A DNA stretch of 63,909 bases, counting the filler, from Stramenopiles sp. TOSAG23-6 (lineage: Eukaryota): assembly GCA_900128565.1 (NCBI GenBank). It is 26 parts of 26 records of this genome, joined end to end, with 100 filler letters (N's around TTAATTAATTAA, not from the genome) between each part and the next. Parts side by side here need not be neighbours in the genome. Positions count along the whole stretch, not along the records: positions 54,228 to 56,573 come from LT638103.1; 25 more parts are not named here. The stretch is one strand, 5' to 3'. Made by a program: the position numbers and the translations under genes. Positions 1 to 63,909 of this stretch are shown here, piece after piece (the stretch's first letter is position 1; each line of letters opens with the position of its first letter). Under the pieces are notes generated by a model. The model worked only from the letters and a program-made list of their open reading frames with translations, ran no database searches and had not been told where the DNA came from.

Positions 1-37
1 AAAAAAAATTCGAAATTGAAAAAAAAATAAAACATAC
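1..37 (-). mobile_element. Introner-like intron, 5' part (contig ends inside it)
   Basis: Minus strand reads CCAT|GTATGTTTTATTTTTTTTTCAATTTCGAATTTT, the family 5' consensus. Confidence 0.8.
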
Positions 38-1118
38 ATGGCTTCGTCATTACTTCTGATTCTTCTTCTGATTCTGGTGTAATTGTAGAAAATTTTTTAA
101 GTACGCGTATAAAGACTTTGACAGGATTAGAAAAACATTTAAGCCTTTCAAATCGAAGTATCGCCCCATCTTTGACTTGTGTCTCTTCGTCAGAGCCTTT
201 CCACCCAAAATAGGTTTTTTGAATTTTTTCGTCAAACTCTATTTTTTGACGCTTGTCTGCTTTCTCATTCAATATCACTGCATTTGCAAAAAGTTTCTGC
301 CAAAAGCTTGAGTTACAGTTACATTCCATTAGAAAACTGGAATGCCAAATATAATTTGGATAGAATTCAATAGCCGCTTTTAAAACGGTCTCATTTCTAA
401 CCCCTCCAGGTGGATAATTCTTTTTTTTGTGAGGCAACTTTTGAACACGAAATAGTTGGAACTTTTCACTNAGACGCAGACGCAACGAAGCGTCGTCATA
501 TATGTCTGGATACAATTCCATCGCTGCAAACATCACATCAGGATCATCATTCCATTCCCCCTCAATAAGCATATATCTTACATCCTTAATAGTACTTCTA
601 TCTTTAGCTTTCTGCGTATATCTGAAGGATACTTCACCTNTGGGACTGCCAAGTTCTCGTATTTGTTGTAATACTTCATTTTTCTCATCTGAAAATTCAG
701 TTTCCTCGCCAAATACGACATCAAATATTTCAGTAACTCTCGAAAAGTCTTTAGTTGCCCTTAAACGATCAGAAGCATACAAAGAAAGTATTGGTTCAAT
801 CTTCATCGCTTCCATCATAAAATCAGCATCATCAAAAAAACGGCAGAAATCAGTAAAAATAGCAAAAGATGTGTCTTTTGCTTCTAGCCACTGAGGAGTC
901 AAAGAAAACATTCGCTTAAGTTCATCAAGCAAATCTCTCTGACTTTTAGATAAACGAGCACTTTGTGGAACCGGGAGAGAAAGAGCTTCAGTAGTTATGT
1001 CAGTGGATGCTTTAGTAGACTCAACTTGAGGCTCTGGAGAAGCATCTTTGGTATCTGCAGCGAGTGTACTAGTTGATAAAACAAAACATATCATCATGGT
1101 TGAGAGTAATCTTATCAT
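38..1118 (-). CDS. Secreted hypothetical protein, first exon (MIRLLSTMMICFVLSTSTLA...)
   Basis: Both ends translated by hand: ATG at 1118 with a hydrophobic N-terminus, and a phase-consistent end at the intron at 37. Absent from the ORF track, consistent with no stop before the window edge. Confidence 0.65.
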
Positions 1119-1366
1119 TATGCTTCGCCTTATGGCTTGGGTCCTTTATCTTTGACTCGCGTTTTAGTTTTTGACTTTTTGTACCTTAAGACAAAAGTGA
1201 AAGTTGCTGGATGACGCGCTGAATGCATCAGGTGCAAAAAACTGAACCCGATGACACGTGGCTAAAAATCCAAAAATCTTTTGACATGGCGGAGAAGTCG
1301 GAGTTAACGAACTGTTGCTATCAGGAACACATAATATAACACACAAAACTAGCAAAAAAACTGCAC

Positions 1367-2379
1367 ATGGTCACTCGAATGGCATCATCAATTGTGTGGT
1401 TTAGAAAGGGATTGCGTCTGCATGATAATACTGCATTATTGCAAGGTATTTCTGGCGCCAAACATACCGCTTGTGTATTCATTCTTGACCCACATTTTTG
1501 TAAACCTAAATATGTGGGGAAGAACAGAATGGCTTTCCTCCTAGAATCGCTCGTGGAACTTGATGATCTTTTACAAAGTAACTATCAGACACGACTAATT
1601 GTTTTGAGGGGGAAACCTGAAAGAGTGCTTTCGAAAAAGGTAAAGGAATGGGGAGTAAATAAAGTATCCTTTGAAATGGATACTGAACCATATGCACGAC
1701 GACGCGATAAGACAGTCACCTTGTCTTTGGAAAAAGTTGGTGTGGAAGTTTGTTGCACAAGTGGACATACTCTTTATGACATGGAAAAGTTATTTGCTCT
1801 CAACAAAGGCNTAACGCCCACTACAATGCGAAGTTTTCAAAAGCTTCTTCAGAAGGCAGGTCCCCCGGATAAACCTAAAAATGCTCCTTCTTCAATCCCT
1901 ACCTTACTCCCAGAAATTGATTATTCTGAAGAACTTCATGGAGTACCGACACTTAAAAGTTTAGGATACTCTACCCCTGCAACAACCCCATTCAAAGGTG
2001 GCGAATCTGAAGGTCTGCGAATGATGGAAGCTTTTATAAAAGATAAAAAACGTGTCATCAATTTTGAAAAGCCGAAAACGTCNCCAGCGGAACTTTATCC
2101 AAAAATATCAACTACTGGCCTATCACCCTATATGAAATTTGGTTGCGTATCTGCACGAAAATTTTTCTACAGATTAGACAAGATACTTTCAAAGAACAAG
2201 AAGCATACGCTACCTCCTGTTTCCCTTGTTGGGCAATTGTATTGGCGAGATTTTAATTATTTAGTCGCAAGTACAACACCAAACTTTGATACTATGAAAG
2301 GAAATCCTCGTTGTCGGCAGATTCCTTGGGTTCAGAATAAATCTAATCTTTCAGCATGGGAAAAAGGAGAAACGGGTTT
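1367..2379 (+). CDS. (6-4) photolyase / cryptochrome family, 3'-truncated
   Basis: WFRKGLRLHDN, FKGGESEGL, TTGLSPYMKFGCVS, SLVGQLYWRDF, CRQIPW and AWEKGETG motifs. Confidence 0.92.
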
Positions 2380-2423
2380 NNNNNNNNNNNNNNNNNNNNN
2401 NNNNNNNNNNNNNNNNNNNNNNN

Positions 2424-2435
2424 TTAATTAATTAA
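2424..2435. other. Artificial contig linker TTAATTAATTAA flanked by N runs (25 copies, roughly every 2.45-2.48 kb)
   Basis: Same all-frame-stop 12-mer between N runs at 2424, 4903, 7380, 9852, 12323, 14792, 17261, 19730 ... 61509. Confidence 0.98.
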
Positions 2436-3291
2436 NNNNNNNNNNNNNNNNNNNNNNNNNNNNNNNNNNNNNNNNNNNNTATACTATCAAGATTTTGTTT
2501 TTTTTCAAAATTACCAACACTTTTTTTTGATCCTTTTTAAGCTTTTTCAGCTCTTTTTCGGATAACTGGGATTCTGGCTGAAGCACATTTCTAACTGAGA
2601 CTTTTGTTTCCATTCCACTTTGAGTCTCCCTCAAAGAGATAGGGTTCTCTACGCTATTCTTCGAATTAGAAATTTTGCTACCTTGCTACACGCAATACTC
2701 AGACTGTCTAATCTTNNNNNNNNNNNNNNNNNNNNNNNNNNNNNNNNNNNNNNNNNNNNNNNNNNNNNNNNNNNNNNNNNNNNNNNNNNNNNNNNNNNNN
2801 NNNNNNNNNNNNNNNNNNNNNNNNNNNNNNNNNNNNNNNNNNNNNNNNNNNNNNNNNNNNNNNNNNNNNNNNNNNNNNNNNNNNNNTATACTATCAAGAT
2901 TTTGTTTTTTTTCAAAATTACCAACACTTTTTTTTGATCCTTTTTAAGCTTTTTCAGCTCTTTTTCGGATAACTGGGATTCTGGCTGAAGCACATTTCTA
3001 ACTGAGACTTTTGTTTCCATTCCACTTTGAGTCTCCCTCAAAGAGATAGGGTTCTCTACGCTATTCTTCGAATTAGAAATTTTGCTACCTTGCTACACGC
3101 AATACTCAGACTGTCTAATCTTTATAAAAAAATCGTACTTAAAAGGTTTCTGAGTTCCCGATGGTTCAGGAGTTGAGAGCCTGTTCTCTTCTCTCGCCCG
3201 CATCCGCAATATCCGCATCGTACCGAAAGAAGAAGAAAAAAAGGACTTCTTTTTTGTTCAAAGTAGGCGGGTAGTTTATACATTGTATAGT

Positions 3292-3868
3292 ATGGCAGAT
3301 AAAGCTAAAGAATGGGAAGAAACTCAGCGCCTCATGGCGGAACGGAGAAAGGTGAATGCTGAAAAACGTAGAATACAATCACAAAAGAATAGAGGGATTG
3401 AACAACGTGGCTCTGCTATGCAAAATTCAATGTATCCTCCTTCAGGGGCACCTCGTGCTCGTGGTCGTGGTCGTGGTCGAGGTCGAGGTCGAGGTCGTGG
3501 CTTCAGTCGATATAATTCAGGTCCGCGTCCTCAACAGTATCGGCCCCCCCCAAAAGAGCGGCAGTCCTTACAAACATCCTCAGCAGCAAACAGGCTACAA
3601 TTCTAATAAAGCTGACTTTGCGAGAATGGAAGCCCTACAACAGAACATTGACGATTCTATTTCGGATGATTTATTGACCGCTGCAAAGGCTGCAGCAGCT
3701 AATAGTAAAAGTTCAGCCAGCGAATGGGAAGAAACACAGCGCAAGATGGCTGCACGAAGGGCGGAAAAAAAAGAGCAGCGGCGATTACAGTCTTTAAGGA
3801 ATGAAGAAATTGTTGCACGAATGGCTGGTGGGGCCGGATGTTATGGGGCGAATAATCCATATGCTTAA
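3292..3868 (+). CDS. Small RG-rich protein with two EWEETQR repeats; apparent frameshift at C8 run
   Basis: EWEETQRLMAERR lies in one frame and EWEETQRKMAARR in the next; (RG)n tract; frames join at CCCCCCCC 3544-3551. Confidence 0.6.
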
Positions 3869-4102
3869 AAATGATCTTTATTCTTAAAGGGGAAAATTTT
3901 TTATGATTTTTTTGTAAATAAAATTATGTTACCCGGTAACATGTATTTGGAACCGTTTATTCTTAGCTAACGTCTTTGGCACTTGGGTAAGACTTAGTGT
4001 GTACCACTTTGGGCTTGCTCTATAAGGTTATGTGGTGGTATTTCCCAAAAATCTGTTGAAAATCACTAGATTATACGCATATTTCAACAACAGTGCTATA
4101 TA

Positions 4103-4858
4103 ATGAGTGGAAGTGCCCAAATGAAAGACGGTGAATTGAAAAAATTTCTCTCTGATATGGGAATGCTTGAATTCGTATATGGTGAGAAAAATGGATCTAT
4201 TAGGAAAGAAATTGGCAGCGAAAAATTCAGAATATGGGACCAGAAAACCTCAATGTGGTTAGACTATAACAAAAATGATGAAAACGAGAGTCATAGTGCT
4301 AAAAAGTCGACTTCACTAGAAGAAAGCACAAAGAAAATAGAGGCTCTATTGGCTAAACATAAACAACAAAAAAAGTTTCAAAAAGCGAAGAAACAACTAT
4401 CATTAGCCGCGTCTACAGTGGCAATTTTTCGTAGGAAAGACAAGACTCTTTGTGAGCCACCAGAGAAAACAAAAGAATCCGGTATAAACAATATAACCAA
4501 TATAAAGCTAAAAAAACTCGAACCTAGAAAACGAAAGAAAAAACAAACTGAAATCCAGCCAGAAAATTCTCAGGTTGAAAGATTTTTGCTTGCAGATTCT
4601 CTCTGGAATATTATAGAATTTATGCACAGTAGGTATATTGATAAACAATGTAGTTTCAATGGAATAGTAGTGGATCATACTTGTGGTCCTAGTAGTATCA
4701 GAGACAATCAAGCAGATATAGAATTTAAAACAAAAGAATCTGATATATGTGAAACAAATTTTGAAAAAAAACAAAATCTTGATAGTATAGAAAATCATGA
4801 AATGCAAAAAGTATCAAAAAAAAGTGTTGGTAATTTTGAAAAAAAACAAAATCTTGAT
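4103..4858 (+). CDS. Hypothetical Lys-rich protein, 3'-truncated
   Basis: Long ORF; repeated NFEKKQNLD. Confidence 0.55.
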
Positions 4859-4958
4859 NNNNNNNNNNNNNNNNNNNNNNNNNNNNNNNNNNNNNNNNNN
4901 NNTTAATTAATTAANNNNNNNNNNNNNNNNNNNNNNNNNNNNNNNNNNNNNNNNNNNN

Positions 4959-4990
<32 letters not shown>

Positions 4991-5048
4991 GTATGAAATT
5001 TTGTACCTAACAATTTTTTTTTTTTTGAAATATTTTTTCATAATACTT

Positions 5049-5440
5049 GCACTAGGCAATATAGAATTTAGTCAAGAAGAAGTGACACGTGTCAGACAAA
5101 TTCTTAGAGAATGTGTTATCGCAAATAAACAAACAATAAAATCTAGAAAAGGAACAAAAGCACCAGCACATGTATTTAATCATTACAAATTTTAATTTTT
5201 TGTTTTTTCATAGTAAATTTTGTACCTAAACAAAAAAAAAAACAAAATTTAAATTTCAAATTTCAAATTTTTTTTCAATTACAAAAAAATATTTATGCCT
5301 ACACAAAAAAAAATGTTTATATATATATATTCACAATACATGCAGTATATACACTACGACAACATTATGCAGCATTAAAAATTCAACAAATATGGCATAG
5401 ATTTAAAAAAATACATGATATTGATATTGTTGTAGAATAA
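5049..5440 (+). CDS. C-terminal exons (5049-5171, 5342-5440) of an IQ-motif protein, possibly a voltage-gated cation channel tail
   Basis: Removing the GT-AT intron 5172-5341 gives ...KAPAH|AVYTLRQHYAALKIQQIWHRFKK...*, an IQ motif near the C-terminus. Confidence 0.55.
5172..5341 (+). mobile_element. Degenerate Introner-like GT-AT intron (170 nt)
   Basis: CAT|GTATTT...AAATTTTGTACCTAAAC...TTCACAATACAT|GCA; removal keeps frame. The 3' half of another copy ends at 5048 (CATAATACTT). Confidence 0.75.
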
Positions 5441-5747
5441 CCCTAACCCTAATAAATGTATAAAAAATGAATGAATATTTAAAAATTAGGGTTAGGAACT
5501 TGAATTTTTTTTTCAATTAAAAAGAATGATTTGATTTTGCAAGACATTTTTTTGTTTGATGATTTTTATAATAATTTTTATAATACAAATTAAATCAAAA
5601 ATTGATTTTCTTTTTGGAAGTCATTGACAACTGATTGTAAAGTTTGAATTACTGATGACTATCATGTTTATCATTTAATTTCTTTACGTCACTGTCCTCG
5701 TCCTCTAGGGTTAACGCTCCCGATGGTCGAATTGTCCTCAATGTTCT

Positions 5748-7335
5748 TCAGGACCCATGTAATTCATCAGGAAATTCTTCAACATCACCTCCAACTCTAT
5801 CACCACTATTACGTCTATGACGACCAGTGGGAGGATCACCCAGCGGAACTGATCCTGGTTCTTCTCCTGGTTCTGCTCCTGCTTCTTCTCCTGCTTCTTC
5901 TCCTGCTTCTTCTCCTGGTTCTGCTCCTGGTTCTGCTCCTGGTTCTGCTCCTGATCCTGCTTCTGCTGTGTCTGCTTTGCAATACTCAACATCACCAGCA
6001 CTAGTAGTAGTAGTATGCGAAGTATACCCATAGTTACAAACATCACCACCACCATCACATAGTTGACATGCAACATTCGTAGGATCTGTATTGCAAAATT
6101 CATGATTAAGTGGCAAGACACTTCCACTTGGATGTCCTCCACATGGTTTGCAATACTTCTCACCAGTAGTATCCAAAGTATACCCATTGTTACAAATATC
6201 ACCTTCACATGGGAGACATTCGGGATTACCAGCGTTATAGGTATCACAATTTGAATCATCATCTTCATTTGGATAACCTCCACACTTCTTGCAGGGATCA
6301 TTAGGGTCAGTACCAGTTTTTGAATAACCTGCACTACAATCACCGGCAACGCATAGAGAAGGTACACCACCAGCGGGGTAAAAAGTAGGTCCATCACAAT
6401 ACGAAGTAGAAGCTTCGGCGAGACATTGTTTACAATAATCATCAGTAAATGTCGTACGTGTTGGAGTACAATCAGCATTTCCTCCACATTTTAGTTCCAT
6501 CGTTAGAATATCGAAGATTTCTTCAGGCGCAGGGGTGGGGGTCGGGATTGGTAGTGCAGCACCGACATAGAAACTCGTGTTTGGTATGCAATCTGAAAAA
6601 ATACTTCTGAAACGTTGTATATCACCAGATACTAGGATTTTGTGAGGCTTACAGAGAGCATGAGAACAATATTTATCTTCCGCTGTACATTCTCGACATG
6701 AACCTTTCCCATCCTGAATAAAGCCAATATTACAACAACCCTTATCTACAATTCCTGTGGGACACTGTATCGACGTGGTTTCATCAGTACGATTAGTATA
6801 TCCTCCACATGGTTTGCAATAGGGATTTCCCGTAGTAGTATCCAAAGTATACCCATTGTTACAGCCAGGACCAACCAAGTCATCATTTTGACAATAACCT
6901 TGACATGGGAGACATTCAGATCTAGTAGAATTATTATGGCAAAATGAATGATCACCTCCAACTGGATATCCTCCACATGGTTCGCAATAGCCTTCCTCAC
7001 CCTCAGTAGTAACCAAAGTATACCCATGGTTACAATTACCAGAACATGGTTTACATCTAGGATCCTCAGAACCAAAAACGGAACCAGCTGAACAATCTAT
7101 ATATCCTCCACATGCCTTGCAAAACCGATTGCTACCATTACTGATAATAGTATACCCATTCTTAATGTTACAGCCACCATCACAATAAAGTGGGTTACAA
7201 AAACCTTCACATGGGTGACATTCAGTATGAAGCTCATTATAGGTATCACAATATCTATGATGACCAGGTTCAAGTGGATATCCTCCACATGATTTACAAG
7301 AGGGATTTTCTTCTATAGTAACCAAATTAAAACCT
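5748..7335 (-). CDS. Cys-rich repeat surface/secreted protein, 5'-truncated
   Basis: Repeated CNNGYTLDTT..YCKPCGGYP..C....ECLPCEG units, with GAEP/GEEA tetrapeptide repeats at the C-terminus. Confidence 0.8.
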
Positions 7336-7846
7336 NNNNNNNNNNNNNNNNNNNNNNNNNNNNNNNNNNNNNNNNNNNNTTAATTAATTAANNNNNNNNN
7401 NNNNNNNNNNNNNNNNNNNNNNNNNNNNNNNNNNNACACCAACCATCCAAGGTCGGTGCTCATCATTTGATACAGCTCTCCCTGAGAGTCTATCTTTCAA
7501 GCAGAGATAGCTTGTGATCTCAGTAGCAGGACCTAACCCGCTAAGCACTTTTTGCATGACCTCTTCTTCATGTTTTGTTCGTTTGTGTGCGTTCATTTTG
7601 TAAAAAAAAGAAAGACACTATTCGGTTGTCGTTGTTGTGTCCTTTTCTTTCGCGTGTCGTGAAAAACAAAAATTCAAAATTGACCGACCACGAACCCTAA
7701 CCCTAGGTCAATTTTTTTTCATCGCAAAAGACTTGAAGTTCGAACTTGACTTGAAGTACCTACTTGAAACTCTCTATCACACACACAACCCCACAGACAG
7801 TGTGGTTAGACGAATTAAAACTTCGTCAAATTGGTACAAGCCAACA

Positions 7847-8494
7847 ATGGGACTTTCTATTGCAAAGCTGTGGGATTCGTGGGCTGGATTAGGTGGTTCA
7901 GAATGTGGTATCTTAATGGTTGGTCTTGACGCAGCTGGTAAGACGACCATCTTATATAAGTTAAAGTTGGGGGATGTGGTCTCGACCATTCCTACAATTG
8001 GTAAGTTTCTACATCAAACACTCTTTTTGTAAAAAGTAGTACATCAGTATGGTAACATTGCTAATATAAAGTATTATTTTATATTATATTTCCACATTAT
8101 AGGATTCAACGTAGAAACTGTTCAATACAGGAACATCAAATTTAATGTATGGGATGTCGGAGGACAAGATAAAATTCGACCACTTTGGCGTCACTACTAT
8201 AAGGGTGTCAGTGGTGTAATCTTTGTCGTTGACAGTAACGATGCAGCTCGTTTTCCTGAAGCAAAGAAAGAATTGGAGATAATGCTAAGTAAAGAAGAAT
8301 TACTCAAAGATGTGGTCGTATTGGTTTTTATAAACAAACAAGATTTACCCAAGGCGAAAAGTCCTCAAGATGTTGTCAGAGCATTGGGTCTAAATAAAAC
8401 ACGTCAAAAATGGTGGGCCCAAGCATGTTGTGCGACAACAGGTGATGGTTTATATGAAGGTTTAGATTGGTTATCGAATGAATTGAAAAATTGA
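7847..8494 (+). CDS. ARF: ADP-ribosylation factor family GTPase (exons 7847-8000, 8103-8494)
   Basis: MG start, [53 protein letters not shown]. Confidence 0.95.
8001..8102 (+). other. Canonical GT-AG spliceosomal intron, unrelated to the repeat family
   Basis: GTAAGT...GCTAAT...TTATAG; removal restores PTIGFNVE. Confidence 0.95.
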
Positions 8495-8877
8495 AATAGT
8501 TTCTAGATACTTTTCATTTGTCCCTTTTTAGTAAAATACAATAAATATCTTCAAAGCACTAAAATATATCTCAAGTAGTCACGAATTGTATTACTTATTT
8601 ATTACAAAAGTATATTATTGCATTATGAAAACAATAATGTAAAGTATTTATTCATGCAGGAGAGAGAAAAATCTACCAAGTACGAAAATTTGGTATACCG
8701 AACCTAAACATACATCCAACACTAAAGAAAACTTTTATACAAAAAAAAGCTTCTCTTTTTTAATGATTTTTTTTTTCTTTTTACTCAACTAAGTGGCACA
8801 TATTGTAGCACATTATAGGATATTCTAAGAAATTCATCTCGATGTATAACAAGACTTGATAAAAAAAGGTTTTTATA

Positions 8878-8982
8878 TTATCTTGCTTTCTTTCGTTGTC
8901 TATCGGATGGTGGTCGTACATCATGTATTGTGAAAAAAAAAATGGACATTTCAAAAAAATCGTTAGGTACAAAATTTCGTAC

Positions 8983-9032
<50 letters not shown>

Positions 9033-9751
9033 AAATTGGATGAAAACGTACATCGATTATTCCCAAAGCTCCAATACCTAAATCAGAGTCTTCTGAAGTA
9101 TAATCATCTTCTTCATCACTACTTGCATCATTTTCATACATTTCTTCTTTATTAAGAGATAAAATATCGACCATAACTTTTTGAGTTCGATTACCCTGAA
9201 AAAATGATGATGTATTTGTGACTTCTTCTATTTGCTTTTTTTGTCTCTCTTCTGATAAATCACGCCACAAGTATTGTGAAACAATATTTCAGAAATTTAA
9301 AATTCAAAACAAATCGTTAGGTACGAAATTTTCTCCAAAAAAAAAATAAAAAAATAAAAAAATAAAAAAAATAAAATAAATTAATAAATTCATGATGAAA
9401 ACGTACAACTTCTCACGAAGTATTTGTCTATCTGCTTTTGTCTTTAACAACCATTTTTTTAATCTTCTCGAATGATTCGGATCACTAGAGAGTTTTATAT
9501 ATTTTGGTTGTTCTTTCATCCATTTTGTTATTAATACATTTTTTGCATTACGTACATCATTTGCTTCATAATAACGAATTAATTTTCCATCTTTTGAAAT
9601 TTGTGAACCATCTCTCGTGACTACACAATAAGCATTTAAACGACTTCCTTTAGCATTATCAACCATCTGACACGCGGATTGCTTTGTGCTAGAGAGTATA
9701 ATACAAGGCTGTCCCAAACGACCACGTGAAAAGTCTTTTGCGATAGGATGA
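8878..9751 (-). CDS. Hypothetical protein, last three exons (9751-9407, 9268-9052, 8922-8878)
   Basis: Frames join on removing the family introns (REKL|WRDL; IID|DVRPP). Confidence 0.7.
8923..9051 (-). mobile_element. Introner-like GT-AT intron
   Basis: GAT|GTACGTTTT...TACGAAATTTTGTACCTAACG...CACAATACAT|GAT. Confidence 0.8.
9269..9406 (-). mobile_element. Introner-like GT-TT intron
   Basis: AAGTT|GTACGTTTT...TTTCGTACCTAACG...CACAATACTT|GTGG; removal joins ORFs 9304-9717 and 8878-9270 in frame. Confidence 0.8.
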
Positions 9752-9907
9752 ATGTATTTTGGAAAAATATTTCAAAAAAAAAACTTAAATTTGTTAGGTA
9801 CAAAATTNNNNNNNNNNNNNNNNNNNNNNNNNNNNNNNNNNNNNNNNNNNNTTAATTAATTAANNNNNNNNNNNNNNNNNNNNNNNNNNNNNNNNNNNNN
9901 NNNNNNN

Positions 9908-10453
9908 GTTCTGTGTGTGTCTTGGCATAAAGCGATATCGCTTGAGCGTCTGTCATGCCACTGTGGTCCCCGCATAACTTAGGCTGTGCCTCTACCATAG
10001 GTTTGAAGTACCAAGCGGTTGAATCAGCATTGGGGTAGTGACACCAATCCCCCGCTTTCTGATTTGCCGTGAGTCCTCCACAACAACATCTATGAGAAGG
10101 GGTTTTTGAATCGTTGTTCCAAAGTTCTGCCGCGCCAACATCCGGATATTTTTCTTTACATTTGGCTTTGCATGATTCCAAGGTTTTTTTGCCATTGGCA
10201 TCTGTAAAAGTCCACTGGACGCCATCCTCATTGCAGTCCTCCCAGGTTTCTCCAGTTCTGGCACCGGGATTGATTGGGACACCGAAGCCTTTAGAGGGCG
10301 CCNNNNNNNNNNNNNNNNNNNNNNNNNNNNNNNNNNNNNNNNNNNNNNNNNNNNNNNNNNNNNNNNNNNNNNNNNNNNNNNNNNNNNNNNNNNNNNNNNN
10401 NNNNNNGCTAAAGCGAGAGCGGGATAAAGGAGTAGTAGGACGCAGGTTTTCAT
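9908..10453 (-). CDS. Secreted Cys-containing protein (gapped, truncated)
   Basis: Signal-peptide-like MKTCVLLLLYPALAL, then a Cys-rich segment CKAKCKEKY...RCCCGG after an N gap. Confidence 0.5.
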
Positions 10454-10956
10454 TTTCGTGATTGAGTGTGACGAAGGATATGTTGTTTTACAATCAAGAT
10501 TGTGGAGTTACGATACAGTTGATTCTTTATTTTATTCAGATATGAATCAAAGATTGTCGTAAAAACTTGGTGTATGTGCAACGTTACTGGGTATGGTAAG
10601 ACTTGTCCTACATTTGAGTAACGGTACCGAACAGCCAATAAGCAGCTTTGTGCCGAGTTTCATAAATTTCGCATAAATTTCAACAGAAAAATATAAAATT
10701 ATATCACCATTTCATGAAAGTTCTTGTGAAAATTTCATATTTTCAAGCGATTCTGAAAAAGGTGAAAGTTATTATTCATAAACGCAACAAGCGGCCAATT
10801 GACAGTTTTCACATGCAACCTTGACTAGGTTGTTGAGAGGTTGCCATGATATAGTGGTACAAATCTGAAATATCTCTACGATAAAAAATACGTAATTTTC
10901 TACCAATTTTCTATGAAAAAAAAAATAAATTTGAAATGACAAATGAAATTTTGTTT

Positions 10957-12224
10957 TTATTTATCTATATCTATTTCAATAATATTCCTGTTGGATAATT
11001 TTTCTACATTTGTACCTAAAACTTCTATACCTTCTTTTTTTGCATCTAAATCTACATAACCATCAAGAAAAGCAGCCGGGGCGGTACATAAACTGTAGGG
11101 AAATATATCAAATTGTTTTTTTATTAGGTTATAAAAGTTAGGGTTTTCTAGTAAAAAAAATCAAAATTTGAATTTTTATTAGGTTATAAAAGTTTTTCTA
11201 GGTAAAAAAAAATCGAAATTTGAATTTTTGAAAGATGAAAAATACCTGGTCCAAATTCGTTAGGCATACAATATAAAAAATAAAACGTACAAGAAGTTTC
11301 ACAGAGTCGTTTTGCGATACATCGAATGTAGTGTTGAGCGATTTTATCATACCATTGTATTGCTTTTTTTTCTATTTGGAGTAATTGGATACATATATCG
11401 TGAAAATGTGAAAAATGAAAAATAATATTAGGTATATCATTTTCTATGATTTTTTTTTTTTTTTAAATTTATCAAAGAGTAACGTACATGTATTTTGTAA
11501 AAATATTTCAAAAAAAAAAAAAATCTAAAAAAAATTGTTAGGTACAAAATTTACTATAAAAAATAAATTCGAAATTGAAAAAAAAAAAAACATACATTCA
11601 GATCTTAATTTGAAATCATTACAAGATGTTCCAATACCAATTTCTCCTAAACACGCAGAATAAAAAGATGGACATAAAAAATTATTATTATTATTATTTG
11701 TGAAATCAATGATGCCTTTATTTCCAGGAGGGTCATGAGGGTTAGGGTTATTTGTAGATAACAAAACAGGAGGGTTAGGGTTATTTGTAGATAACAAAAC
11801 AGATTCTTTGAATAACCCAGAATTTATGACACAGCCACCAGACATTAGTAAATATTGTAATAGTTTCTCTTCACGTTTACGGTGTTCTTTACCCGCAATT
11901 TCAGATTCTTGTTGAGCTTGAATTAGATCTCTGGCATATTGAGCATTTGCTCTTCGTTTCGCAAGCCAAGTATGTATTATGAAAATATATATATTTTAAA
12001 AATTGTTTGTTAGGTACAAAATTTACTACAAAAAAAAAAAAATTAAATTTTGAAAACCTACATGTGCATCTATAGGTTTCCCATCATTTTGTTCGAGACC
12101 CAGTAAAGATTCAGTAACTGTAAAACCTTGAGAGATTAGATATTTATAACTATCTGTTTCTCCCCATCGTTTCATCTGTTTATTTTTAATTGTTTCTTGA
12201 GAAATTTGTGAACTTGAACTGACT
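10957..12224 (-). CDS. UBA-like domain protein, 3' exons (12224-12062, 11971-11596, 11392-11291, 11087-10957)
   Basis: Spliced frame is open: LISQGFTVTESLLGLEQNDGKPIDAH|TWL (UBA-like) ... RSEC|IQLL ... ETSC|TAPAAF...K*. Confidence 0.7.
11088..11290 (-). mobile_element. Long, possibly composite GT-AT intron
   Basis: GTACGTTTT start, several CCTAA motifs, CTACAGTTTAT end; AT end gives the longer open last exon. Confidence 0.6.
11393..11487 (-). mobile_element. Degenerate Introner-like GT-AT intron directly abutting 11488-11595
   Basis: GTACGTT...TACCTAAT...CACGATATAT|GTATCC. Confidence 0.7.
11488..11595 (-). mobile_element. Introner-like GT-AT intron
   Basis: GAAT|GTATGTTTT...AAATTTTGTACCTAAC...GAAATATTTTTACAAAATACAT. 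Confidence 0.8.
11972..12061 (-). mobile_element. Introner-like GT-AT intron
   Basis: CAT|GTAGGTTTT...TTGTACCTAAC...CATAATACAT|ACT; removal restores DAH-TWL. Confidence 0.8.
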
Positions 12225-12378
12225 ACGTATTGTGAAAAAATATTTCAAAAAAAAATCGTTAGGTACGAAATTTCGTATNNNNNNNNNNNNNNNNNNNNNN
12301 NNNNNNNNNNNNNNNNNNNNNNTTAATTAATTAANNNNNNNNNNNNNNNNNNNNNNNNNNNNNNNNNNNNNNNNNNNN

Positions 12379-12818
12379 CAAAAAATACAAAAAATACAAA
12401 AAATACAAAAAATACAAAAAATACAAAAAATACTAAAAATGTTGTTGAAACTCAAACAGAAAATACAAAAAAGACAAAAAAGATTGTTGAAACTCTCACA
12501 GAAGAAGAATTACAAAGTGTTACAGATTTGCGGCTACAAAATATTGTTGATATGTTACTGGAGAAAGAAGAGGCTCTTATGGAAAATCATAAAAACTTCA
12601 TGCAAGAAAATTCTACTTTTCTAATAGAGGAGGACGCCCTTTTGGCAAAGGTTAATGGTCAAGATGTCGAAGACTACGCCATTGATGAATATGTAGTTCG
12701 CCTTGATGAAATTCTGCAACGTCGTATGAAAATGTGCAAATCACTTCATGAACAATTACGAGACTTCCGTGAATCATTGGCTCAAGAGGAAGAAATAAAC
12801 GCAGGAAGTTTACAGTGA
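12379..12818 (+). CDS. Kinesin-13-like C-terminal coiled coil, 5'-truncated
   Basis: EEALMENH...EEDALL...IDEYVVRLDEIL...LRDFRESLAQEE resembles the kinesin-13 tail; preceded by a CAAAAAATA 9-mer repeat. Confidence 0.65.
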
Positions 12819-12964
12819 TACACAATGCGTGTTTAAAATGTATTTGTTGAAATTAATAAATACACATAAGTCTTACGGATTAATATATCATACACAACTT
12901 GTTTTTAAAAATGTTTAATGTATGATGGAAAATTCTATACGAGTTCACGCAAGGTATTTTCAAC

Positions 12965-13495
12965 TTATTTGAGTTCCATCCCCATAAACTTCATTTTATG
13001 GAATTGGAACCACCATTTATTTTGAGTTCCGTCATCACTGTAAAGTAAATCGAGAGTACGCGTAAGAATCTCCTTTCGCAATTGCGTCAAATAATTGCGT
13101 AATTTTTCTGCGTCTGAAGATTTGTCTGGTTTACTGCAGAGACTATGCAAAGGGTGTGAATTATCACTTGGGAGTTTTGAATTATCATGCATAATTTTCT
13201 GAACCTGCTTTTTCGCGTCAGTCCTTGTAGAATATGGTTTTAACTTTTTAATAATCATTTGAATAAGTAGAGTGCACTCAATGAGTAGCAAATCAGCGGG
13301 GTTTTTGACTTCAAAACTCTGAAAAAGGACGTTCGCACGGAAGTAGAAAAGAGCTTCGTCAATTATGTCGCGTTCGTCGGATTTGGCCTGCCCAGCTGGA
13401 CCTTTAAACTTCGTCTTTATAGGAAGTAACGGAAACTTGGCTATTAAAGGGAAATTGTCCACCTTATCGTTAAAGTGACTGTGGTATACCGGCAT
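12965..13495 (-). CDS. ARPC3: Arp2/3 complex subunit 3 (p21-Arc)
   Basis: MPVYHS, LLPIKTKFKGPA, DIIDEALFYFRANVLF, YLTQLRKE, NKWWFQF.KMKFM. Confidence 0.95.
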   Translation of the reverse strand: MPVYHSHFNDKVDNFPLIAKFPLLPIKTKFKGPAGQAKSDERDIIDEALFYFRANVLFQSFEVKNPADLLLIECTLLIQMIIKKLKPYSTRTDAKKQVQKIMHDNSKLPSDNSHPLHSLCSKPDKSSDAEKLRNYLTQLRKEILTRTLDLLYSDDGTQNKWWFQFHKMKFMGMELK

Positions 13496-13778
13496 GCTTA
13501 ATTGCGAAACAAAGGGATTTTAGAAAATAATATCTCTCCAACCTAGTAAAACTACAGATACTTGACAACAGAGAGATAACAGTGTCAAACGCGAAGTTGA
13601 CTTGAAGCCAGAAAAAAAAAAAGTTAAAAAGAAAACACGAAATATTTTTTTAAATTATTTTGATGGCTGGTCAAGTCAAGTCAAGTGGAGTCAACTCAAC
13701 TCTCTCACGACTTCGGAATCGGAAGAAGAAGAAGAAAGAATTTACAGTTTTTTTATACCCAAAATTAGTTAAATAGTA

Positions 13779-14447
13779 ATGACATCTGGAGCCCAACTAT
13801 TAATGGCAGCCACTGGTGGTGCTTGCGTTGCTGGTGGAGTTGCATTACTCTTACATCAGAAAAAAATGTTATCTGGGAAAACTAAAGTAGCCAAAACTAC
13901 AAAGGTGATATCAAGAATCGCCGTTGGTACAACAAATAAGTGTAAAGTCGGCGCAGTTATTAAAACCATACAAGAATATCCTCATATAAGCAATGCAGAA
14001 GTCGTTGCATTCAAAGCACCATCTGGAGTTTCTGAGCAGCCAATGGGCATAGAAACTACTGCACAAGGTGCACGAAACCGGGCAGAAGCAGCTTGGAATT
14101 TGTCTAAAAATTGTGACGTTGCGTTAGGTATTGAATCCGGCCTCTTTAAGTTGGATGATGGTAGTTATTATGATGTCTGTGTATGCTCTTCATTTGATGG
14201 CAATCGTCACCATCTTGGTATGAGTTGTGCATTTGAAGTTCCTAGTGCAATAATGAAGTTTGTCCAAGAAGACGATATGGATTTATCACAAGCTTGTAAT
14301 GCTTCCGGGATTACGTCTGATCCCCGATTAGGAGAACATGGTGGTTTAATTGCTATTTTGACGAATGACCGAGTGACCAGAGGTAAATATACAAACCAAG
14401 CCATTAGAATGGCACTTATTCATACGGAGAAATCACAATGGATGTAA
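13779..14447 (+). CDS. Non-canonical purine NTPase (YjjX-like) with N-terminal hydrophobic extension
   Basis: VGTTNKCKVGAV, SGVSEQPMG.E.T..GARNRA, GIESG, GGLIAILT..RVTR. Confidence 0.88.
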   Translation: MTSGAQLLMAATGGACVAGGVALLLHQKKMLSGKTKVAKTTKVISRIAVGTTNKCKVGAVIKTIQEYPHISNAEVVAFKAPSGVSEQPMGIETTAQGARNRAEAAWNLSKNCDVALGIESGLFKLDDGSYYDVCVCSSFDGNRHHLGMSCAFEVPSAIMKFVQEDDMDLSQACNASGITSDPRLGEHGGLIAILTNDRVTRGKYTNQAIRMALIHTEKSQWM

Positions 14448-14645
14448 AAAAATATAAAAAAAGGAAATATCTTTTGCATTTATTTTAATTTCTTAACGTT
14501 CAAATTTTAGAGTTCATTATTTCCTATTGAATTATCAGCAGTACCTTCTACCACAACATTTTCATCAAAAAATAAATCAAATGGCAGCCACTCTTTCGTT
14601 GGTATAGACCTTGGTCCAACTCCACGTTTCAGAGCAATACGATTC

Positions 14646-14747
14646 ATGTATTTTGGAAAAATATTTCAAAAAAAAAATCTAAAAAAAATGTTAGGTACAA
14701 AATTTCGTATGAAAAAAAAATCGAATTTGAAAAAAAATAAAACATAC
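14646..14747 (-). mobile_element. Introner-like GT-AT intron (copy at 17115-17216)
   Basis: GTATGTTTTATTTTTTTTCAAATTCGA...TACGAAATTTTGTACCTAAC...TTCCAAAATACAT; followed by a short terminal exon. Confidence 0.8.
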
Positions 14748-15433
14748 NNNNNNNNNNNNNNNNNNNNNNNNNNNNNNNNNNNNNNNNNNNNTTAATTAAT
14801 TAANNNNNNNNNNNNNNNNNNNNNNNNNNNNNNNNNNNNNNNNNNNNCAAAAAATACAAAAAATACAAAAAATACAAAAAATACAAAAAATACAAAAAAT
14901 ACTAAAAATGTTGTTGAAACTCAAACAGAAAATACAAAAAAGACAAAAAAGATTGTTGAAACTCTCACAGAAGAAGAATTACAAAGTGTTACAGATTTGC
15001 GGCTACAAAATATTGTTGATATGTTACTGGAGAAAGAAGAGGCTCTTATGGAAAATCATAAAAACTTCATGCAAGAAAATTCTACTTTTCTAATAGAGGA
15101 GGACGCCCTTTTGGCAAAGGTTAATGGTCAAGATGTCGAAGACTACGCCATTGATGAATATGTAGTTCGCCTTGATGAAATTCTGCAACGTCGTATGAAA
15201 ATGTGCAAATCACTTCATGAACAATTACGAGACTTCCGTGAATCATTGGCTCAAGAGGAAGAAATAAACGCAGGAAGTTTACAGTGATACACAATGCGTG
15301 TTTAAAATGTATTTGTTGAAATTAATAAATACACATAAGTCTTACGGATTAATATATCATACACAACTTGTTTTTAAAAATGTTTAATGTATGATGGAAA
15401 ATTCTATACGAGTTCACGCAAGGTATTTTCAAC

Positions 15434-15964
15434 TTATTTGAGTTCCATCCCCATAAACTTCATTTTATGGAATTGGAACCACCATTTATTTTGAGTTCCG
15501 TCATCACTGTAAAGTAAATCGAGAGTACGCGTAAGAATCTCCTTTCGCAATTGCGTCAAATAATTGCGTAATTTTTCTGCGTCTGAAGATTTGTCTGGTT
15601 TACTGCAGAGACTATGCAAAGGGTGTGAATTATCACTTGGGAGTTTTGAATTATCATGCATAATTTTCTGAACCTGCTTTTTCGCGTCAGTCCTTGTAGA
15701 ATATGGTTTTAACTTTTTAATAATCATTTGAATAAGTAGAGTGCACTCAATGAGTAGCAAATCAGCGGGGTTTTTGACTTCAAAACTCTGAAAAAGGACG
15801 TTCGCACGGAAGTAGAAAAGAGCTTCGTCAATTATGTCGCGTTCGTCGGATTTGGCCTGCCCAGCTGGACCTTTAAACTTCGTCTTTATAGGAAGTAACG
15901 GAAACTTGGCTATTAAAGGGAAATTGTCCACCTTATCGTTAAAGTGACTGTGGTATACCGGCAT
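15434..15964 (-). CDS. ARPC3: ARPC3 (duplicate contig)
   Basis: Identical to 12965-13495. Confidence 0.9.
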   Translation of the reverse strand: MPVYHSHFNDKVDNFPLIAKFPLLPIKTKFKGPAGQAKSDERDIIDEALFYFRANVLFQSFEVKNPADLLLIECTLLIQMIIKKLKPYSTRTDAKKQVQKIMHDNSKLPSDNSHPLHSLCSKPDKSSDAEKLRNYLTQLRKEILTRTLDLLYSDDGTQNKWWFQFHKMKFMGMELK

Positions 15965-16247
15965 GCTTAATTGCGAAACAAAGGGATTTTAGAAAATAAT
16001 ATCTCTCCAACCTAGTAAAACTACAGATACTTGACAACAGAGAGATAACAGTGTCAAACGCGAAGTTGACTTGAAGCCAGAAAAAAAAAAAGTTAAAAAG
16101 AAAACACGAAATATTTTTTTAAATTATTTTGATGGCTGGTCAAGTCAAGTCAAGTGGAGTCAACTCAACTCTCTCACGACTTCGGAATCGGAAGAAGAAG
16201 AAGAAAGAATTTACAGTTTTTTTATACCCAAAATTAGTTAAATAGTA

Positions 16248-16916
16248 ATGACATCTGGAGCCCAACTATTAATGGCAGCCACTGGTGGTGCTTGCGTTGC
16301 TGGTGGAGTTGCATTACTCTTACATCAGAAAAAAATGTTATCTGGGAAAACTAAAGTAGCCAAAACTACAAAGGTGATATCAAGAATCGCCGTTGGTACA
16401 ACAAATAAGTGTAAAGTCGGCGCAGTTATTAAAACCATACAAGAATATCCTCATATAAGCAATGCAGAAGTCGTTGCATTCAAAGCACCATCTGGAGTTT
16501 CTGAGCAGCCAATGGGCATAGAAACTACTGCACAAGGTGCACGAAACCGGGCAGAAGCAGCTTGGAATTTGTCTAAAAATTGTGACGTTGCGTTAGGTAT
16601 TGAATCCGGCCTCTTTAAGTTGGATGATGGTAGTTATTATGATGTCTGTGTATGCTCTTCATTTGATGGCAATCGTCACCATCTTGGTATGAGTTGTGCA
16701 TTTGAAGTTCCTAGTGCAATAATGAAGTTTGTCCAAGAAGACGATATGGATTTATCACAAGCTTGTAATGCTTCCGGGATTACGTCTGATCCCCGATTAG
16801 GAGAACATGGTGGTTTAATTGCTATTTTGACGAATGACCGAGTGACCAGAGGTAAATATACAAACCAAGCCATTAGAATGGCACTTATTCATACGGAGAA
16901 ATCACAATGGATGTAA
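16248..16916 (+). CDS. YjjX-like NTPase (duplicate contig)
   Basis: Identical to 13779-14447. Confidence 0.85.
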   Translation: MTSGAQLLMAATGGACVAGGVALLLHQKKMLSGKTKVAKTTKVISRIAVGTTNKCKVGAVIKTIQEYPHISNAEVVAFKAPSGVSEQPMGIETTAQGARNRAEAAWNLSKNCDVALGIESGLFKLDDGSYYDVCVCSSFDGNRHHLGMSCAFEVPSAIMKFVQEDDMDLSQACNASGITSDPRLGEHGGLIAILTNDRVTRGKYTNQAIRMALIHTEKSQWM

Positions 16917-17316
16917 AAAAATATAAAAAAAGGAAATATCTTTTGCATTTATTTTAATTTCTTAACGTTCAAATTTTAGAGTTCATTATTTCCTATTGAA
17001 TTATCAGCAGTACCTTCTACCACAACATTTTCATCAAAAAATAAATCAAATGGCAGCCACTCTTTCGTTGGTATAGACCTTGGTCCAACTCCACGTTTCA
17101 GAGCAATACGATTCATGTATTTTGGAAAAATATTTCAAAAAAAAAATCTAAAAAAAATGTTAGGTACAAAATTTCGTATGAAAAAAAAATCGAATTTGAA
17201 AAAAAATAAAACATACNNNNNNNNNNNNNNNNNNNNNNNNNNNNNNNNNNNNNNNNNNNNTTAATTAATTAANNNNNNNNNNNNNNNNNNNNNNNNNNNN
17301 NNNNNNNNNNNNNNNN

Positions 17317-17528
17317 AGTAACGTGAGACCATTTTGTTGTTTGTTATATAGCTTGTTACAGATAGGATTAGGAATTGAACGACCTGCTATAACAAGTTGC
17401 AAATATTCTAGAGGTATGTGCAAAAGTTTATGTATAGCAAAATGAATAGTATCAAGAGTGTCAGTTGCAGTATTGACACACAAAACTGAAGTACTTGGTG
17501 ATAGAGCAGACCTCACAAAAATTTGCAT
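17317..17528 (-). CDS. Protein with N-terminal ubiquitin-like domain, truncated
   Basis: MQIFVR...IPLEYLQLVIAGR resembles ubiquitin MQIFVK...IPPDQQRLIFAGK. Confidence 0.55.
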
Positions 17529-17881
17529 TGTCTCAAAATTCTAGAAAACCTTGTAAAACCTTCAGTAGGTTTTGAGGAGTTGCTGTTGATTCAATGACAT
17601 TACTGGCTAATATTTACTAACTATACTATACTATACTAGACAGTACATGCAGGTATTTATCTATTTGTGAACGTCAACAGTATAGTCGATTAAATATTTA
17701 TGAAGAAGATGATGAAAATCAATATTGTTGACAAAGACTCTAGCGCTCATCCTACAATTTTGACAGTTTCACGCGGTCAAAAACGAGCCGTTACAGAATT
17801 GGCAAAGAATTGAAGACTTCCTAACCTCTGGGTATTTGTAGAAAAGTAGTTTACTGTTTACATCGTTCATCAAAAGTAACA

Positions 17882-19348
17882 ATGGGGAAAAAGAAAGGAA
17901 AGAAAGGAAAGAAAGGGAAGAAAGGGAAGGGGAAAAAGGGAAAGAAGGAAGCTGCAGTAGNTGATGATTTGTTGGAATACCCAGAGTTTAACGATCTCAA
18001 AATGGAAGAAGTTGAAAAACTCCTTCCAGACATAGAAGAGCAGCTATCAAACATACAGGTAAAAAGAAATTATATGCAACTTGAGCGTGATACGATTTCA
18101 CAGTTTTATGATATCACAAAGAATGAAGTAAAAGAAATAGAACTCGAAAACGACGAAAAGAACCGAGAAATGGAAATGATGGAGGAAAACCATAACGTAG
18201 AAGTGAGAGTTTACATTCAAAAGGTGAAACATTTGGAATTCGAGCACAAACAAAACCAAGATAAAGTGAAGGCGGATGGCTCTATTGCAAAGGCAGGCGA
18301 AAATGATCTTAGTCACATCAGAACACGGAATTTGCTGATGGAAAAAAATGTTCTAATGGAAAAAATATCCGAAAAGCATGCGCTTGATGCCGCAGAAATT
18401 TCCTCAGTAAAGGAAAAACAAACAATGAATCTTCAAAAACTAAGAGAAGGGTTTGAAGAGAATCTTGTAAATACTACAAAGCGATTTGAACAAAGATTAG
18501 AGGAGTTACAGGATGACTTGGCTTTACGACGAAAAGTTGAAATTCGTGAGATTGAAGAAAGAAAAAACCTCCACGTAAAAGATTTGATACAAAATCATGA
18601 ACGAGCGTTTTCGCAGATAAAAAACTACTACAATGATATTACAAGAGATAATATAAAGTTAATCAAATCGTTAAAAACGGAAGTTAAAAATATGAAGAAG
18701 AATGCTACGACAAATTCAAAAGAAGTCGAATTAATTTCCCAGGAAAATAAGAAACTTTTGGAACCTCTCGGTGTTGCTGTAGAGGAAGTTCAGAATTTGA
18801 AGCATAAATTAAGAGATCGCCAGAAAGATTTGTTAGCTCTTGCAAATTCAAAGGCTCGTGTATTAGCTTTGCGTAAAGAACTTCGAAAAGAGTCTGAGAA
18901 GCATACAAAAATGAATTCTAAATTTACGTCAGTTGAAACTGAACGAGATGAACTTCAAAACACTTTTGAAGAGTCTATTCGAACTGTTCAAAGACAAAAC
19001 GAGCTAAAGAATCTTGTTTTACGCAAAAAAACTACAGCTGCAGATAATGAGCTCTTGAATAGACAGGATCAATTGAATAAGGTACTAGATGCTGCCAGAC
19101 TTGATCCTGTAGTAGTGGATAATTTGGAAACTAAACTTAATGATATCATAAACTCTCGAAATGATAGTATAAAAAATCTTAGATTTGAGGTGCTCCGAGT
19201 TTCAAAATGTCATGATGATGCGATGAGAACCTTGGAGACTAAATTGTCTGAATTTGGAATACCACATGAAGAAGGTTTTGAAGATAATACAGCTTTTATT
19301 GGTTCCGCAACAACGGTACCAGCAGGTCTTGTTACAGCGCCTCAATGA
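17882..19348 (+). CDS. GAS8: Dynein regulatory complex subunit 4 (GAS8/trypanin)
   Basis: RNYMQLERD, EVRVYIQKVKHLEFEH, EIEERKNLH, HERAFSQIKNYYNDITRDNIKLIKSLK, LSEFGIP. Confidence 0.93.
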   Translation: MGKKKGKKGKKGKKGKGKKGKKEAAVXDDLLEYPEFNDLKMEEVEKLLPDIEEQLSNIQVKRNYMQLERDTISQFYDITKNEVKEIELENDEKNREMEMMEENHNVEVRVYIQKVKHLEFEHKQNQDKVKADGSIAKAGENDLSHIRTRNLLMEKNVLMEKISEKHALDAAEISSVKEKQTMNLQKLREGFEENLVNTTKRFEQRLEELQDDLALRRKVEIREIEERKNLHVKDLIQNHERAFSQIKNYYNDITRDNIKLIKSLKTEVKNMKKNATTNSKEVELISQENKKLLEPLGVAVEEVQNLKHKLRDRQKDLLALANSKARVLALRKELRKESEKHTKMNSKFTSVETERDELQNTFEESIRTVQRQNELKNLVLRKKTTAADNELLNRQDQLNKVLDAARLDPVVVDNLETKLNDIINSRNDSIKNLRFEVLRVSKCHDDAMRTLETKLSEFGIPHEEGFEDNTAFIGSATTVPAGLVTAPQ

Positions 19349-19631
19349 CCACAGAAAGAACGTTTTGAAGATAATACAGCTTTTATTGGCACCAACAGCT
19401 CTTGTCACAGCGCCTCAATGAAATTTTATAATACTAGATTGAATTATGCTTACAAAAACAACAATATTTATACAATTTTATTTGAAGAATCATTTCATAA
19501 TAAAATTTAATTTTAATTTCGAATTTTGTTTTTACTATGATTTTTCGTACCTAAACATTTCTTTTTTTTTAATATGTCTTCGTTTTCACAGCAACGACAG
19601 GAGCTTTACCATCTGCGTGGGACACGACCAT

Positions 19632-19685
19632 ATGTATTTTGGAAAAATATTTCAAAAAAAAATCGTTAGGTACAAAATTTCGTAC
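19632..19685 (-). mobile_element. Introner-like intron, 3' half (contig end)
   Basis: GTACGAAATTTTGTACCTAACG...TTCCAAAATACAT. Confidence 0.8.
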
Positions 19686-19785
19686 NNNNNNNNNNNNNNN
19701 NNNNNNNNNNNNNNNNNNNNNNNNNNNNNTTAATTAATTAANNNNNNNNNNNNNNNNNNNNNNNNNNNNNNNNNNNNNNNNNNNN

Positions 19786-20541
19786 AAAGAAGTAGAAACC
19801 GTACAAAAGCCAGAACCTACTATACAAAAGCCAGAACCAAATATGATAGATGAAACAAAGGTCGAGCCTGAACAAGCAACAGTTCCAGAGATTGCTATCG
19901 AACAAAAAATATTAGTTCGTCATGATACATTTGATGTATGGCATCCTGCGGTGATAACAGAGATTGATGGTTCAGATTTTGAATGTAGTTTGACAGAACC
20001 TGGATCTCACGCAGAGCTAGTCTGGATACGTGGGAAAAATTTTGGCATAGAATGGATGACTTATCCAAAGGCAACAAGTTCAATTCCAAAAGAAGTAGAA
20101 ACCGTACAAAAGCCAGAACCTACTATACAAAAGCCAGAACCAAATATGATAGATGAAACAAAGGTCGAGCCTGAACAAGCAACAGTTCCAGAGATTGCTA
20201 TCGAACAAAAAATATTAGTTCGTCATGATACATTTGATGTATGGCATCCTGCGGTGATAACAGAGATTGATGGTTCAGATTTTGAATGTAGTTTTACAGA
20301 ACCTGGATCAGATAAAAAACTATTCTGGGTTCATAAGAAAGATTATGAGTTAAAGTGGATTACATTTCCCAGTTCAACAAGTTCAATTCCAAAAGAATTA
20401 GGACAAAAGTCAGAACTAATAGATGAAACAAAGGTCGAGCCTGAACAAGCAACAAACCAAGAGGAAAGAAAATACGCGACACATCATCGTCGTTATCATC
20501 ATTCCCGTCATCATCATTCCCGTCATCACCATACAGTTTAA
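19786..20541 (+). CDS. Tandem-repeat protein (101-aa units, Tudor/Agenet-like W.PAVITEI core), His-rich tail, 5'-truncated
   Basis: 303-nt direct repeat in an open frame. Confidence 0.7.
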   Translation, partial: KEVETVQKPEPTIQKPEPNMIDETKVEPEQATVPEIAIEQKILVRHDTFDVWHPAVITEIDGSDFECSLTEPGSHAELVWIRGKNFGIEWMTYPKATSSIPKEVETVQKPEPTIQKPEPNMIDETKVEPEQATVPEIAIEQKILVRHDTFDVWHPAVITEIDGSDFECSFTEPGSDKKLFWVHKKDYELKWITFPSSTSSIPKELGQKSELIDETKVEPEQATNQEERKYATHHRRYHHSRHHHSRHHHTV

Positions 20542-20625
20542 ATAACGAGGAGAAAAATAATCTGAAAGTATGCCAACAATATTTGCCTTTACTTTTTTTA
20601 AACTAAAAATAAAAATTGTTTTATA

Positions 20626-21789
20626 TTATTTTGTGTAACACATCCACCACATCAGCAAAGGTTGTGATAAACCAAAACCAAAGAGGAAATATTGTTTGCT
20701 TTTTTTTGAGTGTAAGGAATTATAACTACCCATATTTCCAGCATAAGAATTATCACTCGTACCAAACATTGGCAGAGCTAATGTTTTAATATAAAAATAA
20801 CCAAGCGCACACGAGGTCCAGAGAAGGACTAAATAAAAAGCAAACGTACCAAAACATTCATGAGCCAAAGTGTTAAGACACAATCCAACGTATGCATAGC
20901 CTGTATATGCTATGAGGTCGACAATAGAGACGGAAGCTCTGTGCAAGTGGAAGCCTAGCCGTAGAATGATGCACTGTAACGCTTGTACCGCTAGAGAGAG
21001 CGACATAACTGCCCATAATATCTCTGGTGTAAAATTAACGCGCTTTGAGCTCTTTGAGCTTTTTCTTCCACTGTAAAACAAAGCTGAAATGTTAACTGAA
21101 GAAATAATAGCATATGTAACAAAAGACATCAGAGGTATATACAAATCTGGTGCATTTACATCTCGACGAGGAGGTTCCATTGTAGCATTTGCATCAGTAG
21201 GTTCCCCTGATCCATGCTGAACCTGCTCATAACTTTGCACTTTCTTGCGAGCCCAGCTTACTTGCTTTGGGAACAAAATCAACTTGAGCTTCATCAAGAC
21301 ATAGTTGTGATCTACGTCAAAATGATATTTCAAACGACTATGAAAGTCGGTTAAACCTGGAGTGTAGGAGGCCATTTTTTCTTTGACACCATTCTGGAGA
21401 TAATTAACACCTGCTTGTGCCATTGGATTCTCAAACATTTTAGATCCTCCAGGTATTGCAGCACCAATAAAGTCTGTTGCATTGTTTTGCGACCTATTAC
21501 TATTATTAGCAAAAGTTCCTCCGCGATAGTCCGAGTTCAAGGGACCTTGATTAACTGACGAATGAAATTGACGTGGTGCTGCAGCACTGGCAACATTAAA
21601 CGCATCAGCACGCTGGTTGTATTGGTTATGTCGTTGTCTAGCATGTACATTGGTTGTCCGCTGTGGACTCCCACCAGAATTTGTGGGCGTATAACTTGGA
21701 GGCTGTGGCATTGGGGAACGATGAACCTTTTTCCCTTTATTTGGGTACCATGCACCAGACTGATTAGAACTACCAGCATAAGGATCCAT
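20626..21789 (-). CDS. YIF1: YIF1 family ER-Golgi membrane protein
   Basis: LKYHFDVDHNYVLMKLKLILFP, PRRDVNAPDLYIPLMSFVTY, DLIAYTGY.YV. Confidence 0.92.
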   Translation of the reverse strand: MDPYAGSSNQSGAWYPNKGKKVHRSPMPQPPSYTPTNSGGSPQRTTNVHARQRHNQYNQRADAFNVASAAAPRQFHSSVNQGPLNSDYRGGTFANNSNRSQNNATDFIGAAIPGGSKMFENPMAQAGVNYLQNGVKEKMASYTPGLTDFHSRLKYHFDVDHNYVLMKLKLILFPKQVSWARKKVQSYEQVQHGSGEPTDANATMEPPRRDVNAPDLYIPLMSFVTYAIISSVNISALFYSGRKSSKSSKRVNFTPEILWAVMSLSLAVQALQCIILRLGFHLHRASVSIVDLIAYTGYAYVGLCLNTLAHECFGTFAFYLVLLWTSCALGYFYIKTLALPMFGTSDNSYAGNMGSYNSLHSKKSKQYFLFGFGLSQPLLMWWMCYTK

Positions 21790-37196: not shown

Positions 37197-37536
37197 ATAA
37201 GTCATACAAGATCCGTCAGGTCTTTGAACCAATTTTTTGTTATTTCCCTCTTCAGGACACGATGGATACCATGTATTTTGGAAAAATATTCTACAATTAA
37301 ATTCGTTAGGTACAAAATTTCGTATGAAAAATAAATTCATAGTTTAAAAAAAAAATATAAAACAAACATGGAGCTTTATCTGTTCCAGTACCTGTTTTTA
37401 TCATTGTAATATGCACTTTACCTGAATCGTATAAAAATATTTCAAAAATGTTAAATGGATTAGGATTTTAAAAAAAAAAAAAAAAAAAATTTTACAAAAA
37501 AAAAAAAAAAAATTTTTTTAAAAAAAAAAAAAAAAA

Positions 37537-37572
<36 letters not shown>

Positions 37573-38976
37573 TTTTTTTTTTTTTTTTTTGTTTTGTAAA
37601 TATGAAATGTACAAAAAAAAATTCAAAACATTTNAAAAAAAAAAAAAATTGGGGTTAGGGTTTTCGAGTGTAGGGTTAGGGTTAAAAAAAACGTACCACG
37701 ATTGTAACTCTTTTGCAGCATCAACTGTTGGTGCAAATATTAAGTTTGTTGATGCATAGGTTCCAATAGTTCTTCCCCCATACTCACTTAATTTACATCC
37801 TTTTAAAGCCACTACAGGATGGTTTTCAAATTGACTATCATCAATACTAGCTTTATTGCCCCATAGCGTAACACGAACTGAAGATTTCGAAGAATCAACA
37901 AGAATAAGGTCTCTCTTCATCAACTCTTTACCTGACTTCGTAGTCAGTGTTGAAGACGCAGTGTGACTATGTATCACACCAAGAACATCAATGGTTGAGT
38001 TTGCCTCTTTTTCTTCCAATTTATCAATTTGAATGAAATTAAAATGCATTGCTTGAATCGAATTATCATCCTCACATTGACAAATAATTGTGTTTGCAGC
38101 AAAAGTAATTTCATAATAATTTTTAATTGAGGTGTAAGACGTATTTGCGACTTTGACTTTACCTTTTGAAAATGTGTACACAGATCCTTCATGGAGTTCA
38201 TCATAAAATTTATCTACCGCGTCGTTAAAAAACGTAGCACGCACTTCGGTACCTTGATCATCAAGTAAATTCGTGGAAAATAACTTTCCCTGTCCACGAG
38301 CGTTCGTCCATTCTTTTAATTCACCTTTACATGTGACACGAGCACGAATGGTCCATCGGTTATTGTAAGGATTAAGTGCTTTAATAGGGATTTCCTTACC
38401 TGGAGGTCCTGCGCTACGGGGGAGAGAACAGGGTGTTTTCCGGGATGGAGGAGGATTTGGAGTCGCTAATTGCTTATTCGACTCATTTTTGAGTTTTGGT
38501 GTAGCAGGTACTTCTTTTTCATCATGATCTTTGAGATTATCTTCATTGTTTTCCTCGTTGTTGTTGTTGTTGACAACTGGATCAGCAGAGTTATCATTCT
38601 GGTTCTCAGATTGTTCTTCCATTTTGACCTTTTCCATTTTTTCTTCCATTTTGACCTCGACTGAGTCTTTTACAACCTCAAGTCCAGCAAGAATCAATAT
38701 TTTATTATCACCTATCACTTTCGCCTTGTATTCAGTGAGTTTTATATACGACGATTTCTTTGCTTTTTCATCCACAAGGTCACTGAGACTACCAGCTACA
38801 GCACCAACCATTTCGGTCTCCCCGTCAGAGAGTGTCAATTTAAATCGACCAGCATCCGTTTTTGTACGCTTCTTTACCTGAAGTACAAGTTCCTCAGAAC
38901 AATCAAATTCTTCTGTCTTTAAAACACGGGTTAAAGAACCCGTAGACAAACAAACGTTATTCTCCTCATCTGACAT
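37197..38976 (-). CDS. RPA1: RPA1 (duplicate contig)
   Basis: Same as 34734-36513. Confidence 0.88.
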
Positions 38977-39659
38977 TATCTTTACACACCTTTTTGAAAT
39001 TGATATCAAACGTTTACTAAGGAGAGAGACGAAAACCAAAACCTATCAATGTTATCGAGACATTCGAGAGAGAGATGAGCATTTTTTTGGTAGTCACACA
39101 TCATTCAAAAAAAGAAAAATTCACGCGCGCAAAAAATTGGAACAAACATGTTATAATTTTATTTTTTTTATTATTATTCACCTGGAGTATACACAAAAAA
39201 AACTTTACTACAAAACTACACTATATAATGGTGTATCATCCTATCACTTGAACATAACGAAATCATTATTTTTATAATCACTTTTATAATTTAGAAGCAT
39301 TACACAAGCCCAACGCAAACAATCCTTACGATTCTTAGGGTTCTTACTAGTAGGGTTAGGGCTATCCTTAAGAATATTCAATATTTGACAATTCAATATT
39401 TGTCANNNNNNNNNNNNNNNNNNNNNNNNNNNNNNNNNNNNNNNNNNNNTTAATTAATTAANNNNNNNNNNNNNNNNNNNNNNNNNNNNNNNNNNNNNNN
39501 NNNNNGAAATTGGTCAAAATCAAGAAATACAAATTTTCATATTTTCACAAAAAAAAAAAAATATATAGCCTAAAAAAAAAAAAAAAAAAAAAAAAAATTT
39601 ATTAAGGAAAAAAATTTTTTCCAAAAAAAAAAAAAAAAAAAAAAAAAAAGATTGAATAC

Positions 39660-39999
39660 ATAAGTCATACAAGATCCGTCAGGTCTTTGAACCAATTTTT
39701 TGTTATTTCCCTCTTCAGGACACGATGGATACCATGTATTTTGGAAAAATATTCTACAATTAAATTCGTTAGGTACAAAATTTCGTATGAAAAATAAATT
39801 CATAGTTTAAAAAAAAAATATAAAACAAACATGGAGCTTTATCTGTTCCAGTACCTGTTTTTATCATTGTAATATGCACTTTACCTGAATCGTATAAAAA
39901 TATTTCAAAAATGTTAAATGGATTAGGATTTTAAAAAAAAAAAAAAAAAAAATTTTACAAAAAAAAAAAAAAAAATTTTTTTAAAAAAAAAAAAAAAAA

Positions 40000-40035
<36 letters not shown>

Positions 40036-41439
40036 TTTTTTTTTTTTTTTTTTGTTTTGTAAATATGAAATGTACAAAAAAAAATTCAAAACATTTNAAA
40101 AAAAAAAAAAATTGGGGTTAGGGTTTTCGAGTGTAGGGTTAGGGTTAAAAAAAACGTACCACGATTGTAACTCTTTTGCAGCATCAACTGTTGGTGCAAA
40201 TATTAAGTTTGTTGATGCATAGGTTCCAATAGTTCTTCCCCCATACTCACTTAATTTACATCCTTTTAAAGCCACTACAGGATGGTTTTCAAATTGACTA
40301 TCATCAATACTAGCTTTATTGCCCCATAGCGTAACACGAACTGAAGATTTCGAAGAATCAACAAGAATAAGGTCTCTCTTCATCAACTCTTTACCTGACT
40401 TCGTAGTCAGTGTTGAAGACGCAGTGTGACTATGTATCACACCAAGAACATCAATGGTTGAGTTTGCCTCTTTTTCTTCCAATTTATCAATTTGAATGAA
40501 ATTAAAATGCATTGCTTGAATCGAATTATCATCCTCACATTGACAAATAATTGTGTTTGCAGCAAAAGTAATTTCATAATAATTTTTAATTGAGGTGTAA
40601 GACGTATTTGCGACTTTGACTTTACCTTTTGAAAATGTGTACACAGATCCTTCATGGAGTTCATCATAAAATTTATCTACCGCGTCGTTAAAAAACGTAG
40701 CACGCACTTCGGTACCTTGATCATCAAGTAAATTCGTGGAAAATAACTTTCCCTGTCCACGAGCGTTCGTCCATTCTTTTAATTCACCTTTACATGTGAC
40801 ACGAGCACGAATGGTCCATCGGTTATTGTAAGGATTAAGTGCTTTAATAGGGATTTCCTTACCTGGAGGTCCTGCGCTACGGGGGAGAGAACAGGGTGTT
40901 TTCCGGGATGGAGGAGGATTTGGAGTCGCTAATTGCTTATTCGACTCATTTTTGAGTTTTGGTGTAGCAGGTACTTCTTTTTCATCATGATCTTTGAGAT
41001 TATCTTCATTGTTTTCCTCGTTGTTGTTGTTGTTGACAACTGGATCAGCAGAGTTATCATTCTGGTTCTCAGATTGTTCTTCCATTTTGACCTTTTCCAT
41101 TTTTTCTTCCATTTTGACCTCGACTGAGTCTTTTACAACCTCAAGTCCAGCAAGAATCAATATTTTATTATCACCTATCACTTTCGCCTTGTATTCAGTG
41201 AGTTTTATATACGACGATTTCTTTGCTTTTTCATCCACAAGGTCACTGAGACTACCAGCTACAGCACCAACCATTTCGGTCTCCCCGTCAGAGAGTGTCA
41301 ATTTAAATCGACCAGCATCCGTTTTTGTACGCTTCTTTACCTGAAGTACAAGTTCCTCAGAACAATCAAATTCTTCTGTCTTTAAAACACGGGTTAAAGA
41401 ACCCGTAGACAAACAAACGTTATTCTCCTCATCTGACAT
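39660..41439 (-). CDS. RPA1: RPA1 (triplicate contig)
   Basis: Same as 34734-36513. Confidence 0.88.
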
Positions 41440-41968
41440 TATCTTTACACACCTTTTTGAAATTGATATCAAACGTTTACTAAGGAGAGAGACGAAAACC
41501 AAAACCTATCAATGTTATCGAGACATTCGAGAGAGAGATGAGCATTTTTTTGGTAGTCACACATCATTCAAAAAAAGAAAAATTCACGCGCGCAAAAAAT
41601 TGGAACAAACATGTTATAATTTTATTTTTTTTATTATTATTCACCTGGAGTATACACAAAAAAAACTTTACTACAAAACTACACTATATAATGGTGTATC
41701 ATCCTATCACTTGAACATAACGAAATCATTATTTTTATAATCACTTTTATAATTTAGAAGCATTACACAAGCCCAACGCAAACAATCCTTACGATTCTTA
41801 GGGTTCTTACTAGTAGGGTTAGGGCTATCCTTAAGAATATTCAATATTTGACAATTCAATATTTGTCANNNNNNNNNNNNNNNNNNNNNNNNNNNNNNNN
41901 NNNNNNNNNNNNTTAATTAATTAANNNNNNNNNNNNNNNNNNNNNNNNNNNNNNNNNNNNNNNNNNNN

Positions 41969-44323
41969 ACTCATGCGCGATATTCTCAGATATAAAAAAT
42001 ATCATTACAATAGTGAAAAGAATTCAAGCAATTGTTGTAGAAACACCACACAAACAACTTATTAAATGTCTTTGCGTCGACTTGTCGAAACAACTCCATA
42101 TTTTTACACTCTTGATGCAGCGTGGCAAGCAATAAGTACTGGAAAGTCGGCAAATATCTCTTCTTTTATTTCGTCTGTTGTTTCAATATCTCCAAATGAT
42201 CGAATTAATATGTGGCTCAATAAAAGTGGTGCGTATGATCTCGCCGCTGCGTCAAATGCTTCAGAGTCTCTATCGACTAACTCAGATTTTAGTGATTATT
42301 ACAATCATCTTCGAACTTTGAGTATCAAACAGCTACCTCTGCAACACAGCAAACGTACACAGTTACACAAAACACAAAGCGAACATAACCCTACTAATGA
42401 TGAAATTTCCACAGAGTCAAAAACAGACACTACCCCTAACCCTAATCCCCGAAAATTAGTANGAGAACAAATTGAACGAGATATCAGAAGAAGTGGTGTT
42501 ACTGGAGGTCTTGTTGAAGTTCTCCGTCGTGTATTATTCGCCTACGTAGAACGTAATCAAGAAGTTGGTTATAGTCAAGGNATGAACTTTCTTGCTGCAC
42601 AATGTCTTCATATAAAAATGTCAGAAGANCAAACATTTTGGGTTCTCTCTGGTTTGATGTACGTTTTCATAACCCTAACCCTAATTTCCCTAATTTCATT
42701 TTTTTTTTTTTATAGTACATGTTGTACCTAACAATTTTTTGTAACAAAAGAAAAATTCACAATACATTGAAAAAATCCTAGGAATTGATTTTTTTGATAA
42801 GGATTTGACTGGTGTATTGGTAGACTGCGCAGCGTGCACACANATATTACATACTAAATATGANTGTTTACTGTCAAAATTTGAGACGTCNCACATNCCN
42901 TTATCTGGGATTTTAAGTAATATGTTAATGTCTTGTCTGACAAATGTTGTACGTTTTAGTTTTTTTCAATTTTTATCTAAATTTNTTTTTCGTACGAAAT
43001 TTCGTACCTAACAAAAAAAATTAAAAAAAGAAAATATGTTTTCACAATATATGTTCCGACTGAATTATCAATTATATTTTGGGATTTTTGTTTTATTATT
43101 GATTTCAGAATTTTTTCTTTTTCAGTTGTGGTTACATTTTTTGATGCAATTTCTGGTATTATATATTCACCTCTACGTTCATCTGATATACGTGACAAAT
43201 TTTTAAGTGATGACAATTCAAAACATTCAAATTCAAAACATTCAAAACATTCAAATTCAAAACATTCAAAACATTCAAAACAGTCAAAACATTCAAAAAC
43301 AATTGAAAATAACATTGTGGATGATGATTTTGTACTTGTAGCTGAAAAACCCATAGANGATGATCATGTACTATCAACATCACCTGATATTATATTGTTT
43401 GAAATATTGAAAAAATGGCGTAATGTAAAAGTAAAAATTCACAAGTTGAACAACCCTAACCCTAATGAGAGTGAACACGTCCGACTTGATGAAATGAGCC
43501 ATTCAATTATTCTTGAGTCTCTTCATCATATTCTCTCATATAAAGATGACAAAGGAAAATTAATGTTATCTACTCATAGTATTCATCAATGTAGAGAAAA
43601 AGCTTTCATTGAAGTCAATTTATCAAAGAAAGTACACGAAATCAGTCAAAATAATTTTCAACTCTCTCANTTAGGCTATTTGGAATCTATTCGCACAACN
43701 TTACTATCTGCTCGACGTGGTATCACTTCACCAATATTGTTTACAGCATCTTCATTTTATTTACAACATCATTGTAATGTCATTGAAAGGATTAATAAGT
43801 TGTTACTATTAATTAAAGAGTTGCATCCTTTTATGAATCAACATGATACAAACACAAACAGGTTAGGTTTTTTTTGTATGTCCAATGTTGTAAATGATGT
43901 AAATGATGATGTAAATAATTCTACTGGTAGAAAAACAAAGTATGAGAATACATATAATACACCAATATGGAGTGGTGGCTGGAGTTGTTGTGAAGAAGAA
44001 AAGTTATTAAAAAATATTGCTTCAACAATATTTTCAGTGTCAACTATTTCATTTCACTCGGAACCATCAGAAATTCAAAATGTGGATCATCAAAAAAAAA
44101 ATTCTGAAAATTTTAAATTATTGGAAGACATGAAAAAAGAATTGTTACAGATATCACAATTGATTGAAAAAGTCATAACAGCTGCACCAGTGTATAGATT
44201 ATTAACAACTATTGAAGAAAAATTTACCAACACATCTGTAAACCCNAACCCTATAAAAACTAGTCGAACTGTAAACCCTAACCCTATAAAAACTAGTCGA
44301 ACTGTAAACCCTAACCCTATAAA
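41969..44323 (+). CDS. Rab-GAP TBC domain protein (exons ..42658, 42768-42948, 43053..), truncated
   Basis: QIERDIRRS, LRRVLFAY..RN.EVGYSQ.MNFLAA, FWVLSGLI|EKIL, NV|VPTELSIIFWD. Confidence 0.85.
42659..42767 (+). mobile_element. Introner-like GT-AT intron containing (CCCTAA)2
   Basis: TGAT|GTACGTTTT...TGTACCTAAC...CACAATACAT|TGAA. Confidence 0.83.
42949..43052 (+). mobile_element. Introner-like GT-AT intron
   Basis: GTT|GTACGTTTT...CGTACGAAATTTCGTACCTAAC...CACAATATAT|GTT. Confidence 0.83.
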
Positions 44324-44877
44324 NNNNNNNNNNNNNNNNNNNNNNNNNNNNNNNNNNNNNNNNNNNNTTAATTAATTAANNNNNNNNNNNNNNNNNNNNN
44401 NNNNNNNNNNNNNNNNNNNNNNNAGTTAAGTCCAGAAGAACAAAAAATGCAAGATGAAGCTAGAGCAGAAATAAAGCGCGTAATGAAAACTGTATTGAAA
44501 CAATCTGCAAAATTAGCTGCGTCTGCTGTTGTAGCTAGTACTGGTAAAGCAATAAAGAATGGTGTATCTGGACTACTTCGTAAAGTGACTTCTTTTGGGA
44601 AGAAACTTTTGAGCAAAAAATAAAGATATNNNNNNNNNNNNNNNNNNNNNNNNNNNNNNNNNNNNNNNNNNNNNNNNNNNNNNNNNNNNNNNNNNNNNNN
44701 NNNNNNNNNNNNNNNNNNCAAAGTGTGTGTCTTTCTAAATTGATGGTTTTTTTTGTGTAATATAAGAAATATCAAAAGCAACACATCTAAAAATACATAC
44801 CTATTTTGTTGCAAAGCTTGAGGTCCACATATAAAAAACTAAAAATCTGGTATAAGTCTAACTTTTTTGGCCACACG

Positions 44878-45033
44878 CTATGCCTGTTTTTCTAATCTCT
44901 CTCGGCGAAGAGCTGGGTCTCGAGCGCGTTGTGGTAACCAGTTGTACCGTAAGTCATAGAAAATGAAGCCTAAAAAGCACAGTGCAAAAGAAACACCAAA
45001 AATTGCGCCTATCAGTCCCCAACTACTATACAT
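44878..45033 (-). CDS. Small single-pass membrane protein (51 aa)
   Basis: MYSSWGLIGAIFGVSFALCFLGFIFYDLRYNWLPQRARDPALRRERLEKQA*; hand-translated, below the ORF-track cutoff. Confidence 0.5.
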   Translation of the reverse strand: MYSSWGLIGAIFGVSFALCFLGFIFYDLRYNWLPQRARDPALRRERLEKQA

Positions 45034-45353
45034 TACGCAAATGTAATGGCGCTAAAGCATGTATAATCACTTATTGTAGTCGATAATCGCTGAGATCGTT
45101 GTTATATGGTGAGTATTGTGCTGGTTGCTAGTAAAGTCTGGTATTTTACAAGAATTACCTTTTTCAATTATATCGTATATCATCCATTTTTTTTGTCATC
45201 GTCAAAATGATATTATTAAACTATTTATATACAAAACAGCATCAGCAGCTTTGTTCCACAGTCCAGTTCGTTCAGCGCGAGTCAAATTCTTTTTCGGGAC
45301 ACACATCCGAGCATATTTTTAATCAGTAGTAAATTACAGCAAATATATAGAGA

Positions 45354-45769
45354 ATGACAGAGGAGGAAAACAAAGCATTAGCTCTGGAGACAAAAAAGGG
45401 TGTAGATGATATTGATTCTGATTTTGAGACTGAATCTGAAGATGAGGACGACGAGCTTGAATACCACGGCGTTTTAGGATTGTTCTACCGTGCTAAAGAT
45501 TGGTGTGAAGACGCTATTGAGCGCGTTAATGAAAGTGAGAAGGTCACCAGGGTTAGGTCTTCAATGACTACCGCGGGTAAGGCTGGTTGGGGAGTTACTC
45601 AAAAAGGAGGGAAAGTTATTTGGGTTGTAGGTACTACTTTATTGGTGATGGTATTACCTCTTATTTTGGAAAGTGTAGATAATATTTCAGAGTATCTTTT
45701 CAATAGAAATTTGTACTTTTTTTTCTTTATTGATTTCTTTTTTTAATACTTCAACGAAATTATTTTTGA
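45354..45769 (+). CDS. TOM22: TOM22-like mitochondrial import receptor (probable intron 45675-45751)
   Basis: Acidic N-terminus, then GKVIWVVGTTLLVMVLPLILE, matching the Tom22/Tom9 transmembrane pattern. Confidence 0.7.
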
Positions 45770-46778
45770 GGTAACTGTAATCTCGATGCGCCTCGAACGG
45801 CATAAAAATGTCCACCTTCGCATACACTAAATAAAACATCATCTTTGCTATTTTTACTACCCGAGGGTCTAAATAGATCTGCACCGATCCATCGAGAAGC
45901 TCCACGCATTCCTGCAGAATGTGACAAAGTCAACTTCTTCTTTGTCGCAACTGACTTCCCCCAATTTGGTCCGCTACAATGGATTTCGTGGTCACTACCT
46001 ATAGCATATATCATCTCACTACTAGAATTATTATCACCCACCGGTGGTGACATTAGTATAGAAATTACAGAATATTTAACAGGCACCTTCCAACGATACA
46101 TTACACTCCACATACGGCAATCATACACTGAAACAGATCCTTGCTTACCAGCAACAGCGACAGCATTTCCATTTCCGCTCACAGCAAGGCTGTATATACT
46201 ATCACCACGAATGGGTTGCACTTCTTTAAAAAAGTTTTTTCTATCACGTAAATCAGTGATTTTAAGACTATCAGCAGCAGTGATGAAAAGAGAATCTTTA
46301 GAGTTTATTGAAGTTGCCCACTTCACATCACTGATTGGCATTGAGACTGGGAAATTTCTCACGATTTTTTCTCCATCAAATACAGTTGCGTTTTGCAACA
46401 TTGTGTGACACACAGCTACACGAGGAGTCGATGTAGAACTTGAGCAATTACCATCAAATGAAATGCCAGCCCAGCCTACGTCACGAGTTAATGAAGTTCT
46501 CAGCGAATAACTTTTTTTTGGGTTTTGTGTGGAAAAAATATATACAGAACCATCATCGGCTGCAGCTCCCAATAACCCTGAAGGCCGATGAAGCTCAATG
46601 CTTTGAATTTCAGCAGAATTCTTGATATTGTACAATAAGGTATTCGATAAGTTACTTCCAATACCAAACGTTTCAGCATTCGAACTTTCTGTTGACAGTC
46701 GCTGTTTCTTAGAAATGTGTGCTATGTCGGCCTGATCAGTGGTATTTAATGATACCCCAGCATTTCTTGCATGACTAG
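45760..46778 (-). CDS. WD40/beta-propeller protein, 5'-truncated
   Basis: LGAAADDGSVYIFS, IYSLAVSGNGNAVAVAGKQGSVSVYDCR. Confidence 0.75.
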
Positions 46779-46878
46779 NNNNNNNNNNNNNNNNNNNNNN
46801 NNNNNNNNNNNNNNNNNNNNNNTTAATTAATTAANNNNNNNNNNNNNNNNNNNNNNNNNNNNNNNNNNNNNNNNNNNN

Positions 46879-46931
46879 TGTACCTAACAAATTTTAGTTT
46901 TTTTTTTTTGAAATATTTTTCCAAAATACAT
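46879..46931 (+). mobile_element. Introner-like intron, 3' half (contig start)
   Basis: TGTACCTAAC...GAAATATTTTTCCAAAATACAT. Confidence 0.8.
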
Positions 46932-47293
46932 GGAGTTTATATAATTCAAGTAATGAAATATGGAAGCTTACAGATAGGCAAAGATCTTCTGTGCTGAAAG
47001 TAGATTGTGTTGGTGCTCATGTATTTTCAGAAAATCCTATTGAACTGATGCATCCAATTTCATTATTTTTAGAAGCTAATTGTGATTGTGCATAGGAAGC
47101 TTTTTTTCATTAAAACCATTTAAAAAAAAACAATTTCAATTCATATTATTATTTATTTGCCAAACTCGCGCAAACCTGCTTTTTCATGAAGTTCTAGTTC
47201 TTCTCTTCTTGTAACCGTTTCATATTTTTCATTTCTTTACAAAATCTTCACTTGCGCACTGACCAAAGAAAAAAATTGCAATTTTATATAAAA

Positions 47294-47593
47294 ATGTCCG
47301 AACCAGAGAATATTCGAAAGCTTATTGCTGAAGAAGCAAAACGCAAAGCGCAGAAAGCATATATTGATGAAATGACTAAAGTGAAGGGACTTGCACTATG
47401 GGCAAAAGAGGATACAAAACGACAATTTCGTGCTAAAATGGGCCAAGCTAATGACGTAGATGTTGAACTGGAGGCAGCACGAAGAATATTCAATCAGAAG
47501 CGCACAAAGAAATTGAAAGCATTATATAAACAAGATAAACAGAAGTGGCAAAATGCATTGGGTGAGATTGGTCTCGCATTTGTAGAAACTTGA
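47294..47593 (+). CDS. Small helical protein, CFAP141-like axonemal protein
   Basis: 99 aa ending RTKKLKALYKQDKQKWQNALGEIGLAF, the L...GLAF pattern of microtubule inner proteins. Confidence 0.6.
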   Translation: MSEPENIRKLIAEEAKRKAQKAYIDEMTKVKGLALWAKEDTKRQFRAKMGQANDVDVELEAARRIFNQKRTKKLKALYKQDKQKWQNALGEIGLAFVET

Positions 47594-47993
47594 GTTTGTA
47601 ATCTGTTTGTTTCTGTTGTGTTTCTGTAGTACAATTGAAAAATTCAACAAAAAAGAATCAAACATATAAAGTTATAAATAAACTCCTATAGAAAATATCA
47701 TTCTTTGAAAGATTTTTATTAATACCAAATCAATTCAAATATAGTAAGCATTTTTCCACACTGTCACCTTCATTTTAGGTTTGTGTTGACAATGGTGCTT
47801 AAATCAATACGCTATTTAATATTGTAAAGCATATCGTATAATTTAGGTAAGAAATGTTTCTGGAGAATATATTTTTTAATAATACTGCTCGCATTGTTGT
47901 TGCGACTTTTTATCAGCAGTAATTTCCCCACATTTCCGCCGTTTTACTTATAATAATTATATTTTGAAATATTTAAATTTCTTCGAAGCATAC

Positions 47994-48091
47994 AAATATT
48001 GTGAAAAAATATTTTTGGTCAAAAAAATCGTGAGGTACAAAATGTTACATGAAAATAAATGTAGGTAAAAAATTCAATTTTGGAAACATAC
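47994..48091 (-). mobile_element. Introner-like GT-TT intron
   Basis: CTT|GTATGTTT...TTTTGTACCTCACG...CACAATATTT|GTATGC. Confidence 0.7.
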
Positions 48092-49176
48092 AAGATTTTT
48101 CATAAATGTATTTGGTGAAGTTTTAGTACTGGATTGTTCTGGTTGCCTAGTACATCCTTGTCTGTCATATTGAATGTTTTCATATGATCTTGTATTTAAT
48201 TGCCAATCTTGGAATTCTGGCGGATGTTGTTCAACTTCTTCCTGATCGTCCTCTGTTTTCTGCAAAAGTAGAAATCTTTGTAATATTGAATACATTTTTT
48301 CCTGGCCACCATTTTGTTGTCTGTTAAGAATATCTTCGAAGACTTTTTCCGCTTCTTCTTCTGTAACTCCTTCACGTTCAGCTTTTTCCTCTGCCTCAAC
48401 AAGTTGTGTTAATGCTGTTTTTGTAGCATCTTCACCTTCACAACTCGTGATATTGCTAAACATGGAGAGTTGCCGAGGCTTTGGACGATCCAAGACTTGT
48501 GCTAGTCGCGTTTCTATGTTTTCAATCACAAACTTTGGTGATGATTCTCTCCGTTGTACAGACTTACTTTTGTTAGACTTTGCTTCACCAATAGATCTTA
48601 TTCTTGATGTTGTGCTTGGTGTAGAAATTTTGGTAAATATCCCTCCCTTCACTGGAGTGCTTGACCACTCACTATTTGATACAGTTAATGTGCTTGTACC
48701 ATACATGCCTCTTTTTTTTTCATTCTCGCAAATGCTTCCAGTGAAAGTTCTCTTTTCTGAAAAACTCTGATTCTTTCCGTAAATTTCACGTAATGGAAAG
48801 GAATCGCCTTGTTTTTTACGAAATAAACCAACTTTTTTTGTCTTTCCACGAAACGCTGATACTTTAGGCACTTTGGTGTGGCTATTTTTTAAGGAAAGTT
48901 GATTCGTTTTGTTTACTTTGTTCGTTGGCGACTTTGCTCTCTCAATGTCAAGCCATTCCTGGAATCGGTTACGTGATGCGGAATCTGGCTTCAATGAGAC
49001 TGGACGAATGACTAATCCTGGAGACACAGGATCATCGCTTAAATGTCGAATACCGAGGGACTCCCATTTTACACCAAGATCAACATCAGTGTTCCACTCA
49101 CATTTTTGTAGAGGACTAAAGCAAGAACGAGTTGACGACAAAATATCTGTTTTCACGGATATCTTAGTTTCAACGA
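48092..49176 (-). CDS. Hypothetical low-complexity protein, internal exon
   Basis: 360-aa open frame bounded by family introns; the upstream one (49177-49232) ends CCAAAATACAC. Confidence 0.65.
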
Positions 49177-49461
49177 GTGTATTTTGGAAAAATATTTCAA
49201 AAAAAAAATCGTTAGGTACAAAATTTCGTACGNNNNNNNNNNNNNNNNNNNNNNNNNNNNNNNNNNNNNNNNNNNNTTAATTAATTAANNNNNNNNNNNN
49301 NNNNNNNNNNNNNNNNNNNNNNNNNNNNNNNNAAAACAAAATGTAAAAAAACAAGCAAAACGATAATATTTTTCGTATGAAGTTTTGAACCATTACACTT
49401 AATCCCACAATCGTTAGGATCGATAAAATCTCAATCAAACAACTTAAAATCAGTAAAACCT

Positions 49462-51628
49462 ATGATGAAGCAAGAGAAAAGGACAAATAGGGACAAGGAA
49501 AAGCAAATACTCGTCAGTAACACGAACAACAATTTACACTTTGATGGTTCGTCAACACTCGATAATAAAGACGCAACCATACACAAATCTTCAACATCTA
49601 GAATAGCCGTGGAAGATTCACTTTTGGCAAGACATAAAATAAAACAATCTAGACTTGAAAAGCTTCGACAAGAAAAAGAAAACGCTGAACTAAATCTCTG
49701 TCAACCTCAACCAAAACTAAACAAAAAATCACTTCAAATAGTGGCAAAACGAAATCGAAAAAGTATTGTAGAGCGTAGCCAGTCTTTTATAGAGAAGCGT
49801 CAACGAAATAGAGATTCAATGAAGCATGCACAACAACTGAAAGAGTTATCACAACTAAAAAGTGCACCAACAATAAATAAGAAATCACAGAAATTAGCTG
49901 GTAAAAGAGGATTAGAATCTCAAAAAATATGGCTTTTGAAACGTGATGAAAAAGTTCGCCAAAAAAAACAAATGCTTCAACACAAAGAAGAAAAGAAATG
50001 TGAAAAACCGGAACTCATGAATAAGCACTCTAAACATTTGGTACAAAAAATGCGTAGTCAAAGTAATCAAGACTATCAGTCAGAAGACGTTGCTGAGAGA
50101 TTGATGAAAAAAGGTCAAGAATATGAAATAAAACGTCAAAAAAAAGAAAAAGAGGAGGAAAATCGTGAAAAATGAAATTCATATCCTCGAATAGATGTAC
50201 GTTCAGCTCGATATCAGAGACCTAATCGTGAAGTGCCTATTATTCAAACTAATAATACTACCGAAGCTGATGTCGAGACACCAACAAATCTTGGGATACG
50301 TATGTATGTTTTATTTTTTTTCAAATTCGAATTTATTTTTTTCGTACGAAATTTTGTACCTAACGATTTTTTTTGAAATATTTTTCCTATATGGAAGCAA
50401 AGAAGAAAGATCAGGAAAATAAATTTCGGAGGGAAATCGAAAAGAACACAAAAAGCAATTTATCTCCGTCGGGTAATCAACTGTATAAACCAACAATAAA
50501 TACAAATTCTAGAAAATTAGCCATTGCACAACAAAAAAAACTTTTTCGTTCGATGTTGAATGAAAAAGTAAATATTCAACATTCATTAGGTACAAAAGTT
50601 AGTACGGATTCAATATCGGAGGTTTCAGAACAATCACAAATATTCAGAAAAAATGGTTCAAATCATACAACAAATAGTACCAACTTGGAAGCACCACATA
50701 CTCACTATTTTGGAAAAAATGGCCACCTAAAAGATGTCACAAATGTATGTTTTATTTTTTTTTCAAATTCGAAGTTTTTTTTCGTACGAAATTTTGTACC
50801 TAACGAATTGTTTTTTCAAATATTTTTCCAAAATACATAATGTACATCGATCAAATACTTCATTTCATTTTGAGGTACCTAAAAGAGAGGTACCCAAAAG
50901 AATCAATACATCAATCATCACAGAATATGGAGTAGTACCACCACCAATATCTTTTACGATGCATTCATCCAATAATGACCATTCAAAAACATCAAAAAGT
51001 TTTCTTTATAATCAACTTAAAGAGAGATTGAATCGTCGTGATTATAATGATTATATAGATGATTTTTCAAGTGTAAAGATTTCAGTCGAGGATCGTTTAG
51101 CTGCAAAGGGAAGCGAATATAAAAAAAGGCGAGAAATGCGTATAAAAAATAAAGTACAACATCAAATTGAGTTACAACATCGAACTATTAAATCTAGACA
51201 AAACATAGTGGAGCCTAATTATACAGATCTTAATAAATCAAAGAAAATAATAATAAATAATAATGGGTCAAATGCTTTAGATACTACCGTAAATGATGAA
51301 ATATTGATGAGCTCATTGTCTCGATTGACTCGACCCATTGGTCATATAAAATCAAATACATTAAAAACTATAAAGATTCCATCATTTTCACCTGAATTAA
51401 ATAAAAGATCAATTAAAATTTGTCAAAATCGAAATTCAGAAAATATAAAGAAAAAACACGAATTTAATTGTATGCATAATAATGATGAGAAACAAATCAA
51501 AAAGAAAAAAAATGGACATAAAAATCTGACGACTTTTGATAAACAACAAAAATGGCTTGAACAAAAAAAAAAAAATACTCTAAAACTGAGACATCAAAGG
51601 GATGCGAAAGTGTATGCAGAATGTACAT
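49462..51628 (+). CDS. Basic coiled-coil protein with P.IN..S repeats (introns 50304-50392, 50745-50838, 51629-); in-frame TGA at 50173
   Basis: QPKLNKKS, APTINKKS, YPRIDVRS, KPTINTNS, SPELNKRS lie in one spliced frame. Confidence 0.7.
50304..50392 (+). mobile_element. Introner-like GT-AT intron
   Basis: AT|GTATGTTTTATTTTTTTTCAAATTCGA...CGTACGAAATTTTGTACCTAACG...TTCCTATAT|GGAA. Confidence 0.75.
50745..50838 (+). mobile_element. Introner-like GT-AT intron (near-consensus copy)
   Basis: AAT|GTATGTTTT...CGTACGAAATTTTGTACCTAACG...TTCCAAAATACAT|AAT; joins ORFs 50373 and 50734 in frame. Confidence 0.88.
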
Positions 51629-51781
51629 GTATGTTTTATTTTTTTTCAAATTCGATTTTTGTTTCGTACGAAATTTTGTACNNNNNNNNNNNNNNNNNNN
51701 NNNNNNNNNNNNNNNNNNNNNNNNNTTAATTAATTAANNNNNNNNNNNNNNNNNNNNNNNNNNNNNNNNNNNNNNNNNNNN

Positions 51782-52810
51782 TGTGCAAACCGATTTCCTC
51801 GACCAGTAGATCACGCTATATCAATCAAATCAGGAAAACATGCCATGGAGATAGACACAAAATTCAATGATGCGAGTAAATCAATTTCTGCTTATTTAGT
51901 TTCATTGATGAAGCTTCAAGGTAGTCTATTAACTCGCCTTCCTTCAACTGATCAAAAAGAGTCTGATGCGGACTCCAGTAGCGATGAAGATCAGTTATAT
52001 CAAAACGTTAACGATTTTGTGAGTAATACTAACACTACAGAAATGAATAATAATACAACAAATGGAATGCTACACACACGAGACTTGAAAGAGAATACGA
52101 ACGAAATTGACGTCGAGACTGAACAAAAAGATGAAAAACTACCAACTCCTGAAGCAATGTGGAAAGTATTGGACAAACGTTGGAATAAGCGTATACTGCC
52201 GTACGTTGGAAAGGTTGCGAATCATTTTAGTCGTAAAGCATACCTAGATACTGGTGGAGTAGAACGTGGCATACATAAAAAGAAATTGGAATTGAAAGCA
52301 TTTAAAAGATCAATTACTGAACAAGTAGACTCTGTATTAGTTGATAAACTTCGTTTAGTTCAACGAACTCAGGAAAGACGGTCAAAGTATCGTATAATTG
52401 GTGAAGGTGAAATTGAATCTAGTATTGCTTCAAAGAAAAACAAAAAGAGAAAATCACATTTTTCTGATAGTCAAGATGATAATAGCAATGAAGGAAATGA
52501 GAAAGATGTCGCTTTAACTGACGCGCTAGTGGCAGAAATTTTCGATGATACTGATTTTTATACAGATCTTCTTAATGAAATCATTCAGGGAGATGGAGAG
52601 CTAAGCATGAAATCAGATGTTAGAAGGCCTAGAAAGAAGTACAAGTCTGTAAAAAAAAATGTCGATCGGAAAGCTAGCAAAGGGAGAAAAGTTCGATATT
52701 TGACACATCCTAAACTTTTAAACTTTATGTCAGCTGTGGATGAGTTGCCAAATAGTATTGATGTTACCCGGTTGTTTCAGTCATTATTTGGTGGTTTGTT
52801 ACAAAGATGA
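51782..52810 (+). CDS. AATF: AATF/Bfr2 family ribosome biogenesis protein, 5'-truncated
   Basis: EIFDDTDFYTDLLNEII, VDRKASKGRKVRY..HPKLLNFM, LFQSLFG. Confidence 0.92.
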   Translation, partial: CANRFPRPVDHAISIKSGKHAMEIDTKFNDASKSISAYLVSLMKLQGSLLTRLPSTDQKESDADSSSDEDQLYQNVNDFVSNTNTTEMNNNTTNGMLHTRDLKENTNEIDVETEQKDEKLPTPEAMWKVLDKRWNKRILPYVGKVANHFSRKAYLDTGGVERGIHKKKLELKAFKRSITEQVDSVLVDKLRLVQRTQERRSKYRIIGEGEIESSIASKKNKKRKSHFSDSQDDNSNEGNEKDVALTDALVAEIFDDTDFYTDLLNEIIQGDGELSMKSDVRRPRKKYKSVKKNVDRKASKGRKVRYLTHPKLLNFMSAVDELPNSIDVTRLFQSLFGGLLQR

Positions 52811-52949
52811 ACAATAAATATTTCTTGGCTATTTGTTTATGTGTTAGGGTTATGAATATTTTTTTCCGTCTTCAAAAGTAATTCTTAATATATGTAATCA
52901 TGTGTAGTTTATATCTAAGTTAAACATAAATTTTCCTATATCTATAGTA

Positions 52950-54127
52950 TTACATTGGGCAACCATTTGCGGCACACCATTTTTTCATAATATGTATAAT
53001 ATTTTCACATTGAGGATTGCTGTTTGTATTTCTCAACATTTGCAATACATCTTTCATCTTTTCTTTCTGCTCTTCGCCAGCAATCACTTTTTGAAATACA
53101 CCAACACAAGATCCTCGCTTTCCATCCCAATATTCAGGATCAGGATCAAGGCGCTCGAGAACATCAAACGCTTTTGCGGCATAGAAAAAGTGACCCATAT
53201 CATAGCAGTTATTAGCTATAAGTTGAAGTAAATTGAAAGATTCATTTGAAGTATTCATCTTTAGATATAATTCCCAGGCTAGGCGAGGTTTCTCATTGTA
53301 AATGTAACACCGTGCCAGCCAGCTCAAATAGCAGTACTCTTGAGTATATCTTTCGTTCTGCACTAAAAGAAGTATTTCTTCTGCTTCTTTGTATTTATTT
53401 GTAGCGGCAAGAGCAATACCGAAATTCCAATTGAAGTTGTCATCATTATATAAATAGGCTTTAATTGATTTGAGGTATATATTTACATCTTCAAACTGCT
53501 TTAGTAGAAAAAAACAAGAAGCCATACATTGCCTCCCTGGAATTGTGTCACTTTCACTCGCAGATGCTCCAACAAGTTGAAAGTATTGCTGTGCCATTTT
53601 CAAGTGTTCCCGTGATCCACCTAATTGTCCAATGTTTGCGTTCACAACTCCTTTTAAAATATATTCCTGGGGTGTACTTGGCTCAAGATCTTTCAGAAGC
53701 TCAAAAGCCTCCTGAATATCATCATTTCGCAGGTAATATATTACTAAATTGAGCCTGGCCTCTGGAAGAAAATCTACCAAAGACGGTAAGACTTGAAGAG
53801 CATTAGCCCCATTTCGGAAAACTACCATATTATGCCTAATGAGGTCATTTTCCTGTAAAATATTACGTGAATCTGTCAGAGACTTCAGCTCAGTAGCTGC
53901 AGCCTTTCCATTGTACAGTCGAAAATGGTTGCATGCCTTCAAGTTTAAAGCAACAGCAGATTGTGGATGTGCTTGCAAGTATACTGCTAATATTTCAAGC
54001 GATACGTCATAATAGTCTAGCTTATAATAACACATGGCAACATATACATTTAAAGCAAGGTCGTCCCTATTTTCTAAAAGTAATCTTTTGTATATATCAG
54101 TTGCCTCTTGGTAGTGACCACGAAGAT
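52950..54127 (-). CDS. IFT56: Intraflagellar transport protein 56 (TTC26/DYF-13), 5'-truncated
   Basis: [60 protein letters not shown]. Confidence 0.95.
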
Positions 54128-54227
54128 NNNNNNNNNNNNNNNNNNNNNNNNNNNNNNNNNNNNNNNNNNNNTTAATTAATTAANNNNNNNNNNNNNNNNN
54201 NNNNNNNNNNNNNNNNNNNNNNNNNNN

Positions 54228-55355
54228 TTCTATCTAATCTAGGATAAAGCCATTTATTCAAACGTGGAAAATCAACGACATTTGTCACAGAATCCAACCA
54301 TGTATATGTAGCTGGCACGCTCTCTACAATAGGAGTACTTGAATTGAATTTTTGATATAAAATGTTTGTTGTAATCTTCTGTATTTGTAAATATATACAT
54401 TTTTGTTTGTAAAAAAAATCGTTAGGTACGAAATTTCGTATGAAAAAAAATTAAAAGTTTGAAATTGAAAAACGTACATTTTCTTCGTCAATATCTAAAC
54501 GTAAAGCGCTGCCAGGAGTTGTTGCATTTCTAGGAAATGGAAGGGAATGCCACTCCAACCCAAATAACTCCCCTATTGCATCCAAGTCCGTATCATGTCC
54601 AACTAAGGCTAGTGTTTTTTCTGTTTTCGTGTTCTCTGATGATAATAGAAAATCCATAATTTCAGAAGCCATTTCAAATTATAAACATCACTTTCAGAAG
54701 CTCGACCCCAAGCTACTGGCTCACCACTTCCTTGTTGCATTAAAAATGCTTCCGAAAAATCCGAAGCAACAGAGATACCCCCTGTTAAGCGTATACTAGT
54801 ATTGTTTATTTTGTTTGGTATATCAACTAGGGGGGGTGCTTGTCCGTGACCTAATATACTATCTTGAAGTTTCAGAAGTAATGATACAATGCTGCTAGAT
54901 ACAGGATTAAGATCAAAACGTTTCTGTAATTCGTGTTTTAATGTTTGGCTGTCCAACGGTGGACAAAGACCATGTCTAGTCGGAGAGAATAGTTCAGGGG
55001 CAGCTTCGTAATATGCAGGAAGATTCATTCCTGAAAGTAACGCTACCGCTGTATCGTTATCACGTTTGCACGATGTATCAACTTTCATCAATATATCCCC
55101 CGGAAAAGAATCTTTAAGTTGAGCCCCCATACTCGTAACAGTCCCAAGCCCATTGGGAAGACACTGGTAAACAGGTACAGGCCAACCCGGAAACGCATTT
55201 GAGGTGTAGTTGTTGAACTGATTAAATCCATCTGCCCCACGAACAGTTGTTGGTGTTGACCTTAGACAATGTCTGAAAATAAACACAGAACGACGAGGTA
55301 GTGCATTTACTAACACTATCATCGAAATCATATTTAGAATTGTAAGCATAGCCAT
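54228..55355 (-). CDS. Secreted histidine acid phosphatase/phytase (AppA/Agp-like); frameshift near 54675, intron 54379-54477
   Basis: Signal peptide, RHCLRSTP (RHGxRxP-like), LVGHDTD, TPGSAL. Confidence 0.82.
54379..54477 (-). mobile_element. Introner-like intron with canonical GT-AG ends
   Basis: AAT|GTACGTTTT...TACGAAATTTCGTACCTAACG...TACAAATACAG|AAG; frame stays open to the contig end. Confidence 0.85.
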
Positions 55356-55746
55356 TTTCGGAATCTTTTCAGGGAAATGATTAATAGTAGTACCCCGGTT
55401 GTAATGATCTGTCTTTTTAAAAAATCGCAAATTTCATTGACTGGCTTCAGTTGTTGGGTTGTTTAAATTTGCTACTAAATTTTAGCTACCTTTTGTAACC
55501 CCAACCCTAGACTAATAAAAAAAATAATTGTGATGAACACCGGATGACATCACTGATCAGTCGAAAATCACGTGATAATTTCAAATCTCTTTTTACTCCT
55601 CTACTCATGTACTTTTTGTACCCACCTACGTAATACTCCTCGTTGTCTTTCGTTGTCTTTCTTAAATCAAAGCCAAGGTAACTATCAACCTGTTTGACCA
55701 CACGCGATTCTACAGCCTATTGCTTTCATAAACAAGTTAAAAACAA

Positions 55747-56521
55747 ATGCTCTCGTATGGACGATGCGCTTCAGCGCGAATTCCTACAACGTATGTAACG
55801 ATTCTTGTTGTTAATTTGTAACCCCTACAATTGTGTTTCCAATTGTGTTTCCTTTGTACTTATCATATTAAAAAAAATTGACCATTTTACTACAAAACAG
55901 TATAAGAAGTCTTTCTTCCGCAGCTCGGAAACCATGTGCGCTTGTACTCGCTGATGGGACTCGATTTGAAGGATATTCATTTGGGTAAGCAACATGTCTA
56001 ACTGTGTCTCGCTTTTTACGATTTCTTTTCTTCTTCGGTGTTCTCTTTGCTTCCTTTTGGATCTTTTTGTTCTTGGAACTATACCTAACTTTTCATTTAT
56101 ACACATACATATCCCCCTCAAATAGTGCCGATGTCAGTAAAAATGGTGAGGCTGTCTTCAACACAGGTATGGTTGGGTACGCAGAAAATCTCACCGACCC
56201 TTCGTATGCAGGCCAANNNNNNNNNNNNNNNNNNNNNNNNNNNNNTATGGTGTTCCTGCAAGGGGGCGAAAAGATAAGTTTGGTTTACCTCACGGATTCG
56301 AATCCGATAAAATCCAAGTTCAAGGTTTAGTCGTCGGAGATTACTGTGAAAAAGAAAGTCATTGGGATTCGGGTTCTTCCCTCGGAACATGGCTCAAAGA
56401 AGAAGGTATCCCTGCGATCGAAGGAATTGATACGAGAGCTCTTACTCAAAAACTTCGCGATGGAGGTTCACAGATGTCGGCTATCGAATTTCCTGGACAA
56501 GAAACAGCACCCTTGGACAGT
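55747..56521 (+). CDS. Carbamoyl-phosphate synthetase, glutaminase/small-chain N-terminus with presequence (exons 55747-55790, 55901-55984, 56126-56521)
   Basis: [60 protein letters not shown]; two canonical GT-AG introns. Confidence 0.9.
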
Positions 56522-56573
56522 GTATGTTTTATATGAATTTCTAATTTAATTTTTTTTTCATACGAAATTTCGT
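56522..56573 (+). mobile_element. Introner-like intron, 5' half (contig end)
   Basis: GTATGTTTTATATGAATTTCTAATTT...CATACGAAATTTCGT. Confidence 0.8.
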
Positions 56574-57090
56574 NNNNNNNNNNNNNNNNNNNNNNNNNNN
56601 NNNNNNNNNNNNNNNNNTTAATTAATTAANNNNNNNNNNNNNNNNNNNNNNNNNNNNNNNNNNNNNNNNNNNNCTTTTTCAGCCTGTTGTTTTCTTGCAT
56701 TCTCCTCCGCAGCAGCAGCTTCTTCTTCCACTAGTTTGTTCATCATACAGTTTCTTTCCTACTTTGTCTTTGACTGAAAATTTTACGTCACATTCCACAG
56801 AAGCAATGAAGAGAATAACTACTAACACATGGCACAAATTTAACTTATATATACTTGTCATGTTAGTCTAACAAATGCAATGGCATTATCATTATTATGG
56901 TAATGTTGAGTTGACATCATTTTAACCTAAAAAAGTTGATTGAATTTATTGAATTCAAAAAAATGACCATCCGAAGATTTAAAATTTTGAGTCAGCGCAT
57001 GCATGCCATGATGAAAATTAATACAAGCGGTACCTTGTAACCTACTACAGGTAGTGATTTAATCAGCAGTAACCTTTTTTCATATTTCAA

Positions 57091-57516
57091 ATGCTTTCAT
57101 TTTCACATCTAGTGGTTGGCATAGTCACCACTGTTGGTTTCATGACCTTCCTTACACATAAGGCTATTACGGATCCAAGAATAAATCCACTTTATCCCCG
57201 TGGTGATTATGCAGATATATTAAATGAACCTCTTGAGCCTCACCCAGTTGGAAAGGCTCTACAAGCTCTCCTGCGTTCACAAGATCAGAAGAAGGTTTCT
57301 GAATTAAACTTGCCGGAGACTCCAGAAGAATTAGAGAAAGAAACTGAGGTTTTAATTAAAATGATTCGAGATCTGGAAGATGTATCAGATAACAGGGAAT
57401 TGTTTCAAAAACTAGAAGCTGCTTTTTGGGACAACTTTTTAAAACATGGTGGGGAATCCCTTGAGAAAGTGTACGATGCACTCGTAGAACGTTTTCCAAA
57501 TATTCAAAAAATATAA
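57091..57516 (+). CDS. Hypothetical protein with N-terminal transmembrane helix
   Basis: Complete 141-aa ORF. Confidence 0.6.
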   Translation: MLSFSHLVVGIVTTVGFMTFLTHKAITDPRINPLYPRGDYADILNEPLEPHPVGKALQALLRSQDQKKVSELNLPETPEELEKETEVLIKMIRDLEDVSDNRELFQKLEAAFWDNFLKHGGESLEKVYDALVERFPNIQKI

Positions 57517-57689
57517 GTAGTTTTAGTGAATGTGCTCTTCTTGAGAATCAACATCATATTAAAGTAAGGAAAAAATATTAACAAGTTGTTGCCCTAAGGA
57601 GTCACACACATGTCGTGGTGCCTACGGTAGATTTTTTTATCATTTAAAAAAAATATATTTTTTCAATTAAAAGTAATCATGTAAAACAT

Positions 57690-58925
57690 TTATTTTTTTG
57701 AATTCAAAACAGACTTAACAGCATCTCCAACACGTTGTGCTCCAATAGCAAGATCATCTGCATCATAGTAGGAGAAAGAAAGTCGTAAATAATTTCCCAT
57801 TGCATCACCAAAGCTAGCACCTGGCAAAAACTGTACTTTATGTATTTCTTTTCCAGCTTCAAGTACATCAACAGCTTTTATACTTTCAGGAAGTTTTACA
57901 AGAATAAAATAACCACCATCAGGCACTTCATATGAACAACCACTTGGAAGACTTTTATCAAGAGCTTCCATTAAAACTTTCGCATGTTGCCAAAGAGTAT
58001 TTCTTGTCCATGCGAGGTGATCTCTTTGAGCCCCACTATCAATTGCTTCATGGACTATTGAGGACATCACTGGATTCATTCCACCTGAACTATCTAACTG
58101 ACCACAGCTAAATAAGGTATTTAATAGATCCGGGTTTTTACTTTGTATCCAACCCATTCGTAATGCAGGAGCAAGAATCTTTGAAAATGAACCCATTGAC
58201 ATGACAGTTCCATCGGTACCGTCAGCATCAAAGTGACACATAGCTGGTGGTGGACATACGTCTGGAAACGTCAATAAATGATACACTTCATCAGCTAAAA
58301 TTTTGAAACCATATGTCCTACTGAGTTCGCATAACCTTTCACGCTTTTCAGCAGACATTGTTCTACCAGTTGGATTGTGGGCTGTTGGAATTGTATAAAA
58401 AAACTTTGGAATCTGCCCGGCTTTTAACTTCTTTTCCAAAATATCGAGATCTACTCCATCCTGTTCCATTGGGATCTGAGTAACATTAAGCCCAAAATCC
58501 TTGAATATGCTCAAAGCAAGAAAGTATGAAGGTTCTTCGGCAAACACAAGGTCGTCACGATCAATGATCAAAGAGCAAGTGAGTGATAAACCACCTGTAA
58601 CTCCAGTTGTAGCAAAGACGTGCTCTGGGGTCACTTCATATCCATACCCTTCCGTTAAGAATGACGCCAGGGACTTTCGAAAACCTGGGTAACCTGAGAT
58701 GTAACCGTACTGCAATAATAAAGGATCTGTTTCTGAAAATTTCTCAGTTGCACATTTACGAATTAAATCCAGCGGAAGCATAGATGGTGCAGGCTGACCT
58801 ACCTGAAAGTTGACACTTTCTTCCACTTTGGGGATGAAGTATTGACCATACTTGGGTAGACGAGCTAGTGCCGGACCAGCAGTAGAGAACAATCGAGAAC
58901 CATATTTTCTAGAAACAGCAGCCAT
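57690..58925 (-). CDS. PLP-dependent class I/II aminotransferase (ARO8/LysN-like), probable mitochondrial presequence
   Basis: LQYG..SG, EEPSYF, IPTAHNPTG, ADEVY, GSFSKILAPALRMGW, LRLSFS. Confidence 0.92.
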   Translation of the reverse strand: MAAVSRKYGSRLFSTAGPALARLPKYGQYFIPKVEESVNFQVGQPAPSMLPLDLIRKCATEKFSETDPLLLQYGYISGYPGFRKSLASFLTEGYGYEVTPEHVFATTGVTGGLSLTCSLIIDRDDLVFAEEPSYFLALSIFKDFGLNVTQIPMEQDGVDLDILEKKLKAGQIPKFFYTIPTAHNPTGRTMSAEKRERLCELSRTYGFKILADEVYHLLTFPDVCPPPAMCHFDADGTDGTVMSMGSFSKILAPALRMGWIQSKNPDLLNTLFSCGQLDSSGGMNPVMSSIVHEAIDSGAQRDHLAWTRNTLWQHAKVLMEALDKSLPSGCSYEVPDGGYFILVKLPESIKAVDVLEAGKEIHKVQFLPGASFGDAMGNYLRLSFSYYDADDLAIGAQRVGDAVKSVLNSKK

Positions 58926-59119
58926 TGTAATAGTAAAATATAAATAGTATGATCGATCGTCAGTGGCAATCTAAATCAAAAGTCTGCTATTTTTTTGACC
59001 ACTCATTTGATTTTGGTTTNNNNNNNNNNNNNNNNNNNNNNNNNNNNNNNNNNNNNNNNNNNNTTAATTAATTAANNNNNNNNNNNNNNNNNNNNNNNNN
59101 NNNNNNNNNNNNNNNNNNN

Positions 59120-59172
59120 TACAAAATTTCGTATGAAAAAAAAATTGGAATTTGAAAAAAAATAAAACATAC
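59120..59172 (-). mobile_element. Introner-like intron, 5' half (copy 61565-61617)
   Basis: AAT|GTATGTTTTATTTTTTTTCAAATTCC...CATACGAAATTTTGTA. Confidence 0.8.
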
Positions 59173-59670
59173 ATTTGCTGCCTGAAACAGTGGATCCGCA
59201 TCTTCTAAACCTGCTCTTATCCATTGATCAATTGCTTCTGCAGTACATTTTTCTGGGACGTCTAATAATGATATTATGGAAGCACCCTTAAAATTTACAT
59301 CCATTTGAGCATCCTGTTCAGAATATTTTTCTGGTTTCATGAAAATGGAGTATAAAACAGGTTCCTTTATACATTTTGTTGCCCATTCATGTGGAAAGAG
59401 TATGGTCCCATTGGGATCTTGGATATAATAACTTCGACATTCAAATATAGAGTCGATATTTTTTTGTAGCAATCGCGTTCGAGGAACCCTTTTGATTGTT
59501 TCTGGTTTGTCATGTACACCTATTCGTATCAAGTGCATTGCAGCTGGATTATTCTTTTGTGGATCTTTTACGACTTCTTCCTTTCGGTTGAATTCAGGTT
59601 TTTTAAATTCAGGCATTTTTTCTGGTGGAGAGGGTGGGGGTTTATAGTCCATCCCCTTTGGAGCTGCCAT
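59173..59670 (-). CDS. Hypothetical protein, first exon
   Basis: Open frame from ATG 59670 to the family intron. Confidence 0.65.
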
Positions 59671-60068
59671 TTTAAAAGAATGTAAACAATTTAAGTTTCT
59701 GTGACCTTTGAGTGTAGTACCTATATGTAGAATGCTATTCTTTACAAAATGAAAAAGAACACGGACGTTGAAATATTTAACGGAAAGAAACTGTCACTTT
59801 ACTACTACTCAGTATAAATACTTTTTAATTACTACGTAGTAGCGTCCTAACTGTGGTAGTAGTCCATATTACCGCATGCATCTACTACATATTCAATAGC
59901 TCATATTTTGATAATGCAATATTCTTAAAGAGACATGACGTTTTTTGTTTGCATTGGTGCTTGTTCATTACTTGATTAAGACGAAGACGAAACATCAGCC
60001 CTGTTTTATGCAATAGTTTACAATTTTATAATTTTGTGTTGAAGCAAAAGGCTAAAATAAACAGTCAA

Positions 60069-61384
60069 ATGAGTTACAGGAAAAAAGATAAAAATAATCA
60101 AACACAAACTATTTTGACAAAAAAATACACAGTTGGTCACAGAAATCCTTCCAGAACTCGAACATATCGACCTGCCAGTGCGCCACTTAGACGATTCAAT
60201 CCTCAGTCACCTAAAAGAATACAAAAAGATGCTCGAAGCATACACAAAGATGCTCGAAACATAAGTACAAATAGTCAGTCGCCACGTACACATACACGCA
60301 ATCGCCCACCAAGACTACTCAAAGGCAATACAAATAGCAGAGTTGCGTGGGCATCATCAAACTTTGGTGCAAGAAAATGGAGAGCTTTGAAGGGAAATAG
60401 TAGATTTAGTTTTGTAAAAAATGTTCGCAGTCAGTGCTTTCGCCAAAGAGACGGGTTGAAAAATTTCAAAAACAAACCAGCTACAAAACAAATAGTACAA
60501 CAGAAGAAATTAGTTGATACATTTGATAACATTTCTCCATCTGCGTCAGGTATTTCGGATCACTCTGTAGATTTTATGAATTTTGGTGTACAGAGTACTC
60601 ACCTAACCCCTAACCCTAGAGCGATAGATAAAGATTCATACAATCGTACTCATATACCAGCGAATAGAAAACCGATATTAGTTGTTAAAAATCCCTTGGA
60701 AAATATTTCCACCAAAATCAACGACCCAAAAAAGACAATAAATTCCGTGAAATATAGTCATAGTACTCATTGCATTAGTACTGAAAATTCGAATGAGACA
60801 AAAACCGCTATTGTAGCTCCACCACATTTAATTACAAATGATAACATATGTAGTTTCATGGATAAAAAAATAGATAATACACAAATCATCATGCCTTCAA
60901 AATCAAACTATATACAACATCAACTAAAGCAAAACGAGGTTCAAGAAAATGTAAAACGTCAAATACAAATACGTCAATCAATAGAAGAAAACAATTTATT
61001 GTGTCAATCAAGCACAAAATATGAAAAACAAGAAAAGAAACGAGTAATTATAAAAAATACCCATAAAATACGTATAAAAAAGCAACAACGAGAAAAAGAA
61101 TTGGCAAGTCTACGCGCAATTATTCAACCATTATCATCATCAAAACCGTTTACTGGTACTGGATCTTTGCATTTTTATAAATTGGGAAAAGTACTTGGTC
61201 AAGGTTCATTCGGGTGTGTACGCCTTGCATCCCATAGACTTACAGGTACTAAAGTTGCAATAAAAACATATGATCGAGATCAATTTCAAAATTGTTCAGT
61301 GCAAGCTTGGGCACAAGTTCAACGCGAGTTCCGCCAAGAAGCTGCCATTCTATCGACTATAAAACATCGAAGTATCGCAAGATT
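60069..61384 (+). CDS. CAMK-group (MARK/SNF1-like) Ser/Thr kinase with long basic N-terminus, first exon
   Basis: YKLGKVLGQGSFGCVRLA.H.LTG.KVAIK, EAAIL..IKH..I.RL. Confidence 0.85.
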
Positions 61385-61464
61385 ATATGTTTTATATGAA
61401 TTTCTAATTTAATTTTTTTTTCATACGAAATTTCGTACCTAACGAATTTTTTTTTGAAATATTT
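61385..61464 (+). mobile_element. Introner-like intron beginning AT instead of GT, truncated (copy 63830-63909)
   Basis: AGATT|ATATGTTTTATATGAATTTCTAATTT...TACGAAATTTCGTACCTAACG; otherwise matches the copy at 56522. Confidence 0.78.
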
Positions 61465-61564
61465 NNNNNNNNNNNNNNNNNNNNNNNNNNNNNNNNNNNN
61501 NNNNNNNNTTAATTAATTAANNNNNNNNNNNNNNNNNNNNNNNNNNNNNNNNNNNNNNNNNNNN

Positions 61565-63909
61565 TACAAAATTTCGTATGAAAAAAAAATTGGAATTTGA
61601 AAAAAAATAAAACATACATTTGCTGCCTGAAACAGTGGATCCGCATCTTCTAAACCTGCTCTTATCCATTGATCAATTGCTTCTGCAGTACATTTTTCTG
61701 GGACGTCTAATAATGATATTATGGAAGCACCCTTAAAATTTACATCCATTTGAGCATCCTGTTCAGAATATTTTTCTGGTTTCATGAAAATGGAGTATAA
61801 AACAGGTTCCTTTATACATTTTGTTGCCCATTCATGTGGAAAGAGTATGGTCCCATTGGGATCTTGGATATAATAACTTCGACATTCAAATATAGAGTCG
61901 ATATTTTTTTGTAGCAATCGCGTTCGAGGAACCCTTTTGATTGTTTCTGGTTTGTCATGTACACCTATTCGTATCAAGTGCATTGCAGCTGGATTATTCT
62001 TTTGTGGATCTTTTACGACTTCTTCCTTTCGGTTGAATTCAGGTTTTTTAAATTCAGGCATTTTTTCTGGTGGAGAGGGTGGGGGTTTATAGTCCATCCC
62101 CTTTGGAGCTGCCATTTTAAAAGAATGTAAACAATTTAAGTTTCTGTGACCTTTGAGTGTAGTACCTATATGTAGAATGCTATTCTTTACAAAATGAAAA
62201 AGAACACGGACGTTGAAATATTTAACGGAAAGAAACTGTCACTTTACTACTACTCAGTATAAATACTTTTTAATTACTACGTAGTAGCGTCCTAACTGTG
62301 GTAGTAGTCCATATTACCGCATGCATCTACTACATATTCAATAGCTCATATTTTGATAATGCAATATTCTTAAAGAGACATGACGTTTTTTGTTTGCATT
62401 GGTGCTTGTTCATTACTTGATTAAGACGAAGACGAAACATCAGCCCTGTTTTATGCAATAGTTTACAATTTTATAATTTTGTGTTGAAGCAAAAGGCTAA
62501 AATAAACAGTCAAATGAGTTACAGGAAAAAAGATAAAAATAATCAAACACAAACTATTTTGACAAAAAAATACACAGTTGGTCACAGAAATCCTTCCAGA
62601 ACTCGAACATATCGACCTGCCAGTGCGCCACTTAGACGATTCAATCCTCAGTCACCTAAAAGAATACAAAAAGATGCTCGAAGCATACACAAAGATGCTC
62701 GAAACATAAGTACAAATAGTCAGTCGCCACGTACACATACACGCAATCGCCCACCAAGACTACTCAAAGGCAATACAAATAGCAGAGTTGCGTGGGCATC
62801 ATCAAACTTTGGTGCAAGAAAATGGAGAGCTTTGAAGGGAAATAGTAGATTTAGTTTTGTAAAAAATGTTCGCAGTCAGTGCTTTCGCCAAAGAGACGGG
62901 TTGAAAAATTTCAAAAACAAACCAGCTACAAAACAAATAGTACAACAGAAGAAATTAGTTGATACATTTGATAACATTTCTCCATCTGCGTCAGGTATTT
63001 CGGATCACTCTGTAGATTTTATGAATTTTGGTGTACAGAGTACTCACCTAACCCCTAACCCTAGAGCGATAGATAAAGATTCATACAATCGTACTCATAT
63101 ACCAGCGAATAGAAAACCGATATTAGTTGTTAAAAATCCCTTGGAAAATATTTCCACCAAAATCAACGACCCAAAAAAGACAATAAATTCCGTGAAATAT
63201 AGTCATAGTACTCATTGCATTAGTACTGAAAATTCGAATGAGACAAAAACCGCTATTGTAGCTCCACCACATTTAATTACAAATGATAACATATGTAGTT
63301 TCATGGATAAAAAAATAGATAATACACAAATCATCATGCCTTCAAAATCAAACTATATACAACATCAACTAAAGCAAAACGAGGTTCAAGAAAATGTAAA
63401 ACGTCAAATACAAATACGTCAATCAATAGAAGAAAACAATTTATTGTGTCAATCAAGCACAAAATATGAAAAACAAGAAAAGAAACGAGTAATTATAAAA
63501 AATACCCATAAAATACGTATAAAAAAGCAACAACGAGAAAAAGAATTGGCAAGTCTACGCGCAATTATTCAACCATTATCATCATCAAAACCGTTTACTG
63601 GTACTGGATCTTTGCATTTTTATAAATTGGGAAAAGTACTTGGTCAAGGTTCATTCGGGTGTGTACGCCTTGCATCCCATAGACTTACAGGTACTAAAGT
63701 TGCAATAAAAACATATGATCGAGATCAATTTCAAAATTGTTCAGTGCAAGCTTGGGCACAAGTTCAACGCGAGTTCCGCCAAGAAGCTGCCATTCTATCG
63801 ACTATAAAACATCGAAGTATCGCAAGATTATATGTTTTATATGAATTTCTAATTTAATTTTTTTTTCATACGAAATTTCGTACCTAACGAATTTTTTTTT
63901 GAAATATTT
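61565..63909. repeat. Duplicate of contig 59120-61464
   Basis: Same sequence and ORFs, offset 2445. Confidence 0.97.

Follow-up and report, generated by a model that had tools for sequence, protein, structure and literature searches.

The window, by which we mean the whole stretch of 63,909 nucleotides analysed here, carries a family of short repeats that we interpret, with a probability of roughly three in four, as introners: short, non-coding, MITE-like mobile elements that serve as spliceosomal introns when they lie in sense orientation within a gene. AG is the almost universal 3′ end of introns. Because the 3′ splice site of the present family derives from the duplication made at insertion and is not AG, we regard it as a genuine family of a new kind relative to known introners, one that bears on the origin of new introns and on how the splicing machinery locates the intron end. 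A preceding reading of the sequence alone had described an Introner-like family in unrelated genes, and this description is borne out by copies that are up to 93% identical, removal from RNA, a 2-nt repeat, and features unlike those of an ordinary intron.

The window consists of 26 contigs of about 2.35–2.38 kb each, joined by spacers of the form N44-TTAATTAATTAA-N44. Four contigs are duplicates (c7=c6; c16=c17=c15; c26=c25), which leaves 22 unique contigs with 44 unique ends, the same number of ends as reported previously, and about 52 kb of unique sequence that includes almost no intergenic DNA. The host is a marine eukaryote of low GC content whose genes are readable with the standard genetic code; its nearest relatives are stramenopiles, and its RPA70 is nearest to stramenopile proteins. 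A search of the whole window against Rfam gave 0 matches.

Layout and copy number of the family

The family unit is 89–138 nt long and has the order GTAYGTTTT, T tract, CGTACGAAATTTYGTACCTAAC, T tract, AAATATTTTTYCAMAATAC, followed by 2 nt. The core motif had 32 matches in the window at up to 3 mismatches, compared with 0 in 100 shuffles. We counted 41 clear unique copies, in line with the earlier estimate of more than 40; these occur in 15 of the 22 unique contigs, where 23 of them are complete and 18 are truncated at contig ends (Table 1), and beyond them are 5 copies in duplicate contigs and at least 5 degenerate relatives. Full-length identity between copies of different genes reaches 93%, and the likeness runs past the signal blocks (for example, TTCAAATTCGAATTT). 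The proposal of a recent spread is borne out only in part: mean pairwise identity is 0.73, so a large share of the copies cannot be young. A very high copy number, also proposed, receives indirect support from the 41 copies in 52 kb and from 7362 contigs of one seawater metagenome that match a 1.9-kb stretch at ≥93%, a figure that is not a copy number; exon-only bins of this stretch had a depth of 3–9 in the same metagenome. The only related metagenome contig found (L001, independent of the window) carries a sense copy, ACAT/GTATGT..ATACAT/GG, adjoined by a GTAAGT intron.

An alignment of the copies revealed three conserved blocks. The element carries a strong 5′ splice site, GTAYGTTTT, with C at +4 in ~40% of copies; a branch-point-like CTAAC inside the highly conserved TTTYGTACCTAAC; and a T-rich tract with the conserved 3′ block AAATATTTTTYCAMAATAC, in which TTTYCA is fixed and its A lies 9 nt from the intron end. 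The cut lies ~32–60 nt from CTAAC, varying among the copies read, but the alignment places it at a constant spacing from the 3′ block. The element forms a loose palindrome around CGTACGAAATTTCGTAC in which the left arm decays and the right (branch) arm stays fixed. The terminal inverted repeat (TIR) comprises only GTAT/ATAC plus T/A runs, too short for a clear TIR and below the minimum of 6 nt described for published introner screens (bioRxiv 10.1101/2022.06.06.494994). Folding is weak (z −4.2 to +0.5 in 8 copies), with an end helix of 3–4 bp and no compensatory changes. A Pfam search of 40 long ORFs of the window identified no transposase family, and no longer or autonomous partner with the same ends and a transposase was revealed by Pfam among the 52 kb of unique bases.

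Host genes, orientation, and assembly breaks

Copies lie on the strand of the gene in 17/17 cases with Pfam-identified hosts (two kinases, RPA70, a TBC protein, and a DUF4116 protein), as the coding-strand claim of the sequence-only reading had it. Among the hosts it had named, the two kinases, the TBC gene, and RPA1 (that is, replication protein A 70 kDa) were recovered, while Pfam gave no match for those called CPSase, GT47, and acid phosphatase. When a complete copy is excised, the frame stays open over ≥30 codons to either side in 16/23 cases read in sense versus 4/23 in antisense. Orientation may reasonably be supposed to have been selected for spliceability. Unique contig ends fall inside a clear copy in 18 of 44 cases (19–20 if two degenerate copies are included), close to the ~19 given before; as copies make up 6.8% of unique bases, this is a marked excess (binomial, 2e-10) that supports the idea of copies as the cause of assembly breaks, the short-read assembly being broken because copies are many.

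Table 1 Family copies and comparator intron in the window. A slash marks an exon–intron border; complete and partial refer to the family unit.
Feature	Position	Strand	Details
5′ part, DUF4116 protein gene	1..37	-	exon ..AT/GTATGT; cut by contig 1 start; host on - strand
3′ part	4959..5048	+	..ATACTT end; cut by contig 3 start
Ordinary Arf-gene intron (comparator, not family)	8001..8102	+	G/GTAAGT..TTATAG/GA
Complete	8923..9051	-	AT/GTACGT..ATACAT/GA
Complete	9269..9406	-	TT/GTACGT..ATACTT/GT; frame 121/130 codons open after excision
3′ part	9752..9807	-	cut by contig 4 end
Complete	11488..11595	-	AT/GTATGT..ATACAT/GT
Complete	11972..12061	-	AT/GTAGGT..ATACAT/AC
3′ part	12225..12278	-	..ATACGT; cut by contig 5 end
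Copy	14646..14747	-	first base is contig 6 end; duplicate 17115-17216 in contig 7
3′ part	19632..19685	-	cut by contig 8 end
CaMKK-like kinase gene	22253..24619	-	12 family introns, 10 complete, 2 cut by contig ends
Kinase introns, complete	22478-22578, 22726-22822, 22959-23050, 23129-23234, 23331-23423	-	frame open
Kinase introns, complete	23602-23699, 23482-23576, 23820-23942, 24116-24229, 24288-24393	-	frame open
Kinase introns, cut by contig ends	22253-22318, 24531-24619	-	
Kinase intron I3	23820..23942	-	TT/GTATGT..CACAGTACTT/GG; exact RNA join
5′ part	29652..29732	-	cut by contig 13 start
Complete	31382..31494	+	AC/GTATGT..AAACAT/AT; repeat mismatched; frame 194/174 codons open after excision
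5′ part	31957..32015	+	cut by contig 13 end
3′ part	32116..32174	+	..ATAAAT; cut by contig 14 start
Complete	33635..33732	+	AT/GTATGT..ATACAT/AC
5′ part	34408..34479	+	AT/GTAGGT; cut by contig 14 end
RPA70, complete	34808..34904	-	AT/GTTTGT..ATACAT/GG; duplicates 37271-37367, 39734-39830
RPA70, expanded degenerate relative	34964..35233	-	TG/GTACGTTTT..GAAATATTTTTATACGA/TT; read by eye against frames
TBC gene, complete	42659..42767	+	AT/GTACGT..ATACAT/TG
TBC gene, complete	42949..43052	+	TT/GTACGT..ATATAT/GT; repeat mismatched
3′ part	46879..46931	+	cut by contig 20 start
Complete	47994..48091	-	TT/GTATGT..ATATTT/GT
3′ part	49177..49232	-	..ATACAC; cut by contig 20 end
Complete, 3′ block shortened	50304..50392	+	AT/GTATGT..CTATAT/GG
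Complete	50745..50838	+	AT/GTATGT..ATACAT/AA; frame 127/281 codons open after excision
5′ part	51629..51681	+	cut by contig 21 end
Complete, AG end	54379..54477	-	AT/GTACGT..ATACAG/AA
5′ part	56522..56573	+	cut by contig 23 end
5′ part	59120..59172	-	cut by contig 25 start; duplicate 61565-61617
Second-kinase copy	61385..61464	+	ATATGT start after exon ..TT; cut by contig 25 end; duplicate 63830-63909

Splicing at ends other than AG

Taking out the 10 internal copies of the CaMKK-like kinase gene yields a single open frame of 395 codons (10/10 junctions), and the resulting exons match the Pkinase profile in linear order, at positions 56–84, 112–147, and 177–208. At 3/3 junctions covered by contigs of polyA metatranscriptomes, all in the kinase gene, the exons are joined precisely where predicted: exactly 93 nt are skipped at I6 (23331–23423; X7 record 9), 123 nt at I3 (23820–23942; X7 record 14), and 97 nt at I9 (22726–22822; X9 record 23). 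This RNA support consists of contigs, not reads, and concerns three introns of one gene, all with a matching 2-nt repeat; the 15 joints tabulated, of 353, include none of the three. DNA metagenome contigs (X1 records 1, 6, and 8) cross the same exon–intron borders with the segments kept. A fourth junction is confirmed by homology, as spliced RPA70 reads KAP/WYPSCPEEGNNKK against KGPWYPACPEEGNNKK in the homologue P0001. In all, RNA shows exact mRNA restoration at three junctions, homology at one, and the reading frame at ten; for copies outside the kinase and RPA70 junctions, intron status is taken from the reading frame alone.

The last dinucleotides of the 32 copies with a 3′ end present are AT (23), TT (5), AG (2), GT (1), and AC (1). 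The earlier tally of 21 AT, 4 TT, and 3 AG among 28 had the same ranking, to which our recount adds the GT and AC ends. The canonical GY-AG ends of surveyed introner families do not characterise this one, with AG in only 2/32 copies, and the AT and TT ends are real splice sites, a point absent from the earlier reading, as was their match to the exon bases just upstream. Splicing passes over AGs that lie between CTAAC and the cut, even one that is 5 nt upstream of the latter; in I3 it is CACAG at this distance that is skipped in RNA, and sliding the I3 boundary allows only CT-TA, TT-AC, TG-CT, GT-TT, and TA-TG, none of which is a canonical pair. The expanded relative in RPA70 (34964..35233) keeps the frame only when the cut falls 2 nt past ATAC, and use of an AG 5 nt downstream leads to a stop.

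A two-nucleotide repeat and a model of insertion

The dinucleotide at the intron end equals that at the exon end in 18/24 copies (12.1 expected, p=0.0003), and the 2-nt repeat is absent in the other 6/24. Its locus-specific signal is confined to position −2 (p=0.003) and does not appear at −3 to −6 or +1 to +6; as almost every copy has T at position −1, a single position carries locus-specific signal. Each of the 4 complete copies with a TT end sits after an exon that also ends in TT. The repeat looks like a target-site duplication. Under the introner interpretation, insertion into an empty site WT/G would duplicate two target bases, in most cases AT and in some TT. At the junctions shown above, splicing takes out the element together with one copy of the duplication and restores the mRNA exactly, so that the introns end in AT or TT, not AG. 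The 3′ cut would then be set by the conserved 3′ block, not by AG.

It is a tentative suggestion, and on balance an unlikely one, that the host spliceosome finds these 3′ ends without AG by a fixed cut after the 3′ block that leaves the last two bases free. If true, a transposon with a 2-nt duplication could be removed scarlessly. This could come about through a major spliceosome freed of AG dependence for one intron class, or through a second transposon-driven expansion of minor-type introns, after that of Physarum, with co-evolved signals.

Alternative explanations

We consider it improbable that a divergent minor (U12-type) spliceosome acts on the same mobile family and measures the cut from a branch in the TTTYCA 3′ block, whose A is ~9 nt from the end; this would leave the last two bases free to vary. 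Consistent with this are a 5′ site conserved over 9 nt and one position off the Physarum U12-type GTATCTTTT, the variable 3′ dinucleotide, the disregard of upstream AGs, and a cut fixed relative to the 3′ block but not to CTAAC. Physarum polycephalum also offers a precedent: its U12-type introns are described as massively expanded, with a long fixed 5′ motif, a free 3′ dinucleotide (GT-AT makes up 17% of non-canonical boundaries), a branch motif at a fixed short distance of 10–12 nt from the 3′ site, and a proposed transposable-element origin with a 2-nt (TA) duplication (bioRxiv 10.1101/2020.10.12.336362). However, the Physarum 5′ motif is GTATCYTT, whereas that of the window is GTAYGTTT; GTAYGT is known as the classic 5′ site of major-type introns, G and T stand in place of the CC of RTATCCTT, and C occupies +4 in the ~40% of copies given above. 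Furthermore, in the copies read, ~32–60 nt separate the best branch-like motif, TACCTAAC, from the intron end, and a T tract comes after it, as in a major-type layout; TT is not among the U12 boundary types listed in the same source.

Spread through RNA appears quite improbable. Here an excised intron would reverse-splice at WT/G of other transcripts and return to the genome by reverse transcription and recombination, without DNA transposition, as fungal introner-like elements have been interpreted in one account (bioRxiv 10.1101/2022.06.06.494994). Such a route would suit copies that are all sense and all in genes, the short TIR, and the failure to find a transposase; a reverse-spliced intron brings its own last two bases, though, and yet TT copies follow TT exons in every complete case and the dinucleotide match departs from expectation at the p-value stated above.

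That these are old immobile introns, alike only since the spliceosome of this lineage demands long fixed signals, is very improbable. The three best-conserved blocks do coincide with the 5′ site, branch region, and 3′ end, and the fixed arm of the palindrome is the branch arm, but the likeness of copies in unrelated genes extends beyond these blocks, a locus-specific 2-nt repeat is present, and ordinary GTAAGT..AG introns coexist with the family in the same genome. The kinase gene, moreover, holds 12 copies in 1.2 kb of coding sequence, against exons of 400–500 codons in neighbouring genes. Least probable of all is removal from DNA in the manner of ciliate eliminated sequences, with the RNA joins reflecting a rearranged somatic genome: the segments are short, AT-rich, bordered by short direct repeats, and precisely excised, but independent metagenome DNA contigs retain them, the joins occur in polyA RNA runs, the segments contain spliceosomal 5′ and branch signals, and the host uses the standard code and has stramenopiles as nearest relatives.

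Comparison with known systems

The introner family of the window resembles Micromonas pusilla IE1 and a Chrysochromulina family, described as short non-coding repeats that form sense introns of unrelated genes in marine protists and are removed with one duplication copy to restore the mRNA (PMC11282704; bioRxiv 10.1101/2022.06.06.494994). According to these descriptions such introners bring their own 5′ site, while the 3′ site comes from the target-site duplication, which is 3–4 nt long and gives a canonical AG; the present family is set apart by its 2-nt (WT) duplication, AT/TT end, and minimal TIR. MITE-derived introns of the tunicate Fritillaria borealis are likewise reported to have a target-site duplication and TIR and to be spliced precisely without GT/AG ends, the duplication serving as 3′ site, but their 5′ end is non-canonical too (AG-AC, AG-AT), and they make up most introns of the organism (PMC11282704, on Henriet et al. 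2019), in contrast to the textbook GTAYGT site and coexisting GT-AG introns here. The non-canonical introners of Amoebophrya (Syndiniales) are also repeated introns and share a marine host, direct repeats over exon–intron borders, and inverted repeats at the ends; in the account given, no general transposase was found for them (PMC7789003). Their repeats are listed as 3–5 nt and inverted repeats as 8–20 nt, with neither a shared end signature nor a 5′ site of U1 type (PMC7789003), whereas the window has a single family whose signals are fixed and whose repeat is 2 nt.

Nonconventional introns of euglenids and marine diplonemids, finally, are described as having non-canonical ends, repeats like target-site duplications, and pairable ends, without U1 complementarity or a pyrimidine tract; hemistasiid intron ends are G/C-rich, and Euglena introns are excised as circles (PMC11282704; PMC12621601). 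An intron of euglenid type, whose ends would be held together by a stable helix, does not fit the GTAYGT 5′ site, the T tracts, end pairing limited to GUAU/AUAC, and weak folding observed here.

Family copies are sense-strand introns removed from RNA

The repeated element, about 100 nt long, forms sense-oriented introns that carry a two-base repeat at their borders and whose removal from RNA is exact, at non-AG ends. We excised copies from the G of GTAYGT through two bases beyond ..TAY. Applied to the ten internal copies of the CaMKK-like kinase gene on contig 10, this rule gives a single open frame of 395 codons across 10/10 junctions, carrying glycine-loop, 11-letter and APE motifs, and the exons fall collinearly on the Pkinase profile at positions 56–84, 112–147 (E=2e-12) and 177–208. 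For complete copies in other contigs, both flanks were open for at least 30 codons after excision in 16/23 cases in the sense direction versus 4/23 in the antisense direction; the seven sense misses adjoin very short last exons, Ns or another intron. Gene strand and copy strand agree for 17/17 copies in hosts named by Pfam, which upholds the coding-strand orientation claimed in the sequence-only reading. Excision of the complete RPA70 copy yields KAP/WYPSCPEEGNNKK (a slash marks an exon–intron border or its former place), in agreement with KGPWYPACPEEGNNKK of the homologue P0001.

On 22253–24149 only, we aligned assembled contigs, rather than reads: those of three polyA metatranscriptomes (X7, X8 and X9) and those of one DNA metagenome (X1). 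Three RNA contigs skip predicted introns of the kinase gene (I3, I6 and I9; see table), each skip having the predicted length and place, with a one-base offset that arises only from a G on both sides. X1 records 1, 6 and 8 are continuous over exon–intron borders of the same gene; this DNA/RNA contrast covers intact borders in DNA, not the absence of joined forms, and the three joins are outside the 15 of 353 joints listed. Stretches of the aligned region without RNA cover are uninformative either way. Relative to exons, depth in intron bins is as high in the RNA runs as in the DNA run, and retained introns or DNA carry-over are alike possible.

Coordinates of the introns seen as RNA joins and of other features discussed in the text
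Feature	Position	Strand	Detail
Intron I3, kinase gene	23820-23942	-	X7 record 14: 23818 joined to 23942, 123 bases skipped
Intron I6, kinase gene	23331-23423	-	X7 record 9: 23329 joined to 23423, 93 bases skipped
Intron I9, kinase gene	22726-22822	-	X9 record 23: 22724 joined to 22822, 97 bases skipped
Complete RPA70 copy	34808-34904	-	
Expanded relative, RPA70	34964-35233		
Antisense core match	50561-50608	-	Within (+) exon 50393-50744; nhmmer E=0.002
Degenerate copy, contig 8	19490-19590	+	GAS8 stop at ~19346
Contig 12	27187-29551		GC 0.405
Inverted ends, contig 2	2480-2538, 4806-4858		Another copy at ~2893-2945
In-frame stop, contig 14	32472-32474		Same-frame ORFs 32145-32471 and 32475-33473
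Tandem repeat, contig 6 start	12379-12440		9-nt unit CAAAAAATA
Telomere-like motifs	42671-42690, 35192-35220, 44274-44323, 5439-5500		Also L001 2300-2345

Ordinary introns coexist with the family in this genome: the Arf gene on contig 4 holds one of 102 bases, G/GTAAGT...TTATAG/GA. On L001, an independent JGI metagenome contig, one sense copy of the family, ACAT/GTATGT..ATACAT/GG, is followed by a GTAAGT intron.

The 3′ end is cut precisely at non-AG dinucleotides

Thirty-two copies retain their 3′ end, and its dinucleotide is AT in 23, TT in five, AG in two, GT in one and AC in one, matching the earlier description of mostly AT ends, then TT, with few AG. Intron I3 reads ..AAGCTT/GTATGT....TTTTTTCACAGTACTT/GGTCAAGG.., and sliding its boundary over the shared bases offers only CT-TA, TT-AC, TG-CT, GT-TT and TA-TG, with zero canonical pairs. 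The RNA join skips a CACAG five bases upstream of the cut, an exact cut despite so close an AG; using that CACAG as the 3′ site would shift the frame and lose the glycine loop (10 letters). In the expanded relative within RPA70, the frame between known exons is kept only with a cut two bases past ATAC, and the AG five bases downstream of the cut leads to a stop codon. Compared with its homologues P0001 and P0002, the RPA70 of the window also seems to be about 45 residues short ahead of the KPDY strand (residues ~411–455 of the homologues), and the DNA at that place consists only of T/A runs within the expanded intron.

At least eight copies have one or more AGs between CTAAC and the cut. The conserved 3′ block would set the cut, in place of AG or of a distance from CTAAC; that distance varies, from about 32 to 60 nt in the copies inspected. 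The AT-ending copies can also be read as AT..AC introns. Two features of the sequences speak, though short of proof, for a 5′ cut ahead of the G and a 3′ cut behind the last T: a single T-to-G substitution, at the same place in both, separates the AG-ending copies from ACAT/ATAT, and one copy starts with GC, the usual variant of GT at the 5′ site. Protein searches with the contig 13 exon and kinase exon 2 for transcript-derived proteins across mismatched-repeat junctions found nothing, and the excised piece may be either the element with its right repeat or the left repeat with the element.

A two-base repeat points to target-site duplication

The upstream exon and the intron end in the same dinucleotide in 18/24 complete copies (23 from the window plus that of L001) versus 12.1 in permuted pairs (p=0.0003). 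Copies with a mismatched repeat include those at 24116–24229, 23482–23576, 31382–31494 and 42949–43052. The locus-specific signal lies at position −2 (20/24 versus 14.5; p=0.003), position −1 being T in almost all copies, and the permutation test on these 24 copies gave no locus-specific match at −3 to −6 or +1 to +6. All four TT-ending complete copies (4/4) are preceded by TT-ending exons. The empty site, that is, the target before insertion, reads WT/G, where WT is AT or TT, and a 2-nt target-site duplication would leave just such a match of exon and intron ends. A 3-nt duplication (WTG) was dropped: G follows the intron in 17/24 copies but without locus-specific match, and this reading also spoils the mirror symmetry of the termini. 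Three copies hint at longer duplications (ATGCAC, TTGTATG and ATGTA), which were likewise dropped, as the permutation test gives them no support.

From these patterns we infer that the element would insert at the DNA level into a WT/G target, duplicating two nucleotides, that splicing would take out the element together with one copy of the repeat, and that antisense or unspliceable insertions would be lost. A minor-type spliceosome may act on these introns: the fixed 9-nt 5′ motif is one base off the GTATCTTTT of Physarum (bioRxiv 10.1101/2020.10.12.336362), the 3′ dinucleotide is free and a fixed A stands about 9 nt from the intron end; however, the 5′ motif is without CC, the branch and T tract are of the major type, and TT ends are present. 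Spread by reverse splicing is argued against, as it would bring the donor's own end, whereas the intron ends match the local exon dinucleotide.

In the family thus read, a canonical 5′ site comes with a branch point, a T tract and a 3′ end that would be any duplicated two nucleotides. If this is true genome-wide, it would offer a natural system in which to ask what besides AG defines a 3′ splice site; gene predictors based on GT-AG would mis-model most genes of the lineage, and introner surveys resting on GT-AG annotations would overlook similar families.

Copy number, sequence and distribution

The window is no single locus but comprises 26 contigs of 2345–2379 bases each, joined by N44-TTAATTAATTAA-N44 spacers; with four duplicate contigs set aside, the unique set is 22 contigs with 44 ends. 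A 22-base core has 32 matches at three or fewer mismatches versus 0 in 100 shuffles, and a profile built from nine copies gave 47 hits. With ends set by eye and script, we count 41 clear unique copies in 15/22 unique contigs, 23 complete (89–138 nt) and 18 truncated by a contig end, beyond which there are five in duplicate contigs and no fewer than five relatives that are degenerate or expanded. Pairwise identity over shared columns averages 0.73, and the most similar pairs (0.91–0.93) are formed by copies from different genes (contigs 10 and 21). The earlier claims of more than 40 copies, and of one family in unrelated genes, are both borne out. So is the claim that copies cause assembly breaks: they occupy 6.8% of bases yet contain 18/44 unique contig ends (binomial 2e-10), and the family's copies account for the shattering of the assembly into pieces of about 2.4 kb. 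Contig 10 alone holds 12 copies on its minus strand. Many window genes have exons of 340–500 codons, and the family is therefore unevenly distributed, piled up in some genes and with zero copies in others.

In the alignment, variable T/A tracts separate three conserved blocks: an opening GTAYGTTTT, a central TTTCGTACGAAATTTYGTACCTAAC and a closing AAATATTTTTYCAMAATAC followed by two bases. Mirror symmetry of the termini is limited to GTAT/ATAC and T/A runs, and the entire element is a loose palindrome centred on CGTACGAAATTTCGTAC. RNA folding is weak (z −4.2 to +0.5; 8 copies). The right arm of the central palindrome contains CTAAC and barely varies, and left-arm changes are without compensation on the right; a conserved RNA fold was dropped on that ground, and the near-invariant arm looks like selection for a linear branch signal.

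In X1, 7362 contigs align at ≥93% identity on a 1.9-kb stretch, and summed depth reaches 1e4–1e5 in intron bins versus 3–9 in exon-only bins; depth does not equal copy number, and we take this only as a sign of thousands of family copies in that community. The exact core occurs in a single JGI metagenome contig, L001, and was not found among viral contigs. The window has no Rfam match, and Pfam searches of long ORFs adjoining copies (E up to 0.5) gave no family for 17/18 beyond chance-level hits.

Two atypical matches were also seen. A weak antisense core match lies within an exon that reads ..SLGTKVSTD.. there, and antisense copies at other sites translate as a 10-letter stretch; the match may be an old antisense insertion turned coding, or chance. 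A degenerate copy on contig 8, without the GTAYGT start and ending in TTTTCACAG, lies between the GAS8 stop and the final exon of a convergent minus-strand gene, whose stop codon and 3′ end it overlaps; it is the sole copy seen outside a coding-sequence intron.

Relation to known introners

No source of new introns is better documented than introners. The earlier introner-like reading of the family is supported by intron removal in RNA at three junctions together with the repeat in 18/24 copies. Some known introners carry the 5′ site and obtain a canonical AG from a 3–4-nt duplication (PMC11282704; bioRxiv 10.1101/2022.06.06.494994). Non-canonical introns have been described as MITE-derived AG-AC and AG-AT introns in Fritillaria (PMC11282704), as repeated introns with direct repeats of 3–5 nt and inverted repeats of 8–20 nt in Amoebophrya (PMC7789003), and as the nonconventional introns of euglenids and diplonemids (PMC11282704; PMC12621601), and Physarum shows an expansion of U12 introns (bioRxiv 10.1101/2020.10.12.336362). 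In the accessible text on introner families, the duplication builds a canonical AG, whereas the 3′ end of the present family would be whichever two nucleotides were duplicated. Introners as such are already known; what is new is that a canonical 5′ half is combined with a duplication-derived 3′ splice site that is non-AG and is used precisely. As far as its accessible text goes, a 2025 introner survey accepted AG and AC 3′ ends and relied on annotation, so that it would have missed a GT..AT family whose assembly is fragmented and unannotated. The accessible part of a MAST single-cell genome paper is silent on intron ends, and a literature search, with the supplementary species and family tables of introner surveys outside its reach, found no description of the family.

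Host organism and further observations

Genes named by Pfam form an ordinary eukaryotic set (photolyase, Arf, ARPC3, GAS8, CFAP141, YIF1, RPA70, TBC, aminotransferase and two kinases). The best relatives of the RPA70 exon (500 residues) are an unnamed EukProt protein at 57% identity and a Logan protein at 52%, followed by Albugo, Pythium, Globisporangium, Platysulcus-like and diatom proteins. Because the nearest named relatives are stramenopile proteins, the source organism looks like a stramenopile, and a diplonemid origin was dropped for the same reason. DNA of the window was found in public seawater runs, both metagenomes and polyA metatranscriptomes, and in small DNA runs of a coded 'organism A'.

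GC content per contig is 24–40%. Contig 12, at the maximum, has zero frames open for 100 codons or more on either strand and zero family copies, and could be non-coding, frame-shifted or DNA of a foreign organism. One end of contig 2 matches the other in inverted orientation over 53 nt at 98%, a pattern suggestive of an amplification or assembly chimera or of an inverted repeat. A lone in-frame stop separates two same-frame ORFs in the contig 14 gene; a sequencing error, a tiny intron or a pseudogene could account for it. The tandem repeat at the start of contig 6 translates as KNT repeats within a 145-codon ORF. The window has 26 AACCCTAA/TTAGGGTT sites. The telomere-like AACCCTAA motifs recur within introns and at one contig end; at the end of contig 18 they build a tandem unit of about 33 nt, and they may be a second repeat family.

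Follow-up and report, generated by a model that had tools for sequence, protein, structure and literature searches.

On the minus strand of one of the contigs analysed, an open reading frame is interrupted by an intron-like stretch (Table 1): the exon ending in ...GAGAAGTT is followed by an intron reading GTACGTTTTC...GAAAATTTCGTACCTAAC...TTCACAATAC+TT (in a longer reading its start is GTACGTTTTCATC, directly after ...GAGAAGTT) and then by an exon beginning with GTGGCG.... When the element and two further bases are taken out, ...REKL joins WRDLSEERQ..., with 120-codon open runs on either side. A second copy of the same kind of intron lies in the same gene. Since an Arf-family gene of the same contig contains an ordinary GT-AG intron, the organism has canonical introns too.

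The window, i.e., the whole stretch of DNA that was analysed (63,909 bases), consists of 26 contigs of ~2.35 kb each, which are ordered by length and do not form one locus. The contigs are separated by spacers of the N44-TTAATTAATTAA-N44 form (e.g., 2380-2479), and, because the window was produced by joining separate contigs, adjoining ones are not genomic neighbours. Four contigs are exact duplicates (Table 1), the unique set comprising 22 contigs and 51,969 bases. The GC content of the window is ~24-39%. Its ORFs encode ordinary eukaryotic proteins (Arf, ARPC3, RPA70, GAS8, YIF1, photolyase and kinases), its DNA was found again in seawater metagenomes and metatranscriptomes, and an Rfam scan of the window gave 0 matches.

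Two further repeats were observed in the window. The telomere-like motif CCCTAACCCTA was counted 16 times, with 0.01 occurrences expected (positions 5441, 7695, 33353, 35208, 36888, 42434, 42673, 43454, 44276, 44309 and 60608, plus duplicates), being located within introns and just 5' of genes, e.g., ~150 bases ahead of the Arf start codon; it may represent a second interspersed or regulatory motif. A tandem repeat with a 9-base, AAAATACAA-like unit is present in 6 units at 12382-12433 (plus strand; duplicate at 14851-14902), where the ORF reads KNTKNT..., and it raises the count of the AAAATAC motif in the window.

Table 1. Coordinates of contigs and introns in the window (pairs such as TT/TT give the exon-end and intron-end dinucleotides; carets mark exon-intron junctions).
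Feature	Position	Strand	Details
Identical contigs	12379-14747 = 14848-17216		
Identical contigs	34580-36942 = 37043-39405 = 39506-41868		
Identical contigs	59120-61464 = 61565-63909		
Ordinary GT-AG intron, Arf-family gene, same contig as flagged copy	8001..8102	+	GTAAGT...TATAG; Arf Pfam matches in both exons
Flagged intron copy	9269..9406	-	Element 9271-9406 (136 nt) plus terminal TT 9269-9270; 138 nt removed
Donor motif GTACGTTTT, 5' end of flagged copy	9398..9406	-	GTAYGTTTT family motif
Internal module GAAAATTTCGTACCTAAC of flagged copy	9316..9333	-	Near-palindromic around GTAC; branch-point-like CCTAAC at 9316-9321
3' terminal motif TTCACAATAC of flagged copy	9271..9280	-	Conserved in the family
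Intron-end TT of flagged copy	9269..9270	-	Copy of the exon-end TT
Exon-end TT	9407..9408	-	Directly upstream of the GT of the flagged copy
Second copy, same gene as flagged copy	8923..9051	-	AT^GTACG...CACAATAC AT^G
TT/TT copy, protein-kinase gene	23820..23942	-	Removed in RNA
AT/AT copy	22726..22822	-	Removed in RNA
AT/AT copy	22478..22578	-	Removed in RNA
TT/TT copy	24288..24393	-	Used in exon-end/intron-end comparison
TT/TT copy	47994..48091	-	7-base junction repeat TT^GTATG
Mismatched copy AC^GT...AT^	31382..31494	+	Element+2 still needed; frames open for 120 codons on each side
Mismatched copy TC^GT...AT^	23482..23576	-	25 nt downstream of copy 23602-23699 (AG end)

The intron family and the curated set of copies

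Introns similar in sequence to the flagged one occur in unrelated genes (a kinase gene, an RPA gene and several genes without Pfam match), and 27 non-redundant complete copies along with partial ones were counted for the 52 kb of unique sequence, 26 of the complete copies coming from the window and one from a metagenome locus (L001). The latter was the one locus returned when public collections were searched with a 22-base pattern of the branch module; the same pattern had 0 matches in the genome_contigs and viral_contigs collections. The copies share the architecture GTAYGTTTT ... CGTACGAAATTTYGTACCTAAC ... CA[C/A]AATAC followed by two bases, and as ~100-base introns they are densely distributed over the window: GTAYGTTTT occurs 33 times in it against 2.3 expected, and the internal module AAATTTYGTACCTAA is found in 42 places, duplicate contigs and a few loose matches outside the family being counted. 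All 27 copies start with G, which is followed by T in 26 of them; the last eight bases of the element (positions -8 to -1) are conserved in 22-27 of the 27 copies, with the exception of position -6 (C 16, A 8, T 3). Element length ranges from 87 to 168 nt, the differences being mostly due to a poly-T tract, the length of which varies greatly among copies (in copy 8923-9051 the tract reaches ~50 bases, 8981-9030 on the minus strand). Copies of the family are broken by 15 of the 44 unique contig ends. Breaks of this kind are what assemblers produce at very abundant repeats, and they fit a very high genome-wide copy number.

In the curated set (n = 27), the 5' end of each copy was taken as the G of the donor-like motif and the 3' end as the last base of the conserved ...AATAC, as determined by a consensus-based caller; the 3' ends of five copies were assigned by hand. 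Exact duplicate contigs were left out, as were copies truncated by contig ends (by hand tally, 9 donor-motif starts without a 3' end and 8 copies with the 3' end alone or without an upstream exon) and three donor-motif starts (33408, 11290 and 40159) whose body is degenerate or of another kind. Tandem GTATGTATG starts occur in two copies. For the one at 50304, the second GT was chosen on the basis of a downstream ORF of 158 aa; for the one at 33635, either start gives AT. For copy 34197, an alternative start 6 bases upstream would turn TT/AT into AT/AT, and the copy was scored as a mismatch. No family copy outside a gene or in antisense orientation was clearly seen in the window. When flanks of 75 nt were compared, those read in sense proved open in 25 of 25 cases upstream and 25 of 27 downstream, and those read in antisense in 17 of 25 and 20 of 27, respectively, so that this test is not discriminating.

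Several variants were observed beside the regular copies. A donor variant with A as the first base, ATATGTTTT, is located at 61385 (plus strand; duplicate at 63830), its 3' end being lost to the contig end; another donor variant, GCACGTTTT, is found at 23050 (minus strand) and is accompanied by the 6-base junction repeat AT^GCAC. Directly past the end of copy 34197-34347 lies GTATGCTACAATAC (34348-34361, plus strand), which resembles the 5' end of the element fused to its 3' end and is possibly a remnant of an internally deleted element; GTATGC also follows copy 48091. The donor GTACGTTTTTTTT at 40159 (minus strand; duplicates at 37696 and 35233) is followed by a long T/A-rich stretch with CCCTAA repeats and without the family module, which is possibly a longer, different intron of the RPA70 gene.

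Removal of the element and two bases from RNA

Direct information on the removal of these introns comes from contigs of two RNA runs, which cover 3 of the 27 copies. In run X6, a contig (record 15) joins 23818 to 23942, skipping 123 nt, and the junction restores ...RKL^GQGSFG. In the polyA RNA run X8, record 26 joins 22724 to 22822 with 97 nt skipped, and record 25 stops at 22481 with a 12-letter loose end identical to 22583-22594, which therefore corresponds to 101 nt skipped. Each of these skipped stretches (123, 97 and 101 nt) is 2 nt longer than the respective element (121, 95 and 99 nt), and the position of the cut at these copies is ambiguous only inside the repeated bases. The same length is demanded by reading frames: among the copies with decisive flanking open runs, 14 of 16 require element+2 (mod 3). 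One of the two exceptions, 23576, needs +1, and there the upstream 'frame' passes through the neighbouring intron, the exon being only 25 nt long; the other, 9051, prefers, or at least allows, +0 (element+2 gives a basic C-terminal tail of 14 codons, and element+0 an open run of 47 codons). In a cruder test, the junction frames were open in 20-21 of 25 copies at offsets equal to 2 mod 3 versus 9-12 of 25 at other offsets. Since RNA skips element+2 and the frames require element+2, the removal is scarless, and the original prediction that the element is lost together with one dinucleotide was borne out. In the kinase gene, a 25-base micro-exon (23577-23601, minus strand) was observed between an AG-ending copy (23602-23699) and an AT-ending one (23482-23576); the frame in this region works only if both flanking copies are removed separately.

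Short variable direct repeats at both junctions, one copy of which is kept, resemble the pointers that flank internal eliminated sequences of ciliates, and the elements might accordingly be excised from DNA rather than from RNA. We regard this as scarcely credible at all, because contigs of a DNA metagenome (X3) retain the elements and the polyA RNA contigs are without them, and because donor and branch signals are present in the copies. The X3 contigs cross boundaries of 2 of the 3 copies skipped in RNA (records 1 and 8, record 1 crossing the 3' boundary of copy 22726-22822), and record 7 crosses other copies. One contig of an RNA library (X7, record 17) runs into an intron and may represent pre-mRNA or DNA. 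The DNA joints that were listed link different repeat copies and are uninformative on intron-free alleles, and no empty site, presence/absence allele or autonomous element was seen in the material analysed.

In 22 of 24 copies, a distance of 29-55 nt separates the branch-like CCTAAC from the cut, and in 8 of 24 copies at least one AG between the branch site and the cut is passed over; therefore, the cut would appear to follow the end motif of the element and not the first AG. We tentatively propose, as a possibility of less than even weight, that the 3' cut is set by the element end CA[C/A]AATAC, two bases on, and not by a search for AG, so that the element would be scarlessly spliceable from its insertion onwards.

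The U12-type introns have a ATATCCTT-like donor and a branch site near the 3' end. If the boundaries of the introns studied were shifted by two bases to the left, they would become AT...AC introns of U12-type or of U2-type, and all 15 AT/AT copies can indeed be cut as ^ATGTAY...ATAC^ with the same product. Nevertheless, such a shift is impossible in 6 copies, which are devoid of the left-hand junction repeat, and two more copies share one base only; the four TT copies would have to read TT...AC. Furthermore, the 5' end is not a ATATCCTT donor, the family donor being GTAYGTTTT, the branch motif lies at the above distance from the cut, and no minor-spliceosome RNA was found in the window, which is a small sample of the genome. 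Taken together, these observations make the AT...AC boundaries hardly credible.

Pairing of exon ends with intron ends and the origin of the family

The dinucleotides preceding the 27 introns are AT (17), TT (6), TC (2), CA (1) and AC (1), and those terminating them are AT (20), TT (4) and AG (3). The exon/intron pairs are AT/AT 15, TT/TT 4, TC/AT 2, TT/AT 2, AC/AT 1, AT/AG 2 and CA/AG 1. Both dinucleotides match in 19 of 27 copies versus 13.5 expected (200,000 permutations, p = 0.0015), the per-base match rates being 22/27 at position -2 and 21/27 at position -1. Thus, a direct repeat at both junctions is present in 19 of 27 copies, which is a repeat and not yet a duplication event. Because AT dominates at both ends, the pairing signal rests mainly on the four TT copies, which represent independent sites, since their flanks are unrelated. 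TT introns occur only after TT exons (4/2/0/21, one-sided Fisher test, p = 0.00085), and each of the four copies for which this had been claimed (9269, 23820, 24288 and 47994) was checked and does follow an exon ending with TT. It had also been claimed that 15 of 20 AT-ending copies follow AT; we found 14 of 19 in the non-redundant window and 15 of 20 when L001 is included (16 of 21 with the two exact duplicate contigs of copy 39830 counted as well). The longer junction repeats reported earlier, CAT^G, TT^GT and AT^GCAC, are all present. TT ends as a trait of a subfamily were considered and rejected: TT was found in 5 of 20 CAC-type versus 0 of 13 CCAAAATAC-type ends (by hand tally), and the match with the exon would stay unexplained anyway.

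Mismatched copies are informative as to the nature of the repeat. They number 8 of 27, and both bases differ in three of them (TC/AT twice and CA/AG). Wherever a mismatched intron ends with AT (five copies), the deviating side is the exon, an asymmetry from which AT itself would seem to be selected as a 3' signal. No AA or TA intron end occurs among the 27 copies, and the intron end may accordingly be under selection for [A/T]T or AG. The mismatched copies are also farther from the family consensus than the matched ones (mean 6.5 versus 3.7 differences at 43 conserved sites, one-sided Mann-Whitney test, p = 0.021, with the reservation that one of the 8 mismatched copies contains Ns, inflating its divergence), and this greater divergence fits the decay of a target-site duplication. 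According to our own arithmetic, the mean divergence of 10.6% per site predicts ~64% intact 2+2-base repeats, and 70% were observed.

The same data should be weighed against the assumption that no duplication ever occurred and that the splicing machinery has two independent preferences for AT (sometimes TT), one concerning the last exon bases upstream of GTAYGT and the other the last intron bases, with the matches arising through shared composition or co-selection. The AT majority at both sites, the exon-only variation in the five AT-ending mismatches and the conservation of the last 8 element bases, which is as strong as that of the donor and fits a splicing signal, speak in favour of such a preference. 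However, it would leave unaccounted for the appearance of intron TT after exon TT in 4 of 4 cases and in 0 of 21 after other ends, at sites with unrelated flanks, as well as the concentration of mismatches in the more diverged copies. We know of no spliceosomal contact for which the last bases of exon and intron have to be identical. Considering these facts, an independent preference seems to us unlikely, and the original prediction that the variable 3' dinucleotide is the duplicated target stands as far as its tracking of the exon end and the decay pattern are concerned; the duplication event itself we consider moderately probable.

The sequence context of the dinucleotides points to a symmetric target. 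Of the 27 copies, 10 have C at position -3 (p = 0.0057 at a background of 0.157) and 19 have G after the dinucleotide (p = 5.5e-7 at a background of 0.242), the restored site being the palindromic C-AT-G. The G after the cut could reflect a splicing preference or be the third base of a 3-bp duplication, which in these sequences looks the same as a 2-bp one combined with a preference for G. If 3 bp were duplicated, an element of the same kind would double [A/T]TG, the donor G would be derived from the upstream duplicate, and the element proper would start with TAYG. The frequency of G as the first exon base after the intron is indeed near the match rates at -2 and -1, and a 3-bp duplication is described for Micromonas introners (PMC11282704). 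Against this stands the symmetry of the termini, which is lost with 3 bp (TAYG... vs. ...ATAC), whereas 2 bp gives GTA[Y]...[R]TAC and the palindromic C-AT-G; moreover, the downstream G is absent in 8 copies. For these reasons we believe a 3-bp duplication to be quite unlikely.

The termini of the elements were compared with the inverted repeat GTAT(G)TTTT/AAAATAC, from which, along with the target duplication, a MITE-like origin had been deduced earlier. The consensus termini are GTAT...ATAC, symmetric in the GTA[Y]...[R]TAC form. A perfect inverted repeat of at least 4 bases is present in 11 of 27 copies and one of 3 bases in 8 of 27, and inverted repeats of at least 4 bases arise in 0.7% of trials with random window segments. 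With a bulge allowed, the inverted termini match in at most 8 of 9 positions, and this in 2 copies only; across copies, no covariation was detected between position 4 of the 5' end (C or T) and position -4 of the 3' end. The longer inverted repeat was confirmed in the AAAATAC-ending subfamily only: the flagged copy itself starts with GTAC and ends with CACAATAC, the inverted part being GTA/TAC alone. In MITEs, the terminal inverted repeats are expected to be at least ~10 bases long, and with inverted termini of 3-4 bases, free of covariation, the label of a MITE is not earned by this family. The terminal conservation could serve splicing, transposition or both. Folding of the RNA of 8 copies gave weak structures (z between +0.5 and -4.2): of the 8 minimum-energy folds, 3 contain a 4-bp helix of the ends and 4 a small central hairpin, with no other consistent structure. 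Termini of the Transib, Tc1/mariner (TA) and Helitron (A^T) types were rejected as models, since the conserved GTA...TAC is enclosed by the repeat and since TT/TT pairs are at odds with them.

No transposase domain was recognized among the 58 ORFs scanned, which were chosen from the 100 window ORFs of at least 85 aa. Along with the very short inverted termini and the complete set of donor and branch signals within the element, this is consistent with a spread via RNA, i.e., reverse splicing into transcripts, reverse transcription and recombination, without any duplication, AT before GT being a preferred proto-splice site. Reverse splicing would, however, carry a fixed intron end, and the occurrence of TT only after TT exons would not be explained by it, which makes this route very unlikely in our opinion.

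On this evidence, it is moderately probable that the flagged stretch is a copy of a non-autonomous, introner-like mobile DNA element, whose 2-bp target duplication supplies a non-AG 3' end. We infer the following course of events. The element would insert into coding DNA at [A/T]T, presumably preferring the C-AT-G context, and integration would double the two target bases. Three signals would arrive with the element: the donor GTAYGTTTT, beginning at base 1, the putative branch site CCTAAC in the interior, and the conserved 3' end CA[C/A]AATAC. The splicing machinery would then cut two bases past the 3' end of the element, after the duplicated dinucleotide, so that the intron would end with AT or TT and not with AG. 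RNA would thereby lose the element with one copy of the duplication and regain the original reading frame.

Comparison with known systems

The family touches on two open questions, the origin of new introns and the strictness with which the spliceosome needs a 3' AG, and it can be regarded as a compact natural experiment, in which a classical donor and branch site are combined with an acceptor that appears to be a duplicated dinucleotide (AT in most copies, TT in a few). Should a duplication indeed lie behind the repeat, no AG has to be borrowed for a transposon to turn into a scarless intron, and standard gene finders would mis-annotate most genes of such organisms. If the cut is indeed defined by position, the family would be a natural example of an AG-independent acceptor that works together with a GT donor and a branch site of the classical kind. 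No description of a GT...AT/TT introner family was found in the literature searched. Introner elements of Micromonas pusilla and Aureococcus anophagefferens were reportedly described by Huff, Zilberman and Roy in 2016; possibly relevant are also non-canonical introns in marine single-cell genomes, which are said to have been treated by Gawryluk et al. in 2016.

The 3' splice site is formed by the duplication both in Micromonas introners, where the duplication supplies AG, and in the MITE-derived introns of Fritillaria (PMC11282704), and non-canonical intron ends originating from transposon duplication are described for Fritillaria, Amoebophrya and possibly euglenozoans (PMC11282704, PMC7789003, PMC12621601). 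The curation of introners in PMC12130899 accepts AG or AC acceptors only, and GT...AT introns would therefore be foreign to it.

Like the introners of M. pusilla and A. anophagefferens, the family includes many near-identical non-coding introns of ~100 bases in unrelated genes, with short direct repeats at the junctions, the element giving the donor and the duplication, as we suppose for the family, the last bases (PMC11282704). Those introners have AG ends, duplications of 3 bp or longer and clearer inverted termini (PMC11282704), whereas in the family described here AG terminates 3 of 27 copies only, in place of the canonical GT/GC...AG ends of introners, the repeat comprises 2 bp (AT or TT), and only 3-4 bases of the termini are inverted. 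The MITE-derived introns of Fritillaria borealis are similar in that duplicated exon bases become a non-AG end, despite which they are spliced efficiently (Henriet et al., 2019, via PMC11282704). They are mostly AG...AC or AG...AT, i.e., non-canonical at the 5' end too, and belong to many families (PMC11282704), in contrast to the classical GTAYGT donor, the CTAAC branch site and the one dominant family observed by us.

In Amoebophrya, likewise a marine protist, the introns are repeated ones, with direct repeats across the exon-intron boundaries and with non-AG ends (Farhat et al., 2021; PMC7789003). The Amoebophrya introns carry direct repeats of 3-5 nt and inverted repeats of 8-20 nt forming hairpins, their dinucleotides are highly variable, and U1 was undetected (PMC7789003); the copies studied here begin almost invariably with GT and are without a strong hairpin. 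Nonconventional introns of euglenids and hemistasiid diplonemids, for which a MITE origin has been proposed, resemble the family in the ambiguity of the cut caused by junction repeats (PMC11282704, PMC12621601). They are described as being without GT and having strong pairing of their ends, with circles released in Euglena (PMC11282704, PMC12621601), whereas our family has donor and branch signals and weak end pairing, and thus does not belong among the nonconventional introns. The principle that transposon duplication forms the last bases of an intron is already known from some of these systems, and the GT...AT/TT ends would be a further form of it.

Follow-up and report, generated by a model that had tools for sequence, protein, structure and literature searches.

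The window and its genes

The window, that is the whole 63,909-nt stretch of DNA that was analysed, consists of 26 contigs of 2345-2379 nt each, joined by falling length; adjoining contigs are not genomic neighbours. The linkers between contigs have the structure N44 + TTAATTAATTAA + N44, and N runs recur every ~2.46 kb. Three pairs of contigs are identical (6/7, 16/17 and 25/26) and contig 15 is almost identical to 16 and 17; intron copies in duplicate contigs were counted once. The GC content of the window is ~0.24-0.39. Long open exons encode photolyase-like, ARF-like GTPase, RPA1-like, IFT56, kinase, RabGAP-TBC and GT47 proteins, all of them ordinary eukaryotic proteins. The contig at 22253-24619 was found in two small DNA runs and in seawater metagenomes and metatranscriptomes, and we infer that the source is an uncultured marine eukaryote with an AT-rich, compact genome. 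A protein-cluster search with IFT56 returned animal-dominated clusters only, which was not decisive for its placement.

A search of the window against Rfam revealed no snRNA and no other Rfam family, and Pfam assigned no family to the genes near 54379 and 31382; the window holds no U2AF gene either. Spliced products were sought with a 57-aa kinase exon among proteins of near and of longer length, and with a 116-aa TBC exon among those of near length, and nothing was found. A search of metagenome contigs with a 23-nt exon stretch gave a single match, in a 658-kb contig of unrelated sequence, which was rejected as a chance hit. Several read-through ORFs of the window contain NPNPN stretches in their translation.

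A repeated family of short introns

The window contains one repeated intron-like family of ~35 copies with a length of ~100 nt (90-140 nt). These many sequence-similar short introns lie in unrelated host genes (kinase, GT47, TBC, RPA1-like). A 17-nt core, GGTACGAAATTTCGTAC, has 62 matches on both strands against 0.17 expected, and an nhmmer profile built from 24 copies found 62 hits, duplicates and antisense echoes included. Curation resulted in 25 full copies and nine further 3' ends, which together give 34 distinct 3' ends; 24 full copies entered the MAFFT alignment. A plus-strand 'copy' at 19511-19565 ending in CACAG was dropped because the end of a minus-strand coding sequence extends into it, so that it is no intron. 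Many contigs end inside a family copy, as would be expected if the repeat is abundant and interrupts assembly.

In sense orientation the copies start with GTAYGT, followed by a T-rich arm, a palindrome (GTACGAAATTTCGTAC) with CTAAC directly attached, a T tract and the tail CAMAATAC plus two bases. The 5' hexamers of the 25 copies are GTATGT (14), GTACGT (7), GTAGGT, GTACAT, GCACGT and GTTTGT (one each). All 25 copies thus start with GT except the one at 22959-23050 (minus strand), which has a GC donor. Conservation of the donor among the 24 aligned copies (G1 24/24, T2 23/24, A3 23/24, G5 23/24, T6 24/24) compares with a mean interior identity of 0.83. The GTAYGT donor fits pairing with U1 and U6, and CTAAC agrees with the general consensus of branch sites. 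The distance from CTAAC to the 3' end is 29-55 nt.

Pairing between the ends of a copy is limited to ~6 nt (ATGTAT/ATACAT) and loosely similar T-rich arms. The predicted RNA fold of the copy at 54379-54477 was no better than that of shuffled sequences (z = 0.00), and donor position 4 and tail position -6 showed no covariation, with G at -6 in just one of seven GTAC copies by reading. Frames are open across the predicted boundaries in 18 of the 26 copies listed; in the others the flanking exons are short or the contig ends inside the 90 nt that were tested.

Two copies show peculiarities of their 5' parts. A kinase-gene copy at 61395-61464 (plus strand; duplicate at 63840-63909) starts with ATATGT instead of GTATGT and has lost its 3' end at the contig end; otherwise it is near the subfamily of 24288-24393. 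The copy at 42659-42767 (plus strand) carries telomere-like CCCTAA repeats in its 5' arm.

Ends of the copies and junction repeats

The 34 distinct 3' ends are AT (24), TT (5), AG (3), GT (1) and AC (1), so that 31 of 34 are not AG. The GT and AC ends belong to two partial copies on the minus strand, at 12227-12278, where AG follows directly, and at 49178-49232; the 5' flanks of both are lost at contig ends. In the alignment of the 24 full copies, the last column holds T in 21 and G in three copies and the penultimate column A in 21 and T in three.

Both flanks are known for 24 copies. Thirteen of these have AT before the donor and AT at the end, and four have TT in both places, so that 17 of 24 repeat the two nucleotides before GT as the last two nucleotides of the intron. 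These repeats bear out the original prediction that many copies can be read in two registers, as GT..AT or, with both cuts two bases further upstream, as AT..AC. Both registers remove the same length; reading frames cannot discriminate between them, and the junction codon alone differs. The end of a copy follows its upstream flank: TT ends have TT upstream in four of four cases, though TT stands upstream in only five of the 24 copies (hypergeometric p = 0.0005). The repeats usually cover 2-4 nt left of the junction and 0-5 nt right of it. Long junction repeats are TTGTATG (7 nt) at 47994-48091 and ATGCAC (6 nt) at 22959-23050, both on the minus strand. In the sequence, the junction repeats behave like a target-site duplication from which the intron obtains its 3' end.

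In the remaining seven copies the two dinucleotides are discordant. Four of these end in AT (a slash marks the exon boundaries): 23482..23576 (minus strand; gatc/GTACGT...ATACAT/gtag), 24116..24229 (minus strand; agtc/GT...ATATAT/gtgt, with scattered N inside), 31382..31494 (plus strand; gcac/GT...AAACAT/attc, without a junction repeat) and 42949..43052 (plus strand, in the RabGAP-TBC gene; tgtt/GT...ATATAT/gttc). Upstream of the donor they have TC at 23482 and 24116, AC at 31382 and TT at 42949. The junction codon of 31382-31494 would be read as His in the GT..AT register and as Tyr in the shifted one. The other three are the copies that end in AG, with AT upstream at 54379 and 32365 and CA at 23602.

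Splicing in metatranscriptome contigs

RNA sequences were compared for positions 22253-24149 only; they are metatranscriptome contigs of depth 2-6, not a transcriptome of this organism. Copies of the family are spliced out of mRNA, and the lengths that are lost fit GT..AT or GT..TT. Removal was seen for four copies, all on the minus strand, for three of them by joints and for one by a loose end. The TT-ending copy at 23820..23942 (GTATGT...CACAGTACTT, 123 nt) is absent from two contigs of two studies, X10 record 6 and X6 record 13, which both join 23818 to 23942 at a CTTG junction repeat. The AT-ending copies at 23331..23423 (93 nt) and 22726..22822 (97 nt) are removed in X6 record 9, which joins 23329 to 23423, and in X8 record 24, which joins 22724 to 22822. 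For the AT-ending copy at 22478..22578 (101 nt), X8 record 23 ends at 22481 and continues with 12 letters identical to the exon upstream. Within the junction repeats all joints are left-normalised, and GT..AT or GT..TT and the equivalent shifted registers fit them alike.

The copy at 23820-23942 permits no GT-AG reading in any register. AGs lie 28, 19 and 5 nt upstream of its used TT end, the last one as TTTTTTCACAG, and all are bypassed in both RNA contigs; AG is hence not the selecting signal in this copy. The original prediction had called the AG ends of the family canonical acceptors, which is overstated in view of an AG skipped in RNA from two runs at a distance of 5 nt from the end.

By reading frame, eight other copies would also have to skip internal AGs 17-37 nt upstream of their ends (5 nt in 23602-23699).

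Among the flank-discordant copies, for which cDNA had been proposed as the deciding evidence, RNA reached only the one at 23482-23576. A piece of X6 record 9 stops there at 23478, where GT..AT predicts 23481 and the shifted register 23483; it fits neither register as written, a point against GT..AT as it stands. A masked repeat at 23204-23240 accounts for the left end of X6 record 9, not for the stop at 23478. The stop could reflect either a strain SNP at 23479 or the removal of 98 nt in frame. An A to C change at 23479, where an AGA codon begins, would be synonymous (CGA).

The second of these options would imply a 3' end that is flexible: the donor would be GT, the acceptor would not be fixed and another nearby site would be used where the flanks differ, so that the AG and AT columns of the alignment need not mark the cut. 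The copy at 23482-23576 would then be cut 3 nt downstream (GT..TA, with the same product as TA..AG). The stop at 23478 corresponds exactly to such a 98-nt in-frame removal, and the 3' dinucleotide of the family is already variable (AT, TT, AG, GT and AC). However, this evidence comes from a single contig of low depth (3.47), and a synonymous A-to-C change at 23479 would look alike in RNA contigs that differ from the window at ~1-2% of sites. Moreover, all four joints are read at the position two bases behind the tail, and the reading frames fit this position as well. We consider a flexible 3' end unlikely.

Element sequence reaches a summed depth in the thousands in polyA metatranscriptome contigs, against 2-6 for the flanking exons, and many RNA contigs pass from the element into unrelated flanks. 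The excess of element depth over exon depth indicates that unspliced copies, or DNA, are common in those libraries.

Copies ending in AG

The three copies ending in AG lie at exactly the coordinates given originally, and their AG falls, as had been stated, in the alignment column where other copies have AT, or in some cases TT. The copy at 54379..54477 (minus strand; GTACGT...ACAAATACAG, 99 nt) scored 44.5 bits with nhmmer, and the frame is open across its junction. Its flanks (aaaat upstream, aagatt downstream) share no junction repeat, so that cDNA would be unambiguous here: GT..AG predicts ...GAAGAAAAT/AAGATT... and the shifted register ...GAAGAAA/AGAAGATT... The gene that holds this copy shows, by reading, a frame change at ~54606-54680 (within 54600-54690, minus strand), between an ORF ending ...QKKH-stop and one reading MASEIMDF...GHDTD. 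An assembly error of 1 nt or a small intron that went unrecognised could explain it.

The copy at 32365..32494 (plus strand; GTATGT...TAAAATACAG, 130 nt) interrupts a GT47 exostosin-like gene. It is the most diverged copy, with the lowest identity to the consensus of all 24 (0.66) and an nhmmer score of 8.3 bits (E = 0.065), and it has neither the core palindrome nor a junction repeat. The copy at 23602..23699 (minus strand; GTACGT...CACAGTATAG, 98 nt) in a CaMKK-like kinase gene is near the consensus (identity 0.88, rank 4 of 24; 51.8 bits). It contains a second AG (CACAG) 5 nt upstream of its end, use of which would break the frame; the terminal AG alone keeps it. The AG copies have GT and AG like canonical U2 introns; these use the first AG behind the branch point, which in 23602-23699 would break the frame.

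The terminal dinucleotide departs from AT or from the repeat in three of 24 copies (12.5%), where drift as in the interior would lead one to expect ~32% (p = 0.03). In each of the three, AG has replaced AT, a change of T to G; when the partial copies ending in GT and AC are added, three of five changes are T to G (p = 0.035). An asymmetry between changes in the upstream and the terminal dinucleotide did not reach significance (Fisher p = 0.07 or 0.52, according to the way in which AG was counted). Conversion of AT to AG is plausible from these comparisons. The AT kept upstream of GT in two of the three AG copies fits an AT duplication of which the intronic copy has undergone a T-to-G change. 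The interconversion of acceptors by single T/G changes that had been suggested is in this respect supported for 54379-54477 and 32365-32494, whereas 23602-23699, with CA upstream, does not show it. An enrichment of AG ends in more diverged copies, also suggested before, was not found: the three copies, too small a number for further conclusions, rank 4, 17 and 24 of 24 in identity (one-sided Mann-Whitney p = 0.29).

Alternatively, the AG ends may not have arisen by drift at all. The elements could have inserted at targets containing AG, or the AG copies could be older, unrelated GT-AG introns that resemble the family tail. Insertion at AG would suit 23602-23699, which has CA/G upstream and TA/G at its end and would share AG..G if the element starts with TACGT. 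Resemblance would suit 32365-32494 with its missing core palindrome, and it has a parallel in the ARF-like GTPase gene, where an ordinary GT..AG intron at 8001..8102 (plus strand; GTAAGT...CACATTATAG) that was not scored as a family member has a similar tail (CACAATACAT, ending in TATAG). The intron at 8001-8102 may be a very old family member, or the likeness may be a coincidence. Against this alternative, the bases before GT in 54379-54477 and 32365-32494 are AT and not AG, and 54379-54477 and 23602-23699 are full-length members with 44.5 and 51.8 bits. An origin of the AG ends other than by drift strikes us as quite improbable.

The junction codon in the GT47 gene

The exon upstream of 32365-32494 encodes a GT47 domain (Pfam PF03016). 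We searched its 63 aa against 1.84 billion representative sequences and obtained 70 hits, 66 of which reach the end of the exon and beyond. Splicing as GT..AG would give ...IPI/I-I-G-D, and the shifted register ...IPI/S-I-G-D. Directly behind IP[VI], the 66 homologues carry I (27), L (19), V (16), F (2), M (1) or A (1) but never S, so that 62 of 66 have I, L or V; the following positions (L/V/I, then G/D/S, then D/E) agree too. This comparison supports the predicted GT..AG register for 32365-32494. As the AG of this copy aligns with the AT of the family, it would also support GT..AT for the family as a whole, with the caveat that the test leans on the most diverged copy, the family membership of which is weak by its E value. 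Junctions in the kinase genes lie in variable segments. In the TBC gene (42949-43052) the junction residue would be Val in the GT..AT register versus Asp in the shifted one; TBC proteins usually have a polar residue at this position, which is a variable one, and the residue was judged uninformative.

The shifted register would place both cuts two bases upstream (AT..AC or TT..AC) and leave the terminal AT, TT or AG in the exon, like the AT-AC introns. Seventeen of 24 copies can be read in this way without a change to the mRNA, 20 of 24 have AC directly before their final two bases, CCTAAC bears a loose resemblance to the branch box of U12 introns, and the copy at 61395 starts with ATATGT. The predicted Ser at the GT47 junction, however, has no counterpart among the 66 homologues. 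Both ends would have to vary in the discordant copies (TC..AC, TC..AT, AC..AC, TT..AT, CA..AT), and the near-invariant GTAYGT would be left unexplained. We regard this register as very unlikely.

U12-type introns start with ATATCC or GTATCC, and their branch box lies 10-20 nt before the 3' end. Many copies are formally readable as AT..AC like the U12-type AT-AC introns, but a U12-type reading was rejected, since none of the 25 donors fits ATATCC or GTATCC, the branch-like CTAAC box lies 29-55 nt from the end, and the shifted register is contradicted in the GT47 gene. The original description of the 5' hexamer as unlike that of U12 introns is confirmed by GTATGT in 14 and GTACGT in seven of the 25 copies.

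GT..NN is the register best supported by these sequence comparisons, and for the discordant AT copies it is a prediction. The claim that GT..AT is the true register has gained from the GT47 homology at 32365-32494 and from the near-invariant GTAYGT; the RNA piece at 23482-23576, which does not stop where GT..AT predicts, is a point against it.

Discussion

We propose that the copies form a transposon-like intron family spliced in the GT..NN register, in which the copies ending in AG are ordinary members with a terminal change from T to G, cut at the same position as the others. We hold this reading to be probable. The family would consist of 'introner' or MITE-like elements, of putative mobility, that lie inside coding exons of unrelated genes. 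The major spliceosome would cut at the GT, and the 3' cut would be made at a fixed position behind the conserved tail CAMAATAC, where AT, TT or AG are tolerated. The last two bases of the intron, which often together with the first exon base repeat the bases just upstream of GT, would stem from a target-site duplication. In the three AG copies the terminal T would have become G with the position of the cut unchanged.

AG appears to be neither necessary nor sufficient for the choice of the 3' site in this family. It is conceivable, and we suggest it only tentatively, that the 3' site is set by its position behind the tail (CAMAATAC plus two bases), with the last two bases derived from the target-site duplication and without recognition of AG; the AG ends would then be tolerated variants and no reversion.

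The use of non-AG 3' splice sites throughout a genome is known chiefly from Fritillaria, from Euglena-type introns and from some dinoflagellates. Henriet et al. 2019 reportedly described the non-canonical introns of Fritillaria as derived from MITEs.

These non-canonical introns of Fritillaria are the closest published analogue of the family, as far as the accessible parts of two papers go. In Fritillaria pellucida and F. borealis, AT is the commonest 3' end (44% and 34% of introns, respectively) and most introns end without AG (Soo et al. 2026, PMC13326754). A YAY triplet stands upstream of the 5' site and recurs as the last three intron bases, creating the 3' site (PMC13326754; PMC11282704), and an origin from transposons with TIR and TSD has been proposed (PMC11282704). 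The introns with a 3' AT keep a U-rich tract, and the main intron classes of F. borealis start with AG (PMC13326754). The family described here is similar in its majority of non-AG ends (31 of 34), in the frequency of AT (24) and in the short junction repeat that supplies the intron end. Its last triplets are mostly CAT or TAT, also CTT, TAG and CAG, and the upstream triplets are often CAT, AAT or GAT, to be compared with YAY. In contrast to what these parts of the Fritillaria papers report, the donor is a conserved GTAYGT (GT in 24 of 25 copies, GC in one) and not that of AG/AC or AG/AT classes, and one sequence family dominates. The Fritillaria type is further marked by a duplicated U2AF and by snRNA changes. 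The host also differs in that it looks like a single-cell assembly of a compact genome and not like an animal, judging by the small runs and the long intron-free exons.

The introners of Micromonas, Aureococcus, dinoflagellates and other groups carry one splice site and co-opt the other from the duplication (Huff et al. 2016 and Gozashti et al. 2022, both as cited in the accessible part of PMC11282704); those of Micromonas co-opt AG from a 3-nt duplication (PMC11282704). The present family shares with them, as they are described there, the many near-identical short introns in unrelated genes, a target-site duplication on the scale of 3 nt, one splice site brought by the element with the other taken from the duplication, and the removal from mRNA. 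It differs in that their co-opted site is a canonical AG, whereas the duplication here mostly provides AT or TT and AG stands at three of 34 ends.

No paper that links GT-AT ends with introners came up in a literature search, though Henriet et al. 2019 or the supplements of Soo et al. 2026 may already describe GT/AT classes. By comparison with the accessible parts of these sources, the family works in the manner of these systems, but its donor is a canonical GT and its ends are AT or TT.

If the 3' site is indeed chosen by position, this would imply an altered machinery for 3'-site recognition outside the tunicates. A family with a GT donor, AT and TT ends, AG variants at the same position and a skipped AG would provide a natural test of site choice in the second step of splicing, and it bears on the creation of introns by transposon insertion. 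For the organism itself, standard gene finders will mis-call nearly all of its interrupted genes.
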